From NCBI GenBank assembly GCA_963770995.1, contig CAVYRS010000002.1, positions 569,404 to 633,403 of the forward strand: a stretch of 64,000 bases of DNA, given 5' to 3'. Each line of letters opens with the position of its first letter. Position 1 is the stretch's first letter. The DNA comes from an uncultured Acidobacteriota bacterium (lineage in GTDB: Bacteria; Acidobacteriota; Vicinamibacteria; Vicinamibacterales; CAVVIG01). This document shows, piece after piece, positions 1 to 64,000 of the stretch. Under the pieces are notes generated by a model. The model ran no database searches and had not been told where the DNA came from. It worked only from the letters and a program-made list of their open reading frames with translations. A program made the translations under genes and the position numbers.

Positions 1-450
1 CAACACGACGTCCTCGTCGCTGAGACCGCGCGGAATGGGGGCGAGGTTGGCCTTCGCATCCGGCACGAGCAGGTAGTCCGCCCAGGCGCCGTTGATGGTG
101 TTGCCGAACTTCCAGCCGCCTAATGCGCCGCCGCACTGCGAGGACGATCCGTTCAGACAGTAGAAGCACTGCCCGCATGGCGTGATGGCCCCGACGATGA
201 CGCGCTCTCCGATGGAGTAGAGGTCTTCGAGGCCCGGGCCGAGCTCCTCGATGACCCCCACCGGTTCGTGACCGAGCACGAGGCCCGGCTTCACCGGATA
301 CTCGCCGCGAACGATGTGCACGTCGGTGCCGCAGATCGTCGTGGTGGTAATCCGGATCACCGCCTGGCCGGCGGCGGCGCGCGGCCGCGGCACCTCTTCG
401 AGACCAATGCGGTCCTTGCCCCTGAACACGACAGCTTTCATCGTCTCCAT
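1..450 (-). CDS. Zinc-dependent alcohol dehydrogenase (MDR family), 5' part; runs off the window edge
   Basis: Manual translation METMKAVVFRGKDRIGLEEVP...TICGTDVH...LGHEPVG...TPCGQCFYC shows the GHE catalytic-Zn and structural-Zn Cys motifs; GAAGGAG RBS. Confidence 0.9.
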   Translation of the reverse strand, partial: METMKAVVFRGKDRIGLEEVPRPRAAAGQAVIRITTTTICGTDVHIVRGEYPVKPGLVLGHEPVGVIEELGPGLEDLYSIGERVIVGAITPCGQCFYCLNGSSSQCGGALGGWKFGNTINGAWADYLLVPDAKANLAPIPRGLSDEDVVL

Positions 451-465
451 CGGAGAGCTCCTTCG

Positions 466-912
466 TTACGCGACCTTGACTTCAATTGCCTTCGGCCGGG
501 CGACCTCCGTCTTGGGCAGGTGGACGTACAGGACGCCGTCCTTGAACTGCGCCTCCAGCTTCCCCACCTCGACCTCGGGCGGCAGCATGAACTGACGCAT
601 GAACTTCCCGTAGGTCCGCTCGACCTTGTGGAACTTCCTGCCCTTCTCCTCCTTCTCCTTGGTTCGCTCGCCTTCGATGGTGAGCATGCCTTCCACGACC
701 TCGACCTTGACGTTCTCCTTCTTGACCTCGGGGAGCTCGGCCTTGATCAGGTACTCCTTCTCGGTCTCCTCGATGTCGACCACCGGCGTCCATGTCGCAA
801 AGAAGGGCACGTCCTCCTCGAACCGGCGCGACGGCACCTGGCCGAACACGCGATCCAAGCGGGTCTGGATGTCCTCCAGCTCGCGAAACGGATTCCACTT
901 GACGATGTTCAT
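466..912 (-). CDS. Hsp20/alpha-crystallin small heat-shock protein
   Basis: WNPFREL N-terminus, PVVDIEETEKEY..AELP, ERTYGKFMRQF, FKDGVLYVHLPK, IEV tail. Confidence 0.95.
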   Translation of the reverse strand: MNIVKWNPFRELEDIQTRLDRVFGQVPSRRFEEDVPFFATWTPVVDIEETEKEYLIKAELPEVKKENVKVEVVEGMLTIEGERTKEKEEKGRKFHKVERTYGKFMRQFMLPPEVEVGKLEAQFKDGVLYVHLPKTEVARPKAIEVKVA

Positions 913-1125
913 AAAACCCCCTCGCTCGGGCGGTGCTGGTGCCGCCATGCGGCGCGCAAGTCGGATCGCGAAGGGCCGCCGGATTCTCTGACAGGTTTTC
1001 GCCGGTTCGCCGAAAACCCGGCGGCGGTACGCGCCGTTTCAACGGGTTAGCGCCCGGAGTCCGAGCTCACCGACGTGTTGTGCAAGCCGGCGGCCGGAAC
1101 GAAACATGGATGAGATCCGAGGAGG

Positions 1126-2925
1126 ATGCGAAACCCGTTTCGGCGAGACCTGATCCTGCTGCACCCTCCGGCGGTCTACGACTTCCGGACGAGACCGGCG
1201 TTTCTCGGCCCGTTGGCCGACGCCGTGCCCTCGACCACGATGTTCGAGATGTACCCGGTCGGCCTGACCAGTCTCGCCGCGTTTCTCGAGCGCAACCACT
1301 ACAACGTGGAGATCGTCAATCTCGCATACCGCATGCTGCAGGACCCGCGCTTCGACGTCGCGGCGCAGCTGCGCCGCATGTCGGCGCCGGTGTTCGGCAT
1401 CGATCTGCACTGGCTGCCGCACGTCCAGGGCGCTTTGAGCATCATCGAGCTGGTGAAGCAGCTGCATCCCGGGAGTCGTACCCTCGTGGGCGGGCTGTCG
1501 GCCAGCTACTATCACGAGGAGCTCGTCCGCCATCCGTGCGTCGATTTCGTGCTCCGCGGCGATTCGACCGAGGAACCGGCGCGCCAGCTCCTGCAGGCGC
1601 TCCGCGAATCACGTCCGCTCGACGCGGTCGAAAACCTGACGTGGAAGAAGCCGGACGGCACGGTGGTCGTCAATCCAATGACGTTCGTCCCGACGGATCT
1701 CGACTACGTGGACGTGCCCGCGTACCGCTATCTGCTGCGGTCGATGTTCAAGTACCGCAGCGTGCGCAATCTCGTCCCGCATCTCGAGTGGCTGCGCTAC
1801 CCCGTCACCCTCATCCTCAGCGCGCGCGGCTGCACCGAGAACTGCTCGATCTGCGGCGGATCGCGTTCGGCCTACCTCCGCATCTGCGACCGGCAGCGGC
1901 CCGCGTTTCGATCGCCCGAGAAGCTCGCCTCCGACGTGGCGGCGATCGGCACGTTCTCGCGCGCCCCGATCTTCATGGTGCACGACCCACGCATGGGCGG
2001 CATGCCACGAGCGGTCCGGCTCATGTCGCTGCTCAAACGCCTGCAGCCCGTCAACGAAATGGTGTTCGAGCTCTATTACCCGGCCGGCGACGACTTCGTC
2101 GAACTGGTCGCCGCGAGCGTGCCGACGTGGAGCATCGAGATCACGCTCGAGTCGCCCGACGAACAGCTGCGCCGGCGCAACGGCAAGTTTCCGTGGCCGA
2201 ACGCTGTCGTCGAGGACACGATCGAGCGCGCCCTGGCGCACGGGTGCCGCAAGCTCGATGTCTTCTTCATGACCGGCCTGCCCGGCCAGCACTACGAGGA
2301 CGCGCTCGCGATCGCGGACTACTGCGAACATCTCCTCGATCGCTTCGGATCGTCCGGCCGCCTCCATCCGTTCGTCGCGCCGCTGGGGCCGTTTCTCGAT
2401 CCAGGCTGCCGGGCGTTCGAAGAGCCCTCATTCGGGTACACGACCTTCTGCCGCACGCTCGAGGAGCATCGGCGGGCGTTCCTCCACAACAGCTGGCACC
2501 AGATCCTCTCCTACGAGACGTCCGCGATGACGCGCGACGAAATCGTCCGGGCGACCTACGACGTCGCGGCGCGTCTGAACGAGCTCAAGCATCGCTATCA
2601 GCTGATCGACGACCGCACCTTCGCCGCCGTCCGCTTCCGCCTGCAGATCGCGCGCTACCTCGTCGACCAGCCCGACGTGGTCGACGAGGGCGGCAATCTT
2701 GCCGCAGAGCTCGCCAATCACCGGACGATGTTCGGCGACGACGAGTTGAAGTGGCCGGTGAAGCATCGGTTCCGCGTCGGGACGACGCTGTTGCGCAGCC
2801 TGGCGGCCGGTCTGGCGCTCGAGGTTCACCACACGGCGGCGCGGCTCATCGGCCGCTTCGATGTGGCGCCGGTCGTCTACGCCATGGAGGGGAAGGCCCG
2901 CCGATACGCGCCGCCGCTCCCATGA
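1126..2925 (+). CDS. B12-binding domain/radical SAM protein (TIGR04190-like)
   Basis: DLILLHPPAVYDFR start, B12-binding domain (GIDLHW...GGLSAS), CTENCSIC CxxxCxxC motif, APLGPFLDPG; GAGGAGG RBS. Confidence 0.85.
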   Translation: MRNPFRRDLILLHPPAVYDFRTRPAFLGPLADAVPSTTMFEMYPVGLTSLAAFLERNHYNVEIVNLAYRMLQDPRFDVAAQLRRMSAPVFGIDLHWLPHVQGALSIIELVKQLHPGSRTLVGGLSASYYHEELVRHPCVDFVLRGDSTEEPARQLLQALRESRPLDAVENLTWKKPDGTVVVNPMTFVPTDLDYVDVPAYRYLLRSMFKYRSVRNLVPHLEWLRYPVTLILSARGCTENCSICGGSRSAYLRICDRQRPAFRSPEKLASDVAAIGTFSRAPIFMVHDPRMGGMPRAVRLMSLLKRLQPVNEMVFELYYPAGDDFVELVAASVPTWSIEITLESPDEQLRRRNGKFPWPNAVVEDTIERALAHGCRKLDVFFMTGLPGQHYEDALAIADYCEHLLDRFGSSGRLHPFVAPLGPFLDPGCRAFEEPSFGYTTFCRTLEEHRRAFLHNSWHQILSYETSAMTRDEIVRATYDVAARLNELKHRYQLIDDRTFAAVRFRLQIARYLVDQPDVVDEGGNLAAELANHRTMFGDDELKWPVKHRFRVGTTLLRSLAAGLALEVHHTAARLIGRFDVAPVVYAMEGKARRYAPPLP

Positions 2926-3098
2926 AGCAAGAACCCTTCGTCCTCGAGCGATGCCAGCAGCGCGGCTGAATCCTCGAGATGCAGATCCAGCAGCCGTGCG
3001 ACCTGCTCGACTGTGAGCAGCAGACCCGGCATGTCGAGAAACTCGCCGCGAAGATGTTGTCGATCAGCGTCGCTGGCGATCAGCGTTATCGTGGTCAT
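2877..3098 (-). CDS. Small winged-helix-like hypothetical protein
   Basis: LRGEFLDMPGLLLTVEQVARLL...LEDEGFL..GGAYRR; ATGA overlap with the upstream cytochrome gene; paralog at 49325-49547. Confidence 0.7.
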   Translation of the reverse strand: MTTITLIASDADRQHLRGEFLDMPGLLLTVEQVARLLDLHLEDSAALLASLEDEGFLLHGSGGAYRRAFPSMA

Positions 3099-4465
3099 GG
3101 TTCCCTCCGCAGGTCTCGATCGATATGCCGCAGCTTCAGGGCAAGCCCGACGACGACCATCAGGATCGCGACGAGCGACACTGCCAGCCCGCGCCGGCGG
3201 AACGACAGCTCGGCGAGCCCGCGTTCACCGCTGCGATCGACCTCGGCCACGATCTTGTGGCCGTCCGCGAGCACGCTGTCGACAGCGGCCGGATTGGCGG
3301 CGTGCAGTTCGGTGCGCGCGAGGGTCAGCTTCATCCTCGCCTCGCGCAGGGCCAGCTCGTCGTCGCTCACCTCGATGCCGGCGTTGCGGATGCGGGCGAC
3401 GAGGGCACCCGAACGTTCGACGCCAGCCTTGAGGCGTTCGATGCCACCGCGCATCTGTTCGGCGGCCTTCGCGCCCTTGTCGTCGGCGCCGCTGTGACAC
3501 GTCGCGCAAATCGCATGGCCGGTCGCGCCCAGCATGTCGTCCGAGGGCTTGAGCACCGCATGATTGCCGTGACACTCGACGCAGCCCTTGTCGAAGATCT
3601 GCTGGTGGACGCTTCCCTCGAACTTCTGCGCGAATATGGCGTGACACGTGCCGCAGACGTTCGCGATGGCGCCCACGCCCGGCGGGGCGGCGCCATGGTT
3701 GCCGTGACAGTCGTTGCAGGTCGGCGCCGACAGGTCGCTCCCCTTCGTCAACGCGGTGTAGTGAATGCTCTTCTGATAGTCGGCGAACTGATGGGTCGGC
3801 AGCGGCGATCCATCGGCGAGCTTGTAGCCCGTCATGTGCTTCCCGTCCGCGTGGCAGGTCGCGCAGGTGGCGGCCACGTTGGTCGGGTAGACCGGCGACT
3901 TGGCGTCGCTCACGAGCCGGATGCCGTGCGCGCCGTGGCAGCTCGCGCACGTGGCCACCTTGACGTCGCCGGTCGCCAGGCGCTTCCCATGAGCGCTCGT
4001 CGCATACTCGGTCGCCTGATCGATGCGCTGCTTCGGTGCGAACCGGCGCATCAGCTCGGCGTCGCTGTGGCAGCGCGCGCAGGTCGTAACGATCGTCGAA
4101 CCCGCCGGCTTGCCGCGAAACAACGGGACGGAGTCGCGCCCGCTCACGTCGTGCGCTTGCACCTTGTCCGCAGCTTTCGGATTACCGCCGTGACAATCGA
4201 CGCACTGGAAGCCCTTCTCGCGATGGACGTCGGGACCGGTGAACGTCAGTGCCGGCACCGACAGCCGCTGATCGGAGAGCGTGGCATGGCACGTGGCACA
4301 CGAGTTCGGCGCCGCGGCCGGTTGGGCGGACGCCGGCGACGCGACCAGGGCGACCAGCACGACGATCATGGCGGCCAGTGCCTGGGCTGCAGCGGCCCGC
4401 AGCCGCACGAGTGCCCGCCCCCCGTAAGTCTGTGTGTCAGCCGTGTCGATCAGTCGGGTTCCCAT
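3095..4465 (-). CDS. Nonaheme cytochrome c with C-terminal helical region and membrane anchor (partner of Rieske/cytochrome b)
   Basis: Signal peptide; 9 CxxCH motifs (CATCH, CVDCH, CARCH, CASCH, CATCH, CNDCH, CGTCH, CVECH, CATCH); C-terminal TM helix. Confidence 0.9.
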   Translation of the reverse strand: MGTRLIDTADTQTYGGRALVRLRAAAAQALAAMIVVLVALVASPASAQPAAAPNSCATCHATLSDQRLSVPALTFTGPDVHREKGFQCVDCHGGNPKAADKVQAHDVSGRDSVPLFRGKPAGSTIVTTCARCHSDAELMRRFAPKQRIDQATEYATSAHGKRLATGDVKVATCASCHGAHGIRLVSDAKSPVYPTNVAATCATCHADGKHMTGYKLADGSPLPTHQFADYQKSIHYTALTKGSDLSAPTCNDCHGNHGAAPPGVGAIANVCGTCHAIFAQKFEGSVHQQIFDKGCVECHGNHAVLKPSDDMLGATGHAICATCHSGADDKGAKAAEQMRGGIERLKAGVERSGALVARIRNAGIEVSDDELALREARMKLTLARTELHAANPAAVDSVLADGHKIVAEVDRSGERGLAELSFRRRGLAVSLVAILMVVVGLALKLRHIDRDLRREP

Positions 4466-4470
4466 GACAG

Positions 4471-5550
4471 CTACCTCGCGAGGTAACCCACGATCGTGAA
4501 CACCACGAGATAGACCAAGCCGAGCACGGCGGCCGTCGTGAACACCGGGCTCCGCTCGCCCCGCGACGCCCGCCGATCCAGAAACGGCACGAACACGAGA
4601 AACAGCGCGGCCGCGCCGAAGGCCAGCACGCCGATTCGCTCGCCTTCGACACCGAGGATGTGGCTCGGCAACAGCTTCAACGTATGAAACATCGCGAGGA
4701 AATACCATTCGGGACGGATCCCGGGCGGCACCGCCGCGAAGGGGTCCGCCTTGGTCCCGAGCTCCCACGGATAGAACGCCGCGAGCGCCGCCAGGAGCGC
4801 CAGCGCCACGTACCACGCCAGAACGTCGCGCAGGATGTAATTCGGGAAAAAGGGCATCTCGCGAACGGGTTCGCCGGCCTTGATCCGTTTCTCGATCGCA
4901 AGCGGCACGCTCATCCCCTGGCGCTGCACGAAGAGCAGATGCAGCGCCACCAGCGCCGTCGTCAACGCCGGCAGGACGGCCACGTGCAAGCCGTAGAACC
5001 TCGACAGCGTCGCACCCGTCACATCATCACCGCCGCGAAGCAGGCGGAGCATGAAGTGCCCCACGATCGGCACCGCGCCGGCGATTCCGGTCCCGACCTT
5101 GGTGGCAAAGAAGGACAGCTCGTTCCACGGCAGCAGATAGCCGCTGAATCCGAACCCGAGCATCAGAAAGAGCAACAGCATGCCGCTCACCCAGGTGAGC
5201 TCGCGCGGCTTGCGATACGACTTGAGGAAGAAGACGCTGAAGAAGTGCGCGAACGCGAGGGCGATAAGGAGATTCGCAGACCAGCTGTGGATGTTGCGTA
5301 TCAACCAGCCGAACTGCACTTTGGTCACGATGAACTGCACGCTCTCGTACGCTTCGGCCGCGCTCGGCCGGTAGTAGAGAAGCAGCAGGATGCCGGTGGC
5401 GACCTGGACGGCGAACAGAAACAGCGTCATGCCGCCGAGGTAGTACCAGATCTCCTGCGTGTGCAGGGGCACGCCTTTCTCGACGACGAACCGCTTGATG
5501 TCGCTGAGATCGAAGCGTTCGTCCAACCAGTTCACTGCGGTCTGAAGCAT
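4471..5550 (-). CDS. qcrB: Cytochrome b of a Rieske/b complex (unsplit b + subunit IV region)
   Basis: [47 protein letters not shown] Qo motif. Confidence 0.95.
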
Positions 5551-5570
5551 TTTCAGCAGCTCGGTTCAGC

Positions 5571-5594
5571 CACGAAATCACGAAGACACGAAAA
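5571..5594. repeat. Three imperfect 8-mer direct repeats CACGAA(A/G)(T/A) in the Rieske-cytochrome b spacer
   Basis: CACGAAAT CACGAAGA CACGAAAA read directly. Confidence 0.55.
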
Positions 5595-5605
5595 AGGCAG
5601 ATCCA

Positions 5606-6100
5606 TCACGCCCGAGACACTACGATTTCCGCCTCCGGGCCTTCACCGCGCACGTTGACCGCGAACCGCTCGAGCGCTCGAGGCGGAGGGCCCGCGACCA
5701 CATTGCCTCCCAGGTCGTAAAAGCCGTTGTGACAGGCGCACCAGAGCTGCGACGTATCGCCTCTGAACTGCACCGTGCAGTCCAGGTGCGTGCACACGGC
5801 GCTGAACGCACGCAACTCGCCGTCGGCCGTTCGCACCACGATGCCGGGCCGGCTGCCGAACTTGAACACCTTGCCCGAGTTCGCCTTGAGCTCCGCCGCC
5901 CTGCCGGCCACGGCGCTGGCCGTGTCGGGCTCGCCGGTTGCCGGCGGAACGAGGTACATTGTTACGGGATAAGCGATCGCCGCGGCGGTCGACACGAACC
6001 CGACCGTCAGCAGCGCATCGAGGAACGTCCGGCGGTCGAACGCCGGCTTGTTGCCCTGAGGCGTCGCCTCGAAGCGCCGCACTCCTACATCCGGTTTCAT
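5606..6100 (-). CDS. qcrA: Rieske 2Fe-2S subunit (menaquinol-type)
   Basis: Tat-like DRRTFL plus TM helix; CTHLDC and CACHNG boxes; GPPPRAL. Confidence 0.93.
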   Translation of the reverse strand: MKPDVGVRRFEATPQGNKPAFDRRTFLDALLTVGFVSTAAAIAYPVTMYLVPPATGEPDTASAVAGRAAELKANSGKVFKFGSRPGIVVRTADGELRAFSAVCTHLDCTVQFRGDTSQLWCACHNGFYDLGGNVVAGPPPRALERFAVNVRGEGPEAEIVVSRA

Positions 6101-6219
6101 ATATCCATTTAGGGCTGCTCCTGGATTCTATCGTCGCCCGCCGCCACCGACCAGAAGTACCACAGTCGCGACAGTTGCCGTTACCGCACGTTTCATGGCC
6201 CTCCTTCGCTTCCCCATGC

Positions 6220-6672
6220 TCACACAGGCGCTGCTTCTCGCTCCGCCACTGTGACGTTGACCGGGATTCCCTGCCGCACGCTCGCGGTGACGATGCAGAA
6301 GTCTTCGAACAGCTGCTCGCAGCGGTGCAGCCGGCCCGCATCCGCGTCGTCGATCTCGGGTTTCAACTCGACATCGATTCCCGTAATGCGGAACTTGCCC
6401 TGCTGGTTGCGCGTGACCCGCGTCACCACATCGGCCTCGACATGGTCCATGTTGACGCGCGCCTTGTGCAGGCAGAACGCGAGGCTTGCGGCGAGACAGT
6501 CGCCGACCGCGGCGCCGAGCACCGCGGCGGCATTTGGACCCCGATCGCCGCCGAGCGGCGGCGGCTCGTCGAGCACGAACGACGAGGATCTCGGCAGATC
6601 GGGAAATTCGGCGACAAACTCGTAGTCGCGGGCGAGCCGGACGGTTGTGCGATACGTACGTTCGTCAGACAT
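6220..6672 (-). CDS. OsmC family protein
   Basis: DEPPPLGGDRGPN, AAVGDCLAASL, FEDFCIVTASVRQGIPV (two catalytic Cys). Confidence 0.9.
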   Translation of the reverse strand: MSDERTYRTTVRLARDYEFVAEFPDLPRSSSFVLDEPPPLGGDRGPNAAAVLGAAVGDCLAASLAFCLHKARVNMDHVEADVVTRVTRNQQGKFRITGIDVELKPEIDDADAGRLHRCEQLFEDFCIVTASVRQGIPVNVTVAEREAAPV

Positions 6673-7850
6673 GGCGTTCTCTCTCATCGTGAGTACCGCC
6701 CCGGCGGTCGAGGTCGGGACGGTACGTGCAGAACGGTTCCTCCGCAAGAAACGAGCCCGTGGCGGCGTAGGCGCGTGCTCGGCAGCCGCCGCAGATCGCG
6801 TCGTACCGGCATTCGCCGCATTTGCCCTCGAGCGCGTGAGGATCCCGGAGGTCTTTGAACACCGGCGAGTAGGCCCAGATGTCCTTGAACCGCTGCGCGC
6901 GCGTGTCGCCGGCGCTGACGGGCAGATAGCCGCACGGATAGACGCGGCCTTCGTTCGAGACGAAGCACACGCTCGTGCCGGCCAGGCAGCCGCGCGTCAT
7001 CGCCGAAAGGTGCTGGCCGGGGTGACCTCCGCCCGTGTTCGGTCGGCCCGAGCCCGGGACGAAGAAGGCCGGCGCGGCTTTGGCTCTCGTCCCCGGCGCG
7101 ATGAACGTCCCGCTGAAGTCGCCGCGGCGGCGCTCCTCTTCGAGGCGCTGGGCGCGGATCCGATAGTAATGCGGCGCGCAGGTCGCCTTCAGGTCGATCG
7201 GGCACGTCTTCGATCGTTCGTCGAACCAGTGGAGCACGCGCTCGTATTCGTCGGCCGGCAGCATCTCGGTCGGCGGCGAGCTCGAGCCCGCAGCCGACCG
7301 GGACGAGCATGAAGAGATGCAGCGCGTCGGCGCCGATCGCGAGCGCGAGATCGAGCAGGGCCGGCAGCTCGTCGACGTTGTGCTTCGCGATCGTCGAGTT
7401 GATCTGAACCGACACGCCTTCCGCATGCAGCGCCTGCAGCGCACGCAGCGCGAGCCGATGCGAGCCGGGCACGCCGCGGAATCGATCGTGGGTGTCGCTG
7501 CTACGGCGCCGTCGAGGCTGATCGCCACGCGCGAAATGCCGGTATCGGCGATCTTGGCGGCGAGGCGATCGGTCACGAGCGTCCCGTTGGTCGCCAGCGC
7601 CATCCGGAAGCCGGTTTCGACACCGTAGGCGGCGATGTCGAAGAGATCCGGACGAAAGAGCGGTTCACCGCCCGAGAGCACGAACACCGGCTTGGCGACC
7701 TCCGCTATCGCGTCGATGAGATCGAACGCACCGGACGTGGTCAGTTCGAGTCGGCCCAAGCTTGCGCTGCGGGACGGCACGGCAGTGTTGACAGGTGAGA
7801 TTGCAGGCCTTCGTCGTTTCCCAGAAGACGAGTCGCAGTGCAGGAGTCAT
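6665..7850 (-). CDS. ahbD: Radical SAM/SPASM heme biosynthesis protein (AhbD/NirJ-like); about 3 frameshifts
   Basis: Pieces across frames: LVFWETTKACNLTCQHCRA, VLSGGEPL, ALATNGTL, ISLDGA, KATCAPHYYR, GCLAGTSVCF, CGECRY..CGGCRARAYA. Confidence 0.75.
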
Positions 7851-8084
7851 CGGCGGGCCTCCAACGGACGAAGCAGAATGGCGTCCGCGACTGCCCGCTC
7901 GACCGCGAGCTCCGTTTGATCGCACAGGAACACGACGCCAGGAAAGCGCTGCAGCATCGTGACGATGGCGCCCGGGGTGACGCCGAGCGCCAGCAGCCGA
8001 TCGGCCGCGGCCGTCGGCCGCCGCGCGGACATCCACCACGACGCCGCGTCTCGCGCTCCGACGAGCGAGGACAGCGGCCGGCAC
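7847..8084 (-). CDS. feoA: FeoA ferrous iron transport protein A (frameshifted, start approximate)
   Basis: RLLALGVTPGAIVTMLQRFP...ELAVERAVADAILL; directly after feoB. Confidence 0.8.
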
Positions 8085-8089
8085 GACCG

Positions 8090-9892
8090 TCAGAACTGAA
8101 TGCCAAGCGCATGGAGGACATAGTTGAGTCCCGCTCCCGTGAAGACGGCGATCGGCGTGATGACCGCCGAGGATCGCGAGTCCGGTCTTCAGCCCGCGCT
8201 CGCGGACCATCATCAGGAAGTTCGCGACGCAGGGCACGAACAGCGTCATCACCGTCAGCGCGACGACCGCCTGGACGCCGGTCAGCTGGCCGCTGTGCGC
8301 GAGCTGAAACAGCCCGGCCGCGCCGTAGTCGCGCCGCAGGAATCCCATCACCAGGATCTGCGGCGGTGGCGGCCGGCAGTCCGAGCAGACCGGTGACGAG
8401 GGGTCGTCCGGCCGACGCGATGAGGACCAGCGCGCCGATCCGATCGAGGACGAACAGCAGCACCGTGCCGACCAGGAACAGCGGCACCGCCTCGCCGAGA
8501 TACCACCAGATGCGCAGGCGGGTCTTGGTCAGCAGGTTGCCGAGCCGCGGCCATCGAATCGGCGGGAGCTCGAGGATGAACTCCGATCGCTCGGCCTGTC
8601 AGCACGCGCGCGGCGAGCCAGCCGACGAGGAACATCTGCCCGAGCACGACGCTGAAGAGCGTCGCGAGCGCGGCGAACGAGATGCCGCCGAGGATGCCCA
8701 TGATCGTCGCCAGCTGCGCCGAGCATGGAATGCCGAGCGCCAGCAGCAGGATCGCGATCAACCGCTCCTTGGGCGTGCCGAGGATGCGCGTCGTCATCGT
8801 CGCCATCGTGTCGCAGCCGAGGCCGAGCACCATCGGCAGCACGGCCTTGCCGTTCAGGCCCATCGCCCGGAACACGCGATCGCAGAAGATCGCGAGGCGC
8901 GGGATGTAGCCGCTGTCCTCGAGAAAGCCGAACATCAGGAAGAACGTCGCGACCACCGGCAGCACGATGGCGATGGCGTAGGTCACGCCCATCGTGATCA
9001 GGCCGTACTGACCGACGAGAAAATCGCGGACGATCGGAACCGGAACGAATCGATCGACGAGCCAGATCGCCGCCGGATTGATGCCACGGCCGAAGACGTC
9101 GTCCTCGAGGACCTTGACGAGCGTCTGCGCACCGAAGACGCCGACGAAGAGATACAGCGCGTAGAGCACGGCGGCGAGAATCGGCAGGCCGGTCACCGGC
9201 CGCCGCGTCGCACGGGCCAGCGCTTCCTGACACGGTTGACAGCGAGAGCACGCTCACGTGACGAACCCGGTCGGCGACCTCGTGCGCCCAGGCTGCGCGA
9301 TCGCTCGCGATGGGGATGCACCGGCACATGTGGCCGGGCCGCGCACGCGAGCGCACCGCGCAGTTCGGGCAGGCCGCGGCCTTCGACCGCGACCATCTCG
9401 ATGACCGGAATGCCGAAGCGCCTGCTGCCAGCTGCCGACGCGTCGACGACGATGCCACGCGCGAGCGCTTCGTCGACCATGTTCAGCACGAGGACCATCG
9501 GCTTGCCGAAGGCGGCCAGCTGCCCGGTCAGCATCAGCGCGCGGCGCACGTTGCGGGCGTCCGCCACCTGGACGACGAGGTCGGCCTCGTCGCGCGCCAG
9601 CACGTCGCGCGTGATTCGTTCGTCCTCGCTGATCGTCCCCGTCGAGCGTGTTGACGCCCGGCGTGTCGATGACGTCGCACACCTCCGCGCCGACGAGCGA
9701 CCGCCCCTTCGTGATCGCGACCGTGGTGCCTGGATAGTTCGAGACGGTCACGTAGCGGCCGGTGAGCCGGCCGAAGACGACGCTCTTGCCGACGTTCGGC
9801 TGGCCGACGAGCGCGACGCGCAGCGGACGCGCCCGCAGCGTCAGGATCGCCGGGCCCGCGGCCGCGCGCTCGTTGACGACATGACAGGGCAT
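8090..9892 (-). CDS. feoB: FeoB ferrous iron transporter; multiple frameshifts
   Basis: G1 GQPNVGKS, NYPGTTV, DTPG, LNMVD, LEDSGYIPRLA, GLGCDT, IPCSAQL, TLFVPCVA distributed over several frames. Confidence 0.9.
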
Positions 9893-9906
9893 GCGCGCGG
9901 TGCTAG

Positions 9907-9922
9907 GGCAATCGCGATGCCG
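9907..9922 (-). promoter_or_regulatory. Putative sigma-54 -24/-12 promoter for the feoB operon
   Basis: Minus strand CGGCATCGCGATTGCC (GG-N10-GC); palindrome-like TGACGGATTGTCGGCG at 9962-9977. Confidence 0.65.
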
Positions 9923-10049
9923 GAGCGATTCGATGCGACTTCCGCTCGTTTTGGCGGAATCTGACGGATTGTCGGCGGGCAGCGGTGGGGGAAATTCTCG
10001 GGGGCCGCGTGATTTTTCCCACTCCGCCGGCGGTGACGCCCGGGACGGG

Positions 10050-10580
10050 TTATGGCCGGCGCGGCAGCCTCTCGAGAATGCGCGCGATCGCCTGACCGAC
10101 GATGTCCTCGAGCCAGCGCTGATCGTCGACTGCCCCGTCGATGCTGCCCTCCGCCCAGCCGCGCCAGACGAGCGCATTCGCTCTGGCATCGATCAGGTCG
10201 ATGATCAGCGTGCCCGCGTCGTAGACATCGGCCGCAGGGCACTCGGCGCAGGAGCGGTCATCGCGACCCACTTCCAGCCGCTGCGACACGCTCGCGTAGT
10301 AGCGAACCCGCAGGTCGGCCGCGTCGGACCCCGTCTTTTCGAACCCGCGGCCCGCCAGTCCCTGCTCGATGTCCGCTTCCACACGGGTCCGAAACAGCTG
10401 GTTGTTGTCGAGCCGTGGATCGCCGGTCGGTTGCGCCGCTTCGGCCGCCCACGAGTAGGTGCGATACCGGGACAGGTCGAAGCCGCGCTCGGCAAACGAA
10501 CCCACGTCCTTGAGGGCGCAACCCGACATGATGACGGCTGTCAGCAACCCGATTGGCGAAAGACGTCGGCGCGGTCCCAT
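10050..10580 (-). CDS. DUF4136-like lipoprotein
   Basis: Lipobox IMSGC; FDLSRYRTYSW, GTLIIDLIDA..LVWRGWA. Confidence 0.85.
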   Translation of the reverse strand: MGPRRRLSPIGLLTAVIMSGCALKDVGSFAERGFDLSRYRTYSWAAEAAQPTGDPRLDNNQLFRTRVEADIEQGLAGRGFEKTGSDAADLRVRYYASVSQRLEVGRDDRSCAECPAADVYDAGTLIIDLIDARANALVWRGWAEGSIDGAVDDQRWLEDIVGQAIARILERLPRRP

Positions 10581-10597
10581 TGGATTCTCCTCGGCGT

Positions 10598-11140
10598 CTA
10601 CAGGTGACGCGAAAGCTCTTCAACCATGCGCCGCACGGCCTCGTTGATCTCGCGGACCATCCGGTCGCTGCCAAGAAACTTCGCGAAATCGTCCCGAGCC
10701 CAGCCACGCCACATCAACCGGTTGGTCCGTGCGTCGATCACGTCGAGAATCAGGAAGCCTGCTTCGTAATCGAAGACGCGCGTCTCAGCGGCCTCGTCGT
10801 AGACATACCCGCGTTCGCGATCGATCCGGTTGACATCGATTCGGCGGGTGACGCTGGCGTGATAGTGGATCAGCAGATCGGGCGCACCCGTTTCGGCGCG
10901 TGTGAAGCCTCGTGCGGCCAGCGCCTTTTCGACGGCGCCTTGTATGTAATCGTGAAAGACGGGATCGCCGTCGAGGCGCGGATCGCCGGTGGGCAGCGCG
11001 TCGCGCGGCCCCCACTCGAAGGTGCGGTACTGCGTGAAGGTGTGGCCGCGCGCGACGTGTGAGCCGACCTGCATCGTCGCACACGCGATCGTGCTGAGCG
11101 CGATCGCGATCGCCAGGGCCATCCTCGAGAGTCCGGTCAT
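10598..11140 (-). CDS. DUF4136-like lipoprotein (tandem paralog)
   Basis: Lipobox TIAC; FTQYRTFEW, PTGDPRLD, GFLILDVIDARTNRLMWRGWA. Confidence 0.85.
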   Translation of the reverse strand: MTGLSRMALAIAIALSTIACATMQVGSHVARGHTFTQYRTFEWGPRDALPTGDPRLDGDPVFHDYIQGAVEKALAARGFTRAETGAPDLLIHYHASVTRRIDVNRIDRERGYVYDEAAETRVFDYEAGFLILDVIDARTNRLMWRGWARDDFAKFLGSDRMVREINEAVRRMVEELSRHL

Positions 11141-11164
11141 GTCGAAACCCCGTCGACGCTCCGC

Positions 11165-11180
11165 TGCGAGACACATGCCA
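11165..11180 (-). promoter_or_regulatory. Putative sigma-54 promoter for the DUF4136 pair
   Basis: Minus strand TGGCATGTGTCTCGCA. Confidence 0.6.
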
Positions 11181-11291
11181 GGCGTCCGCCAGGGCGTTGC
11201 GACGCGGGCGTCCGCGAGGTGATGGAAAACCGGCAGGTGACATCCGGCGGCGGCGCGGAAGAACGGAGCGAGGGCGGGCTTGCGTCGGGGA

Positions 11292-11669
11292 TCAGCGGGC
11301 GGTTGGATGCGACGCGTCTCGTGACCGCGTGTTCGGCTGGCGCCGGTACAACGCGTAGTCGAACCGCCCGTACATCCAGGCCTCGCCGGTCCTGTCGTCG
11401 TGTCGCGGCTCGACGGCTTCGCTCACGACGCGCGCGTAGTCGCCCCCGAGCCGGACGATCTCCTGCTCGAGCCTGACGCGCGCGCGATCGAGCAGATCCT
11501 GATACGAGCGATCCCACAGCTCGTCGCGGTGCTGGAGCGTCCCCGGCACCCTGGCGCTCGTGGCTTCGAGGGTGTGATCGCCAATGGGCTCGGCATCGCG
11601 TGGCGGCAGCTCGCGGTGCCAATACACAACTCGCTCGTCAGGTTGTCGCTCCCCAGGTCTTTTCGTCAT
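11292..11669 (-). CDS. Hypothetical protein (possible YbjQ-like fold)
   Basis: Protein-like composition, GGAG RBS, co-oriented after the cytochrome c gene; RLEQEIVRLGGDYARV. Confidence 0.65.
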   Translation of the reverse strand: MTKRPGERQPDERVVYWHRELPPRDAEPIGDHTLEATSARVPGTLQHRDELWDRSYQDLLDRARVRLEQEIVRLGGDYARVVSEAVEPRHDDRTGEAWMYGRFDYALYRRQPNTRSRDASHPTAR

Positions 11670-11683
11670 CGGCCGACTCCACG

Positions 11684-12076
11684 TCAGCGTTTGGCCTGCA
11701 GAGTCCGGATGTACAGAACGAGTTGTTCGATCCGCGCGCGCACTTCAGCCGGGCTCTCGCTTCCGCGCGACTTCGCGAACACGCTGGCCCATTCCGGCAT
11801 CTCGGCCGACAGCCCGTGCGCGCGGCCCCCCGCGTCGATGGTCGTGAAGACCTTCTCTGCGGGAAACACGCCGTCGTTCTTCTTCGCGAGCTGCGTCAAG
11901 TCGGCCGGACGGCGCCTCAGCGCCGCCGCGAGGGGGCCGTCGCCCTTGGCCGTCGACCCGTGGCACGAGGAACAGAACGCCAGATAGTCGTCGCTTCCCT
12001 CGTAGCTCGACGCCGTCGGCACGAAGCAAAGCGGGATCACACCCATCAGGAAGACCGCCGCACCCCTCAGCTTCAT
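11684..12076 (-). CDS. Monoheme class I cytochrome c
   Basis: Signal peptide, CSSCHG..GDGP, PADLT, MPEW axial Met; GAGGAGG RBS. Confidence 0.9.
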   Translation of the reverse strand: MKLRGAAVFLMGVIPLCFVPTASSYEGSDDYLAFCSSCHGSTAKGDGPLAAALRRRPADLTQLAKKNDGVFPAEKVFTTIDAGGRAHGLSAEMPEWASVFAKSRGSESPAEVRARIEQLVLYIRTLQAKR

Positions 12077-12134
12077 AACGCCTCCTCTGCCGCGTCGGGC
12101 GAAGTCGCTCGTCCGAGAATCGTCCACACGCCAC

Positions 12135-12250
12135 CGCAAAGCACGTGCCGGCGGGAATGGCCAGCGAGCGCCCGCGCTCTGCCGGATTTCCGGCAGAGCG
12201 GCGGAAGCGGTCCGCCGGTCGCGTTGAAGGGGCGAGCACACGAGTTGCAT
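12135..12250. promoter_or_regulatory. Divergent promoter region: sigma-54 site (minus, 12135-12150) and perfect palindrome CTCTGCCGGA-TT-TCCGGCAGAG (core 12180-12195)
   Basis: CGGCACGTGCTTTGCG on the minus strand; plus-strand variant GAGCACACGAGTTGCA. Confidence 0.65.
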
Positions 12251-12297
12251 GCTTCGTCAGTGAGGGGCGGGTGCCCGACGAGTCGAGGGAGGCCATC

Positions 12298-12801
12298 ATG
12301 GTGACGATGAAGCGCATTCTGGTCGCGACCGATTTCGAAGAAGCGGCAGGCGTGGCGCTCGAGTACGGGCGCGAACTGGCGCGCACGTTCGGCGCGCAGC
12401 TGGACGTCCTGCATGTGGCCGACAACATTTTCGCGCGCGGTGCCGTCGGCGAGGGCTACATGGTGTCGTTTACGGAGATGCAACAGGACGTCGAAGCGTC
12501 CGCGCTCAAGAAACTCGATGGGCTGATCTTCGAGGAAGACCGCCAGCTGCTCGGTGCCCGAACGGTGCTGCGCACGTCGGCGTCGCCGGCGGCGGCGATC
12601 ATCGAATACGCGCGCGAGGCCGGCGTCAATCTCATCGTCATGGGGACGCACGGCCGCGGCGCGATGGCGCACCTGCTGATGGGGAGCGTCGCCGAACGGG
12701 TCGTCCGGACAGCGCCGTGTCCGGTGCTGACGGTCCGCCATCCCGAACACGAGTTCGTCCTGCCGGATGCGCTCGTCGCGGTGACCCGAGCGGCGAAATA
12801 G
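12298..12801 (+). CDS. Universal stress protein (single domain)
   Basis: KRILVATDF...LIVMGTHGRG..LMGSVAERVVRTAPCPVLTV. Confidence 0.95.
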   Translation: MVTMKRILVATDFEEAAGVALEYGRELARTFGAQLDVLHVADNIFARGAVGEGYMVSFTEMQQDVEASALKKLDGLIFEEDRQLLGARTVLRTSASPAAAIIEYAREAGVNLIVMGTHGRGAMAHLLMGSVAERVVRTAPCPVLTVRHPEHEFVLPDALVAVTRAAK

Positions 12802-12832
12802 CGAAGCGTGGTCGCGCAGATGGGATGGCGCC

Positions 12833-14407
12833 ATGATCACCGAGGACCAGACGGCGGTCATCGATTTCCTCGCCTCGCCATCTGCGCACGGCGGCGCCGG
12901 TGTGGAGCGCATCGATACCCACGCCTCGATCGTCTTTCTTGCCGGCGCACGCGCCTACAAGCTGAAGCGCGCCGTTCGCTACGACTACCTCGACTTCTCG
13001 ACCTCCGATCGCCGCCGCGCGCTGTGTGAAGCGGAAGTTCGGCTCAACCAGCGCACGGCGCCCACGCTCTATCGACGGGTCGTCGCCATCACGCGCGAAC
13101 GCGACGGATCGTTCGCGCTGCAGGGCGACGGTCCGGCCGTGGACTGGGTCGTGGAGATGAACCGCTTCCCGGAAGAAGCCGTGTTCGACCGCATGGCGGC
13201 AGCCGGCCGGCTCGATCTCGAGCTGATGCCGCCCCTCGCCGCCGCAATCGCGGACCTGCATGATCAGGCCGAGCGACGCCCCGATCATGGCGGCCGAACC
13301 GGCATGTCGTGGGTGATCGAAGGCAACGCCGCAGGCTTCGCGGAGTTCGGCGCGGCGCTCGGACGCTACGAATGCTACCGGGTCACCGACGACGCCTGCC
13401 GTGAGCTGGATCGACGCGGCGATCTGCTCGACAACCGACGAGATCTGGGATTCGTGCGCCACTGCCACGGCGACCTGCACCTGCGCAACATCGTGCTGCT
13501 GCAGGGTCGGCCAACACTGTTCGACGGCGTCGAATTCAACGACGAGATTTCCTGTACCGACATCCAGTACGACCTTGCATTCCTGCTGATGGATCTGTGG
13601 CACCGCCAGCTGCGGCGACATGCCAACGTGGTGTGGAATCGCTACTTGGCGCACGTGGATGATCTGAGCGGGGCGGCGCTGCTGCCGTTGTTTTTGTCGT
13701 GCCGCGCCGCGGTGCGGGCCAAAACGACTGTGACCGCCGCCAGTCTGGCGAAGGACGCGTCTCGACGTGGCGAGCTCGAAGCGCTCGCGGGCGAGTACCT
13801 CGCGATGGCACGGGACTTCCTGCATCCTCCGGCTCCGTCGATCATTGCCGTCGGAGGCTACTCGGGCTCCGGCAAGTCGACGCTGGCCGCGGCGCTCGCG
13901 CCTGCGATCGGCGCCGTGCCGGGCGCCGTTGTGCTGCGCAGCGACGAGATTCGCAAGCGGCTGTGCGGGATCTCGCCGCTCGAACGTCTCGGTCGTGAAG
14001 GCTATTCGGCAGACATATCGCAGCGGGTTTACCGGACACTGGCCGAACGGGCGGGCGATGTCGCGCGAGCCGGCCACGCCGTGATCGTCGACGCCATGTT
14101 CGGGCGTCCGTCCGATCGACAGGCCCTCGAGCGCGTAGCCGGCGCAGCGGCGGTTTCCTTCGTCGGCCTGTGGCTCGACGCACCGGAGGCGACGCTCGTC
14201 GCCCGCGTGACTGGCCGTCGCAACGATCCCTCCGATGCGGACGCCGACATCGTTCGCATGCAGCGCGCGCAGGAACCGGGCGCGATCGCGTGGCGGCGTC
14301 TGGACGCGTCAGGGCCGGCGGAGCGCGTGCTGACCACGGCCAGCAGCTACATCGCCACCGAGAGCTTCATTCATGGTCAAGGAACGCGGTCCAATGACCA
14401 CACGTGA
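12833..14407 (+). CDS. Aminoglycoside-phosphotransferase-like kinase + AAA_33 P-loop fusion (Rv2004c-like)
   Basis: DTHASIVFL, YKLKR, CHGDLHLRNI, FDGVEFN, GYSGSGKST, RSDEIRK, PSDAD. Confidence 0.9.
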   Translation: MITEDQTAVIDFLASPSAHGGAGVERIDTHASIVFLAGARAYKLKRAVRYDYLDFSTSDRRRALCEAEVRLNQRTAPTLYRRVVAITRERDGSFALQGDGPAVDWVVEMNRFPEEAVFDRMAAAGRLDLELMPPLAAAIADLHDQAERRPDHGGRTGMSWVIEGNAAGFAEFGAALGRYECYRVTDDACRELDRRGDLLDNRRDLGFVRHCHGDLHLRNIVLLQGRPTLFDGVEFNDEISCTDIQYDLAFLLMDLWHRQLRRHANVVWNRYLAHVDDLSGAALLPLFLSCRAAVRAKTTVTAASLAKDASRRGELEALAGEYLAMARDFLHPPAPSIIAVGGYSGSGKSTLAAALAPAIGAVPGAVVLRSDEIRKRLCGISPLERLGREGYSADISQRVYRTLAERAGDVARAGHAVIVDAMFGRPSDRQALERVAGAAAVSFVGLWLDAPEATLVARVTGRRNDPSDADADIVRMQRAQEPGAIAWRRLDASGPAERVLTTASSYIATESFIHGQGTRSNDHT

Positions 14408-14594
14408 GCAATGGCTCTCGAGAATGAACGCACTCGGAGGGCGCGCCCGGTAGCGCGCGGAGGACCATGGATTTCGAACATAATCGTGAACGCTGGCACA
14501 TCCGCGGCAAGGAGGCTCCCCGGTGGCGGGTAGGCCTCAGAACCGCATCGTTCGCGTCGTAACCCACGGCACGTAGACCAGCAACGGTGAGATT

Positions 14595-15521
14595 ATGCGC
14601 GCGTCGATCAAGCCAGCTGAATGGTCGGGTTTTCGATCGATCCTGTGTCCGATCGATTTTTCCAAGCACGCCCAGCTCGCTTTGCGATACGCCGAGGCGA
14701 TTGCACGCCGGGCGCGTGCGACGCTGACAGTCGCGTACGTCAACGATCCATTTCTGGTGGCGGCGGCCGCAGTGGCGCTGCACGACCCTCACTTCGTCAA
14801 GCAAAGCGCGACGGAGTTGCAGCGGTTCATCGACGAAACGCTGACGCGAGGCCGCAAGCCGCAGCTGCGCATCGAACCGGTGACCTCGATCGGCCAGCCG
14901 GCCGCCCAGATACTCAAGGCCGCCGCGCGCACCCGCTCGGATCTGATCGTCCTCGGCACTCACGGCCTGACCGGCGCCGATCGGCTCATCATGGGGTCGA
15001 CGACCCTGGGCGTCCTTCGGCGAACGCGGGTGCCGGTGCTCGCCGTGCCGCGGTCCGCCGGGCAACGCGACCTCGCTTCATGGCCCGGCCATCGCATTGC
15101 GGCTGCAGTCGATTTCGGGCCGGCGTCCACACGGGACATCGACAGCGCGGCCCGCGTCGCGCGATGGTTCGATGCCTCGTTGCTGCTGATTCACGTCGTC
15201 GGCCGGATCGCCGTGCCGGCGTGGATTCGAGCCGATGCGCGCGCCCGCGAACGCACGCGCGTGACGGCGGCGCAGCGACGGCTCGACAAATTGGCGGTCG
15301 CCGGCCGACGCGACGTCGAGACCGAGACTCGCGTGGTGGCGGGCGATGTCGCGGAAGCCCTCAGCCTTCACCCGGCAAGCGAAGGCGCGCGCCTGCTGAT
15401 GACGACACTTCGAGACCGGCCCGGCTGGTTTGGCCCGCGGCGGGGCTCGGTCACGTATCACGTGCTGACGCGTGCGGCGATGCCGATCCTCGCGTGTCCG
15501 GCTCGCTGGCGGCCTTCCTGA
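14595..15521 (+). CDS. Universal stress protein (tandem domain)
   Basis: ILCPIDFS, DLIVLGTHG..MGSTT, second USP domain; sigma-54-like TGGCACATCCGCGGCA at 14494-14509. Confidence 0.9.
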   Translation: MRASIKPAEWSGFRSILCPIDFSKHAQLALRYAEAIARRARATLTVAYVNDPFLVAAAAVALHDPHFVKQSATELQRFIDETLTRGRKPQLRIEPVTSIGQPAAQILKAAARTRSDLIVLGTHGLTGADRLIMGSTTLGVLRRTRVPVLAVPRSAGQRDLASWPGHRIAAAVDFGPASTRDIDSAARVARWFDASLLLIHVVGRIAVPAWIRADARARERTRVTAAQRRLDKLAVAGRRDVETETRVVAGDVAEALSLHPASEGARLLMTTLRDRPGWFGPRRGSVTYHVLTRAAMPILACPARWRPS

Positions 15522-15537
15522 TCGATCGGACGGTCGC

Positions 15538-18168
15538 ATGATCGAAGGGGCGTGGCACGCTCACGACGTCGATGAGGTGCTGCGCCGCCTCGACTCCTCC
15601 GATGCGGGACTCTCAGAGAGCGCCGCTGCGCGGCGGCTCGCCGAAGCCGGTCCCAACCTGTTGATCCGCGCCACGCCGATTTCCGCGGCGCGCATCCTCG
15701 TCGATCAGCTGACCAGCGTGGTGGTGTACCTGCTCGGCGCCGCTGCGCTCGTGGCGCTGGCGCTCGGCGATCGCGTCGAATCGGTGGCCATCGCGGCAGT
15801 TCTCGCCATCAACACCGCCATCGGGTTCGTCACGGAGCTGCGCGCGCGCCGCGCCATGGATGCGTTGCTCCGGTTCGAGGTGCCGCGGACGACCGTTGTG
15901 CGCGAGGGCCGCGCTCGTATCATCAGTTCATCGGATCTCGTAGCGGGGGACGTCGTCGATCTGATGGCGGGGCAAGCTGTTCCGGCCGACGCGCGGCTGA
16001 TCACCACCACGGAGCTCCGTACCGTCGAAGCCGCCCTCACCGGCGAGTCGCTCCCAACAGCGAAAGTCGCGACCATATCGCTTGCGGCCGACACCGCACT
16101 CGCGGACCGCACGAACATGCTTTACATGGGCACGACGGTCGCCGCAGGGACGGCGCGCGCGGTCGTCACGGCGACTGGACCGGGAACCGAGCTCGGCCGG
16201 ATCGGCGCGCTCGTCGCCGGCGTGCACGAGGAACGCACGCCGCTCGAGAAGCGCCTCGATGCGCTCGGCCGGCGGCTCGTCTGGCTGGCGCTCGGAGTGG
16301 CCGGCCTGGTCGCGGCGCTCGAGGCGCTTCACGGGGCGCCGCTCGGGCTCGTCATCGAAACCGGGATCGCGCTCGCCGTGGCCGCCGTCCCCGAAGCGCT
16401 GCCGGCGGTCGCGACCATCGCTCTGGCGGTCGGCCTGCGACGGATGGCGAAACGTCATGCGCTCGTGCGGCGCCTGCCGGCGGTCGAAGCGCTTGGATCG
16501 ACCACGATCGTCTGCACCGACAAGACGCGAACGCTCACAACCGGCGACATGGCCGTCGTTCGTGTCTGGACGGCGGGCACCGAGTTCAGGATCGATGCTG
16601 CGGGAGCCGTCGGCCCCGCCGATGCGGCCGCCGTGCATGGCGCGCTCGCAATCGCGGCGCTCGCCAGTCGACCGCAAGCCTCGCACGGCGACGCTGCGCA
16701 GGGCGGCGCGGGCCGCGATCCCGTCGATGTGGCGATCTTGCGAACGGTGGCAGGCGTGCACGCCATTCAACAGCGGCTTACGAACCGGCGTTCGATCGGG
16801 CTCGTGCCATTCTCGAGCGATCGGAAGCTGATGGCGGTGTTCGACGCGGTCGAAGGCGCCACCGTCGCGTACGTGAAGGGCGCGCCCGGGCGGATCATCG
16901 ACCTCAGTGAACGGGTCGTAACGGCTGGCGGCGATGAACGCCTCGACGAACACAGCCGCGCGCGGCTGCGCGAGGTGAACGACGGCCTGGCCAGCGAAGG
17001 CCTCCGAGTCCTCGCGCTCGCCTACGGCACCGTCGCCCGGCCCGAGGAATCTGCATTGGCCAGCGGGCTCGCGTTCGTGGGTTTCATCGGCTTCATGGAC
17101 CCGCCGGCGCCGGGCGTGAAAGCGACGATCGCGCGGCTGCGCGCCGCCGGCATGCGGACGGTCATGATCACCGGAGATCAACGATTGACGGCCAACGCTG
17201 TCGGCCGCGAATTGAATCTGCTCACCTCCGACGACGACGTGATCGACGGGCGCGAGATGCGAACGCTTTCCGCAGCCGATCTACGGACCCGGCTTGCGCA
17301 CGCCAGCGCCTTCAGCCGGGTGACGCCGGAAGACAAGCTGATCATCGTCCGCGAACTGCAGGCGCGCGGCGAGATCGTGGCCATGCTCGGAGACGGCGTC
17401 AACGACGCCGCGGCGCTGAAGAAGGCCGACGTCGGCGTGGCGATGGGCGTTCGCGGAACCGACGTCGCCAAGGAGGCCGCAGCGATCGTGCTGCAGGACG
17501 ATCGGTTCGAGACCATCGCTGCCGCCGTCGAAGAAGGCCGCGTCATCTACGACAACATCCGCAAGTTCGTCTTCTATCTCTTCAGCTGCAATCTCGGCGA
17601 GATCCTGGTGCTGCTGGTCGCCGGACTGGCCGGCCTTCCCGCGCCGCTGATGCCGCTCCAGATCCTCTGGGTGAACATCGTCACCGACACGCTGCCGGCC
17701 CTCGCGCTCGCCGTCGAGCCGGGCGACGAGGATGTGATGCGCCGGCCGCCGCGACGGCCGCAGGAGGCCATTCTGTCGCGCGCATTCCTCACGCAGATCG
17801 TGCTCTACGGCAGTTTGATCGCGGCCTCGACGCTGGCGGCCTTTCTGTGGGGGCGCGTTTACGCGCCGGCGCAGGCGGTCACCATGAGCTTCATGACGCT
17901 GGCGCTCGCGCAGATCTTCCACCTCGGCAACGCGCGCAGCCATCGCGCCGTCACGAGGCCCGCTCAGGCGTTCGCCAATCGCTACGCAATCGCTGCGGTC
18001 GTCGTCTCGGTGCTGATTCAGATTGGTCCGACACAATTTCCGGCCCTGGCATCGCTGCTGCGAATCACCCGGCTGGGCGCGCGCGAGTGGATGCTCGTCC
18101 TGGCGTTCTCACTGGTGACGGCGGTCGTGGGTCAGGCCGTCAGGATGCTTGCGCCGCGACAACGCTGA
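15538..18168 (+). CDS. Cation-transporting P-type ATPase (type IIA, PacL/CtpF-like)
   Basis: LTGES, AVPEALP, variant DKTRTLT, KGAP, DPP, MITGD, GDGVND, QILWVNIVTD. Confidence 0.92.
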   Translation: MIEGAWHAHDVDEVLRRLDSSDAGLSESAAARRLAEAGPNLLIRATPISAARILVDQLTSVVVYLLGAAALVALALGDRVESVAIAAVLAINTAIGFVTELRARRAMDALLRFEVPRTTVVREGRARIISSSDLVAGDVVDLMAGQAVPADARLITTTELRTVEAALTGESLPTAKVATISLAADTALADRTNMLYMGTTVAAGTARAVVTATGPGTELGRIGALVAGVHEERTPLEKRLDALGRRLVWLALGVAGLVAALEALHGAPLGLVIETGIALAVAAVPEALPAVATIALAVGLRRMAKRHALVRRLPAVEALGSTTIVCTDKTRTLTTGDMAVVRVWTAGTEFRIDAAGAVGPADAAAVHGALAIAALASRPQASHGDAAQGGAGRDPVDVAILRTVAGVHAIQQRLTNRRSIGLVPFSSDRKLMAVFDAVEGATVAYVKGAPGRIIDLSERVVTAGGDERLDEHSRARLREVNDGLASEGLRVLALAYGTVARPEESALASGLAFVGFIGFMDPPAPGVKATIARLRAAGMRTVMITGDQRLTANAVGRELNLLTSDDDVIDGREMRTLSAADLRTRLAHASAFSRVTPEDKLIIVRELQARGEIVAMLGDGVNDAAALKKADVGVAMGVRGTDVAKEAAAIVLQDDRFETIAAAVEEGRVIYDNIRKFVFYLFSCNLGEILVLLVAGLAGLPAPLMPLQILWVNIVTDTLPALALAVEPGDEDVMRRPPRRPQEAILSRAFLTQIVLYGSLIAASTLAAFLWGRVYAPAQAVTMSFMTLALAQIFHLGNARSHRAVTRPAQAFANRYAIAAVVVSVLIQIGPTQFPALASLLRITRLGAREWMLVLAFSLVTAVVGQAVRMLAPRQR

Positions 18169-18197
18169 CACCGCCAGGCGTTGCGCGGCGCGCGTGA

Positions 18198-19079
18198 TCA
18201 CGGCACCACCTTCACGCCCACGACAATTCGCGAAGCGGAGAGGTTCGTCCGTACCGGCGTCGATCCCAGATGCGCGGCGATATCGGCGATCGGTTCGGCG
18301 AGGATAAGCTCTTCGGCATTGAGAATCGCGGACGGAGTCACTTCTCCAACGACCTGACCGGCGGCGAAGTAGCGGAACCCGACCATAACAGCTGTGCGGC
18401 GACCAACCGGCGCACTCACCTCTGCACCGATGTCGAATCCGATCGCGTGCACCGGCCGAATCTCCATCGCAAGACGGTAGTCGTCCTCGAACAGCACGGA
18501 TCGACCACCCAGATGAAATGCGGTAAAGCCAAGCGGTTCCACGCGGCCGCTGAGCCGATGGTAGCTCGGCCCTCCGGAGATCGCCGCGTTCACCCGCTCC
18601 GGTCGACCGAGTCGCACGACGGCGTTGAAGGCGATCGACAGGTGATCGAGAGAGCCGGCCGTGTCGGGCCACGCCGTCGACCGACTGAGCTCCACGGTCT
18701 GAATCCGATCGTCGGGCGGTTGTCGACTGAGATACCGCAGCGTGAACGCGTACGGGCCGTTCGTGCCTGCAACGGCACAGTGGGCGCGATCGACGACGAC
18801 CTGCACCCCGACATGCGGCGACGGATACAGGTTGACGCCGCCGGTGAATCCGAACGACCGGCCGGTGTCGGCCACGAGCGTCTGGCCGCCGTGGCTCGAG
18901 AACTCGCCGTCCCTGAGCAGCGGCGGCGAGTACGCGGTCACGATACTGGCCTCGCGTCCGCCGACGACGGTTGCGCCGCCCCAGAACTCGACGCGGCGAA
19001 ATTCCGCGGCGGCGACCGCCTGCGCGCCGGCGCTGCCCGCGGTCAACGACAGTGCAAGAGCCGACTGTAGGCAGATCAT
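18198..19079 (-). CDS. Putative outer-membrane beta-barrel protein
   Basis: Signal peptide ending AGAQ, alternating amphipathic strands, C-terminal RIVVGVKV; start may be 19112. Confidence 0.6.
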   Translation of the reverse strand: MICLQSALALSLTAGSAGAQAVAAAEFRRVEFWGGATVVGGREASIVTAYSPPLLRDGEFSSHGGQTLVADTGRSFGFTGGVNLYPSPHVGVQVVVDRAHCAVAGTNGPYAFTLRYLSRQPPDDRIQTVELSRSTAWPDTAGSLDHLSIAFNAVVRLGRPERVNAAISGGPSYHRLSGRVEPLGFTAFHLGGRSVLFEDDYRLAMEIRPVHAIGFDIGAEVSAPVGRRTAVMVGFRYFAAGQVVGEVTPSAILNAEELILAEPIADIAAHLGSTPVRTNLSASRIVVGVKVVP

Positions 19080-19139
19080 CCTCGTCCTGCGAGGGTTGAG
19101 CTGTTTCTGCATCACGGTTGCCCGTCGGCGACTCAACGA

Positions 19140-19254
19140 TGCAAGAGGTTGGCCCGGGTCACATCGCCGGGGCCGATGACCGGTGCCGAAAAGTCGGCAG
19201 CGGCGCCGGCCGACACCCGGCACTCAGGCCGCGCGGTGTGGCATGGCGCGTGCT
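19140..19254. promoter_or_regulatory. Divergent sigma-54 promoters (minus 19140-19155, plus 19239-19254) flanking palindrome TGCCGAAAAGTCGGCA (19184-19199)
   Basis: GGGCCAACCTCTTGCA (minus) and TGGCATGGCGCGTGCT (plus). Confidence 0.65.
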
Positions 19255-19277
19255 CGCCATCAGAGTACGGCACTGGA

Positions 19278-19841
19278 ATGGATGCCGCGCACATGAAACC
19301 CAACTTCTTCCGCCGCCTCATCGGCGCCGCGCTGTTGGACAGCGCCACGTACGAAGAGGTCGAGGCCGATCCGTCGGCAACGGCGCAAGCCCTGACGGTG
19401 GTGGTGCTCTCGAGCGTGGCCGCGGCCATCGGCGCGAAAGGCATGAACGGCGGCGCCGCGACGCTGGCCTTCTTCGCGACCGCCAGCGTGATGGCCCTGC
19501 TGGCGTGGGCGACGTGGGCCCTATTGACGTTCGAGATCGGCGCGCGCCTGCTGCCGGCGCGAGAGACGCACGCCGACCCCGGCGAATTGCTGCGCACGCT
19601 CGGCTTCGCCGCCGCACCGGGGTTGATTCAGGTCCTCGCCGTGTTTCCCGAGGCACAGCGGCCGATTTTCGCGATCGCGATTGTGTGGACGCTTGCCGCC
19701 AGCGTCGTGGCGGTGCGCCAGGCCCTGGACTACCAGTCCACGGGGCGGGCGCTCGCCGTGTGCGGGCTCGGCGCCGTGCTGGCGATTTCCATCGCGGTCG
19801 TTCTGGGTCTCGTATTCGGTCCAACAGTGGCGGCTTTATGA
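19278..19841 (+). CDS. YIP1-family membrane protein
   Basis: LDSATYEEVEAD..AT.QA, LLRTLGFAAAPG, VVAVRQALDY; five TM helices. Confidence 0.75.
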   Translation: MDAAHMKPNFFRRLIGAALLDSATYEEVEADPSATAQALTVVVLSSVAAAIGAKGMNGGAATLAFFATASVMALLAWATWALLTFEIGARLLPARETHADPGELLRTLGFAAAPGLIQVLAVFPEAQRPIFAIAIVWTLAASVVAVRQALDYQSTGRALAVCGLGAVLAISIAVVLGLVFGPTVAAL

Positions 19842-20899
19842 CACCTATTGATTTGTCGACCACCTATCTCGGACTTCGGCTCACCGGTCCGTTCATGGCC
19901 GGCGCCTCTCCCCTCGGCGATCATCTGGACACGGCGCGGCGGCTCGAGGACGCGGGATGCGCCGCGCTCGTGCTCCACTCGCTGTTCGAGGAGCAGATCT
20001 CGATGCAGGAGACCGGGCGGATCCACCACATGGATCCCCTGGACAGGCAGTTCACGCCGGTCGTCTCGTATTTCCCGAAACCTGACGCCTTCGCGCTCGG
20101 ACCGGACGAATACCTCGAGCACCTTCGCAAGGTCAAGGCGGCGGTCGCGATGCCGGTCATCGGATCGCTGAACGGCGCGACCCCGGAGGCCTGGTTGAAA
20201 TTCTCGACCCTGATTCAGCAGGCGGGCGCTGACGCGCTCGAGCTGAACATGTACGCCGTCGTCACCGATCTCGATCAGAGTGCCATCGCCATCGAACGTG
20301 GCGTGAAGCAGATCGTGCAGGATCTCAAGCGCACCCTCACGATCCCGGTCGCCGTCAAGCTCTCGCCTTTCTTCACGGCGTTCGGCAACGTCGCGCGCGA
20401 GCTCGACACGGTCGGCGCGGACGGACTGGTCCTGTTCAATCGGTTTCTGCAGCCGGACATCGACATTCGCCACCTGGCGGTGTGGCCGCACCTCGAGTTG
20501 TCCAGCAGCCAGGAGCTGTTGCTTCGTCTTCGCTGGCTCGCCATTCTCCACGGACAGGTGCGATGTTCCCTGGCCGCCACCGGCGGCGTCGTCACGCCGA
20601 ACGATGGCATCAAGGCGATCCTGGCTGGCGCCGATGCGGTCCAGATGGTGTCGGCCATCCTCCGTCACGGGCCCTCTTATTTTGCGTTGATGCGCGACGA
20701 GCTCTCGCGGTGGATGGAGTCCCTCGAGCTCCACAGTCTCGAGGACGTTCGCGGACGCCTCAGCCTGGCCAAGACCGACGCGCCCAGCGCGTTCGAGCGG
20801 GCGCAATACGTGCGAACGCTCAGCGGGTGGAGCTCCTGGCTCGGATATCAGGCTTACATGAGCTCGCATCCGGAGGACGAACCGGAGCGGCCGTCCTGA
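19838..20899 (+). CDS. Dihydroorotate dehydrogenase-like flavoprotein
   Basis: DLSTTYLGL, SLFEEQ, PVIGSLNG, ALELNMY, PVAVKLSPFF, LVLFNRF, ATGGV, AGADAVQMVSA. Confidence 0.88.
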   Translation: MTPIDLSTTYLGLRLTGPFMAGASPLGDHLDTARRLEDAGCAALVLHSLFEEQISMQETGRIHHMDPLDRQFTPVVSYFPKPDAFALGPDEYLEHLRKVKAAVAMPVIGSLNGATPEAWLKFSTLIQQAGADALELNMYAVVTDLDQSAIAIERGVKQIVQDLKRTLTIPVAVKLSPFFTAFGNVARELDTVGADGLVLFNRFLQPDIDIRHLAVWPHLELSSSQELLLRLRWLAILHGQVRCSLAATGGVVTPNDGIKAILAGADAVQMVSAILRHGPSYFALMRDELSRWMESLELHSLEDVRGRLSLAKTDAPSAFERAQYVRTLSGWSSWLGYQAYMSSHPEDEPERPS

Positions 20900-20907
20900 T
20901 CGCCGGT

Positions 20908-22650
20908 TCAGACCTTCGCGACTGCCGGCGTCGGCGTGCCGCGATGATGATAGCGAATCGGCAAGTACTCCGGTCTCCACATCGCCTGTCTGACTTCGGT
21001 CTCGGTGTCCCGATCCAAAGAGACCGCGGCGCGACCCTCGGCGATGGCACGACGGATCACCGCACACGCGACAGCGTGCGAGCAGTCGCGAATTCGTGAC
21101 AACTCCGGGTAGACCAACCCTTGCTCCAGATCCGCGGGACGCACCTGTCCGGCCAGCGCCTTCGCCGCGTCCAGAAACATGGTGTCAGTCACGGTCTGAA
21201 CGCGGCCGACCCACAACCCGAGTCCGACGCCGGGGAAGATGAACGCGTTGTTGCCTTGACCGATCCGGTAGCGGCGGCCCTCGTGCACCACCGGCTCGAA
21301 CGGACTTCCCGTGGCCACGATCGCCCGGCCGTCGGACCAGCGGATGGCGTCGCCGGCAGTGCACTCGCTCCGGCTCGTCGGATTCGACAGCGGAAACACG
21401 ATCGGCCGTTCGTTGAACGCCGCCATCGTCCGGACGACCGATTCCGAGAAGATCCCCGGCGTGCCGGATGTGCCGATCAGGATGGTCGGTTTCAGATGAC
21501 GCACCGTTTCCTCGAGCGTGATGCGGGAGGCGTCGCGGGACGCACAGCCTGCCAGATCGTCCGGTGAACGCGCGTACGTCGCTTTGAAGTCTTCGAGATC
21601 CGGCCGGTCCGTCGTCACCAGGCCCCGGCTGTCGACGGTCGAGATTCTGCGACGCGCCTCGTCGCGCGACAGGCCTTCGTCGCCGAGCGCCGACACGAGC
21701 AGATTGGCGATCCCCTGCGCCGACGCACCGGCGCCCGCCAGCACGATCCGCTGATCCCGGAGTGCACCGCGCGTCATCCGCAGCGCGCCATAAATGCCGG
21801 CGACGACGACCGCCGCCGTGCCCTGAATGTCGTCGTTGAAGGTGCAGAGCCGCTCGCGGAATCGGGCCAGCTGGGCAATGGCATTCGCTTTGAGGAAATC
21901 TTCCCACTGGAGGACCACGTCGGGATAGACGCGCATCACCGCGTCGACGAACCGATCGATGAAGGCCTGGTAGGCGGCTCCACGCACCCGCCGATGGCGC
22001 GCGCCGAGATACAGCGGGTCGGCCAGCCGTTCCTCGTTGTCCGTGCCGACGTCCAGCATGATCGGCAATGTGCGATCCGGCGGAATGCCTGCGCACACCG
22101 TGTAGAGGGATAGCTTCCCGATCGGGATGCCCATGCCGCCGATTCCCTGATCCCCCAGACCGAGAATGCGTTCACCGTCGGTGACGACGATCACCGCCGG
22201 CGAGCGCGGATGGTTCTGCAGGATGTCCTCGATCCGATCAGCCTGCTCGAAGGAGATGTACAAGCCGCGCGCGCGGCGATAGATGTGCGAGAACCGCTGA
22301 CAGGCCTCGCCCACGACCGGCGTGTAGACGATCGGCAACATCTCGTCGATGTGATCCTGCAGCAGCCTGAAGAACAGCGTCTCGTTCCGATCCTGCAGGC
22401 TCGCCAGATGGATGTAGCGTTCCAGATTGGTTGGCTTGGCTCGAAAGTTCTCGTACACTCGATCGAGTTGTTGCTCGATGGTGCAGACGGCCGGCGGCAC
22501 CAGCCCCTCGAGGCCCAACGCCCGGCGTTCCTCCGGCGGGAACGCCGTCCCCTTGTTGGTGAACGGATCGAGGAGCAGGGCCTGGCCGCGCCGATCGACG
22601 GCAAGGTAGGCTTCGCCGGTTCGTGCATCGCTGCGGACCGCCCATTGCAT
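20908..22650 (-). CDS. maeA: NAD-dependent malic enzyme
   Basis: NKGTAF, PIVYTPVVG, TDGERILGLGD, LDVGTDN, QWEDF, FNDDIQGT, GAGASA, LSNPT, QGNNAFIFPG. Confidence 0.95.
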   Translation of the reverse strand: MQWAVRSDARTGEAYLAVDRRGQALLLDPFTNKGTAFPPEERRALGLEGLVPPAVCTIEQQLDRVYENFRAKPTNLERYIHLASLQDRNETLFFRLLQDHIDEMLPIVYTPVVGEACQRFSHIYRRARGLYISFEQADRIEDILQNHPRSPAVIVVTDGERILGLGDQGIGGMGIPIGKLSLYTVCAGIPPDRTLPIMLDVGTDNEERLADPLYLGARHRRVRGAAYQAFIDRFVDAVMRVYPDVVLQWEDFLKANAIAQLARFRERLCTFNDDIQGTAAVVVAGIYGALRMTRGALRDQRIVLAGAGASAQGIANLLVSALGDEGLSRDEARRRISTVDSRGLVTTDRPDLEDFKATYARSPDDLAGCASRDASRITLEETVRHLKPTILIGTSGTPGIFSESVVRTMAAFNERPIVFPLSNPTSRSECTAGDAIRWSDGRAIVATGSPFEPVVHEGRRYRIGQGNNAFIFPGVGLGLWVGRVQTVTDTMFLDAAKALAGQVRPADLEQGLVYPELSRIRDCSHAVACAVIRRAIAEGRAAVSLDRDTETEVRQAMWRPEYLPIRYHHRGTPTPAVAKV

Positions 22651-22689
22651 CGTCGGGTCCCTTTCGTGATGATCGAGGAGCCGTCGGGC

Positions 22690-22773
22690 TGCCGGCATTC
22701 CGGCACCCGAAGAGCCGGAGATGCCCGCTGCAAACAGGCTGCCGAGGGGTGGCCTCTTGGCACGTCGTTGGCT
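22690..22773 (+). promoter_or_regulatory. Palindrome TGCCGGCATTCCGGCA (22690-22705) and sigma-54 site TGGCACGTCGTTGGCT (22758-22773)
   Basis: Read directly in the divergent intergenic region. Confidence 0.6.
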
Positions 22774-22802
22774 CTCCATGTGTCGACAATCGGATTGCCA
22801 CC

Positions 22803-24560
22803 GTGAAATTCGCCGCGCTTGCAGTCGACTACGACGGAACGATCGCGACCGACGGCGTCTTCGACCCGTCAGTCCGCCTGGCGATCGGCGAGGCGCGACA
22901 GTTGGGGATCGTGGTGGCGCTGGTCACCGGCCGCAGGCTGGCCGACTTGCACCGCGTCGCCGGCGATCTCACCTGCTTCGACGTGATCGTCGCGGAAAAC
23001 GGGGCCGTGCTCGAATTCCCGTCGAGCGGGCGCCAGGTCGTGCTCGGCCGCCCGCCCTTGCCGGCGGTCATCCAGGCGATGCGCGACGGCGGCGTCGACG
23101 TCGCGGTTGGCCAATCGGTCATCGAAGCGGATGCGGCAGCCGCACCGGCGATCCTCGACATCATCCGCCGTCTCGAACAGCCGTTGATCCTGGTTTTCAA
23201 TCGAGCGCGGTTGATGGTGCTGCCGCAGGCGACCGCCAAGTCGACGGGTCTCCGCCAGGCGCTGTTTGCGCTGCGCGTGTCGATTCACAATGCGATCGCG
23301 ATCGGCGACGCCGAAAACGATCACGATCTGCTCGATGCCTGCGAAGTCGGCGTGGCCGTCGGCTGGGGCAGCGCGGCGTTGCGTGCCGAAGCCGACGAGA
23401 TCATCGACGGCACCGGACCGGCCGCCGTGGCGGACTACATCCGGCGGGTCTGTCGTCAGCCCCGGCTCTCCGCGGCACAGATGGGACGGCGGCGCCTGCT
23501 GCTCGGGCACCAGCACAACGGCGATCCGGTGAGCCTGGCCATTCGCGGCCGGACGGTGATCATCGCTGGCGAGCCGGGCAGCGGGAAGTCGTGGCTCGCG
23601 GGCTCGCTGTGTGAACAGTTGATCCTGCAGGGCTACTGCGTGTGCGTCATCGATCCGGAAGGCGATTACCGATCGCTCGAGGCGCTGCCCGGCGTGATCG
23701 CGCTGGGCGGCGACGATCCGCCGCCGCAAGCGCGGGAATTGGCGCGCGCGCTGCGCCATCCGGACGTCAGCGTGATTGTCGATCTCTCGAAACTGTCGCA
23801 CCGCGAGAAACTCGATTACCTGGCCACACTGCTGCCCGTGCTCGTCGCGCTCAGGCGCCGAACCGGACTGCCGCACAAGATTCTCCTGGACGAAGCCCAC
23901 TACTTCCTCTCCGGAAAGCAGAGCGCGCAGTGCTTCGATCGCGAGCTCGCAGGCTACATCCTCGTCACCTACCGCGTGTCGGCGCTCGACCCGTCGATTC
24001 TCGGAGACTCGGACGCCGTCGTCATGGTGACGCGTGAAACGGATCCGTTGGAGATGCGGACGCTGCAAACGCTCTCTGCCGGGTGGTCATCGCCTCCTGC
24101 CTCGCAGACGGTGCTTGGAGACCTTGCCGACAACGAGGCGGCGCTGCTGCCCGGCGCCGTGGAAGCCGAGGGCGCGATCAAGCGATTCCTGCTCGCGCCC
24201 CGGCTCACCGCGCATGTGCGCCATCAGACGAAGTACCTCGACATGCCCGTCAACGACAGCCAGGCGTTCGTCTTCTGGCTGAACGGCCGGCCCGGCCCGC
24301 GCGTGCGGACGTTGAAGGCGCTGGTCGGTCTGCTGGTGACCCTGCCGCCCGCCGCGATCGAGGGCCATCTTCGCCGCCACGATTTTTCGCGGTGGATCAA
24401 CGACGTGTTTCGCGATGGACCGCTGGCCCGGCACTTGGGCGGCATCGAAGCGCGGATTCGATCGGACGAGCCGCACGACATCGCAGCCGCGATCGGTCAG
24501 GCCATCCGGGCGCGCTACGAACCAGTGGCCGAACGTGAGACGGAACAGACGACCACCTGA
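22803..24560 (+). CDS. HAD-IIB hydrolase fused to a HerA/DUF87-like P-loop domain and a C-terminal helical domain
   Basis: DYDGT, TGR, AENG, GDAEND; GEPGSGKS, IDPEGDY, LLDEAH; HLRRHDFSRWI. Confidence 0.85.
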   Translation: MKFAALAVDYDGTIATDGVFDPSVRLAIGEARQLGIVVALVTGRRLADLHRVAGDLTCFDVIVAENGAVLEFPSSGRQVVLGRPPLPAVIQAMRDGGVDVAVGQSVIEADAAAAPAILDIIRRLEQPLILVFNRARLMVLPQATAKSTGLRQALFALRVSIHNAIAIGDAENDHDLLDACEVGVAVGWGSAALRAEADEIIDGTGPAAVADYIRRVCRQPRLSAAQMGRRRLLLGHQHNGDPVSLAIRGRTVIIAGEPGSGKSWLAGSLCEQLILQGYCVCVIDPEGDYRSLEALPGVIALGGDDPPPQARELARALRHPDVSVIVDLSKLSHREKLDYLATLLPVLVALRRRTGLPHKILLDEAHYFLSGKQSAQCFDRELAGYILVTYRVSALDPSILGDSDAVVMVTRETDPLEMRTLQTLSAGWSSPPASQTVLGDLADNEAALLPGAVEAEGAIKRFLLAPRLTAHVRHQTKYLDMPVNDSQAFVFWLNGRPGPRVRTLKALVGLLVTLPPAAIEGHLRRHDFSRWINDVFRDGPLARHLGGIEARIRSDEPHDIAAAIGQAIRARYEPVAERETEQTTT

Positions 24561-24592
24561 CCCTCCGACCCTCTCAGCTGTGGCGGGGGCGT

Positions 24593-24705
24593 TGCGGGAA
24601 ATCCGGCACTCCCGCGGAAAAACCCGCAGCGGCCGAAGCATGCATCACTCCGCGTCCGCCGAAAAGGCGCGCTTTTGCGCATCAGCCCTTGGCATGGACC
24701 GTGCT
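24593..24705 (+). promoter_or_regulatory. Tandem palindromes (24593-24608, 24613-24628) and sigma-54 site (24690-24705)
   Basis: TGCGGGAAATCCGGCA, CGCGGAAAAACCCGCA, TGGCATGGACCGTGCT. Confidence 0.6.
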
Positions 24706-25083
24706 CATGTGTTTGGCGAAATGAGATTCGCGCGAACCATCGGATCGGCGCCTGCGATGATCTCGGCCATCATCGGCTCGACGGCCACACCGACGTTCAC
24801 GGTGGTCAGTCGCGGGTCCGGGTTCGCGCGGATCGTTCCTCGATGCCGGTGGCGACGAGTGCCGTCCAGGTGGCGTTGACGCCACAACAACTGATTTACG
24901 GTCGACTCGTCGCCGCCGCATCCCTCGTCCTCGATTGCCTGATGCTCTTCCCGGCGCTGCCAGCCATTGATGGTGCGGCAGGTGGTCGCCAGCCACGAAC
25001 TTCCAGCAATAGCGGGTTTTGAGCAGGGTCGCGGCGTGTCGATTGCACTGATCCGTTGCAGACGCAACGAAAGGACTCAGTCG

Positions 25084-26022
25084 ATGGCCCGCGCGCTTCA
25101 TCGCTTCTGGTTGCTGGGCGCCTCGGTGTCGCGTCTGCGATTCACGACAGTCCTCGCCACAGTGGGAATCGTGCACGTGGTTGTGGGCGGACCTGCGCCC
25201 GTGCCATTGCCGGTACATCCGTCGGCCGGCGCGATCGCCTCGATGGCATCCCACGCGATCGTCCTGGGCCTCGCGGCCGCTGCGGCCGCGCGAATCGTCC
25301 CGATGACGGCGTCGGCATCGCCTTCGCTCCCGACGCCGTCGCGAGACGACGTCGTCCATCACGTGGTGTTCCTTGCCCGCGAGTCTCAAATGCCCGCCCG
25401 CGGCGGCGGTGGCGGCGGCAACCGGCAAAAAGAACCCATCCGTCGCGCCGAGGCGGTCGGAGCGGACCGCGAGACGCTGCGCGCGGTCCGGACCGTGCCG
25501 AGCGCCGGCGACGACGAAACGCCCGCTCCGCTTCCGCAAATCCTGCTCGACGCCAGGCCGCTCTCGTCAGGTATTCTCGATCACCTGGGCCTTCCAGCCG
25601 GCGGCGTGTCGTTCGGCACGTCGACAGGACCTGGTTCCGGAGGCGGGGTGGGCAGCGGCATCGGCACCGGGATCGGCTCGGGCCGCGGGCCGGGCTTGGG
25701 CGCCGGGTCCGGCGGGGGCGCCGGCGGCGGGCTGTATCGGCCCGGTGGATTGGTGACGCCGCCGCGTGTGCTCAAAGAGGTCAAGCCCTGGTACACGGCT
25801 CGCGCGCTGCTCGACCGAATTCAGGGAACCGTCGTGCTCGCCTTCGTGGTGCGGGCGAACGGCGAACCGGTGGACATTCGCGTCGTTCGTTCGCTCGACC
25901 CCGGCGGACTCGACGATCAGGCAATCGAGGCGGTCAGCCAGTGGCGCTTCGAACCCGGTCGGCTCGCGGGCAGGCCGGTCGATGTCGTCGTCACCGTGCT
26001 GCTCGACTTTACGATGCGCTAG
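25084..26022 (+). CDS. Energy transducer TonB family protein (start uncertain)
   Basis: TM segment, GGGGGGNR, Gly-rich linker, C-terminal TonB_C (PWYT..A...IQGTVVL...AVSQWRFEPG); sigma-54-like site at 25032-25047. Confidence 0.8.
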   Translation: MARALHRFWLLGASVSRLRFTTVLATVGIVHVVVGGPAPVPLPVHPSAGAIASMASHAIVLGLAAAAAARIVPMTASASPSLPTPSRDDVVHHVVFLARESQMPARGGGGGGNRQKEPIRRAEAVGADRETLRAVRTVPSAGDDETPAPLPQILLDARPLSSGILDHLGLPAGGVSFGTSTGPGSGGGVGSGIGTGIGSGRGPGLGAGSGGGAGGGLYRPGGLVTPPRVLKEVKPWYTARALLDRIQGTVVLAFVVRANGEPVDIRVVRSLDPGGLDDQAIEAVSQWRFEPGRLAGRPVDVVVTVLLDFTMR

Positions 26023-26178
26023 CCGTGCTTGCAGGCCGAAAATGTGTACGAATCTGTCAAGTTCCTGCAAGCCCGGCTTAGGCGCGGCCGACTTGGCGGC
26101 CGCGCAGCTAGTAACGAAGCGGAGCCACGTGCAGATTATTGGATGGTTTGAGGCGGAGCTTCGTTACAACGGTAGTCG

Positions 26179-27435
26179 ATGATCGATCGTTCGGAATTCT
26201 TCGGCATCGTTGTCGCCGCGATCGGCGGGCTCGCGATCGGCGTCGAGCGGCAGCAATCCGGCCACGCGAGCGGCGGCACCGCGCGGTTCGGAGGCGTTCG
26301 CACGTTCACGCTGCTCGGCGGCATCGCCGGGCTCGCGGGATGGTTGACGACCCTTCACTACACCGCGCTGGGAGCAGTGTTGATCGCCGGCGCGGTTGCC
26401 CTCGTCGTCTCGGGCTACATCGCGGCGAGCGACCGCGATGTCGATGCAACGACTGAGGCGGCGGCGCTGGTGGTGATTGGCGCCGGCCTGACGGCCGGCG
26501 TCGGCCGCCCGGTCATCGCCAGCGGCATCATCGCGGTGTGCGCGTTGCTGCTCGTCGAAAAGTCGAGGCTGCACGCGCTCGTGGCGCGGATCGACGACAG
26601 TGAGCTGCGCGCGGCCGCCCGGTTCGGCGTCATGGCCGTCGTCATCCTGCCGCTGCTGCCCGTCGGCCCGATCGGTCCTGCCGGCCTGATCAAACCGCAA
26701 GGGCTGTGGCTGCTCGTTCTGCTGTTCACGGGGTTGGGATTCTCGGGGTACGTCGCACGCCGGCTGTTCGGCTCGGAACACGGGTATCCCGTCGCCGGGC
26801 TGCTCGGCGGCCTCATCTCCTCGACCAGTGTCACGCTCACGTTTGCCCGGCTCAGTCGGCAGGAGACCGCGCTCGCCCGGCCGCTCGCGATCGGGACGAT
26901 CGCCGCGTGCACGATGCTCTTTCCACGTGTGCTCGTCGCGACGGCCCTGCTCAATCTCGCGGTCTCGTGGAGGCTGCTGCCCTACCTGGTGCTGCCCTTC
27001 ACAGTCGGCGTCGTCATGACGGCGGTGTGGTGGAAGACGAGCGACCGGGTCGAGCGATCGGTTCCTCAGCCGTCGAATCCGCTCCAGATCGGGCCGGCGC
27101 TGCAGATGGCCCTTCTGTTTCAAATCGTGCTCTTCGCCGTGCACGGAGCCGAGCGTCTCTTCGGCGACAAGGGCCTGCTCGCGTCCGGCGCCGTGCTGGG
27201 TCTCACCGACGTCGACGCGCTGACGATCTCGATGACGTCGACGGCTGCCGCCGGGCACGGCGAGTCGGTGGCCGCTCAGGCGATTGCGATCGGCATTCTC
27301 ATGAACTGTGTCCTGAAGGCGGGCCTCTCTGTGGCGCTGGGCGCGCCGGAGTTCCGTCGGCTCGCTGGAGGACTCGTCGGTACGATGGCGATCGCGCTTG
27401 CAATCGCGCTTGCCACGGTGTCCGCGACGCCGTAG
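26179..27435 (+). CDS. MgtC/SapB + DUF4010 membrane protein
   Basis: GLAIGVERQ, GGVRTF, TTEAA, LPLLP, GGLISSTSVT, GLTDVDA. Confidence 0.9.
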   Translation: MIDRSEFFGIVVAAIGGLAIGVERQQSGHASGGTARFGGVRTFTLLGGIAGLAGWLTTLHYTALGAVLIAGAVALVVSGYIAASDRDVDATTEAAALVVIGAGLTAGVGRPVIASGIIAVCALLLVEKSRLHALVARIDDSELRAAARFGVMAVVILPLLPVGPIGPAGLIKPQGLWLLVLLFTGLGFSGYVARRLFGSEHGYPVAGLLGGLISSTSVTLTFARLSRQETALARPLAIGTIAACTMLFPRVLVATALLNLAVSWRLLPYLVLPFTVGVVMTAVWWKTSDRVERSVPQPSNPLQIGPALQMALLFQIVLFAVHGAERLFGDKGLLASGAVLGLTDVDALTISMTSTAAAGHGESVAAQAIAIGILMNCVLKAGLSVALGAPEFRRLAGGLVGTMAIALAIALATVSATP

Positions 27436-27461
27436 ACGAGCGGGAGACTTGGAAGACTGCG

Positions 27462-29643
27462 TTGCAGAACGACACGGCGGGACACTCACCAGACGTGGAC
27501 CAGCCCTACTGGGCGGTTGACGACGAAGAAGTCCTTCGCCGGACCGGTTCGTCGAGATCCGGTTTGTCCGCAGCCGACGCCGCACGACGCCTCCGCGAGC
27601 AGGGACCGAATCTCGTACGCGATCGCGTGCGGCTCACGCGCACGCGCGTCATCCTCAGCCAGCTCCGGAATCCATTGCTGCTGGTGCTCGTGTTCGCCGC
27701 CATCGCGTCAACGCTCACGGGCGAATGGGTAGACGCGTCCATCGTGCTCGCCATCGTTGTCGCCACGGTCGGCATCGGCTACTCGCGCGAATACAGCGCC
27801 CAGACGGCAGCAGCGGCCCTGCAGAGTCGCGTGCATGCCAGAACGCGAGTGCTCCGCGACGGCGGCGCCCTCACCGTCCCGAACGCCGACGTGGTGATCG
27901 GAGACGTGGTGCTCCTGTCGGCCGGAAGCATCGTACCGGCCGACGGCGTGATTTTGGAGGCAACGGACTTCTTCGTGAGCGAGGCGGTGCTGACCGGCGA
28001 GAGCTTTCCTGTCGAAAAGCGGCCCGGCCGGGTCCTGGCCTCCGCGGCGCTGCGCGATCGTTCGAACTGCGTGTATCTGGGCACCAACGTCCGAAGCGGC
28101 GCGGCGCGGTGTGTCGTCGCGGCGACCGGACGCGGGACGCAGTTCGGCGCGATCGCGCACCAGCTGACGCTGCGGCCGCCCGAGGCCGAGTTCGACCGGG
28201 GCCTCCGCCATTTCGGCTACCTCCTGACGAGCACCATGATCGTCATGGTCTTCGTGGTGTTCATCGTGCACGTGTTCTCCGGCCGGGCGCCCATCGAAAC
28301 GCTGCTGTTCGCGGTTGCGCTCGCGGTCGGCCTCAGCCCGGAGTTGCTGCCCGCCATCCTGAGCGTGAACCTGGCGCGCGGCGCCCAGATGATGGCGCGG
28401 CACGGTGTGCTCGTCCGGCGTCTCAACGCGATTGAGAACCTCGGCAGCATGGACGTGCTGTGCACCGACAAGACCGGTACGCTCACGCAGGGCGTCGTAA
28501 AGATGGAATCCAAGCCCTGCGTACGGACGCGAGCTCGAACGCGACCTCACATTCGAGGGCTGCCTTACGTTCCTGGACCGGCCGAAAGAGGACGCCGCCG
28601 GCGCGATTCGCAGCCTCGCGAAGCTCGGCGTCTCGATCAAGATCATCACGGGCGACAGCAAACCAATCGCCCAGCATGTCGCCGCGCTGGTCGGGTTGAG
28701 GACGGACCGGGTGCTGACCGGACCCGAACTCGAGCAGACGTCCGACGAGGCCCTCTGGCGCCAGGCCGAGCGCACCGATCTCTTCGTCGAAGTCGACCCG
28801 AACGAAAAGGAACGGATCATCCTGGCGCTCAAGAAGATGGGCCACGTCGTGGGCTTTCTGGGCGACGGCGTGAACGACGCTCCTGCGATGCACGCCGCCG
28901 ATACGAGCCTCTCGGTCGAGCAGGCGGTCGACGTGGCGCGCGAGGCCGCAGACTTCGTGCTGCTCGATCACAGCCTGGACGTGATCCGGCGAGGCATCGA
29001 GGCGGGCCGCCTGACGTTCGCGAACACGCTCAAGTACGTGCTCACCACGACCAGCGCGAACCTCGGCAACATGATCAGCATGGCGGCCGCGTCGCTGTTC
29101 CTCCCCTTCCTGCCGCTCCTGGCCGGTCAGATCCTGCTGAACAACTTCCTCTCGGACGTGCCGGCCGTCGGCATCGCCAACGACGCGGTCGACCCCGAAC
29201 TGATCGAGCGTCCGCACCGCTGGAACATGCGGGCGATCGGTCGTTTCATGGTGGTGTTCGGCGCCGTGAGCTCGGTGTTCGACGTGCTGATGTTCGGCGT
29301 GCTGCTGATCGGCTTCCGGGCGGGGCCCGTTCTCTTCAGAACCGGATGGTTCGTCGAATCGCTGCTCACCGAGCTCGTGATCGCTCTGGTCGTCCGCACG
29401 CGCCGGCCGTTCTACCGCAGCCGGCCCGGCGCCGTCCTGCTCTGGTCAACGGTCGTCCTCGCCGTACTGACCGTGCTTCTTCCGTACGTCCCATTCGTCG
29501 GGATCGTGGGATTCGCTCCGTTGCCCGCCGGAGTGATGGGTGCTGTCCTGGCGATCACGGCTCTGTACGTGGCCGCGACCGAGGGGGCGAAACGCTGGTT
29601 CTATCGACGGATGCCGGACGATGGCGCCGCCGCGCCGGCGTGA
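27462..29643 (+). pseudogene. mgtA: Mg2+-transporting P-type ATPase (MgtA-like) lacking most of the N domain, with a frameshift near 28510
   Basis: LTGES, GLSPELLP, DKTGTLT, then an abrupt jump to ELERDLTFEGCLTFLDRPK, TGD, GDGVND, SANLGNMISM, FRTGWFVESL; no KGA region. Start approximate. Confidence 0.8.
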
Positions 29644-30389
29644 GGTCGCGCTTCCGCGAGCGGCGTTGCCGGAATGCCCGCGTAGGTGCGGCCTCCCGGC
29701 AGCTTCGCGTGTTTGGGAACGAAGCTCAAAGCGCCGATCTGCGAATGGGATCCGATCTCGACGCCGATCTCGATCACGCTGCCGAGGCCGATCGTCACAT
29801 CGTCCCCGAGCCGCACCCGGGCCGTCTTGACGACGCCGGCTTCGACGGTGTGACCGGACAGATGGACGTCGCCACCAATGACGACATCGTCGCCGAACTC
29901 GATCAGATTATAGTCGGTGACCGCGAGGCTGTTGACGAACACGCGGCTCCCGAGGCGGGCTCCGCTCAGTCGGAGATGAGCGGTCCAGAGCGGTGTCCCT
30001 CGAAAGAGCGTTCCAGCGATGACCCGCACCAGATGGATTGACGCGCCATATCGAACCCAGCGCAGCAGCGCCCAATCCATGTCGGCGATCCGCATTTCGG
30101 CGTCAGCGGGCGTCTGCCATCGCAGCAGGCGAAGCGCCAGCGGCGAGACAACCATCAGGCACAGCGCAAAGACGATGTACGACGGCGCAATGGCGAGGCT
30201 GACCACGGCCCATCGCGCGGCGCCGTCAAGGATGCCGGCGGCCGCGACCCACTCCCAGAACAGCGCGACCGGCGCCGCCGAGACGGCGCACACCATCGAT
30301 TGCACGACGACCAGCGATGCCATCGTCCACACAATGCGCCCCATCACGGCGGCGACCTCTGGGGCGCTTCGTGGTGGACCGGCTGGCAT
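29601..30389 (-). CDS. Membrane-anchored hexapeptide-repeat (left-handed beta-helix) acyltransferase-like protein
   Basis: Two TM helices then GARLGSRV, IEFGDDVVIGG, VRLGDDVTIG, YAGIPA; start may be 30344. Confidence 0.75.
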   Translation of the reverse strand: MPAGPPRSAPEVAAVMGRIVWTMASLVVVQSMVCAVSAAPVALFWEWVAAAGILDGAARWAVVSLAIAPSYIVFALCLMVVSPLALRLLRWQTPADAEMRIADMDWALLRWVRYGASIHLVRVIAGTLFRGTPLWTAHLRLSGARLGSRVFVNSLAVTDYNLIEFGDDVVIGGDVHLSGHTVEAGVVKTARVRLGDDVTIGLGSVIEIGVEIGSHSQIGALSFVPKHAKLPGGRTYAGIPATPLAEARPHAGAAAPSSGIRR

Positions 30390-30404
30390 GGCGGGACGTC
30401 TCCA

Positions 30405-31148
30405 ATGATCGACTACGATTCACGCCTGTCGATTGGCGGCAGCGGCCGCGGCGTTGTCCTGGTGCCTGGAATGAACGGCGCCGGGGACCTCTTTTACCGT
30501 CAAGTTGCTCCCCTGCAGCGATCCTTCCGCGTGGCAACGTATTCCCTGCGCGACGATGCCGCCACTCTCGATGTGCTGGCGTCGGATCTCGCGCGTGTGG
30601 TCGCCGCGGCGTTCCCCGACCGCCGGTCCGCAATCGTCGTCGGCGAATCGTTTGGCGGCGCGGTCGCGCTCACCTGTGCCTTGCGGCACCCGGAGCGGAT
30701 CGAGGCGCTCGTCATCCTCAACTCGTTCCCGCATTTCTCCCCGCAGATCCGCTTGCGGTTGGCCATCGCCGGGCTGTCGGTACTGCCATGGGGTGCCATG
30801 TCGTTGGTACGGCACCTCACCGCGTTCCGCCTGCACTCTCGACATACTCACCGTGCGGAAGTGAAGCGATTCATCGCGCTGACCGCACGAGCCAGCCGCG
30901 AAGGCTACATCAACCGCCTTCGCTTGCTGCGCCACTACGACGTGCGCGATCGGCTTCGCGACGTGCAGCAGCCGACGCTGTTCCTCGCGGCCGAGCACGA
31001 TCATCTCGTGCCCTCCGTCGTCCAGGCGCACTATATGACCAACCGCGTGCCTGCGAGCGCGATGCGGATTCTCGAAGGACACGGCCATATCTGCCTGATC
31101 GCGCCGGATCTCGACCTGGCGCAGATCCTCGCCGAGTGGCTGCGTTGA
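30405..31148 (+). CDS. Alpha/beta hydrolase
   Basis: VPGMNG oxyanion loop, GESFGG nucleophile elbow, DHLVP, GHGH. Confidence 0.88.
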   Translation: MIDYDSRLSIGGSGRGVVLVPGMNGAGDLFYRQVAPLQRSFRVATYSLRDDAATLDVLASDLARVVAAAFPDRRSAIVVGESFGGAVALTCALRHPERIEALVILNSFPHFSPQIRLRLAIAGLSVLPWGAMSLVRHLTAFRLHSRHTHRAEVKRFIALTARASREGYINRLRLLRHYDVRDRLRDVQQPTLFLAAEHDHLVPSVVQAHYMTNRVPASAMRILEGHGHICLIAPDLDLAQILAEWLR

Positions 31149-31227
31149 TCGCGCCGTCGCTGCCAGCCGCCGCCGATGAGCCACGCGCTTCATCGACCGC
31201 GCGAATTGACGCCTGGCTTAGGGCCCC

Positions 31228-32109
31228 TTATCCCCGCAGCGTCAGCACCGGACAGGTCGCGCGCCTGATGACCTGATTCGTGGTCGAACCGAACAGCATC
31301 ACGTCGAGGGCGTTGCGGCCCTGCACGCCCATCACGATGAGGTCCGCGCTGTCCTCGGTGGCGACGCCGAGAATCTCGCGATAGGCCTTCCCGTGTGCCA
31401 GGCGGGTCGTGGCACGGCACTCCCGAGCGAATGCGGGGACGAGATCCTCGAGCTGCGACGCGACCTCGCGCTCGATCTCCAGACGGTATTCGGGTACGGC
31501 GATCGGCCGGGTCGTCAGCGGCTCGGCAGCCCACTCGAACACGTGCAGGATCGTAACCGCGGCCGCGCCGTCCTGCGCCAGCGAAACCGCGAATTTCAGC
31601 GCGGCCAGCGAGGACTCGGAGAAATCGACCGCGCACACGATTCGCTTGAACGGCAGTTTCGACGTCGTCTGCGGCCGCGGTGGGATTGTCAACACCGGAC
31701 AGGTGGCCCGCCGCAGCACCTTTTCGGTCACCGATCCGAGGACGAGATGCTCGAAACCGCCAACGCCGTGAGTGCCCATCACAATCAGGTCGGCCGGGAG
31801 CGAATCGGCTGCGGCCAGAATCCGCGGGGCAGGCTGGCCCGTTTCGATCAGCACATCCACGATTCCCCCTCCCGCCGCCTCGAACAGCGCTTCGACCTGC
31901 GTTCGCGCCTTCTTGACTTCATCCTCTGCAGGCATGGCCAGTGGGCCGACTACCGCGAAGTCGCCCGCCGGAATCATCACGGGGTAGCAGACATGGAGCG
32001 CCGTAATCGCCGCCGCGTAGCGGCGTGCGACGGCCACGGCGTGGTCAGCGGTATGGCGCGACACATCGGAGAGGTCGACGGGGCAGAGAATGCGGTGAAT
32101 CTCGCGCAT
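31228..32109 (-). CDS. Universal stress protein (tandem domain)
   Basis: Two complete USP domains (ILCPVDLS..GTHG..GSVTEKV; AVDFS..GVQG..GSTT). Confidence 0.95.
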   Translation of the reverse strand: MREIHRILCPVDLSDVSRHTADHAVAVARRYAAAITALHVCYPVMIPAGDFAVVGPLAMPAEDEVKKARTQVEALFEAAGGGIVDVLIETGQPAPRILAAADSLPADLIVMGTHGVGGFEHLVLGSVTEKVLRRATCPVLTIPPRPQTTSKLPFKRIVCAVDFSESSLAALKFAVSLAQDGAAAVTILHVFEWAAEPLTTRPIAVPEYRLEIEREVASQLEDLVPAFARECRATTRLAHGKAYREILGVATEDSADLIVMGVQGRNALDVMLFGSTTNQVIRRATCPVLTLRG

Positions 32110-32120
32110 AGCGCCTCCGG

Positions 32121-32176
32121 CGCCGGAAACCCGGCGCTCCGAGCCATTGCTGTATGGTCCTGCAAGAGACCCGCCC
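32121..32176 (-). promoter_or_regulatory. Sigma-54 site (32161-32176) with palindrome CGCCGGAAACCCGGCG (32121-32136) just before the RBS
   Basis: Minus strand GGGCGGGTCTCTTGCA. Confidence 0.55.
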
Positions 32177-32569
32177 TGGTCCGACAGCGATCATGCAACG
32201 CTGCTTCCGGGGGCTTCGCGCACGACTTCCACCGAACAGGCGGCGTGACGGACGACGCTCTCGGACACGCTTCCGAGCAGAAAGCGGTCCACGCCCGTTC
32301 GACCATGTGACCCGATGTGAATCCGCGGCCGCGCGCCAGGTCGGAGCCCCGTTTCCCGCCGTCGGAGGTTCGCAGCACCGAAGCCGGGTCAGAAGAGAAC
32401 GCTTCTGGAGCAGCCGGACTTCGAGTACCTGCTCGGTGCGTACGCTGCCAACTTCTCGATCGCCGGGGCGTCGGCTCCGACCCGATCGGCGGATGCAAGA
32501 ACCACACCTCGCCCGCGTCCTGGCGAAACGCCCGCCGCCAGCGGGATTGTCCTCGATTGGAGGATTCGA

Positions 32570-33022
32570 TCACCACATGCCGAACGCGCCTCTTCCTTTT
32601 CGATGCGGCACACGATGATGAAGCCCGCGCCGCGCCGGCCGCGTCGGGCGATCGCCGCCGCGGCCGAGCAGCTGCAGCAGATCCGATACGGTGACGATGC
32701 CGACCAGCCGGCGGCCGTTCATCACCGGGACACAGCCAATCGGGCGGCCGCGCATGAGATTCGCGATGCTGCGAATCGTCGCGCGCGGCTCCACGGTCAC
32801 GACGGATCGCGTCATCAGATCTGCGACGCGTGACCGGGCGCGAAGCGACGCTCCGGCACGGCCACCCGCATCGCGATCGGACAGCACGCCGGCCACCTGC
32901 GAGTCGGCCATCACCACCAGATGACGGATGCGCTTCCGCCGCATCAACTCCCACGCATCGGCGGCGCTCGCGTCGGGCGAAATCTTCTGCACGTCCTTGG
33001 TCATGACTTCGGCGGCTCGCAT
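32570..33022 (-). CDS. CBS domain protein
   Basis: MRAAEVMT, IRHLVV, GVLSDRD, VADLMT, GIVTVSDLL. Confidence 0.9.
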   Translation of the reverse strand: MRAAEVMTKDVQKISPDASAADAWELMRRKRIRHLVVMADSQVAGVLSDRDAGGRAGASLRARSRVADLMTRSVVTVEPRATIRSIANLMRGRPIGCVPVMNGRRLVGIVTVSDLLQLLGRGGDRPTRPARRGLHHRVPHRKGRGAFGMW

Positions 33023-33070
33023 AGGGCCTCCACTGTTCCTCGTCGCGTCGACGGTTGTTCGAGCATACGG

Positions 33071-33538
33071 TCACGCGCCGGGCGCTGGCTCGGCGTCCGC
33101 CCGAACGGTCATCACCGGGCACGGCGCGGTGCGGACGACGCGCTCCGCCACGCTGCCGATCAGGAGGTGCGACACGCCGCCGCGGCCGTGCGTGCCCATC
33201 ACGATCAAGTCGATGCCGTGCTCACGGGAGTAGCTCACGATTTCGACGGACGGCCGGCCCTCGCCCAGCGCGTGCTGGACGGTGGCCGGCACGTTCGCCG
33301 TCTCGAGCCACTCTTTGAGGTGCGCCTCAGCCTGACGCACCAGCTCCTGTCGGTATTCGGGCGGGATCGGCACGTACCCCCTCCCGGTCATGAGCTGGGG
33401 TTCGGGCAAATCGAGCACATGCAGGAGCTCGACGGAGGCGCCAAGCGTCGCCGCCAGTTCGCTCGCGCGCCACAGCGCCGCGCGCGAGGGCGCGCTGAAA
33501 TCCACTGGAACCAGAATGCGTTTGATCGTGTTCGTCAT
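33071..33538 (-). CDS. Universal stress protein (single domain)
   Basis: KRILVPVDFS...IVMGTHGRGG..GSVAERVVRTAPCPV; palindrome at 33552-33567 and sigma-54-like site at 33583-33598. Confidence 0.95.
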   Translation of the reverse strand: MTNTIKRILVPVDFSAPSRAALWRASELAATLGASVELLHVLDLPEPQLMTGRGYVPIPPEYRQELVRQAEAHLKEWLETANVPATVQHALGEGRPSVEIVSYSREHGIDLIVMGTHGRGGVSHLLIGSVAERVVRTAPCPVMTVRADAEPAPGA

Positions 33539-33681
33539 GACGCGCTCCCCCCGCCGGCAAACCGGCGGCCTGCCGGGAAGAGTGCAAAATGTCGTCCGCT
33601 GATCACAGAACAGCGCCTGACGAACGGTGCGGAGGGAGGACCGTTCGCCAGGCGCCCGGTGAGGCTTGCAGCCTCACTCAC

Positions 33682-33754
33682 AAGTTCGAAGTCAGAAGTC
33701 AGAAGTCAGAGGTCGTCGGCCGGCCCTGCCTTCTGACTTCATGCTTCTGACTTA
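33682..33754. repeat. Inverted heptamer array (GAAGTCA)n...(TGACTTC)n forming a hairpin after mtrB2; possible terminator
   Basis: GAAGTCAGAAGTCAGAAGTCAGAGG ... CCTTCTGACTTC..CTTCTGACTT. Confidence 0.7.
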
Positions 33755-35997
33755 CCAGAAGTAACTGAGCCTCGCCCAGAACGTGTTCGCCGAATACGGC
33801 CGATAGAAGTTCCCGAGCAGCATCAGCGAGGTCGTGCCGGTGGCCGGCGACGCCAGGCTCGCGGTCGGACCCAGCGCGAAATCGGTGACGTCGTACTTGT
33901 CGTACCAGTAGACCAGCCCGAGGGCCAGATGCTGCGTCACGAAGTAACGGCCGTCCACCGTGCCGCGCTGCAGCCGGTTGGTCACGGCCGGCAGCTGCAC
34001 CGGGCGTCGCGATCGTCGTGTTCGGCGCCAACCCGTAGACGTAGGTCGAATCGCCGTTGCTGTAGTCGTAGCCGACGCGCAGCTCGGTCCGCGGAATCAC
34101 CTTCAACAGATCCACCGACGCGTTCCAGGTGCGGACGTCGTCGGTGCTGTCGTTGGTCCAGTCGCGCCGCGGGTCGTTGAACTGCTGCGTCGGATCGCTG
34201 TTCGAGGCGCCGGCGGGCAGCGGATTGGCCGTCCGCGACGCCTGGAGCGCCGTGTACTTCTCGTAGCCGTAGGTCACGCCCATCGAGATCGAGTCGAGCG
34301 GCACGAAGTCGACGCCGAGCGAGTAGACGTTGTTGTCGTTGTTGCGCAGCCCGAAGTTGGTGCCCGGATACTCCTCGGTGCCGACGCCCGCCGAGGCGTT
34401 CACCGAGAACTGCGCGACGGGCATCACCTGCACGATCGCCCGGAAGCTGTCCTTGTTGCGATCGGAGATGTCGAAGTGCCGCAGCGACGGCTGCTCGCCG
34501 ATCGTCAGAGTCGAGCTGCTCGACGTCGAAGCCCGATCCGACGCGCTTGGACTGCTCGAAGATGCCCCGCACCGTGATCCAGCCGACGTTGGTCAGGTCG
34601 ACCGACACGCGGCCGGTGTCCTCGTCGCTCTTCTCGACATGCGATGGGATAGCCGTCGCCGGATTCGCGTCGTCGATGTCGAATCGGGTGTAGCCGCCGC
34701 GGAACGCCAGGTGCTTGAACGGCGTCACCGACGCGTCGCCGTCGAACGTGTGGCGCGTGAACCCGAGCAGCCGCTCGTGCTCGTTCTCGTGACCATCGCC
34801 GTGTCGTAGTTGACGACCTGGCCGACGAAGAACTCCGGCGAGCGGTTGTCGTAGGCGTACTGGCGATAGCGCGCGCTGAACCACAGATAGTTCGTCGGCG
34901 CCGACGTGAAGCCGTAGTTCATCGCGGTGACCCGCGCGGTCAGATCGGCGGTCGGCCGATCGAGGGCGATCGCCGGCAGCGCCGCGTTGCTGGTGAACGG
35001 CAGCAGCGGGGTGTTGTTGGTGACGTTGCCGAGCGAGACATAGCCGGTCGCCCGGCTGCGAGCCGGCAGCTTCACCGACGCCAGCACGGTGCCGCTGTTC
35101 ATCTCGGTGTCGGGCGCGCCGGCCAGCCGCCCGAACGCCGGCCCCGCCGTCGGCGAATCGGTGAGCCGCAGCGGGTTGCCGACGCTGATCGAGGGGAGAT
35201 CGTTGCGGAAGAACGAGCCGTCGTAGCGCGACCTTGACGAAGCCGTGCTGGTTCGCCCACTGCAGCGCCGCGCCGACGTCGGTGGTCCGGTGATCGACCG
35301 GCATCGCGAATTCGGTCGCGACGATGTTGCTGATGCCGAGGTGATCGCCCCACGGCTGCACGCCGTCTGCGGTGGGTGTTCTTGAACGTTACGCTGAAAT
35401 CGACGGTGTCCGTCGCGCTGTACAGTCAGATCGAAGCTGGCGATGTCGCGCTTCGAATCCATCTTGAACGAGCGAGGCCCCGCCGACCAGCGCCGGCAGC
35501 GTCGTCGTTCTGTCCTGCAGGCCGGACTGCACCGCGGTCGGTCAGCGCCAGGATGCCCGCGCCGGTCTGCGTGATAGAGCGTCCGCGTGTCCTGGTTGTA
35601 GAACAGCGGCATCTGGTTCCACTCGAACGTCGCCTTCACCTTGCCGTAGTTCGTGTACGACGCCGGAGAAGCGCTGATCGCGGTAGCCGAGGTGATCGGC
35701 CTGCGAGGTTGAACGGTAGCGTCGGTCTCCTTGAAGAGCCGGAACAGATCGAGCGTGCCGCCGTCGCGCACGTCGCGATAGCGCTGGAAGCGCGCCCGAT
35801 CCGAGCCGTCGCCGAACAACGTGCCGCGAATCCCGAAGTCGATCTGGTTGACGAGCGGAATATCCGACACGCTCGGCGACGCCGCGGTCTTCGGCGCGTC
35901 CTGGTCGGGCGGTGCGCCGCCCGCGATGTCCTGTGCGCGCGCGCTTGCGGCGACCAGCAGGAGCGCGGCAACCTGCGACAGAGAGTCTGGTGCGCAT
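33752..35997 (-). CDS. mtrB: MtrB/PioB-family outer-membrane porin, copy 2; multiple frameshifts
   Basis: IDFGIRGT..ARFQRYRD, PVDHRTT, NPLRLTD, YRQYAYDNRS, DPRRDW, YRPYSANTFWARLSYFW; AGGAGG RBS; follows a decaheme gene. Confidence 0.8.
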
Positions 35998-36014
35998 GCA
36001 CATCCTCCTGCCGG

Positions 36015-37012
36015 TTACCGAAGGAACATGTTGCCCGCCGGGTGATTCGACCCGTGGATCTGCGAGTGGCAGTTGACGCAGCTGCGTCCGACCACCCGGT
36101 TGCTCGCGGTCGCGAGCTGCGTGCCGTCGTAGATCGTCGCGGGGTGCCGGCTGGCTGACGTGGCACCGCTGGCAGAGCATCGGCTCCTTGGCGACCAGCA
36201 TGCGGTCGTTGTTCGAGCCGTGCGGATCGTGGCAGCTCGCGCAGTTCTCGCGCCCGGCGGCGTGCTCCCACAGGAACGGTCCGCGCTTCTCGGCGTGGCA
36301 GCTGGCGCACGTGTCGTTGACCGTGTTGCCGACCTTGAGCATCCGGACGTTGGTCGACCCGTGCGGCGTGTGGCAGATCGTGCAGTCCATCTTGCCCTCG
36401 CGCACCGGCATGTGGCCCGAACTTCTGGACCTTCATCGCCTCCTGCTTGTGGCAGGTCTGATGCACGGTCGGACGCGGTCACCGTCTTCAGCGCGGCCCG
36501 CGCCGATTTCGGGCTGTGGACACTGTGGCAGCTCACGCACGACACGTTGCGCGCGTCGTGCAGGCTCGCCCTGCCAGCGCGCATGGTCCGCACCCTTGGC
36601 GTGGCACGAAGACAGGCATGTTCGCGTTGCGCGCCTTGAGGGTCGCGAACCGGCGGATGTCCTCTTTCTTGCCTGAATCGACGTGCGCCTGGCCCGGCCC
36701 GTGACAGGTTTCGCACGCCTGTCCGGTTTTCGCGGCCGGGGTCCTGGTGTTTTGCGTCTTGCCGTGCAGCGTCTGATGGAGTCCCCTGGACGCCGTCTCG
36801 TGGCAGGTTGCGCAGGTCTCGTCGCCGACGATGCCCGTCGTCTGGGCGGGCGACGTCGGAGCCGGGGGCGACGCCGCGCTGTGGACTGCGGGTCCGTTCG
36901 CCTCGGACGCTGTGCGGGCGCTGGCGGCGGCCAGGCCGATCATCGCCGAGCAAACGAGAACGAGCGCGGTCACCAGCGGGCGTGCCGGAAAACCGTCACC
37001 GCGTGTGGGCAT
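36015..37012 (-). CDS. mtrA: DmsE/MtrA-family decaheme cytochrome c, copy 2; frameshifted
   Basis: VGDETCATCH, CETCHGPG, CVSCHSVH, MPVREGKMDCTICH, AEKRGPFLWEH, CQRCH, CVNCHSQIHGSNHP; 10 heme sites when the frames are joined. Confidence 0.85.
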
Positions 37013-37075
37013 GTCTCGATCTCCCTGTGAATGCCGCCGACAACCCGTCAAATTGGCGGGTCTGGCACCTGTCCA

Positions 37076-37091
37076 GGCAAGTGGGATGCCC
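37076..37091 (-). promoter_or_regulatory. Putative sigma-54 promoter for mtrAB copy 2
   Basis: GGGCATCCCACTTGCC; core differs by one base from the copy 1 promoter. Confidence 0.7.
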
Positions 37092-37102
37092 GGTGGGAGT
37101 CG

Positions 37103-37163
37103 GACTTCTGACTTCTGACTTCTGACTTCTGACTTCTAACTTCTAACTTCTGACTTCTAACTT
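37103..37163. repeat. Heptamer tandem repeat (RACTTCT) x8 immediately after the mtrB1 stop
   Basis: GACTTCT x5, AACTTCT x2, GACTTCT, partial AACTT. Confidence 0.9.
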
Positions 37164-39349
37164 ACCAGCGATAGATCAACCGTCCCCACACCGTGTTGGC
37201 CGTGTAGGGACGATAGAGGTAGCCAATCAGCAGGGCCTGCCCGCGCGCCAGATCGGGATTCGCGTCGGCGTCGAGCGTGAAGTCCTCGACGCGGTACTGC
37301 TCGAACCAGTAGGTCACGCCGAAGGAGAGGTGCCGCGCGAACGTGTAAACGAGGTCCGCGGATCCGTTTTGCAGTTCGCTGAGTGTCGGGGGCAGTTCCG
37401 CCGGCGTCGGCAGCGTCGTCGGCACGACGACTTCTTCGGGGAGCGTGCGGTCTGCAACCGGGCCGGTGATGTAGGTGTAGCGGGCGCGCGCGCGGCTGAA
37501 GTCGTAGGCCAGCCGCAGATCGACCTTCGGGAGGATGCGGAGCACCTCGCCGGTCAGGATCACGTTATGGGCGCGATCGGCAGCGTCGGTCGCCCAGTTG
37601 CGCGACGGATCGGTGAACTGGACGCCTGGATTGGCCTGCCGGGATCGCGACAGCGCGGTGTAGAGCTCGTACGAATACGACGCGGCCAGCACGAGCCGAT
37701 CGCTCGGGGTGGCGTCGAGGCCGAAGCCGAAGATGCGATGCGTGTTGTCGCGCAGGCCGAAGAGACTCTGGAGGTAGTCGTCCTTGCCCGCGGCCACCGA
37801 CACGCTCAGGCCGACGGTGCTCGACGGCGTCAGCGAGCCGAGCGCGGTGACGCGATTGCGATCCCGAGGGGCGATGTCGTAGTGCCGGATACCCGGCTGC
37901 TCACCGATCGCGGCGAGCTCGATCTCGCCTTCCTCGATGCCCTTCCCGCGCCGTTGCGCATGTTCGTACTTGGTGCGCAGCGTAAACCACCGGTTGCTCA
38001 CGGCATCCGCCGTCAGGCGCACGACGTTGTCCGCGGTCGACTCGAAGATGCGATGCGTGCGTTCCTCTTCGAGCCGCGTGAAGCCGATGCCCGCCGACAC
38101 CCCTTTGCGCGGCAGCACTTTCACGTCGGCGTCGAGCGTATGGCGCACGACTCCGAACGGTTCCGTCGGCACCGCCGGCGAGACGGCCGACGCGGTGTTG
38201 TCGAACGACACGCGCTCGACCATGTCGAACTCCGGCGTCCGGTTGTCGTACTCGTACTGCCGGTAGAGGGCGGTGATGTCCAGGTAGCGCGCCGGGCCGG
38301 GACACGAACGTCAGGTTCATCGCCGTGGTCCGCGCTTCGCCCTCGACGGTCGTGCGCGGCAATGCCTTCGTGACGACGGCCGAATTGATGGTCTGCGGGA
38401 TCAGGGGGTCCCCCGCGTCGGTGAGCCAGCCGGTCGACACGTAGGCGGTGGCGCGCGAGCGCGCCGGCAGCCGGACCGACGCGAGTCCGTTCACGCCAAT
38501 GAACGAGTTGCTCGGCGGCAGACTCAGCCGTCCTCTCGATGGCGCGCTCGCAATGTCCGTCGCCCGGAAGGGATTGTCGAAGACGACGGACGTCACGTCG
38601 TTGTGGAAGAACGATCCAATGTAGCCGGCGCGCACCAGCACGCGGCCTCGCACGAATTCGGCGTCCCCGTCGGTCAACGCGATTCCATGATCGGTCGGCG
38701 CCGGCAGCTCGACGAGGCTGCTGTGCCCGAACGAGCCGCCGTACGGAATCGTTCCATGACGGGTCGTGTAGCGGAGAAACGCATTGAGGGTCAGGTCCGT
38801 GTTCGGCTCGAGGATGAAGGCGCCTTCGGCAATCTTCCGGATCGTGCGAGTTTCGAACTCCGAGCCGAATTGGTTGAAGATCGGGCTGATCGCCGCCGGC
38901 TGCGCCTGCACCTGCGCTTGCAGGGCGTCCGAAATCTGCAGCTCGCCCGATTCGATGCCGGTGAACAGCGTGCGCGTGGTGCGGCTCAGCAGCATCGGGA
39001 TCTGATCCCAGATGAACCAGCTCTTGAATTTTCCGAGGCGCTCCGCGTTTCCCACGTATCGCTGATCCGACCAGCCGACGTGATCGGCATAGAAGTTCAG
39101 GAGCCAGTCGCTCCGCTCGCGATGGAGGCGGACGCCCTCGAGGAACAGACCGCTGCTGAGGTCGCGATACCGCTCGTAGCGCGCGGGATCGCCATTGACG
39201 TTCGTGCCGCGGACCCCGAAATCGAACGTGCCGGCCCAGGGAAACACCGCCGCTGGCGGCGTCGAGCCGGAGGGAGGCGTGGGCTGCGCGCCTGCAGTCA
39301 GCGGGATCATCGCAAGCGCTGTCGTGACGACTGCCGTGGTGATGCGCAT
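37162..39349 (-). CDS. mtrB: MtrB/PioB-family outer-membrane porin, copy 1; one frameshift near 38295
   Basis: Signal peptide, FDFGVRGT..ARYERYRD, DNPFRATD, LPPSN, EQPGIRHYDIA.RDR, YRPYTANTVWGRLIYRW. Confidence 0.85.
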
Positions 39350-39360
39350 GATGATGACCC

Positions 39361-40338
39361 TCACCTGACGAACCGCTGCCCGCTCGGGTGGTTCGAGCCA
39401 TGAATCGCCGAATGGCACGTCACACAGGATCGGGCGTAGATGCGGACGCTGGGCGTCGCGCCCGATCCGATCAGCGCCGCGTCGTAGATGGTGCTTGGAT
39501 GCCGCGTGGCCACGTGGCACCGCTGACAGAGAATCGGCGGCTTCGCCACGAGCATGCGCTCGTTCGACGTGCCATGCGGGTCGTGGCAGGTCGTGCAGCC
39601 GTCGCGGCTGGGTGCGTGCTCCCAGAGGAACGGGCCGCGTTTCTCGGCGTGGCACGACGTGCACAATTCCGAGATCGAGTCGCCCGTCTGCAGCAGCTTG
39701 ACGTTGGTCGATCCGTGCACGTTGTGGCACGTCGTGCACTGCATCTTGCCTTCGCGCAACGGCATGTGACCGGAGCGATCGAGCTTGGCGATCTTGTCGC
39801 GATGGCACGGCGCGCAGAGCTGCGGCTGCGTCGCCACCTTCAACTGGCTCGGCCCCTTGGGCGTATGCACCGAATGGCACGACCCGCAGCCGACGTTGCG
39901 CGAATCGTGCTGGCTGCCGTGCCAGACGGCTTGCTGGCCGCGGTTGTGGCAGGTCGCGCAGATCTCGCTCGCCCGCTGCGGCGTCAGCTTCGAGGGATTC
40001 AGGATCTTCGCGGCCTCACCGCCGCTCTCGGCGTGCGCCTGCCCGGGCCCGTGACAGCTCTCGCACCCGTGCGTGGCCGCGGGGGTCCTCGGGAGCGCGG
40101 CGATCGCGTGACGGGTGCCCTTGTAGCTCTTGTCCTCGTGGCACGTCAGGCAGGTGTCTTCGCCCACGTACTCGCTGGGCGGCTGGGCGGCCGGAGCCGC
40201 AGCCTGCGCGGGCCGCACCGCCGGAGCGGCCTGGGGCGGCCCGCTCGCCCCGACCGCGCGGCCAACTGCGATCGTCCACAGCACCAGCAGGACGATCGTC
40301 AGCAGATGTGCAGGAACCTGGTCGCGACGGATGGACAT
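39361..40338 (-). CDS. mtrA: DmsE/MtrA-family decaheme cytochrome c, copy 1
   Basis: 10 CxxCH motifs; YVGEDTCLTCH, CESCHGPG, AEKRGPFLWEHAP, IHGSNHPSG. Confidence 0.95.
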   Translation of the reverse strand: MSIRRDQVPAHLLTIVLLVLWTIAVGRAVGASGPPQAAPAVRPAQAAAPAAQPPSEYVGEDTCLTCHEDKSYKGTRHAIAALPRTPAATHGCESCHGPGQAHAESGGEAAKILNPSKLTPQRASEICATCHNRGQQAVWHGSQHDSRNVGCGSCHSVHTPKGPSQLKVATQPQLCAPCHRDKIAKLDRSGHMPLREGKMQCTTCHNVHGSTNVKLLQTGDSISELCTSCHAEKRGPFLWEHAPSRDGCTTCHDPHGTSNERMLVAKPPILCQRCHVATRHPSTIYDAALIGSGATPSVRIYARSCVTCHSAIHGSNHPSGQRFVR

Positions 40339-40350
40339 GGCCCAGGCCTA

Positions 40351-40366
40351 GGCAAGGGGGATGCCG
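40351..40366 (-). promoter_or_regulatory. Putative sigma-54 promoter for mtrAB copy 1
   Basis: CGGCATCCCCCTTGCC. Confidence 0.7.
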
Positions 40367-40431
40367 TTCGGAAGGTGGAATCTGGCAGGGGCCGCCCAAT
40401 GCGTCGGCCCCGGGGACACGCGGGTCCGCCC

Positions 40432-41805
40432 CTACTCGATCTTGTGGCAGGCCTCGCAGTCCTGGCCGATCGCCTTGCCGTCCTTCGTCTTGTGGCTGTC
40501 GTCGTGGCAGCGGAAACAGCCCGGAAAGTCCATGTGGCCGATGTTGTTGACGTAGGTGCCGAAGGCCACGTTCATCTCGGGGAACACGTTGCGCCGGTAG
40601 ATGTCGATCGCGCCATTCACAGCCTTTTCGACTTCCTGGCGGCGCGACATGTACTCGGTCGGGAACTGCGATCGGTAAAAATCCCGCAGTGTGCGGGAAA
40701 TTTCCTCGGTCGCCCGCTCCTGCGTCGGATAGCTGGCTTTCAACGCCTTGACGGTCTCGCGACGGGCGAAGGGCAGCGTCTTCGGAATATCACCCCGGGC
40801 CATCAACTGGTTCACGGCCCGCTCGGGCGTCGCGGCCATCGGATGACTCGGACGATTGTGACAATCCATGCAGTCCATGCGGCGGCGCTCGCCTCGTGCG
40901 AGCGCCTCCGGCTTGGCGCCCTCGGCGGTGTACTCGCGGACGTTGCCGAACCGATCCTTGACGCGTACCCACGGGATCACCTGCCGCTTGTCGTCGGTCG
41001 CGATGTACTCGACCTCGTTGGCGACGTTCATGTGCCAGTGGATGCCCTGGGCGATGCCCAGGCGCTCGCTGCCGCCGCCCACGTGCACCTGGAGCGTGGT
41101 GATCGATTCGGTGTTCTTCTCATCCTCGGCGTATTCGAAGGCACGCACGACCTTGTCGCCGTGGAACTTCTCGGGCCAGTGGCACTGCTCGCACGTGTCG
41201 CGGGCGGGCCGCAGGTTCTGCACCGGCGACGGAATCGGTCGCGAGTAGGTGTGGAACGTGACGGCCAGCACCTGGCGGGTCCCGGAAATCTTCGATCGCG
41301 CAAACCACGACGCGCCGGCGCCGATGTGGCACTGGACGCACGTGACTCGCGAATGCGGGCCGTCCTGATACGCGATGAACTGAGGCTTCATCACCGAGTG
41401 GCAGACCTGCCCGCAGAACTCCACCGAATCCATGAACTCGACGCCGCGATAGGCCGCCAGCGATACGATCACGATGTTCGCCATCGTCAGGGCGAAGATG
41501 ATGACGGCCGCGCGCCGTTGGGTCGAATCGTTGAAATCGAGCCGCGGCCAATGGATTTCGGCCGCCGGGCGGCCGCGCGCGCGCCGGCGCCGCTCGATCG
41601 CGGCGCCAAGCGGGATGAGCGCGAGACCGAAAATGAACACTCCCGGCAGCACCAGGAAGAACAAGATGCCAAGGTAGGGGTTGGTGTGCAGCCCGAAGAG
41701 ATCGGCTAAGAAGACGACCAGGAAGACAACGGCGCTGGTCGTGGTCAGCACCATGCCCGTGACGGAAAGCGGGATTCGGATCAGTCGGACGCTGCGCGCA
41801 GCCAC
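40432..41805 (-). CDS. Inner-membrane NapC/NirT-domain multiheme cytochrome c (ImcH-like)
   Basis: Three N-terminal TM helices (NPYLGIL), FCGQVCH (CX3CH) plus CVQCH, CEQCH, CMDCH, CFRCH, CEACH; GIHWH, NRPSH. Confidence 0.85.
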   Translation of the reverse strand: MAARSVRLIRIPLSVTGMVLTTTSAVVFLVVFLADLFGLHTNPYLGILFFLVLPGVFIFGLALIPLGAAIERRRRARGRPAAEIHWPRLDFNDSTQRRAAVIIFALTMANIVIVSLAAYRGVEFMDSVEFCGQVCHSVMKPQFIAYQDGPHSRVTCVQCHIGAGASWFARSKISGTRQVLAVTFHTYSRPIPSPVQNLRPARDTCEQCHWPEKFHGDKVVRAFEYAEDEKNTESITTLQVHVGGGSERLGIAQGIHWHMNVANEVEYIATDDKRQVIPWVRVKDRFGNVREYTAEGAKPEALARGERRRMDCMDCHNRPSHPMAATPERAVNQLMARGDIPKTLPFARRETVKALKASYPTQERATEEISRTLRDFYRSQFPTEYMSRRQEVEKAVNGAIDIYRRNVFPEMNVAFGTYVNNIGHMDFPGCFRCHDDSHKTKDGKAIGQDCEACHKIE

Positions 41806-41953
41806 TCGGTCTCCCTCCCGGACGAACCGGATCCCACAAGGCCCGGCGTCCAGACGGCTCTCTCAGACGGCGTACAGGTTAGCGCAACACACGCGAGACC
41901 CCACAACAAACCGGAGCCGCACGCGGTGCAGGAACGGGGCGATGCGGGCGGGA

Positions 41954-42355
41954 TCAAGGGGCGGCGATTGACAGCACGTAGGATACGAGGTCCCAGGCGT
42001 CGTGCTCGTCCACCGCTTTCCACGCGGGCATTGCGGTTCCGTGCACGCCTTCGCGGATCGCGTAGTAGACGCGCCGGGCGGACGTCGAGCGCCGCCAGGT
42101 CACGTCCGTGAAGTCACGCGGCGAGGCGGACAGTCCCTCGCGGCGTTCACCCCTTCCATCCGCTTTCTCGCCGTGGCACAACGCACAGTGGTTCAGAAAC
42201 AGCGTCCGGCCCCGCGCGCGCGCCTCGGCCGATGCCAGCTGCTGTTCAGGGACCGGAATCGTGCGATAACCTCGCGGCAGATCGTCGTTCGGGCGGGCAC
42301 AGGCCGAGCACGCGATCCACGCCAGCATCACCATCCAGGATGCCTGCGGTCTCAT
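41954..42355 (-). CDS. Monoheme cytochrome c (probable lipoprotein)
   Basis: CSAC lipobox-like, CALCHG..ADG.G, PRDFT, GTAMPAW. Confidence 0.85.
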   Translation of the reverse strand: MRPQASWMVMLAWIACSACARPNDDLPRGYRTIPVPEQQLASAEARARGRTLFLNHCALCHGEKADGRGERREGLSASPRDFTDVTWRRSTSARRVYYAIREGVHGTAMPAWKAVDEHDAWDLVSYVLSIAAP

Positions 42356-42878
42356 AGCCGTTTCTCCGGACGACATTGAATCCGAAACCGCGGACCTCGT
42401 CGGCAATCCGCTCCACGAGGTGCGGGAGCGCCGCGGCTACGTCGGGCGAGCACCCGACGCCGAGGTCGAGCGTTGCCGGCACCAGCCCGAGCAGGACCAG
42501 ACGCCGCGGGTAGCGGTCGAGCCAGCGGACGCCGTCCAGCAAGTCGGCGACGCCGACCTGATGCGGCGACAGCCGCTGCTCGACGGCCGGCGCCACGTCG
42601 GCGCCCTCGAGTCGCACGATCGATCCGGCCGGCGCGTCGGCGCGGATGGCGTCGACCAGGATGGCGGCGTCGGCCTCTTCCAAGTACGGGAGGAGCGCGA
42701 GGCCGAGCGTCCCGCCGTCGAGGACCTGGATCTCGGGCGGTCTGTCGAACGTTCGAGCGAACGCGCTCACGGCGATCGCCCCCAGCCCGTCGTCGCTGCA
42801 CAGGACATTGCCGAGTCCGAGGACGAGCAGCGGACACGAGCCACGTATGGCCCCAGGCTCCTCAGGTACGGACGTCAT
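42246..42878 (-). CDS. hyaD: Hydrogenase maturation endopeptidase (HyaD/HybD family)
   Basis: LVLGLGNVLCSDDGLG, DGGT, VDAI, SPHQ. Confidence 0.92.
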   Translation of the reverse strand: MTSVPEEPGAIRGSCPLLVLGLGNVLCSDDGLGAIAVSAFARTFDRPPEIQVLDGGTLGLALLPYLEEADAAILVDAIRADAPAGSIVRLEGADVAPAVEQRLSPHQVGVADLLDGVRWLDRYPRRLVLLGLVPATLDLGVGCSPDVAAALPHLVERIADEVRGFGFNVVRRNGYETAGILDGDAGVDRVLGLCPPERRSAARLSHDSGP

Positions 42879-43590
42879 TGCGGTCGATGAACCGATAGCC
42901 CGAGTAGGTCAGGTCCTCCGGCGGCACGAACTTGTAACCGGAGAAGATCGACTCGAGCGTGCCGTTGCCTTCGACGTTCGACATCAGCACGGCGCTGTAC
43001 ACGTGATGAACCAGGAAGCCGAGCAGCAGCCACATCACGACGTGGTGGATCCACCGGGCCGTCTGTAGCCCGCCGACGAGCGGGACCAGGAACTGGAACG
43101 GCCGCATGATCGAGCCGACGGCGGCCGACGGCGCGTAGAGTGCGAACCCGGTCAGGATCATCGTGACGTACAGCAGGAAGACGAGCGTGTACGTCACGCC
43201 TGCCACAGGGTTGTGTCCGACGAAGCCCGGCGGCTTCCTGAAACGGAAGACGTAGAACCAGACCGTCGGCATGAAGCCGGCCCGCCGCTTCCGCGGCACC
43301 GGGATGAACTTGTCCCAGCGCGCGTAGGTGTTGCCGAGGAACATCCAGGCGATGCGCGACAGGACCGACAGCGCGAACACGATCGCGCCGTAGAAATGGA
43401 TCACTCTCGCCCAACCCATGATGAATCGCCCGCCAGCCGGCCCGCTCGAAATGAGGAACGGGTTGCCGATGTAGAGGCCGGTCGCCGAGCAGAGCAGAAT
43501 CGATCCCGCGATCAGCCAGTGCGTGACCCGCACCGGCCACTCCCACACGTAGACGCGCGTCAGCGTCGGAGCGCAGGTCGGTTCGCTCAT
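42862..43590 (-). CDS. hyaC: [NiFe]-hydrogenase b-type cytochrome subunit
   Basis: VYVWEWPVRVTHW, IHFY, GHNP, WIHH, VHHVY, SIFSGYK. Confidence 0.93.
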   Translation of the reverse strand: MSEPTCAPTLTRVYVWEWPVRVTHWLIAGSILLCSATGLYIGNPFLISSGPAGGRFIMGWARVIHFYGAIVFALSVLSRIAWMFLGNTYARWDKFIPVPRKRRAGFMPTVWFYVFRFRKPPGFVGHNPVAGVTYTLVFLLYVTMILTGFALYAPSAAVGSIMRPFQFLVPLVGGLQTARWIHHVVMWLLLGFLVHHVYSAVLMSNVEGNGTLESIFSGYKFVPPEDLTYSGYRFIDRNDVRT

Positions 43591-45293
43591 AACACCCTCA
43601 CGCGCGCGAGCTCGCGCCTGGCCGGATCGACGACGTGAACCCCGCACGCCATACAGGGATCGAACGAGTGAATGGTCCGCAGGATCTCGATGGGCCGCTC
43701 CGGATCCGCCACCGGCGTACCGATCAAGGCCTCCTCGTACGGCCCACGCTTGCCGGGGCCGTCGCGCGGGCCCGCGTTCCACGTGCTGGGGACGATGCAC
43801 TGGTAGTTCTCGATCGCGCCGTCCTTGATGTGCACCCAGTGGCCGAGCGCGCCGCGCGGCGCCTCGTGGAAGCCGGCGCCGGTGGCGTCGGCCGGCCAGG
43901 AGCTCGGATCCCATTTCGAGTTGTCGTGAATCCGCAGATCGCGCTTGGCCATGTTGGCGGTCAGCGCGTCGAGCCAGTCGCCCATCTTCTCCGCGAGGAT
44001 TTGCGTCTCGATGCCGCGGGCCGCCACCCGGCCGAGCGTCGAAAAGAGCGCGGCGGGGCCGACGTTGAGCTTCTGCAGGACGGCGCCGACCAGCGCCTTG
44101 ACCTGCGGGTGACCCGACGCGTACGCGACCAGCATTCGCGACAGCGGGCCGACCTCCATCGGCTCGCCTTCGTAGCGCGGCGCCTTCAACCAGCTGTACT
44201 TCTTGGCCGTGTCCAGCCGCTCGTACGGCGGCTTGGGGCCCGTGTAGTTCGGCTTGGTCTCGCCACTCGAGGGGTGCACTCCCTTCTCGTCGCCGCCCTC
44301 GTAGTCGTACCACGAGTGCGTGACGTACTCAGTGATCTTCGCCTGATCGACGCGCTCGACCGACCCGAGGTTCTTCCCGCGAATGATGCCGCTTGGCAGA
44401 AACAGCGCCGGCTGCGCCCCGTCGTCGTCGGGATACTCGCCGTAGACGAGGTAGTTGCCGACGCCGGCGCCGTGCCCCGCCCAGTCCTTGTAGAACGAGG
44501 CCACGGCGAGTAGATCCGGAATGTAGACTTTCGTGACGAAGTCGCGCGCGCTCGCGATCAGCTCACGGAGCCCGGCGATCGTGCCGGCGTTGATGGACGC
44601 CTGCTTGTCCGGATCGATCGGCGTTGCCATCCCACCAACCAGAAAGCTTTGGAGGTGCGGGTTCTTGCCGCCGAGCACCGCGTGCATGCGGATGAAGTCC
44701 CGCTGCCACTCGAGCGCCTCCAGGTAGTGCGCCACGGCCAGCAGATTGGCCTCCGGCGGTAGCTTGTAGGCAGGGTGGCCCCAGTACGCGTTGGCGAACG
44801 GGCCGAGCTGTCCGCGCTCGACGAAGCCCTTCACGCGATCGCGCACGCCGGCGAAGTATTTCGAGCTCGACTTCGGCCAGTCGGAGATCGACTCCGCCAG
44901 CGAGGACGTCTTAGCGGGATCGGCCGAGAGCGCCGACACGATGTCGACCCAATCGAGCGCGTGCAGATGATAGAAATGCACCACGTGATCCTGCACGCAC
45001 TGCGACGCGATGATCAGGTTGCGCAGCAGGCGCGCGTTCGGCGGCGGCGTGGCGCCAATCGCCTGCTCCACCGCCCGGATCGACGTGATGGCGTGGACGG
45101 TCGTGCACACGCCGCAGATACGCTGAGTGAACGCCCATGCGTCTCGCGGATCCCGGCCTTTCAGGATCAGCTCGATCCCCCGGAACATCGTCGAGGACGA
45201 CCAGGCGTCGCGCACGACGCCGCCGTCGACTTCCGCCTCGATGCGCAGGTGGCCTTCGATACGAGTGACCGGATCGACCACGATGTGGCTCAT
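43587..45293 (-). CDS. hyaB: Group 1 [NiFe]-hydrogenase large subunit
   Basis: DPVTRIEGH, L1 TQRICGVCTTVH, HFYHLHALDW, EAPRG, L2 SFDPCMACGVH plus cleavable tail. Confidence 0.97.
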   Translation of the reverse strand: MSHIVVDPVTRIEGHLRIEAEVDGGVVRDAWSSSTMFRGIELILKGRDPRDAWAFTQRICGVCTTVHAITSIRAVEQAIGATPPPNARLLRNLIIASQCVQDHVVHFYHLHALDWVDIVSALSADPAKTSSLAESISDWPKSSSKYFAGVRDRVKGFVERGQLGPFANAYWGHPAYKLPPEANLLAVAHYLEALEWQRDFIRMHAVLGGKNPHLQSFLVGGMATPIDPDKQASINAGTIAGLRELIASARDFVTKVYIPDLLAVASFYKDWAGHGAGVGNYLVYGEYPDDDGAQPALFLPSGIIRGKNLGSVERVDQAKITEYVTHSWYDYEGGDEKGVHPSSGETKPNYTGPKPPYERLDTAKKYSWLKAPRYEGEPMEVGPLSRMLVAYASGHPQVKALVGAVLQKLNVGPAALFSTLGRVAARGIETQILAEKMGDWLDALTANMAKRDLRIHDNSKWDPSSWPADATGAGFHEAPRGALGHWVHIKDGAIENYQCIVPSTWNAGPRDGPGKRGPYEEALIGTPVADPERPIEILRTIHSFDPCMACGVHVVDPARRELARVRVL

Positions 45294-46444
45294 GACCGCC
45301 CCCCCTTCTCGGCCGCGGCGGACTCAGCTCCGCCCGGCGGCTCCGGTCGATCCGGTCCACGATGCATCTTCTCGATGTCGCTGCGACGCCTGATCGTCGA
45401 GATCACGCCGTGGCCGGCGAACGCCGCGCCCACGGCGATCACCGCGCCCACGCCGACCTGGTCGACCGTCGTGCCGATGCCGAAGCCAGGGATGCCGCTG
45501 AGGTGCTGATAGAACGGCGTCATCTTGTCCCAGAAGTCCGGTTCCGCGCAGCCGATGCACGGGTGTCCGCACCCGATCGGCCAGTTCGTGCCGCTGTTCC
45601 ATCGGACGTTGGGGCAGTTCTGGTACGTCACCGGCCCTTTGCAGCCCATCTTGTAGAGGCAGTAGCCGGTGCGATGGGCCTCATCGCCCCACGCTTCCAC
45701 GTACTGGCCCGCGTCGAAATGCGCGCGGCGTTCGCAGTTGTCGTGGATGGACTTGCCGTAGGCAAACAGCGGGCGACGATACGCGTCGAGTGGCGGCAGC
45801 GCCTTGAACGTCAGGTAGTAGACGACGAGCGCCGTGAGGTTCTCGACGTTGGCGGGACACGCCGGCAGGTTGATCAGGTTCTTCAATCCTGGCACGGCAT
45901 CGGCCACGCCGAGCGCGCCGGTGGGGTTCGGCGCCGCCGCCGGCAAGCCGCCGAACGCCGCACAGGTGCCGATGGCGATCGTGGCCGCGGCCTTCCCGCA
46001 CACCTCGCGGGCGATGTCGAGCGCCGCACGTCCACCAATCGTGCAGTACGCGCCGCCGGCGCCGGTCGGGATCGATCCTTCGACGACGGCAATGTACCCG
46101 CCGCTCTTGTCGGCGATCGTCTTCTGCAGCACCGCTTCGGCCTGGTGGCCGGCCGCCGCCATGATGGTCTCGTGATAGTCGACCGAGAGCGTGTCGAGCA
46201 CGATCTCGGCAGCGGTCGGACGGCTCGCCCGGAGAAAGGACTCGGTGTTGCCGGCGCAGTCCTGGAACTCCAACCAGACGAGAACCGGTTTCGGGGTCCG
46301 TTCGACCGCCTGGACGACGGCCGCCGTCAGCGACTCGGGCAGCGCCAGCACCGAACTGACCGCCGCGCAGAACTGGAGAAAGTCACGCCGTGACACGCCA
46401 CGACGTTCGAGCTCGCGCGTGAGCCAGTGTTGCGAGTCGGACAT
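45290..46444 (-). CDS. hyaA: Group 1 [NiFe]-hydrogenase small subunit (Tat signal, C-terminal TM anchor)
   Basis: SRRDFLQFC, EFQDCAGNTES, GTCAAFGG, PACP, IHDNC, CLYKMGCKGP, HPCIGC. Confidence 0.95.
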   Translation of the reverse strand: MSDSQHWLTRELERRGVSRRDFLQFCAAVSSVLALPESLTAAVVQAVERTPKPVLVWLEFQDCAGNTESFLRASRPTAAEIVLDTLSVDYHETIMAAAGHQAEAVLQKTIADKSGGYIAVVEGSIPTGAGGAYCTIGGRAALDIAREVCGKAAATIAIGTCAAFGGLPAAAPNPTGALGVADAVPGLKNLINLPACPANVENLTALVVYYLTFKALPPLDAYRRPLFAYGKSIHDNCERRAHFDAGQYVEAWGDEAHRTGYCLYKMGCKGPVTYQNCPNVRWNSGTNWPIGCGHPCIGCAEPDFWDKMTPFYQHLSGIPGFGIGTTVDQVGVGAVIAVGAAFAGHGVISTIRRRSDIEKMHRGPDRPEPPGGAESAAAEKGGRS

Positions 46445-46457
46445 GCGCCACCTCCCC

Positions 46458-46529
46458 TTCCGGGAAACCGGCAATTCAGTCCGGTCGGAGGCAACGGCCA
46501 TGCCAGGTATGACTGCCGGCAATCCGTCC
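46458..46529 (-). promoter_or_regulatory. Sigma-54 promoter of the hydrogenase operon (46490-46505) flanked by two palindrome copies
   Basis: TGGCATGGCCGTTGCC (minus); TTCCGGGAAACCGGCA at 46458-46473; TGCCGGCAATCCGTCC at 46514-46529. Confidence 0.72.
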
Positions 46530-46536
46530 GCACTCG

Positions 46537-47370
46537 CTACAACACGGATCCCGCAAGCGAGAAGACGATGACCCCGACGATCGCGAAACCCAGCGCCAAC
46601 ACGACGACGGCGGTCACGCGTGCGACCGGCATGATCCACGCGGGCGCAGGTCCCACCACGAGCTGTTCGAGCCGACCCTCGGCGCTCAGGCGCTCGTACT
46701 CCGCCGGCCGCTCGTCGCGCAGCTCTTCTTCGCTGACACGCCCGGTGAAGATCACCGGGTCGAGGGGGAACTTCTCGGGGCGCATGTGCGTGTTGAAGAA
46801 ATGGACGGTGAAGATGAAGCCGACGGCGAGCAGCGCTTCTTCGCCGTGGATCAGCGTGGCGACGTTGAACACCCACCCGGGCACCACGCGCGCGAACACG
46901 GTCGGAAACCAGAGCATGAGCCCGGATCCGCCGATGATGGCCATGCCCCAGAACACCGCGAGGTAGTCGAACTTCTCCCAGTAGGTGTAGCGGTCGAAGC
47001 GGGGCCGGGGCCCGCGCCCGAGAAACCATTTCACGTGGTTGACGAGGTCGCGGAGGTCCTTCGGTTGCGGCGTCATCGACGTCGGCCCCCACACGACGCC
47101 GAGATCGCGATCGACGATGAGCCGCTTGCCGACCCGTCCGAGGTGCGCGGCGAAGACGCCGATCAGCAGGGCTGCCGAGAGTCGATGCAGGATGCCGGCG
47201 GCGCTGAATCCACCGAGCGCACGCGCCAGGACGCCGGCCCACGCGGCGTCGCTGAACAGGAGCGGCAGACCGGAGAGCGCCAACCCGAGGAAGCTCACCA
47301 TCAGCGCGACGTGAAGGGTGCGGTCGAATGCATCGAATCGGCGGTACAGAATCGTCGTCGTGTCCATCAT
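46537..47370 (-). CDS. Di-heme cytochrome b (FdnI/HydC-like; CbcL membrane half)
   Basis: RRF..RTLH, LSGLPL, LHR, PRFDRYTYWEKFDYLAVFWG, IHGEEALLA, VHFFNTH, EKFPLD. Confidence 0.88.
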   Translation of the reverse strand: MMDTTTILYRRFDAFDRTLHVALMVSFLGLALSGLPLLFSDAAWAGVLARALGGFSAAGILHRLSAALLIGVFAAHLGRVGKRLIVDRDLGVVWGPTSMTPQPKDLRDLVNHVKWFLGRGPRPRFDRYTYWEKFDYLAVFWGMAIIGGSGLMLWFPTVFARVVPGWVFNVATLIHGEEALLAVGFIFTVHFFNTHMRPEKFPLDPVIFTGRVSEEELRDERPAEYERLSAEGRLEQLVVGPAPAWIMPVARVTAVVVLALGFAIVGVIVFSLAGSVL

Positions 47371-48569
47371 CGCCGCACCTCGCGTCGCGCCTTCAACCCG
47401 CGCGGCAGCCACAGCGCCGTGTGCACGCCGAAGAACAGAAACACACCGAGCAGCAACAGGTTCATGAATTTCGCCGCGTAGTACAGCGCAGGACTGCGCG
47501 TTTTGTCGTGCCGGTCGGCGTGCGGATCGTATTGAACGAATCCGGCGTTCGCGCCGGGATGGCAGCGGCTGCAGGTCTCGATGAGGTGTCCCTGTGACAC
47601 CTTCGAGCGCGCGTCGGATTTGGCGAAGATGTCGTGGGCGCCATGGCAGTCGGCGCAGGCGGCCACCCGGACGAATCCGAGCGACGTCACCTGACCGTGG
47701 AACGTGTCGCGAAACGTGCGCTGCGATTCGACGTGGCATGTGCCGCACTCGCGCGTGACGCTCAGCCGCCACGATTCGCTGTCGACGGTCTGGATCGCGT
47801 GCGCCGTGTGGCAGTCCGTGCACACGGGCGCCCGCTCGCTGCCCCGCCCGAGCGCCGCGGCGTGAGTGCCCACGTCGTAGCGCTGACGAATGCCGGCGTG
47901 GCACTTTCCGCAGGTGGCCGGTACGTTGGTCCGAAACACCGGACTCTTCGGGTCCGTCCGCCGCAGGACGTCGTGATGAGCATGGCAGTCGTTGCACGTC
48001 GGGGCGACGAGAAGCCCGGCTTTCTCGACCGCCCGACCGTGAATGCTGTCGTGGTACTTCGACGCGACATCGCCGATTTCGATGTTGGCGCGCTGGATGA
48101 CGCTGGCGTTTCCGTGACACTTCGCGCACGTCCGGGGCAGGTTCAGATGGTTGGTGGACGATTGCGGATCCGATGCCCTCAGAATCTCGTGCGTGCCATG
48201 ACAATCGGCGCAGGAAGCGGCCAGTGTCTGCCCGCGCTCGCGGCTCACGCCGTGCGCGCCGGCCCCGTACTGCTTTTGAGCATCGTCATGACACGATGCG
48301 CAGGCGACCGGCTCGAGCTTGCTCGGATGCGGGAATTCGCTGACGGCGGCGAGGTCCTGATGGCAGTCGACGCACGCCATCGGGCCGTGCGTCGTTGCTG
48401 CGAAGCGCTTCGCGTCAACGGCCATCGAACGGCCGTCGTCCCGCTTGGCCGTTGCGTCGCCGTGACACGCCAGACAGTCGTCGTTGGCCGGGGGCTTGTC
48501 CGCCTGGCCGGCCACCGCCGGCGCGGCGAACAGGCATGCCGCAACGACAAACCCAAAACGCGTCCACAT
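47367..48569 (-). CDS. 11-heme cytochrome c with C-terminal TM helix (CbcL periplasmic half)
   Basis: Signal peptide; 11 CxxCH motifs; GANAGFVQYDPH then TM helix with HTALW; ATGA overlap with the cytochrome b gene. Confidence 0.9.
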   Translation of the reverse strand: MWTRFGFVVAACLFAAPAVAGQADKPPANDDCLACHGDATAKRDDGRSMAVDAKRFAATTHGPMACVDCHQDLAAVSEFPHPSKLEPVACASCHDDAQKQYGAGAHGVSRERGQTLAASCADCHGTHEILRASDPQSSTNHLNLPRTCAKCHGNASVIQRANIEIGDVASKYHDSIHGRAVEKAGLLVAPTCNDCHAHHDVLRRTDPKSPVFRTNVPATCGKCHAGIRQRYDVGTHAAALGRGSERAPVCTDCHTAHAIQTVDSESWRLSVTRECGTCHVESQRTFRDTFHGQVTSLGFVRVAACADCHGAHDIFAKSDARSKVSQGHLIETCSRCHPGANAGFVQYDPHADRHDKTRSPALYYAAKFMNLLLLGVFLFFGVHTALWLPRGLKARREVRR

Positions 48570-48581
48570 GGCGAGCCTCTA

Positions 48582-48626
48582 ACAGTCGTCAGTTGTCAGT
48601 CGAGCCGACTGATGACTGACGACTGT
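48582..48626. repeat. 21-bp inverted repeat built from heptamer units
   Basis: ACAGTCGTCAGTTGTCAGTCG-agc-CGACTGATGACTGACGACTGT, two mismatches. Confidence 0.8.
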
Positions 48627-48639
48627 GCCTCGCCCGTGG

Positions 48640-48969
48640 CTACTTCTTGAAGGTGCCCAAGTACGCCACGAGCGCATCCACGTCGTCCTTCGGCAGCGTG
48701 TACGCCTTCATCTCCGGCTTACGCGTTGCCTTCGTCTTGACGGTCATGCCTTTCGCGTCGGTGATCCACGATCGGATCTCGTCGGCCGAGAGCTTCGTGC
48801 CGACGCCGTCGAGCGATCCCTTCGCGTTGCCCTTGCCGGCAATCGAATGACACAGGCTGCACTTCTGGTCCGTGTACAGCTGTTGCCCCTTTGCTACCTT
48901 CGCATCCTGCGCCGCCGCGATGGCCGCCGCGCCGATGCACAATCCGAGAGTCGCTCCCAGCAATCGCAT
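48640..48969 (-). CDS. Small periplasmic monoheme cytochrome c
   Basis: Signal peptide AAAQD, QKCSLCH, RKPEMK axial Met; GGAGG RBS. Confidence 0.9.
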   Translation of the reverse strand: MRLLGATLGLCIGAAAIAAAQDAKVAKGQQLYTDQKCSLCHSIAGKGNAKGSLDGVGTKLSADEIRSWITDAKGMTVKTKATRKPEMKAYTLPKDDVDALVAYLGTFKK

Positions 48970-48992
48970 GCTCTTTCCCTCCTCCAGATACC

Positions 48993-49328
48993 TTACTTCT
49001 TCTTGAGGGTCGCCATGTAGGCGACGAGTGCGTCGAGATCGGCTTTCGGCAGATCGTAATTCTTCATTTCCGGCTTTCGCGGCGCCTTCGTCTTCACCGT
49101 CATGCCCTTGGCGTCGACGATCCACGCGCGCAGTTCGTCGAGCGTGCGCATCGAGCCGACGTCGCCGAGCGGCCCCTTCTTGTTGCCCTTGTCGCCAATC
49201 GAATGACAGAGCGAGCATTTCTGTTCGACGTAGACCTGTGCGCCCCTCGTCACCTTGGCATCCTGTGCGGCGGCCGCCGCCGTCACCGTGGCCGTCAGGA
49301 CGAGCGCGCCGAGAATCGAGCGAGTCAC
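48993..49328 (-). CDS. Small periplasmic monoheme cytochrome c (tandem paralog)
   Basis: AAGGAGG plus GTG start, AAAQD, QKCSLCH, RKPEMK; highly similar to its neighbour. Confidence 0.88.
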   Translation of the reverse strand: MTRSILGALVLTATVTAAAAAQDAKVTRGAQVYVEQKCSLCHSIGDKGNKKGPLGDVGSMRTLDELRAWIVDAKGMTVKTKAPRKPEMKNYDLPKADLDALVAYMATLKKK

Positions 49329-58701: not shown

Positions 58702-58726
58702 CGGAGATTTGCCACCTGCGGCCTCA

Positions 58727-58978
58727 TTACGCCGCGGCGCGCCGGCCGAACGCTTCGACGACCCTGTGCCATCGTCTGAAACCGTGCGCGTGACTCGTCG
58801 AGAAGTTGCCGGCCTGCAACTGTCCGCGACGGCCGTCCGGCCGGAGGCTCCAGCCGGTTGATTCGTACCCGCAGCTGAGGCATCGCAGCGACAGCCGATA
58901 TCGCTCGAACTGCAGAATCGTGTCATGGCCGCGCAGGCCGCACATCATGCGACGCATGCGTTCCATTGCCCAAGTCAT
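58727..58978 (-). CDS. Small putative zinc-binding protein
   Basis: CGLRGH...RCLSCG..S.GW motif; GGGGAG RBS. Confidence 0.6.
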   Translation of the reverse strand: MTWAMERMRRMMCGLRGHDTILQFERYRLSLRCLSCGYESTGWSLRPDGRRGQLQAGNFSTSHAHGFRRWHRVVEAFGRRAAA

Positions 58979-59218
58979 GGCTCTCCCCCTGTTCGGCCGG
59001 TTGGACGCGAAGCGACAACGTTCCATGCGCCGCGGCTGGCGGCATCGGCGAGCAGCCACAACCGGAGACTACGAGCCCCCAAGAGCCAGAGGGCGTGCCA
59101 ATAGAACCGTTCGATGAGCGACGGGCCTCTAGTCAGCGGCATACGGCTCGTCAGTGCACCGGCAATGCCATGTCCCTGACCTTCTAATTCAGGGGTTCCG
59201 TGGCTGGAACCAGAGGCG

Positions 59219-59323
59219 TGCCGGAATTCCGGCGGGACGAGCGTTGCACGAGTCGGTGAGGTGTTGAGGCAGGCCAATTGCACGGACCGAGAGGAGGCGC
59301 AACGCCGCGACGGATTATCGGCA
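59219..59323. promoter_or_regulatory. Palindromes (59219-59234, 59308-59323) and sigma-54-like site (59267-59282) upstream of the CBS gene
   Basis: TGCCGGAATTCCGGCG; AGGCAGGCCAATTGCA; CGACGGATTATCGGCA. Confidence 0.55.
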
Positions 59324-59399
59324 CGCCGTTGCGCCCACTGCTTCCCCGGACAGGGGCCTGGTATCGGAGTGGAATGAAGATCGCCGATTGGAGGACCAC

Positions 59400-59858
59400 A
59401 TGCTCGTCAGTGAAATCATGAAGAGGCCGCCCGCCACGTGCAAAACGAGCGACAGCGTGACCGAGGCGGCGAAGATCATGCACGATCACAAGTGCGGCTT
59501 CGTGCCCGTCGTCGATCCGCACGGCGCCGTTGTCGGTGTGGTGACGGATCGGGATGTGTGCATGATCGTGGGGGACAAGAACCGAGCCATGACCCACGTG
59601 TCGGTCCAGGACGCGATGTCGCGTCCGATGTTCAGTTGCTATGGCGACGAGAACGTGAAGACGACGCTGGCGACGATGGCGAAGCGGCACGTCAGGCGCC
59701 TGCCCGTGTTGGACAAGCACGGACATCTCCAGGGCGTGCTCTCGATCGACGACATCATTCAGGCGCCGCCCCGACGCGGGTCGCCGAGCGCTGAAGACAT
59801 CGTGTCCGCGTTGAAGGGGATTTGCGCGCCCCGGCCCATCGAAACCGCTTCGGTCTGA
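59400..59858 (+). CDS. CBS domain protein (Hrp1/Rv2626c-like)
   Basis: VSEIM, CGFVPVVD, GVVTDRD, VRRLPVLD, GVLSIDD; GGAGG RBS. Confidence 0.92.
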   Translation: MLVSEIMKRPPATCKTSDSVTEAAKIMHDHKCGFVPVVDPHGAVVGVVTDRDVCMIVGDKNRAMTHVSVQDAMSRPMFSCYGDENVKTTLATMAKRHVRRLPVLDKHGHLQGVLSIDDIIQAPPRRGSPSAEDIVSALKGICAPRPIETASV

Positions 59859-59861
59859 GGA

Positions 59862-60353
59862 ATGGAGCTGTGTATGCCGGCGACATCGGCGACTCATGAA
59901 TTTCTTCGAGCGGCCCACGTGGGGTACACGGTGGTGCCGCACAGACCGGCGTACACCGCACAGGAGGAGGCGGCCGCCGTCCACGTCCCGGGCCGAGACT
60001 GGGCCAAGGTCGTCGTCTGCTTCGTCGACGGCGAACCCATCGAGGCCGTTGTGCCCGCGCCGCTGGTCGTAAATCTCGACCGGCTGCTCGAGGTAACTGG
60101 CGGGAGCGTGATCCGGCTTGCCCGGGAGGACGAATTAGCGCGCCTGTACCCCGGTTGTGAACCAGGCGCGATGCCTCCCCTCGGACTCTACGGCCAGACG
60201 GTGTTTGTCGACGTGACGCTGGCGAGGGAACCCGTGCTCGCCTTCAACGCCGGCACCCACACCGAAGCGATTGGGATGCGCTGGGCGGACTTTGCGGCGA
60301 GTGTCAGACCGATTGTGGCCCGTTTCGCTGAACCACCGCTCGATCAACTGTGA
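59862..60353 (+). CDS. YbaK/EbsC aminoacyl-tRNA editing domain protein
   Basis: H..AYTAQEEA, AKVVV, LARE, CEPGAMPP.G, FNAGTH. Confidence 0.88.
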   Translation: MELCMPATSATHEFLRAAHVGYTVVPHRPAYTAQEEAAAVHVPGRDWAKVVVCFVDGEPIEAVVPAPLVVNLDRLLEVTGGSVIRLAREDELARLYPGCEPGAMPPLGLYGQTVFVDVTLAREPVLAFNAGTHTEAIGMRWADFAASVRPIVARFAEPPLDQL

Positions 60354-60718
60354 GCGGGAAGCCCGCGCGAGGTCCGCGAGTGGCTCAGGTGAGAGGCGCG
60401 CTCTACTCGCCCCACAACGCCTGACCAGACCGAGGGCGTTCTTCGCAAGCGTCGACGGAATTCCGGCCATGATCTCGATAGTGTCGCGCCGCGCCGTCGC
60501 CGGTACGGCGGCGGCGACCTGAGCGGCTCCGCCACGTGATTGCCGGGTTTCCGGCACACGCCCTCGACGTGTTCGCTTCCCACCTCCGCCTCGCACCGGC
60601 AACTGCCTCGACGCCAAACAGTAACGAGAGTCGGCGCTGGTCGTGGCGATTGGCACGCCTCGTGAGAGACGTCTTTCGATTGCTTTCGTCCATGCAATTG
60701 ATTCGGGAGGCTGGGAAC

Positions 60719-63700
60719 ATGAGGAAGCGTCTTCTCGCGGTTGCGACCGTGCTGCTGGTGGCAATAGCGGCAGCGGCGCAAAGTCAGACCGGGCAGATTT
60801 TCGGCAAGGCGGCGGACACATCGGGCGGCGTGCTGCCGGGCGTCACGGTGACCGCGACGAGTCCCGTGCTGCTGCAACCGTTGATCGCCGTCACGAGCGA
60901 CACGGGCACTTACCAGTTTCCGCAGATCCCGATCGGCACGTATACCGTGACCTTCGAGTTGAGCGGGTTCCGGACGTCCGTGCGCGAGAACATCCGCGTC
61001 GAGATCGGGTTCAATGCGCAGGTCAACGCGGTGCTCGACATCGCAACGCTGCAGGAATCGGTGCAGGTCAGCGCGGAAAGTCCGGTCGTCGACCTGCGCG
61101 ACACGGGCAAAGGCTCGCGGTTCAACCTCGAAGCGCTCCAGAGCATTCCGTCGGCGCGTGATCCGTGGGTGATCATCGAGCAGTCGGCCGGCGTCGCGAT
61201 GGATCGGCAGAACGTCGGCGGCAGCGCGTCGGGCCAGCAGTCGAACTTCGTCGCGCGCGGCGCCGCCTTCAGCCAGCAGAAATGGAATCTCGACGGCGTC
61301 GACATCACCGACATGTCGGCGACTGGCGGATCGCCGATCTACTTCGACTTCGACGCACTGGAAGAGATGCAGATTTCCACCGGCGGCGCCGACGTCACGA
61401 TGCAGTCGCCGGGTGTGGCCGTGAACCTCGTGACCAAGAGCGGCACCGACAAGCTGCGCGGATCGGGACGGCTGTTCGTCACCGACGAGTCGTTCCAGTC
61501 GCAGAATGTCACCGACGAGATGCGCAAGCAGGGGGCCACCACCGGGAATCCGATCCAGAACATCAAGGACTACGGCTTCGAGACGGGCGGCCCGGTGCGA
61601 ACCGGACGCGCGTGGTACTGGGCCGCCGTTGGCCGGCAGAAGATCGACGTCGGCATCAACAACTTCTTCTCGCCTTCGGCCGAGTGCCAGGCGATGAAGG
61701 CGTCGCTCGCTGCCAATCCGCTGGCGGTGGCGCTCGACGATGTGCGGGGATGCCTCAGCACCGACCAGACGCTGCTGAACAACTACAACGCGAAGTTCTC
61801 GATGCAGGCGAGCAAGAGGAACCAGTTCTCGATGTTCTTCAACGCGGCGGAGAAGGTGCGCAACGCGCGCGACGCCTCGGATCTGCGTCCGATCGAAACG
61901 ACCTACCGCCAGATGGGCGTCGACCGTCCGGACCTCGGATCCTCCTGGTGGAAGACCGGGATGCCGAAGAGCTACAAGTGGAGCGACCGCCACATCTTCA
62001 CCGACAAGTTCCTGGTCGAGGGCTCCTTCTCGCACGTCGGGAACAATTTCGAGCTGGCGCTGCACGATCCGGCGCTGGCGACGGTGCAGCCGGGGTACGA
62101 GATCAGCACCGCTGCCTGGTCACGTTCGTATCAGGACGTCGTCTACGTCCGGCCAACCGATAGCGTCGACGTAATGGCGAACTATTTCCGACCCGGGTTG
62201 CTGGGCGGCGATCACGCGATTCGAGCGGGCCTGAAGATCCGCAACGACATCGCCCATTCGGAGAGCATGTACGGCGGCGATGGATACGCGCGATTCCGAA
62301 ACGGCGCGCCGACCGAGGCGCAGTTGTACCGTCGCGGCTTGACGGAGTACGGCTTGCGCAACCGCAACGCGTACGTGCAGGACTCCTACACGCGTGGCCG
62401 AGCGACGGTCATCGCCGGCGTTCGCTTCGACTATCAGACCGACTTCGCCAACGCGGCCACCGTGGTGGCGTCGCCGTTCTACGGTCAGCCGACGTTCGCC
62501 GGCGTCTACAGCAACGTGACGTATACGGGCCAGACCTTCACCCAGCTGCCGGCGATCAGCTTTCCGGGTGCGGACGCAGGCGTCGCGTTCAAGAACTGGT
62601 CGCCGCGCGCCGGCTTCAGCTACGACCTCGATGGGATTGGACGCTCGGTTCTCAAGCTCAATTACGCGCATTATGTCGGACAGGTCGGCACCGGCGACAT
62701 GTCGAGCACCTACAACACCGTGGTCTCGACCTATGTTCGCTATCCCTGGCTCGATCTCAACGGCGACAAATTCGTGCAAGCGAACGAGGTCGTGCTGACC
62801 AATGCGCCACTGAGCTGGACCACCGGCTACGATTACACGAGTCCAGCGAAGACCACGACCAGCGGCACGGTCGATCCAGACCTGAGCGTTGACACGACGG
62901 ACGAAGTCATCGTCAGCCTGGATCGGCAGCTCGCGTCGCAGTTCGCCGTCGGCGCCAGCTACATCTGGAGGCGCTACGGCAACTTCCGGAACAACGACTT
63001 GCTGAACTGGGATGTGAGCAACTGGACCACGGCCCAGATGACGCCGGATCCATCGTCATGCCCGGTGGGCGCGAGCTGCCCGCGGGTGACCTACTACGTT
63101 CCCACCAGCCAGATACCGGTGGCGTACATCTACACGAACGTGCAGGACTTCTGGCGCGGCTATCAGGGACTGGAGCTCACCGCACGCAAGCGCTTCAGCA
63201 ACAGCTGGCAACTGAACGCCAGCTACACCTACAACGACGCGCCGGTCCATTTCGAGTCGCCGCTCGGGTACGTCTACCAGTCGTCGAACAGCGATCCAAC
63301 GAACATCGAGTCGAGCCTGAACGGTGCCCAGTACGCGCCGGAATCGACGTCGAGCGGCCTCGGCAACGTGTACGTGAATGCACGATGGATCGCGAGAGTG
63401 TCGGGATCGTGGACGCTTCCGTTCTGGAAGATCAACGTCGCCGCCTTCTACAACACGCGCCAGGGCTATCCGTATGTGCGATCGGTGCTGACGGCGACAC
63501 GGCCGTTCAGCGCGGGCACGTCGAATGTCTACATCGATCGCCGCGGCGACCAACGGCTGCCGACGTTCCAGACCCTCGACGTTCACGCGGACCGGACGGT
63601 GACGGTCTTCAATCGGACGAAAGTGGTCCTCGGCCTGGACGTCTTCCAGGCGCTCAACGTGAACACCGTCTTGTCCGAGCGCGGCACGCAGAACGCCTCG

Positions 63701-63769
63701 AACGCCAATACGATCAGTTCGATCGCGGCGCCGCGCGTCCTGAGGTTCGGAGCGCGGTTCGCGTTCTGA
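60719..63769 (+). CDS. TonB-dependent receptor with N-terminal carboxypeptidase-regulatory-like domain (Oar-like)
   Basis: Signal peptide, D.SGGVLPGVTVT, IPSARDPW, NLVTKSG, YVQDS, PRAGF.YD, C-terminal PRVLRFGARFAF; palindrome TGCCGGGTTTCCGGCA at 60541-60556. Confidence 0.92.
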   Translation: MRKRLLAVATVLLVAIAAAAQSQTGQIFGKAADTSGGVLPGVTVTATSPVLLQPLIAVTSDTGTYQFPQIPIGTYTVTFELSGFRTSVRENIRVEIGFNAQVNAVLDIATLQESVQVSAESPVVDLRDTGKGSRFNLEALQSIPSARDPWVIIEQSAGVAMDRQNVGGSASGQQSNFVARGAAFSQQKWNLDGVDITDMSATGGSPIYFDFDALEEMQISTGGADVTMQSPGVAVNLVTKSGTDKLRGSGRLFVTDESFQSQNVTDEMRKQGATTGNPIQNIKDYGFETGGPVRTGRAWYWAAVGRQKIDVGINNFFSPSAECQAMKASLAANPLAVALDDVRGCLSTDQTLLNNYNAKFSMQASKRNQFSMFFNAAEKVRNARDASDLRPIETTYRQMGVDRPDLGSSWWKTGMPKSYKWSDRHIFTDKFLVEGSFSHVGNNFELALHDPALATVQPGYEISTAAWSRSYQDVVYVRPTDSVDVMANYFRPGLLGGDHAIRAGLKIRNDIAHSESMYGGDGYARFRNGAPTEAQLYRRGLTEYGLRNRNAYVQDSYTRGRATVIAGVRFDYQTDFANAATVVASPFYGQPTFAGVYSNVTYTGQTFTQLPAISFPGADAGVAFKNWSPRAGFSYDLDGIGRSVLKLNYAHYVGQVGTGDMSSTYNTVVSTYVRYPWLDLNGDKFVQANEVVLTNAPLSWTTGYDYTSPAKTTTSGTVDPDLSVDTTDEVIVSLDRQLASQFAVGASYIWRRYGNFRNNDLLNWDVSNWTTAQMTPDPSSCPVGASCPRVTYYVPTSQIPVAYIYTNVQDFWRGYQGLELTARKRFSNSWQLNASYTYNDAPVHFESPLGYVYQSSNSDPTNIESSLNGAQYAPESTSSGLGNVYVNARWIARVSGSWTLPFWKINVAAFYNTRQGYPYVRSVLTATRPFSAGTSNVYIDRRGDQRLPTFQTLDVHADRTVTVFNRTKVVLGLDVFQALNVNTVLSERGTQNASNANTISSIAAPRVLRFGARFAF

Positions 63770-63796
63770 TCGGTCGGCAGCTCACGAGAAAGGAGA

Positions 63797-63826
63797 CGCC
63801 GCACGGCCGGCCCGGGCCGTGCGGCG
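63797..63826 (+). terminator. GC-rich hairpin after the TonB-dependent receptor gene
   Basis: CGCCGCACGGCC-n6-GGCCGTGCGGCG; weak U tract. Confidence 0.55.
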
Positions 63827-64000
63827 TTGTCGCTGTACGATTCGATGTCGACAGCAGACTGGGTGCTGACCGTCACAACTGAGACTCGTTCTCACTACCT
63901 GCCGCAGCTTGGTGTCCCGCACGCGTTTGTCTTAGCATCGTTCGCCTACCTTGCGCGGACTCTGCCGAATGCATGTGAGAGACCTGCTGATCATTCTGTT

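What the first reader, a model, noticed from the sequence alone, without database searches (positions are those of the whole stretch)
990..60556. Recurring 16-bp palindrome YGCCGG-N4-CCGGCR in intergenic regions across the window
Seen at 1008, 9962, 12180, 19184, 22690, 24593, 24613, 32121, 33552, 37035, 46458, 46514, 49578, 50083, 59219, 59308 and 60541. Each has a mostly A/T-rich 4-nt core, lies in an intergenic region and is usually near a sigma-54-like site. Inference: this is the operator of one undescribed regulator, probably a bacterial enhancer-binding protein encoded outside the window, controlling the whole island.
Basis: partly seen in the sequence, partly recalled or inferred. Interest (0 to 1): 0.8.

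Follow-up and report, generated by a model that had tools for sequence, protein, structure and literature searches.

The report
Enhancer site of a low-oxygen regulon
The repeated 16-letter palindrome is real and is most likely the docking site of one sigma-54 activator protein that switches on about thirty promoters for low-oxygen and anaerobic life in a soil acidobacterium.

Summary
The palindrome is real and far beyond chance. Exact YGCCGG-N4-CCGGCR occurs 7 times in the window against 0.21 expected. With an A/T core it occurs 23 times in the 9.3-Mb genome; 20 lie in one 171-kb stretch of contig C2 and 19 of those are intergenic.

It is not a terminator, an RNA hairpin or a REP element. It sits at helically phased distances from sigma-54 -24/-12 promoters: 14 of 23 strong sites have one 40-130 bp away, against 2.5% of controls.

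The genes served are universal stress proteins, Hsp20, NiFe hydrogenase, multihaem cytochromes with MtrB/PioB porins, nos genes and PFOR. This is a hypoxia/anaerobiosis regulon.

Motif, promoters and gene set recur across an acidobacterial order. They co-occur with one enhancer-binding protein, encoded 39 kb left of the window. It is NifA-like, lacks a sensor domain, has four invariant cysteines and is always paired with a NifU-like gene.

Binding itself is untested. I found no description in print. I class it as a new variant of a known kind.

The parts
1008..1023 (.). Degenerate palindrome (1 mismatch, PWM 13.0) between Hsp20 (466-912, -) and the B12-radical SAM gene (1126-2925, +)
   Evidence: In relative G008 the orthologous Hsp20 and B12-rSAM genes each carry an exact site upstream. 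Pfam.
9962..9977 (.). Weak palindrome (2 mismatches, PWM 10.3); -24/-12-like element at 9907-9922 (-), 61 bp from the centre, facing the FeoB gene pieces
   Evidence: Not significant by sequence alone.
12180..12195 (.). Consensus palindrome TGCCGGATTTCCGGCA in the divergent region between cytochrome c (11684-12076, -) and Usp (12271-12801, +)
   Evidence: PWM 26.7.
12135..12150 (-). Sigma-54-type promoter CGGCAC-N5-TTGC, 51 bp from the palindrome centre, facing the cytochrome c gene
   Evidence: score 19.0.
12234..12249 (+). Weaker -24/-12-like element (GAGCAC-N5-TTGCA), about 60 bp from the palindrome centre, facing Usp
   Evidence: score 16.5.
19184..19199 (.). Palindrome with a symmetric change (TGCCGA...TCGGCA, PWM 12.8). 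Promoters at 19239-19254 (+, 61 bp) and 19140-19155 (-, 50 bp)
22690..22705 (.). Exact palindrome between malic enzyme (20908-22650, -) and the HAD/ATPase gene (22803-24560, +)
   Evidence: PWM 23.6.
22758..22773 (+). Sigma-54-type promoter TGGCAC-N5-TTGGC, 74 bp from the palindrome centre
   Evidence: score 19.5.
22729..22744 (-). Sigma-54-type promoter facing malic enzyme. The palindrome lies 33 bp downstream of its -12 element
   Evidence: score 18.5.
24593..24608 (.). Palindrome with 1 mismatch (PWM 20.5). Promoter at 24690-24705 (+), 103 bp away
32121..32136 (.). Exact palindrome (CG flanks) 11 nt upstream of the ATG of a tandem-Usp gene (31228-32109, -). It lies 34 bp downstream of the -12 element at 32161-32176 (-)
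33552..33567 (.). Exact palindrome 13 nt upstream of the ATG of Usp (33071-33538, -). A GG-N10-GC element (GGACGA-CATT-TTGCA) lies just upstream; I read this by eye and it scores below my threshold
36983..36998 (.).
37035..37050 (.). Weak palindrome (2 mismatches, PWM 7.0), 35 bp downstream of the -12 of the element at 37076-37091 (-)
46458..46473 (.). Palindrome (1 mismatch, PWM 14.0), 13 nt upstream of the ATG of the NiFe hydrogenase small subunit (45290-46444, -) and 26 bp downstream of the -12
46490..46505 (-). Sigma-54-type promoter TGGCAT-N5-TTGCC of the hydrogenase operon, flanked by the two palindromes
   Evidence: score 19.0.
46514..46529 (.). Palindrome (2 mismatches, PWM 11.3), 30 bp upstream of the hydrogenase -12 element (proximal class)
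   Evidence: The same 29-33 bp spacing recurs in relatives.
49578..49593 (.). Palindrome (1 mismatch, PWM 9.7), 35 bp downstream of the -12 of the promoter at 49619-49634 (-, score 19.5) that faces cytochrome c (48993-49547)
50083..50098 (.). Consensus palindrome in the divergent region. Promoters at 50183-50198 (+, 106 bp upstream class) and 50125-50140 (-, palindrome 36 bp downstream)
   Evidence: PWM 26.7.
59219..59234 (.). Exact palindrome, 54 bp upstream of the -12 of the promoter at 59267-59282 (+) that faces the CBS-domain gene (59400-59858)
   Evidence: PWM 24.3.
59308..59323 (.). Weak palindrome (2 mismatches, PWM 9.3), 35 bp downstream of the same promoter's -12
60541..60556 (.). Exact palindrome 162 bp upstream of a TonB-dependent-receptor-like gene (60719-63769, +). 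Only a weak -24/-12 match (score 16) lies 115 bp away. A companion weak site is at 60453-60468

Best explanation
TGCCGG-NWWN-CCGGCA is the upstream activator sequence (enhancer) of a sigma-54-dependent low-oxygen/anaerobiosis regulon.

Proposed mechanism: a dimer of the C-terminal Fis-type helix-turn-helix of one enhancer-binding protein binds the two half-sites. The protein then assembles into its AAA+ ring on the same face of the helix as the closed sigma-54 holoenzyme complex at GG-N10-GC promoters, and opens those promoters by ATP hydrolysis.

The most likely binder is 'bEBP2' at C2:529.9-530.9 kb, outside the window. It is NifA-like, starts directly with the AAA+ domain (no sensor domain), and carries four invariant cysteines (C-x6-C-x-C-x6-C) between the AAA+ domain and the DNA-binding domain. 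It is always encoded beside a small NifU/Nfu-type CxxC protein.

I infer that oxygen is read at two levels. First, a FixL-like haem kinase with an NtrC-type regulator (bEBP1). Second, a metal or Fe-S centre on the bEBP2 cysteines, serviced by the Nfu partner. This is analogous to the rhizobial FixLJ-NifA cascade.

Shown: the motif's existence, its concentration in the island, its coupling to sigma-54 promoters, its conservation, and its co-occurrence with bEBP2. Inferred: binding by bEBP2, the oxygen signal and the role of the cysteines.

My odds are about 0.85 that it is a bEBP enhancer and about 0.6 for the whole statement, including bEBP2 as the binder.
For: **Concentration in the island**
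- 20 of 23 genomic YGCCGG-NWWN-CCGGCR sites lie in C2:521.6-692.8 kb, and 19 of those are intergenic. That is 37 kb of the genome's 1,929 kb of intergenic DNA.
- Eight control palindromes of the same composition have no island hit.
- PWM score >=16: 26 sites in the island against 13 in the other 9.1 Mb.
- The top-enriched 7- and 8-mers of island intergenic DNA are pieces of the motif.

**Coupling to sigma-54 promoters**
- 14 of 23 strong sites have an outward -24/-12 match scoring >=18 at 40-130 bp, against 2.5% of 3000 random intergenic controls. At >=19 the figures are 10 of 23 against 0.67%.
- In relatives, 5 of 21 sites reach >=18, against 1.6% of controls.
- Centre-to-(-12) spacings cluster at 29, 51, 61, 72, 83, 93 and 104 bp, and at -35 bp. 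The Rayleigh R is 0.52 at a 10.5-bp period, and 0.0002 of 5000 random sets reach that value.
- rpoN is present.

**Genomic context**
- 14 of 23 sites lie between divergent genes, against 22% of all intergenic regions.

**Conservation**
- The exact motif is found in 20 of 41 relatives, and in 97 of 201 genomes of the order including G000.
- It lies upstream of orthologous genes in G008.
- It recurs through a similar 130-kb island in another family, G091.

**Candidate binder (bEBP2)**
- Of 200 genomes, the 70 with an orthologue average 2.73 sites (reversed-pattern control 0.29), and 41 of the 70 have >=2 sites.
- The 130 without an orthologue average 0.46 sites (control 0.23), and 12 of the 130 have >=2 sites. 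Fisher odds ratio 13.9.
- The 11 genomes with two copies average 7.1 sites.
- Two of the exceptions checked (G041, G101) hold a diverged copy; in G101, the one read in full, it has the same helix, Cys motif and NifU neighbour.
- The recognition helix KRSTLGDRI and the Cys motif occur once in this genome.
- Both features are invariant in 18 of 18 aligned orthologues.
- A NifU-like gene is adjacent in 17 of 18 relatives.
- The best solved-structure match is NifA, 9qq6_C, E 8e-82.
- Palindromes lie upstream of the bEBP operons in G023 and G091.
Against: - No binding, expression or transcription-start data exist. No RNA run is listed.
- Co-occurrence is expected for any gene of the island and is not corrected for phylogeny.
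- 13 of the 70 genomes with the orthologue have no exact site, and 12 of the 130 without it have two or more.
- In this assembly bEBP2 is split by two frameshifts. Short-read contigs 90-99% alike (pieces spanning the sites about 98%), from four runs of one study, omit one base at each of the two places. Dropping those bases opens a 328-aa frame. This points to assembly error, but these may be relatives and not this strain.
- Six to eight sites lie 26-36 bp downstream of the -12 element, at about +15 to +31 of the transcript. That is unusual for an activator site and could mean repression or an RNA role there.
- The proximal class, centred about -41, is closer than textbook enhancers.
- My sigma-54 scoring rests on a consensus recalled from memory, and my gene calls are crude.
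- The structure model of bEBP2 was too poor to say whether the cysteines cluster.
Confidence: 0.6

Rival explanations
1. The palindrome is an enhancer for sigma-54 promoters, but the binder is bEBP1. This is the REC-AAA+-HTH_8 response regulator at C2:516.5-517.5 kb, partnered with a FixL-like kinase that has two haem-PAS domains.
For: bEBP1 lies at the left edge of the island. Its kinase matches FixL haem-PAS structures at E 1e-36 to 1e-42, so it is an obvious oxygen sensor. In many relatives it forms one operon with NifU and bEBP2. Palindromes lie upstream of it in G023 and G091.
Against: Among the 41 relatives, 14 genomes have a bEBP1 orthologue but no bEBP2, and they carry 0-1 exact sites each. 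G032 and G034 have 6 and 3 sites without a bEBP1 orthologue at E<=1e-130. A site upstream of bEBP1 fits it being a target as well as it being the binder. I did not repeat the bEBP1 search in the 200-genome sample.
Confidence: 0.12
2. The palindrome is bound by a different, non-AAA+ transcription factor that co-regulates or represses the sigma-54 promoters. Candidates are a NarL/DosR-type response regulator partnered with the PAS-GAF-HisKA_3 kinase, or an unannotated small protein.
For: The 6-N4-6 layout resembles boxes of NarL-family regulators such as ComA and DosR (recalled). A DosS-like HisKA_3 kinase lies in the island at C2:553996-556308. In G091 that kinase and a GerE-type regulator sit inside the island beside a palindrome. 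Sites at about +23 and about -41 are positions typical of repressors or class II activators. Several island ORFs have no Pfam match.
Against: In the 200-genome sample of the order, orthologues of the GerE-type regulator (C2:716468-717112; >=64% identity) occur in 42 genomes that average about one exact site. The genomes with the most sites (G179 18; G143, G171 and G213 9 each; G091 and G194 8 each) lack it. Of the roughly 120 island proteins scanned, only bEBP1, bEBP2 and one ECF sigma factor bind DNA. Not every ORF was scanned. Sigma-54 promoters require an AAA+ activator (established knowledge), and no second conserved motif was seen beside them.
Confidence: 0.13
3. The palindrome acts as RNA or as a selfish or structural repeat: an intrinsic terminator, a 5'-UTR stabilising hairpin or a REP-type element.
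For: It would fold into a 6-bp G+C stem with a 4-nt loop. Six to eight copies lie in the predicted 5' leaders just before the ribosome-binding site.
Against: - None of 23 sites is followed by a T-run on either strand.
- 14 of 23 lie between divergent genes and only 1 between convergent genes.
- The stem letters are fixed, not covarying. Of 17 deviating sites, 16 break the symmetry and 1 keeps it.
- Flanks are not conserved.
- Copies are confined to one island and sit at orthologous promoters in other genera.
- No Rfam family matches in the window.
Confidence: 0.03

Closest known systems
NifA and its upstream activator sequence TGT-N10-ACA (proteobacterial nitrogen fixation)
   Same: Both are 16-bp dyads upstream of sigma-54 promoters. 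NifA is the best solved-structure match of bEBP2 (9qq6_C, E 8e-82). [quoted passage not shown] That paper also gives the UAS as TGT-N10-ACA.
   Different: The motif here is TGC-N10-GCA with G+C-rich half-sites. bEBP2 has no GAF domain (19 of 19 sequences). The cysteine spacing C-x6-C-x-C-x6-C differs from NifA's as I recall it. The recognition helix differs. The targets are stress, hydrogenase, cytochrome and nos genes, not nif genes.
Rhizobial FixLJ - FixK/NifA oxygen cascade
   Same: A haem-PAS FixL-type kinase sits in the same operon or island as a NifA-like activator. Both systems drive a microoxic gene set.
   Different: Here the kinase's partner is an NtrC-type sigma-54 activator, not FixJ. 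No FNR/FixK-type box was seen. The cascade order is my inference.
Sensor-less enhancer-binding proteins controlled in trans (PspF-PspA, HrpR/S-HrpV; 4 of 37 EBPs in Desulfovibrio vulgaris)
   Same: The AAA+ domain starts at the N-terminus. A small conserved neighbour gene is the natural candidate for control. PMC4641369 (passages read) notes that such EBPs suggest a partner protein or a cascade.
   Different: The neighbour is an Nfu-type CxxC iron-sulfur protein and the activator carries its own four-Cys motif. No such pair turned up in my searches.
Hypoxia/dormancy regulons: Burkholderia cenocepacia lxa locus and the Mycobacterium tuberculosis DosR regulon
   Same: The gene content is similar: many universal stress proteins, alpha-crystallin/Hsp20, cation ATPases, electron-transfer and metabolic genes clustered in one locus with a shared upstream motif. 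For lxa see PMC3721108 (passages read). The DosR content is recalled.
   Different: The lxa motif is FNR/Anr-like TGA-N6-TCA and its promoters are not reported as sigma-54 type. DosR is a NarL-type regulator. Here the promoters are -24/-12 type and the regulator is an AAA+ activator.
Caulobacter FlbD 'ftr' enhancers, which can lie downstream of sigma-54 promoters (recalled, not checked in a paper)
   Same: This is a precedent for enhancer sites downstream of the start site.
   Different: Those sites lie about 100 bp away. Here the downstream class is fixed at about 35 bp from the -12 element.

Membership tests
Enhancer (UAS) of a sigma-54 promoter bound by a bEBP | -24/-12 promoter (GG-N10-GC) within looping distance of the site | tested here: met
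   14 of 23 sites against 2.5% of 3000 controls at score >=18. In relatives, 5 of 21 against 1.6%. The promoter consensus was recalled.
Enhancer (UAS) of a sigma-54 promoter bound by a bEBP | Face-of-helix relation between the site and the promoter | tested here: met
   Spacing period 10.5 bp, R 0.52; 0.0002 of 5000 random sets reach it. Orthologous promoters are not independent.
Enhancer (UAS) of a sigma-54 promoter bound by a bEBP | rpoN, and a bEBP with a DNA-binding domain, encoded in the genome | tested here: met
   rpoN at C4:574308-574781. bEBP2 has Sigma54_activat and HTH_8 matches.
Enhancer (UAS) of a sigma-54 promoter bound by a bEBP | The bEBP physically binds the repeat, and transcription depends on it | not testable with these tools
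   Only co-occurrence is available. No RNA runs are listed.
NifA / NifA UAS | UAS TGT-N10-ACA | tested here: not met
   Position 3 of the motif is C in 19 of 19 seed sites. The NifA UAS is as given in PMC10590331.
NifA / NifA UAS | N-terminal GAF domain | tested here: not met
   All 19 orthologue sequences start 10-15 residues before the AAA+ domain. The top 120 database relatives are mostly 330-358 aa with no N-terminal domain.
NifA / NifA UAS | Conserved cysteines at the AAA+/linker junction | tested here: inconclusive
   Four Cys are invariant in 18 of 18 sequences and lie at the same junction. The spacing differs from NifA's (recalled), and metal binding is untested.
FNR/Anr box, as in the Burkholderia lxa locus | TGA-N6-TCA / TTGAT-N4-ATCAA dyad | tested here: not met
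   The half-site here is TGCCGG. The lxa motif is as given in PMC3721108.
DosR/NarL-type operator | A cognate GerE-type response regulator travels with the motif | tested here: not met
   Orthologues of C2:716468-717112 show no association with site counts.
Intrinsic terminator | G+C hairpin followed by a T-run, downstream of a gene | tested here: not met
   0 of 23 sites have a T-run. 14 of 23 lie between divergent genes.
REP/REPIN element | Many dispersed copies with conserved flanks across the genome | tested here: not met
   20 of 23 copies lie in one 171-kb stretch. Flanks are not conserved. Sites are kept at orthologous promoters in other genera.

The most novel reading that the evidence does not exclude
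A whole order of soil Acidobacteriota may run its switch to low-oxygen and anaerobic respiration through an FNR-like oxygen sensor built on a sigma-54 chassis. The genes switched include hydrogenase, N2O reductase, porin-cytochrome conduits and stress proteins.

The sensor would be a sensor-less, NifA-derived activator whose activity depends on an oxygen-labile metal or Fe-S centre. That centre would be held by four invariant cysteines and loaded by a dedicated Nfu partner.

The enhancer would work in a fixed helical phase from three positions: about -41, about -62 to -118, and about +23 inside the transcribed leader.
Probability: 0.3. Interest if true: 0.75.

Novelty: new variant of a known kind. 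Interest (0 to 1): 0.62.

Why it matters
Acidobacteriota are among the most abundant soil bacteria, yet almost nothing is known about how they regulate genes.

This site gives a directly testable handle on a large regulon: about 30 promoters in 171 kb here, and up to 18 exact sites in relatives. The regulon covers H2 oxidation, N2O reduction, possible extracellular electron transfer and dormancy-type stress proteins. These traits matter for soil gas fluxes.

It names a candidate master regulator and a candidate oxygen-sensing mechanism. Both can be tested with ordinary biochemistry.

It also offers a natural case of sigma-54 enhancers at unusually close and downstream positions with strict helical phasing.

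Tried and rejected
- **RNA evidence.** No RNA holder is listed for window:11000-16000, so transcription starts and induction could not be checked.
- **Structure.** The AlphaFold2 model of bEBP2, built from 18 close orthologues, was poor (mean pLDDT 51). It says nothing about whether the cysteines cluster. No fold search was run.
- **Related loci.** The related-loci scan of genome contigs was swamped by paralogous activators. Only 1 of the 80 loci kept was a true orthologue.
- **Complex prediction for NifU with bEBP2** was not sent, because a cluster carrier with its client is the kind of pair the tool advises against.
- **Literature.** Searches for the motif letters, for acidobacterial sigma-54 or hypoxia regulons and for NifU-linked activators found nothing relevant. 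The 2025 sigma-54 regulon survey (PMC12316311) does not mention Acidobacteria in its main text. Supplementary files were not open to me and might list such motifs.
- **FNR-type box.** I first expected one by analogy with the Burkholderia lxa locus. I rejected this on the sequence.
- **DosR-like regulator.** I considered it because of the 6-N4-6 layout. I rejected it on co-occurrence.
- **Earlier scan notes.** Nothing was recorded near this window.


Full report
**1. The observation**

The window is G000:C2:569404-633403, in a 9.3-Mb, 66% G+C genome of five contigs.

- Exact YGCCGG-N4-CCGGCR occurs 7 times in the window against 0.21 expected.
- Allowing two mismatches gives 123 matches against 65 expected. 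Degenerate copies therefore cannot be judged by sequence alone.
One (24613) has three mismatches and is not a member.
- Aligned sites show a 16-bp unit TGCCGG-NWWN-CCGGCA with no conserved flanks.

**2. Where it occurs**

I wrote a crude codon-usage gene caller. It finds about 80% coding density, which is low because the assembly carries frameshifts.

- Genome-wide, the A/T-core form occurs 23 times. Twenty copies lie between C2:521.6 and 692.8 kb, and 19 of those are intergenic. That stretch holds 37 kb of the genome's 1,929 kb of intergenic DNA.
- Eight control palindromes of the same composition have no copy in that stretch.
- A PWM scan gives about 33 intergenic sites there.
- The words most enriched in island intergenic DNA, relative to all other intergenic DNA, are pieces of the palindrome, followed by pieces of TGGCA/TTGCA.
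- One of the few outside copies (C5:751606) lies beside a gene whose product is 96% identical to an island protein, i.e. a duplicate of an island segment.

**3. What the island encodes**

Pfam scans of about 120 products were made. They show:

- many universal stress proteins, Hsp20, and CBS and OsmC proteins;
- a NiFe hydrogenase with hyp genes;
- multihaem cytochromes with MtrB/PioB-type porins, and cytochrome b/Rieske units;
- nos-type genes, PFOR, malic enzyme, P-type ATPases, FeoAB and radical-SAM enzymes.

This is a low-oxygen/anaerobic set. It resembles in content the Burkholderia lxa locus, whose motif is however FNR-like TGA-N6-TCA (PMC3721108, passages read).

**4. It is not RNA, a terminator or a REP**

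- None of 23 strong sites is followed by a T-run.
- 14 lie between divergent genes (22% expected) and one between convergent genes.
- Of 17 deviating copies, 16 break the symmetry, so the letters and not the pairing are conserved.
- No Rfam family matches in the window.
A different palindrome, YCCGGC-NWWN-GCCGGR, has 176 copies outside the island and none inside. Our motif behaves in the opposite way.

**5. Coupling to sigma-54 promoters**

- Reading the upstream regions shows GG-N10-GC elements of the TGGCAC-N5-TTGC type.
- With a simple score built on the recalled consensus, 14 of 23 sites have an outward-facing match scoring >=18 at 40-130 bp, against 2.5% of 3000 random intergenic positions. 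At >=19 the figures are 10 of 23 against 0.67%.
- In 21 exact sites from 20 loci of relatives, the figures are 5 of 21 against 1.6%.
- I pooled this island, a related island and the other loci. The distances from palindrome centre to the -12 GC fall at 29-33, 51-54, 60-62, 66-75, 81-86, 92, 99 and 104-106 bp.
- A separate class lies at -33 to -40 bp, meaning the palindrome is downstream of the promoter.
- The upstream distances have a 10.5-bp period (R 0.52). Only 0.0002 of 5000 random sets reach that value, and the downstream class is in the same phase. Orthologous promoters are not independent, so the probability is rough.
- rpoN is present, and the genome has about 45 sigma-54 activator domains.

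**6. Conservation**

- The exact motif occurs in 20 of 41 relatives (including G000), with up to 8 copies in a relative. The reversed-pattern control gives 0-2.
- It occurs in 97 of 201 genomes of the order including G000, with up to 18 copies.
- In G008, exact sites lie upstream of the orthologues of the B12-radical SAM gene, Hsp20, Usp, cytochrome c and a small unknown gene. All of these also carry sites here.
- In G091, from another family, a 130-kb region holds the same gene families, at least 15 palindromes and strong -24/-12 elements. These include three promoters where the palindrome starts 7 nt upstream of the -24 element.

**7. The regulator**

Two enhancer-binding proteins lie at the left of the island.

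bEBP1 (C2:516.5-517.5 kb):
- It has the REC-AAA+-HTH_8 layout (intact orthologue read; AAA+ and HTH_8 pieces of the G000 copy by Pfam).
- It lies next to a kinase whose two PAS domains match FixL haem-PAS structures.

bEBP2 (C2:529.9-530.9 kb):
- It has AAA+ and HTH_8 domains only.
- It is preceded by a NifU-type gene and a -24/-12 element.

The assembly splits bEBP2 by two frameshifts. Short-read contigs 90-99% alike (pieces spanning the sites about 98%), from four runs of one study, omit one base at each of the two places. Dropping those bases gives a 328-aa open frame, 75% identical to the G004 protein. PFOR, a P-type ATPase and bEBP1 are also split, and completeness is 84%. I therefore read these breaks as assembly errors, without proof.

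Features of bEBP2 orthologues:
- They lack any N-terminal domain in all 19 sequences examined.
- They keep four cysteines (C-x6-C-x-C-x6-C) and the helix GNKS-AA-L-KRSTLGDRI, invariant in 18 of 18 aligned.
- They have a NifU-like neighbour in 17 of 18 relatives.
- Their best solved-structure match is NifA.
- The helix and the Cys motif occur once in this genome.
- The family is large in metagenomes and carries only generic names.

**8. Co-occurrence**

In 200 genomes of the order:

| Genomes | n | Mean exact sites | Reversed control | With >=2 sites |
|---|---|---|---|---|
| With a bEBP2 orthologue | 70 | 2.73 | 0.29 | 41 |
| Without | 130 | 0.46 | 0.23 | 12 |

- The Fisher odds ratio is 13.9. 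It is not corrected for phylogeny.
- Genomes with two copies average 7.1 sites.
- Two of the exceptions checked (G041, G101) hold a diverged copy below my threshold; in G101, the one read in full, it has the same helix, Cys motif and NifU neighbour.
- bEBP1 orthologues occur in 14 genomes that lack both bEBP2 and the motif. They were not found in G032 and G034, which have 6 and 3 sites. My first impression that G007 lacks bEBP1 was wrong: it is cut by a contig end.
- A GerE-type regulator (C2:716468-717112), the likely partner of the island's HisKA_3 kinase, shows no association.
- Any island gene would co-occur with an island motif. This evidence therefore ranks candidates but does not prove binding.

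**9. Mechanism proposed**

- The palindrome is the enhancer for bEBP2.
- Its AAA+ ring contacts the sigma-54 holoenzyme from one helical face.
- Oxygen is probably sensed by the FixL-like kinase acting through bEBP1.
- A second sensing level is probably a cysteine-bound metal or Fe-S centre on bEBP2, served by the Nfu partner.
- This parallels FixLJ-NifA. PMC10590331 (passages read) gives the NifA UAS as TGT-N10-ACA and describes conserved redox-linked cysteines at the same junction.
- The sites at about +23 and about -41 are not explained by the textbook picture. They may activate at short range, limit transcription or act as RNA as well.

**10. Novelty**

A bEBP enhancer is a known kind. I found none of the following in print (supplements closed):
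- this motif;
- a sigma-54 hypoxia regulon in Acidobacteriota;
- the sensor-less NifA-like activator with its Nfu partner;
- the phased proximal and downstream site classes.

The lineage call rests on the title of the one true orthologue locus and on the earlier notes.

Noticed in passing
Genome-wide outside C2:515-700 kb: A different palindrome, YCCGGC-NWWN-GCCGGR, has 176 copies (107 intergenic) and none in the island.
   Followed up: no
window 27435-29643; L002:1-912 (bEBP2); L001:6510-8698 (bEBP1 and kinase); L002:4469-7554 (PFOR): Several long genes are split into two or three frames. For bEBP2, short-read contigs omit one base at each break. The assembly seems to carry single-base insertions, which would also explain its 84% completeness.
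   Followed up: partly
window 32190-32570, minus strand: An uncalled Usp-like reading frame lies between the CBS gene and the tandem-Usp gene. Its C-terminal motif ([13 protein letters not shown]) ends about 32190. It is either a fragment or a frameshifted gene (read by eye).
   Followed up: no
L023:10017-11681 (G004); C2:518072-518698 in G000: A FixL-like histidine kinase with two tandem haem-PAS-like domains is paired with an NtrC-type sigma-54 activator, not with FixJ.
   Followed up: partly
window 33752-41805: MtrB/PioB-type outer-membrane porin genes, some in pieces, lie next to multihaem cytochromes. This looks like a possible extracellular electron-transfer conduit in an acidobacterium, apparently inside the regulon.
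   Followed up: no
P0103: One metagenomic relative of bEBP2 (466 aa) carries a fused universal-stress-protein domain (PF00582). This links the regulator family to its most common target family.
   Followed up: no
C2:588542, 601563, 642553, 651493, 656462, 674124 region: Several island promoters share an extended -12 region, CTCTTGCA. This goes beyond the usual TTGC.
   Followed up: no
C5:751606-754230: The product of a neighbouring gene is 96% identical over 719 residues to that of C2:653456-656422. The segment carries its own copy of the palindrome and a -24/-12-like element 83 bp away, so it is a recent duplication of one regulon member.
   Followed up: partly
C2:553996-556308 and C2:716468-717112: A DosS-like PAS-PAS-GAF-PAS-HisKA_3 kinase lies in the island, while its likely GerE-type partner lies 160 kb away. 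In G091 the two are adjacent inside the island.
   Followed up: partly
C2:691523-692119 (L006:18526-19119, minus strand): An ECF sigma factor gene lies at the right edge of the island, next to an OsmC gene and the last strong palindrome.
   Followed up: no
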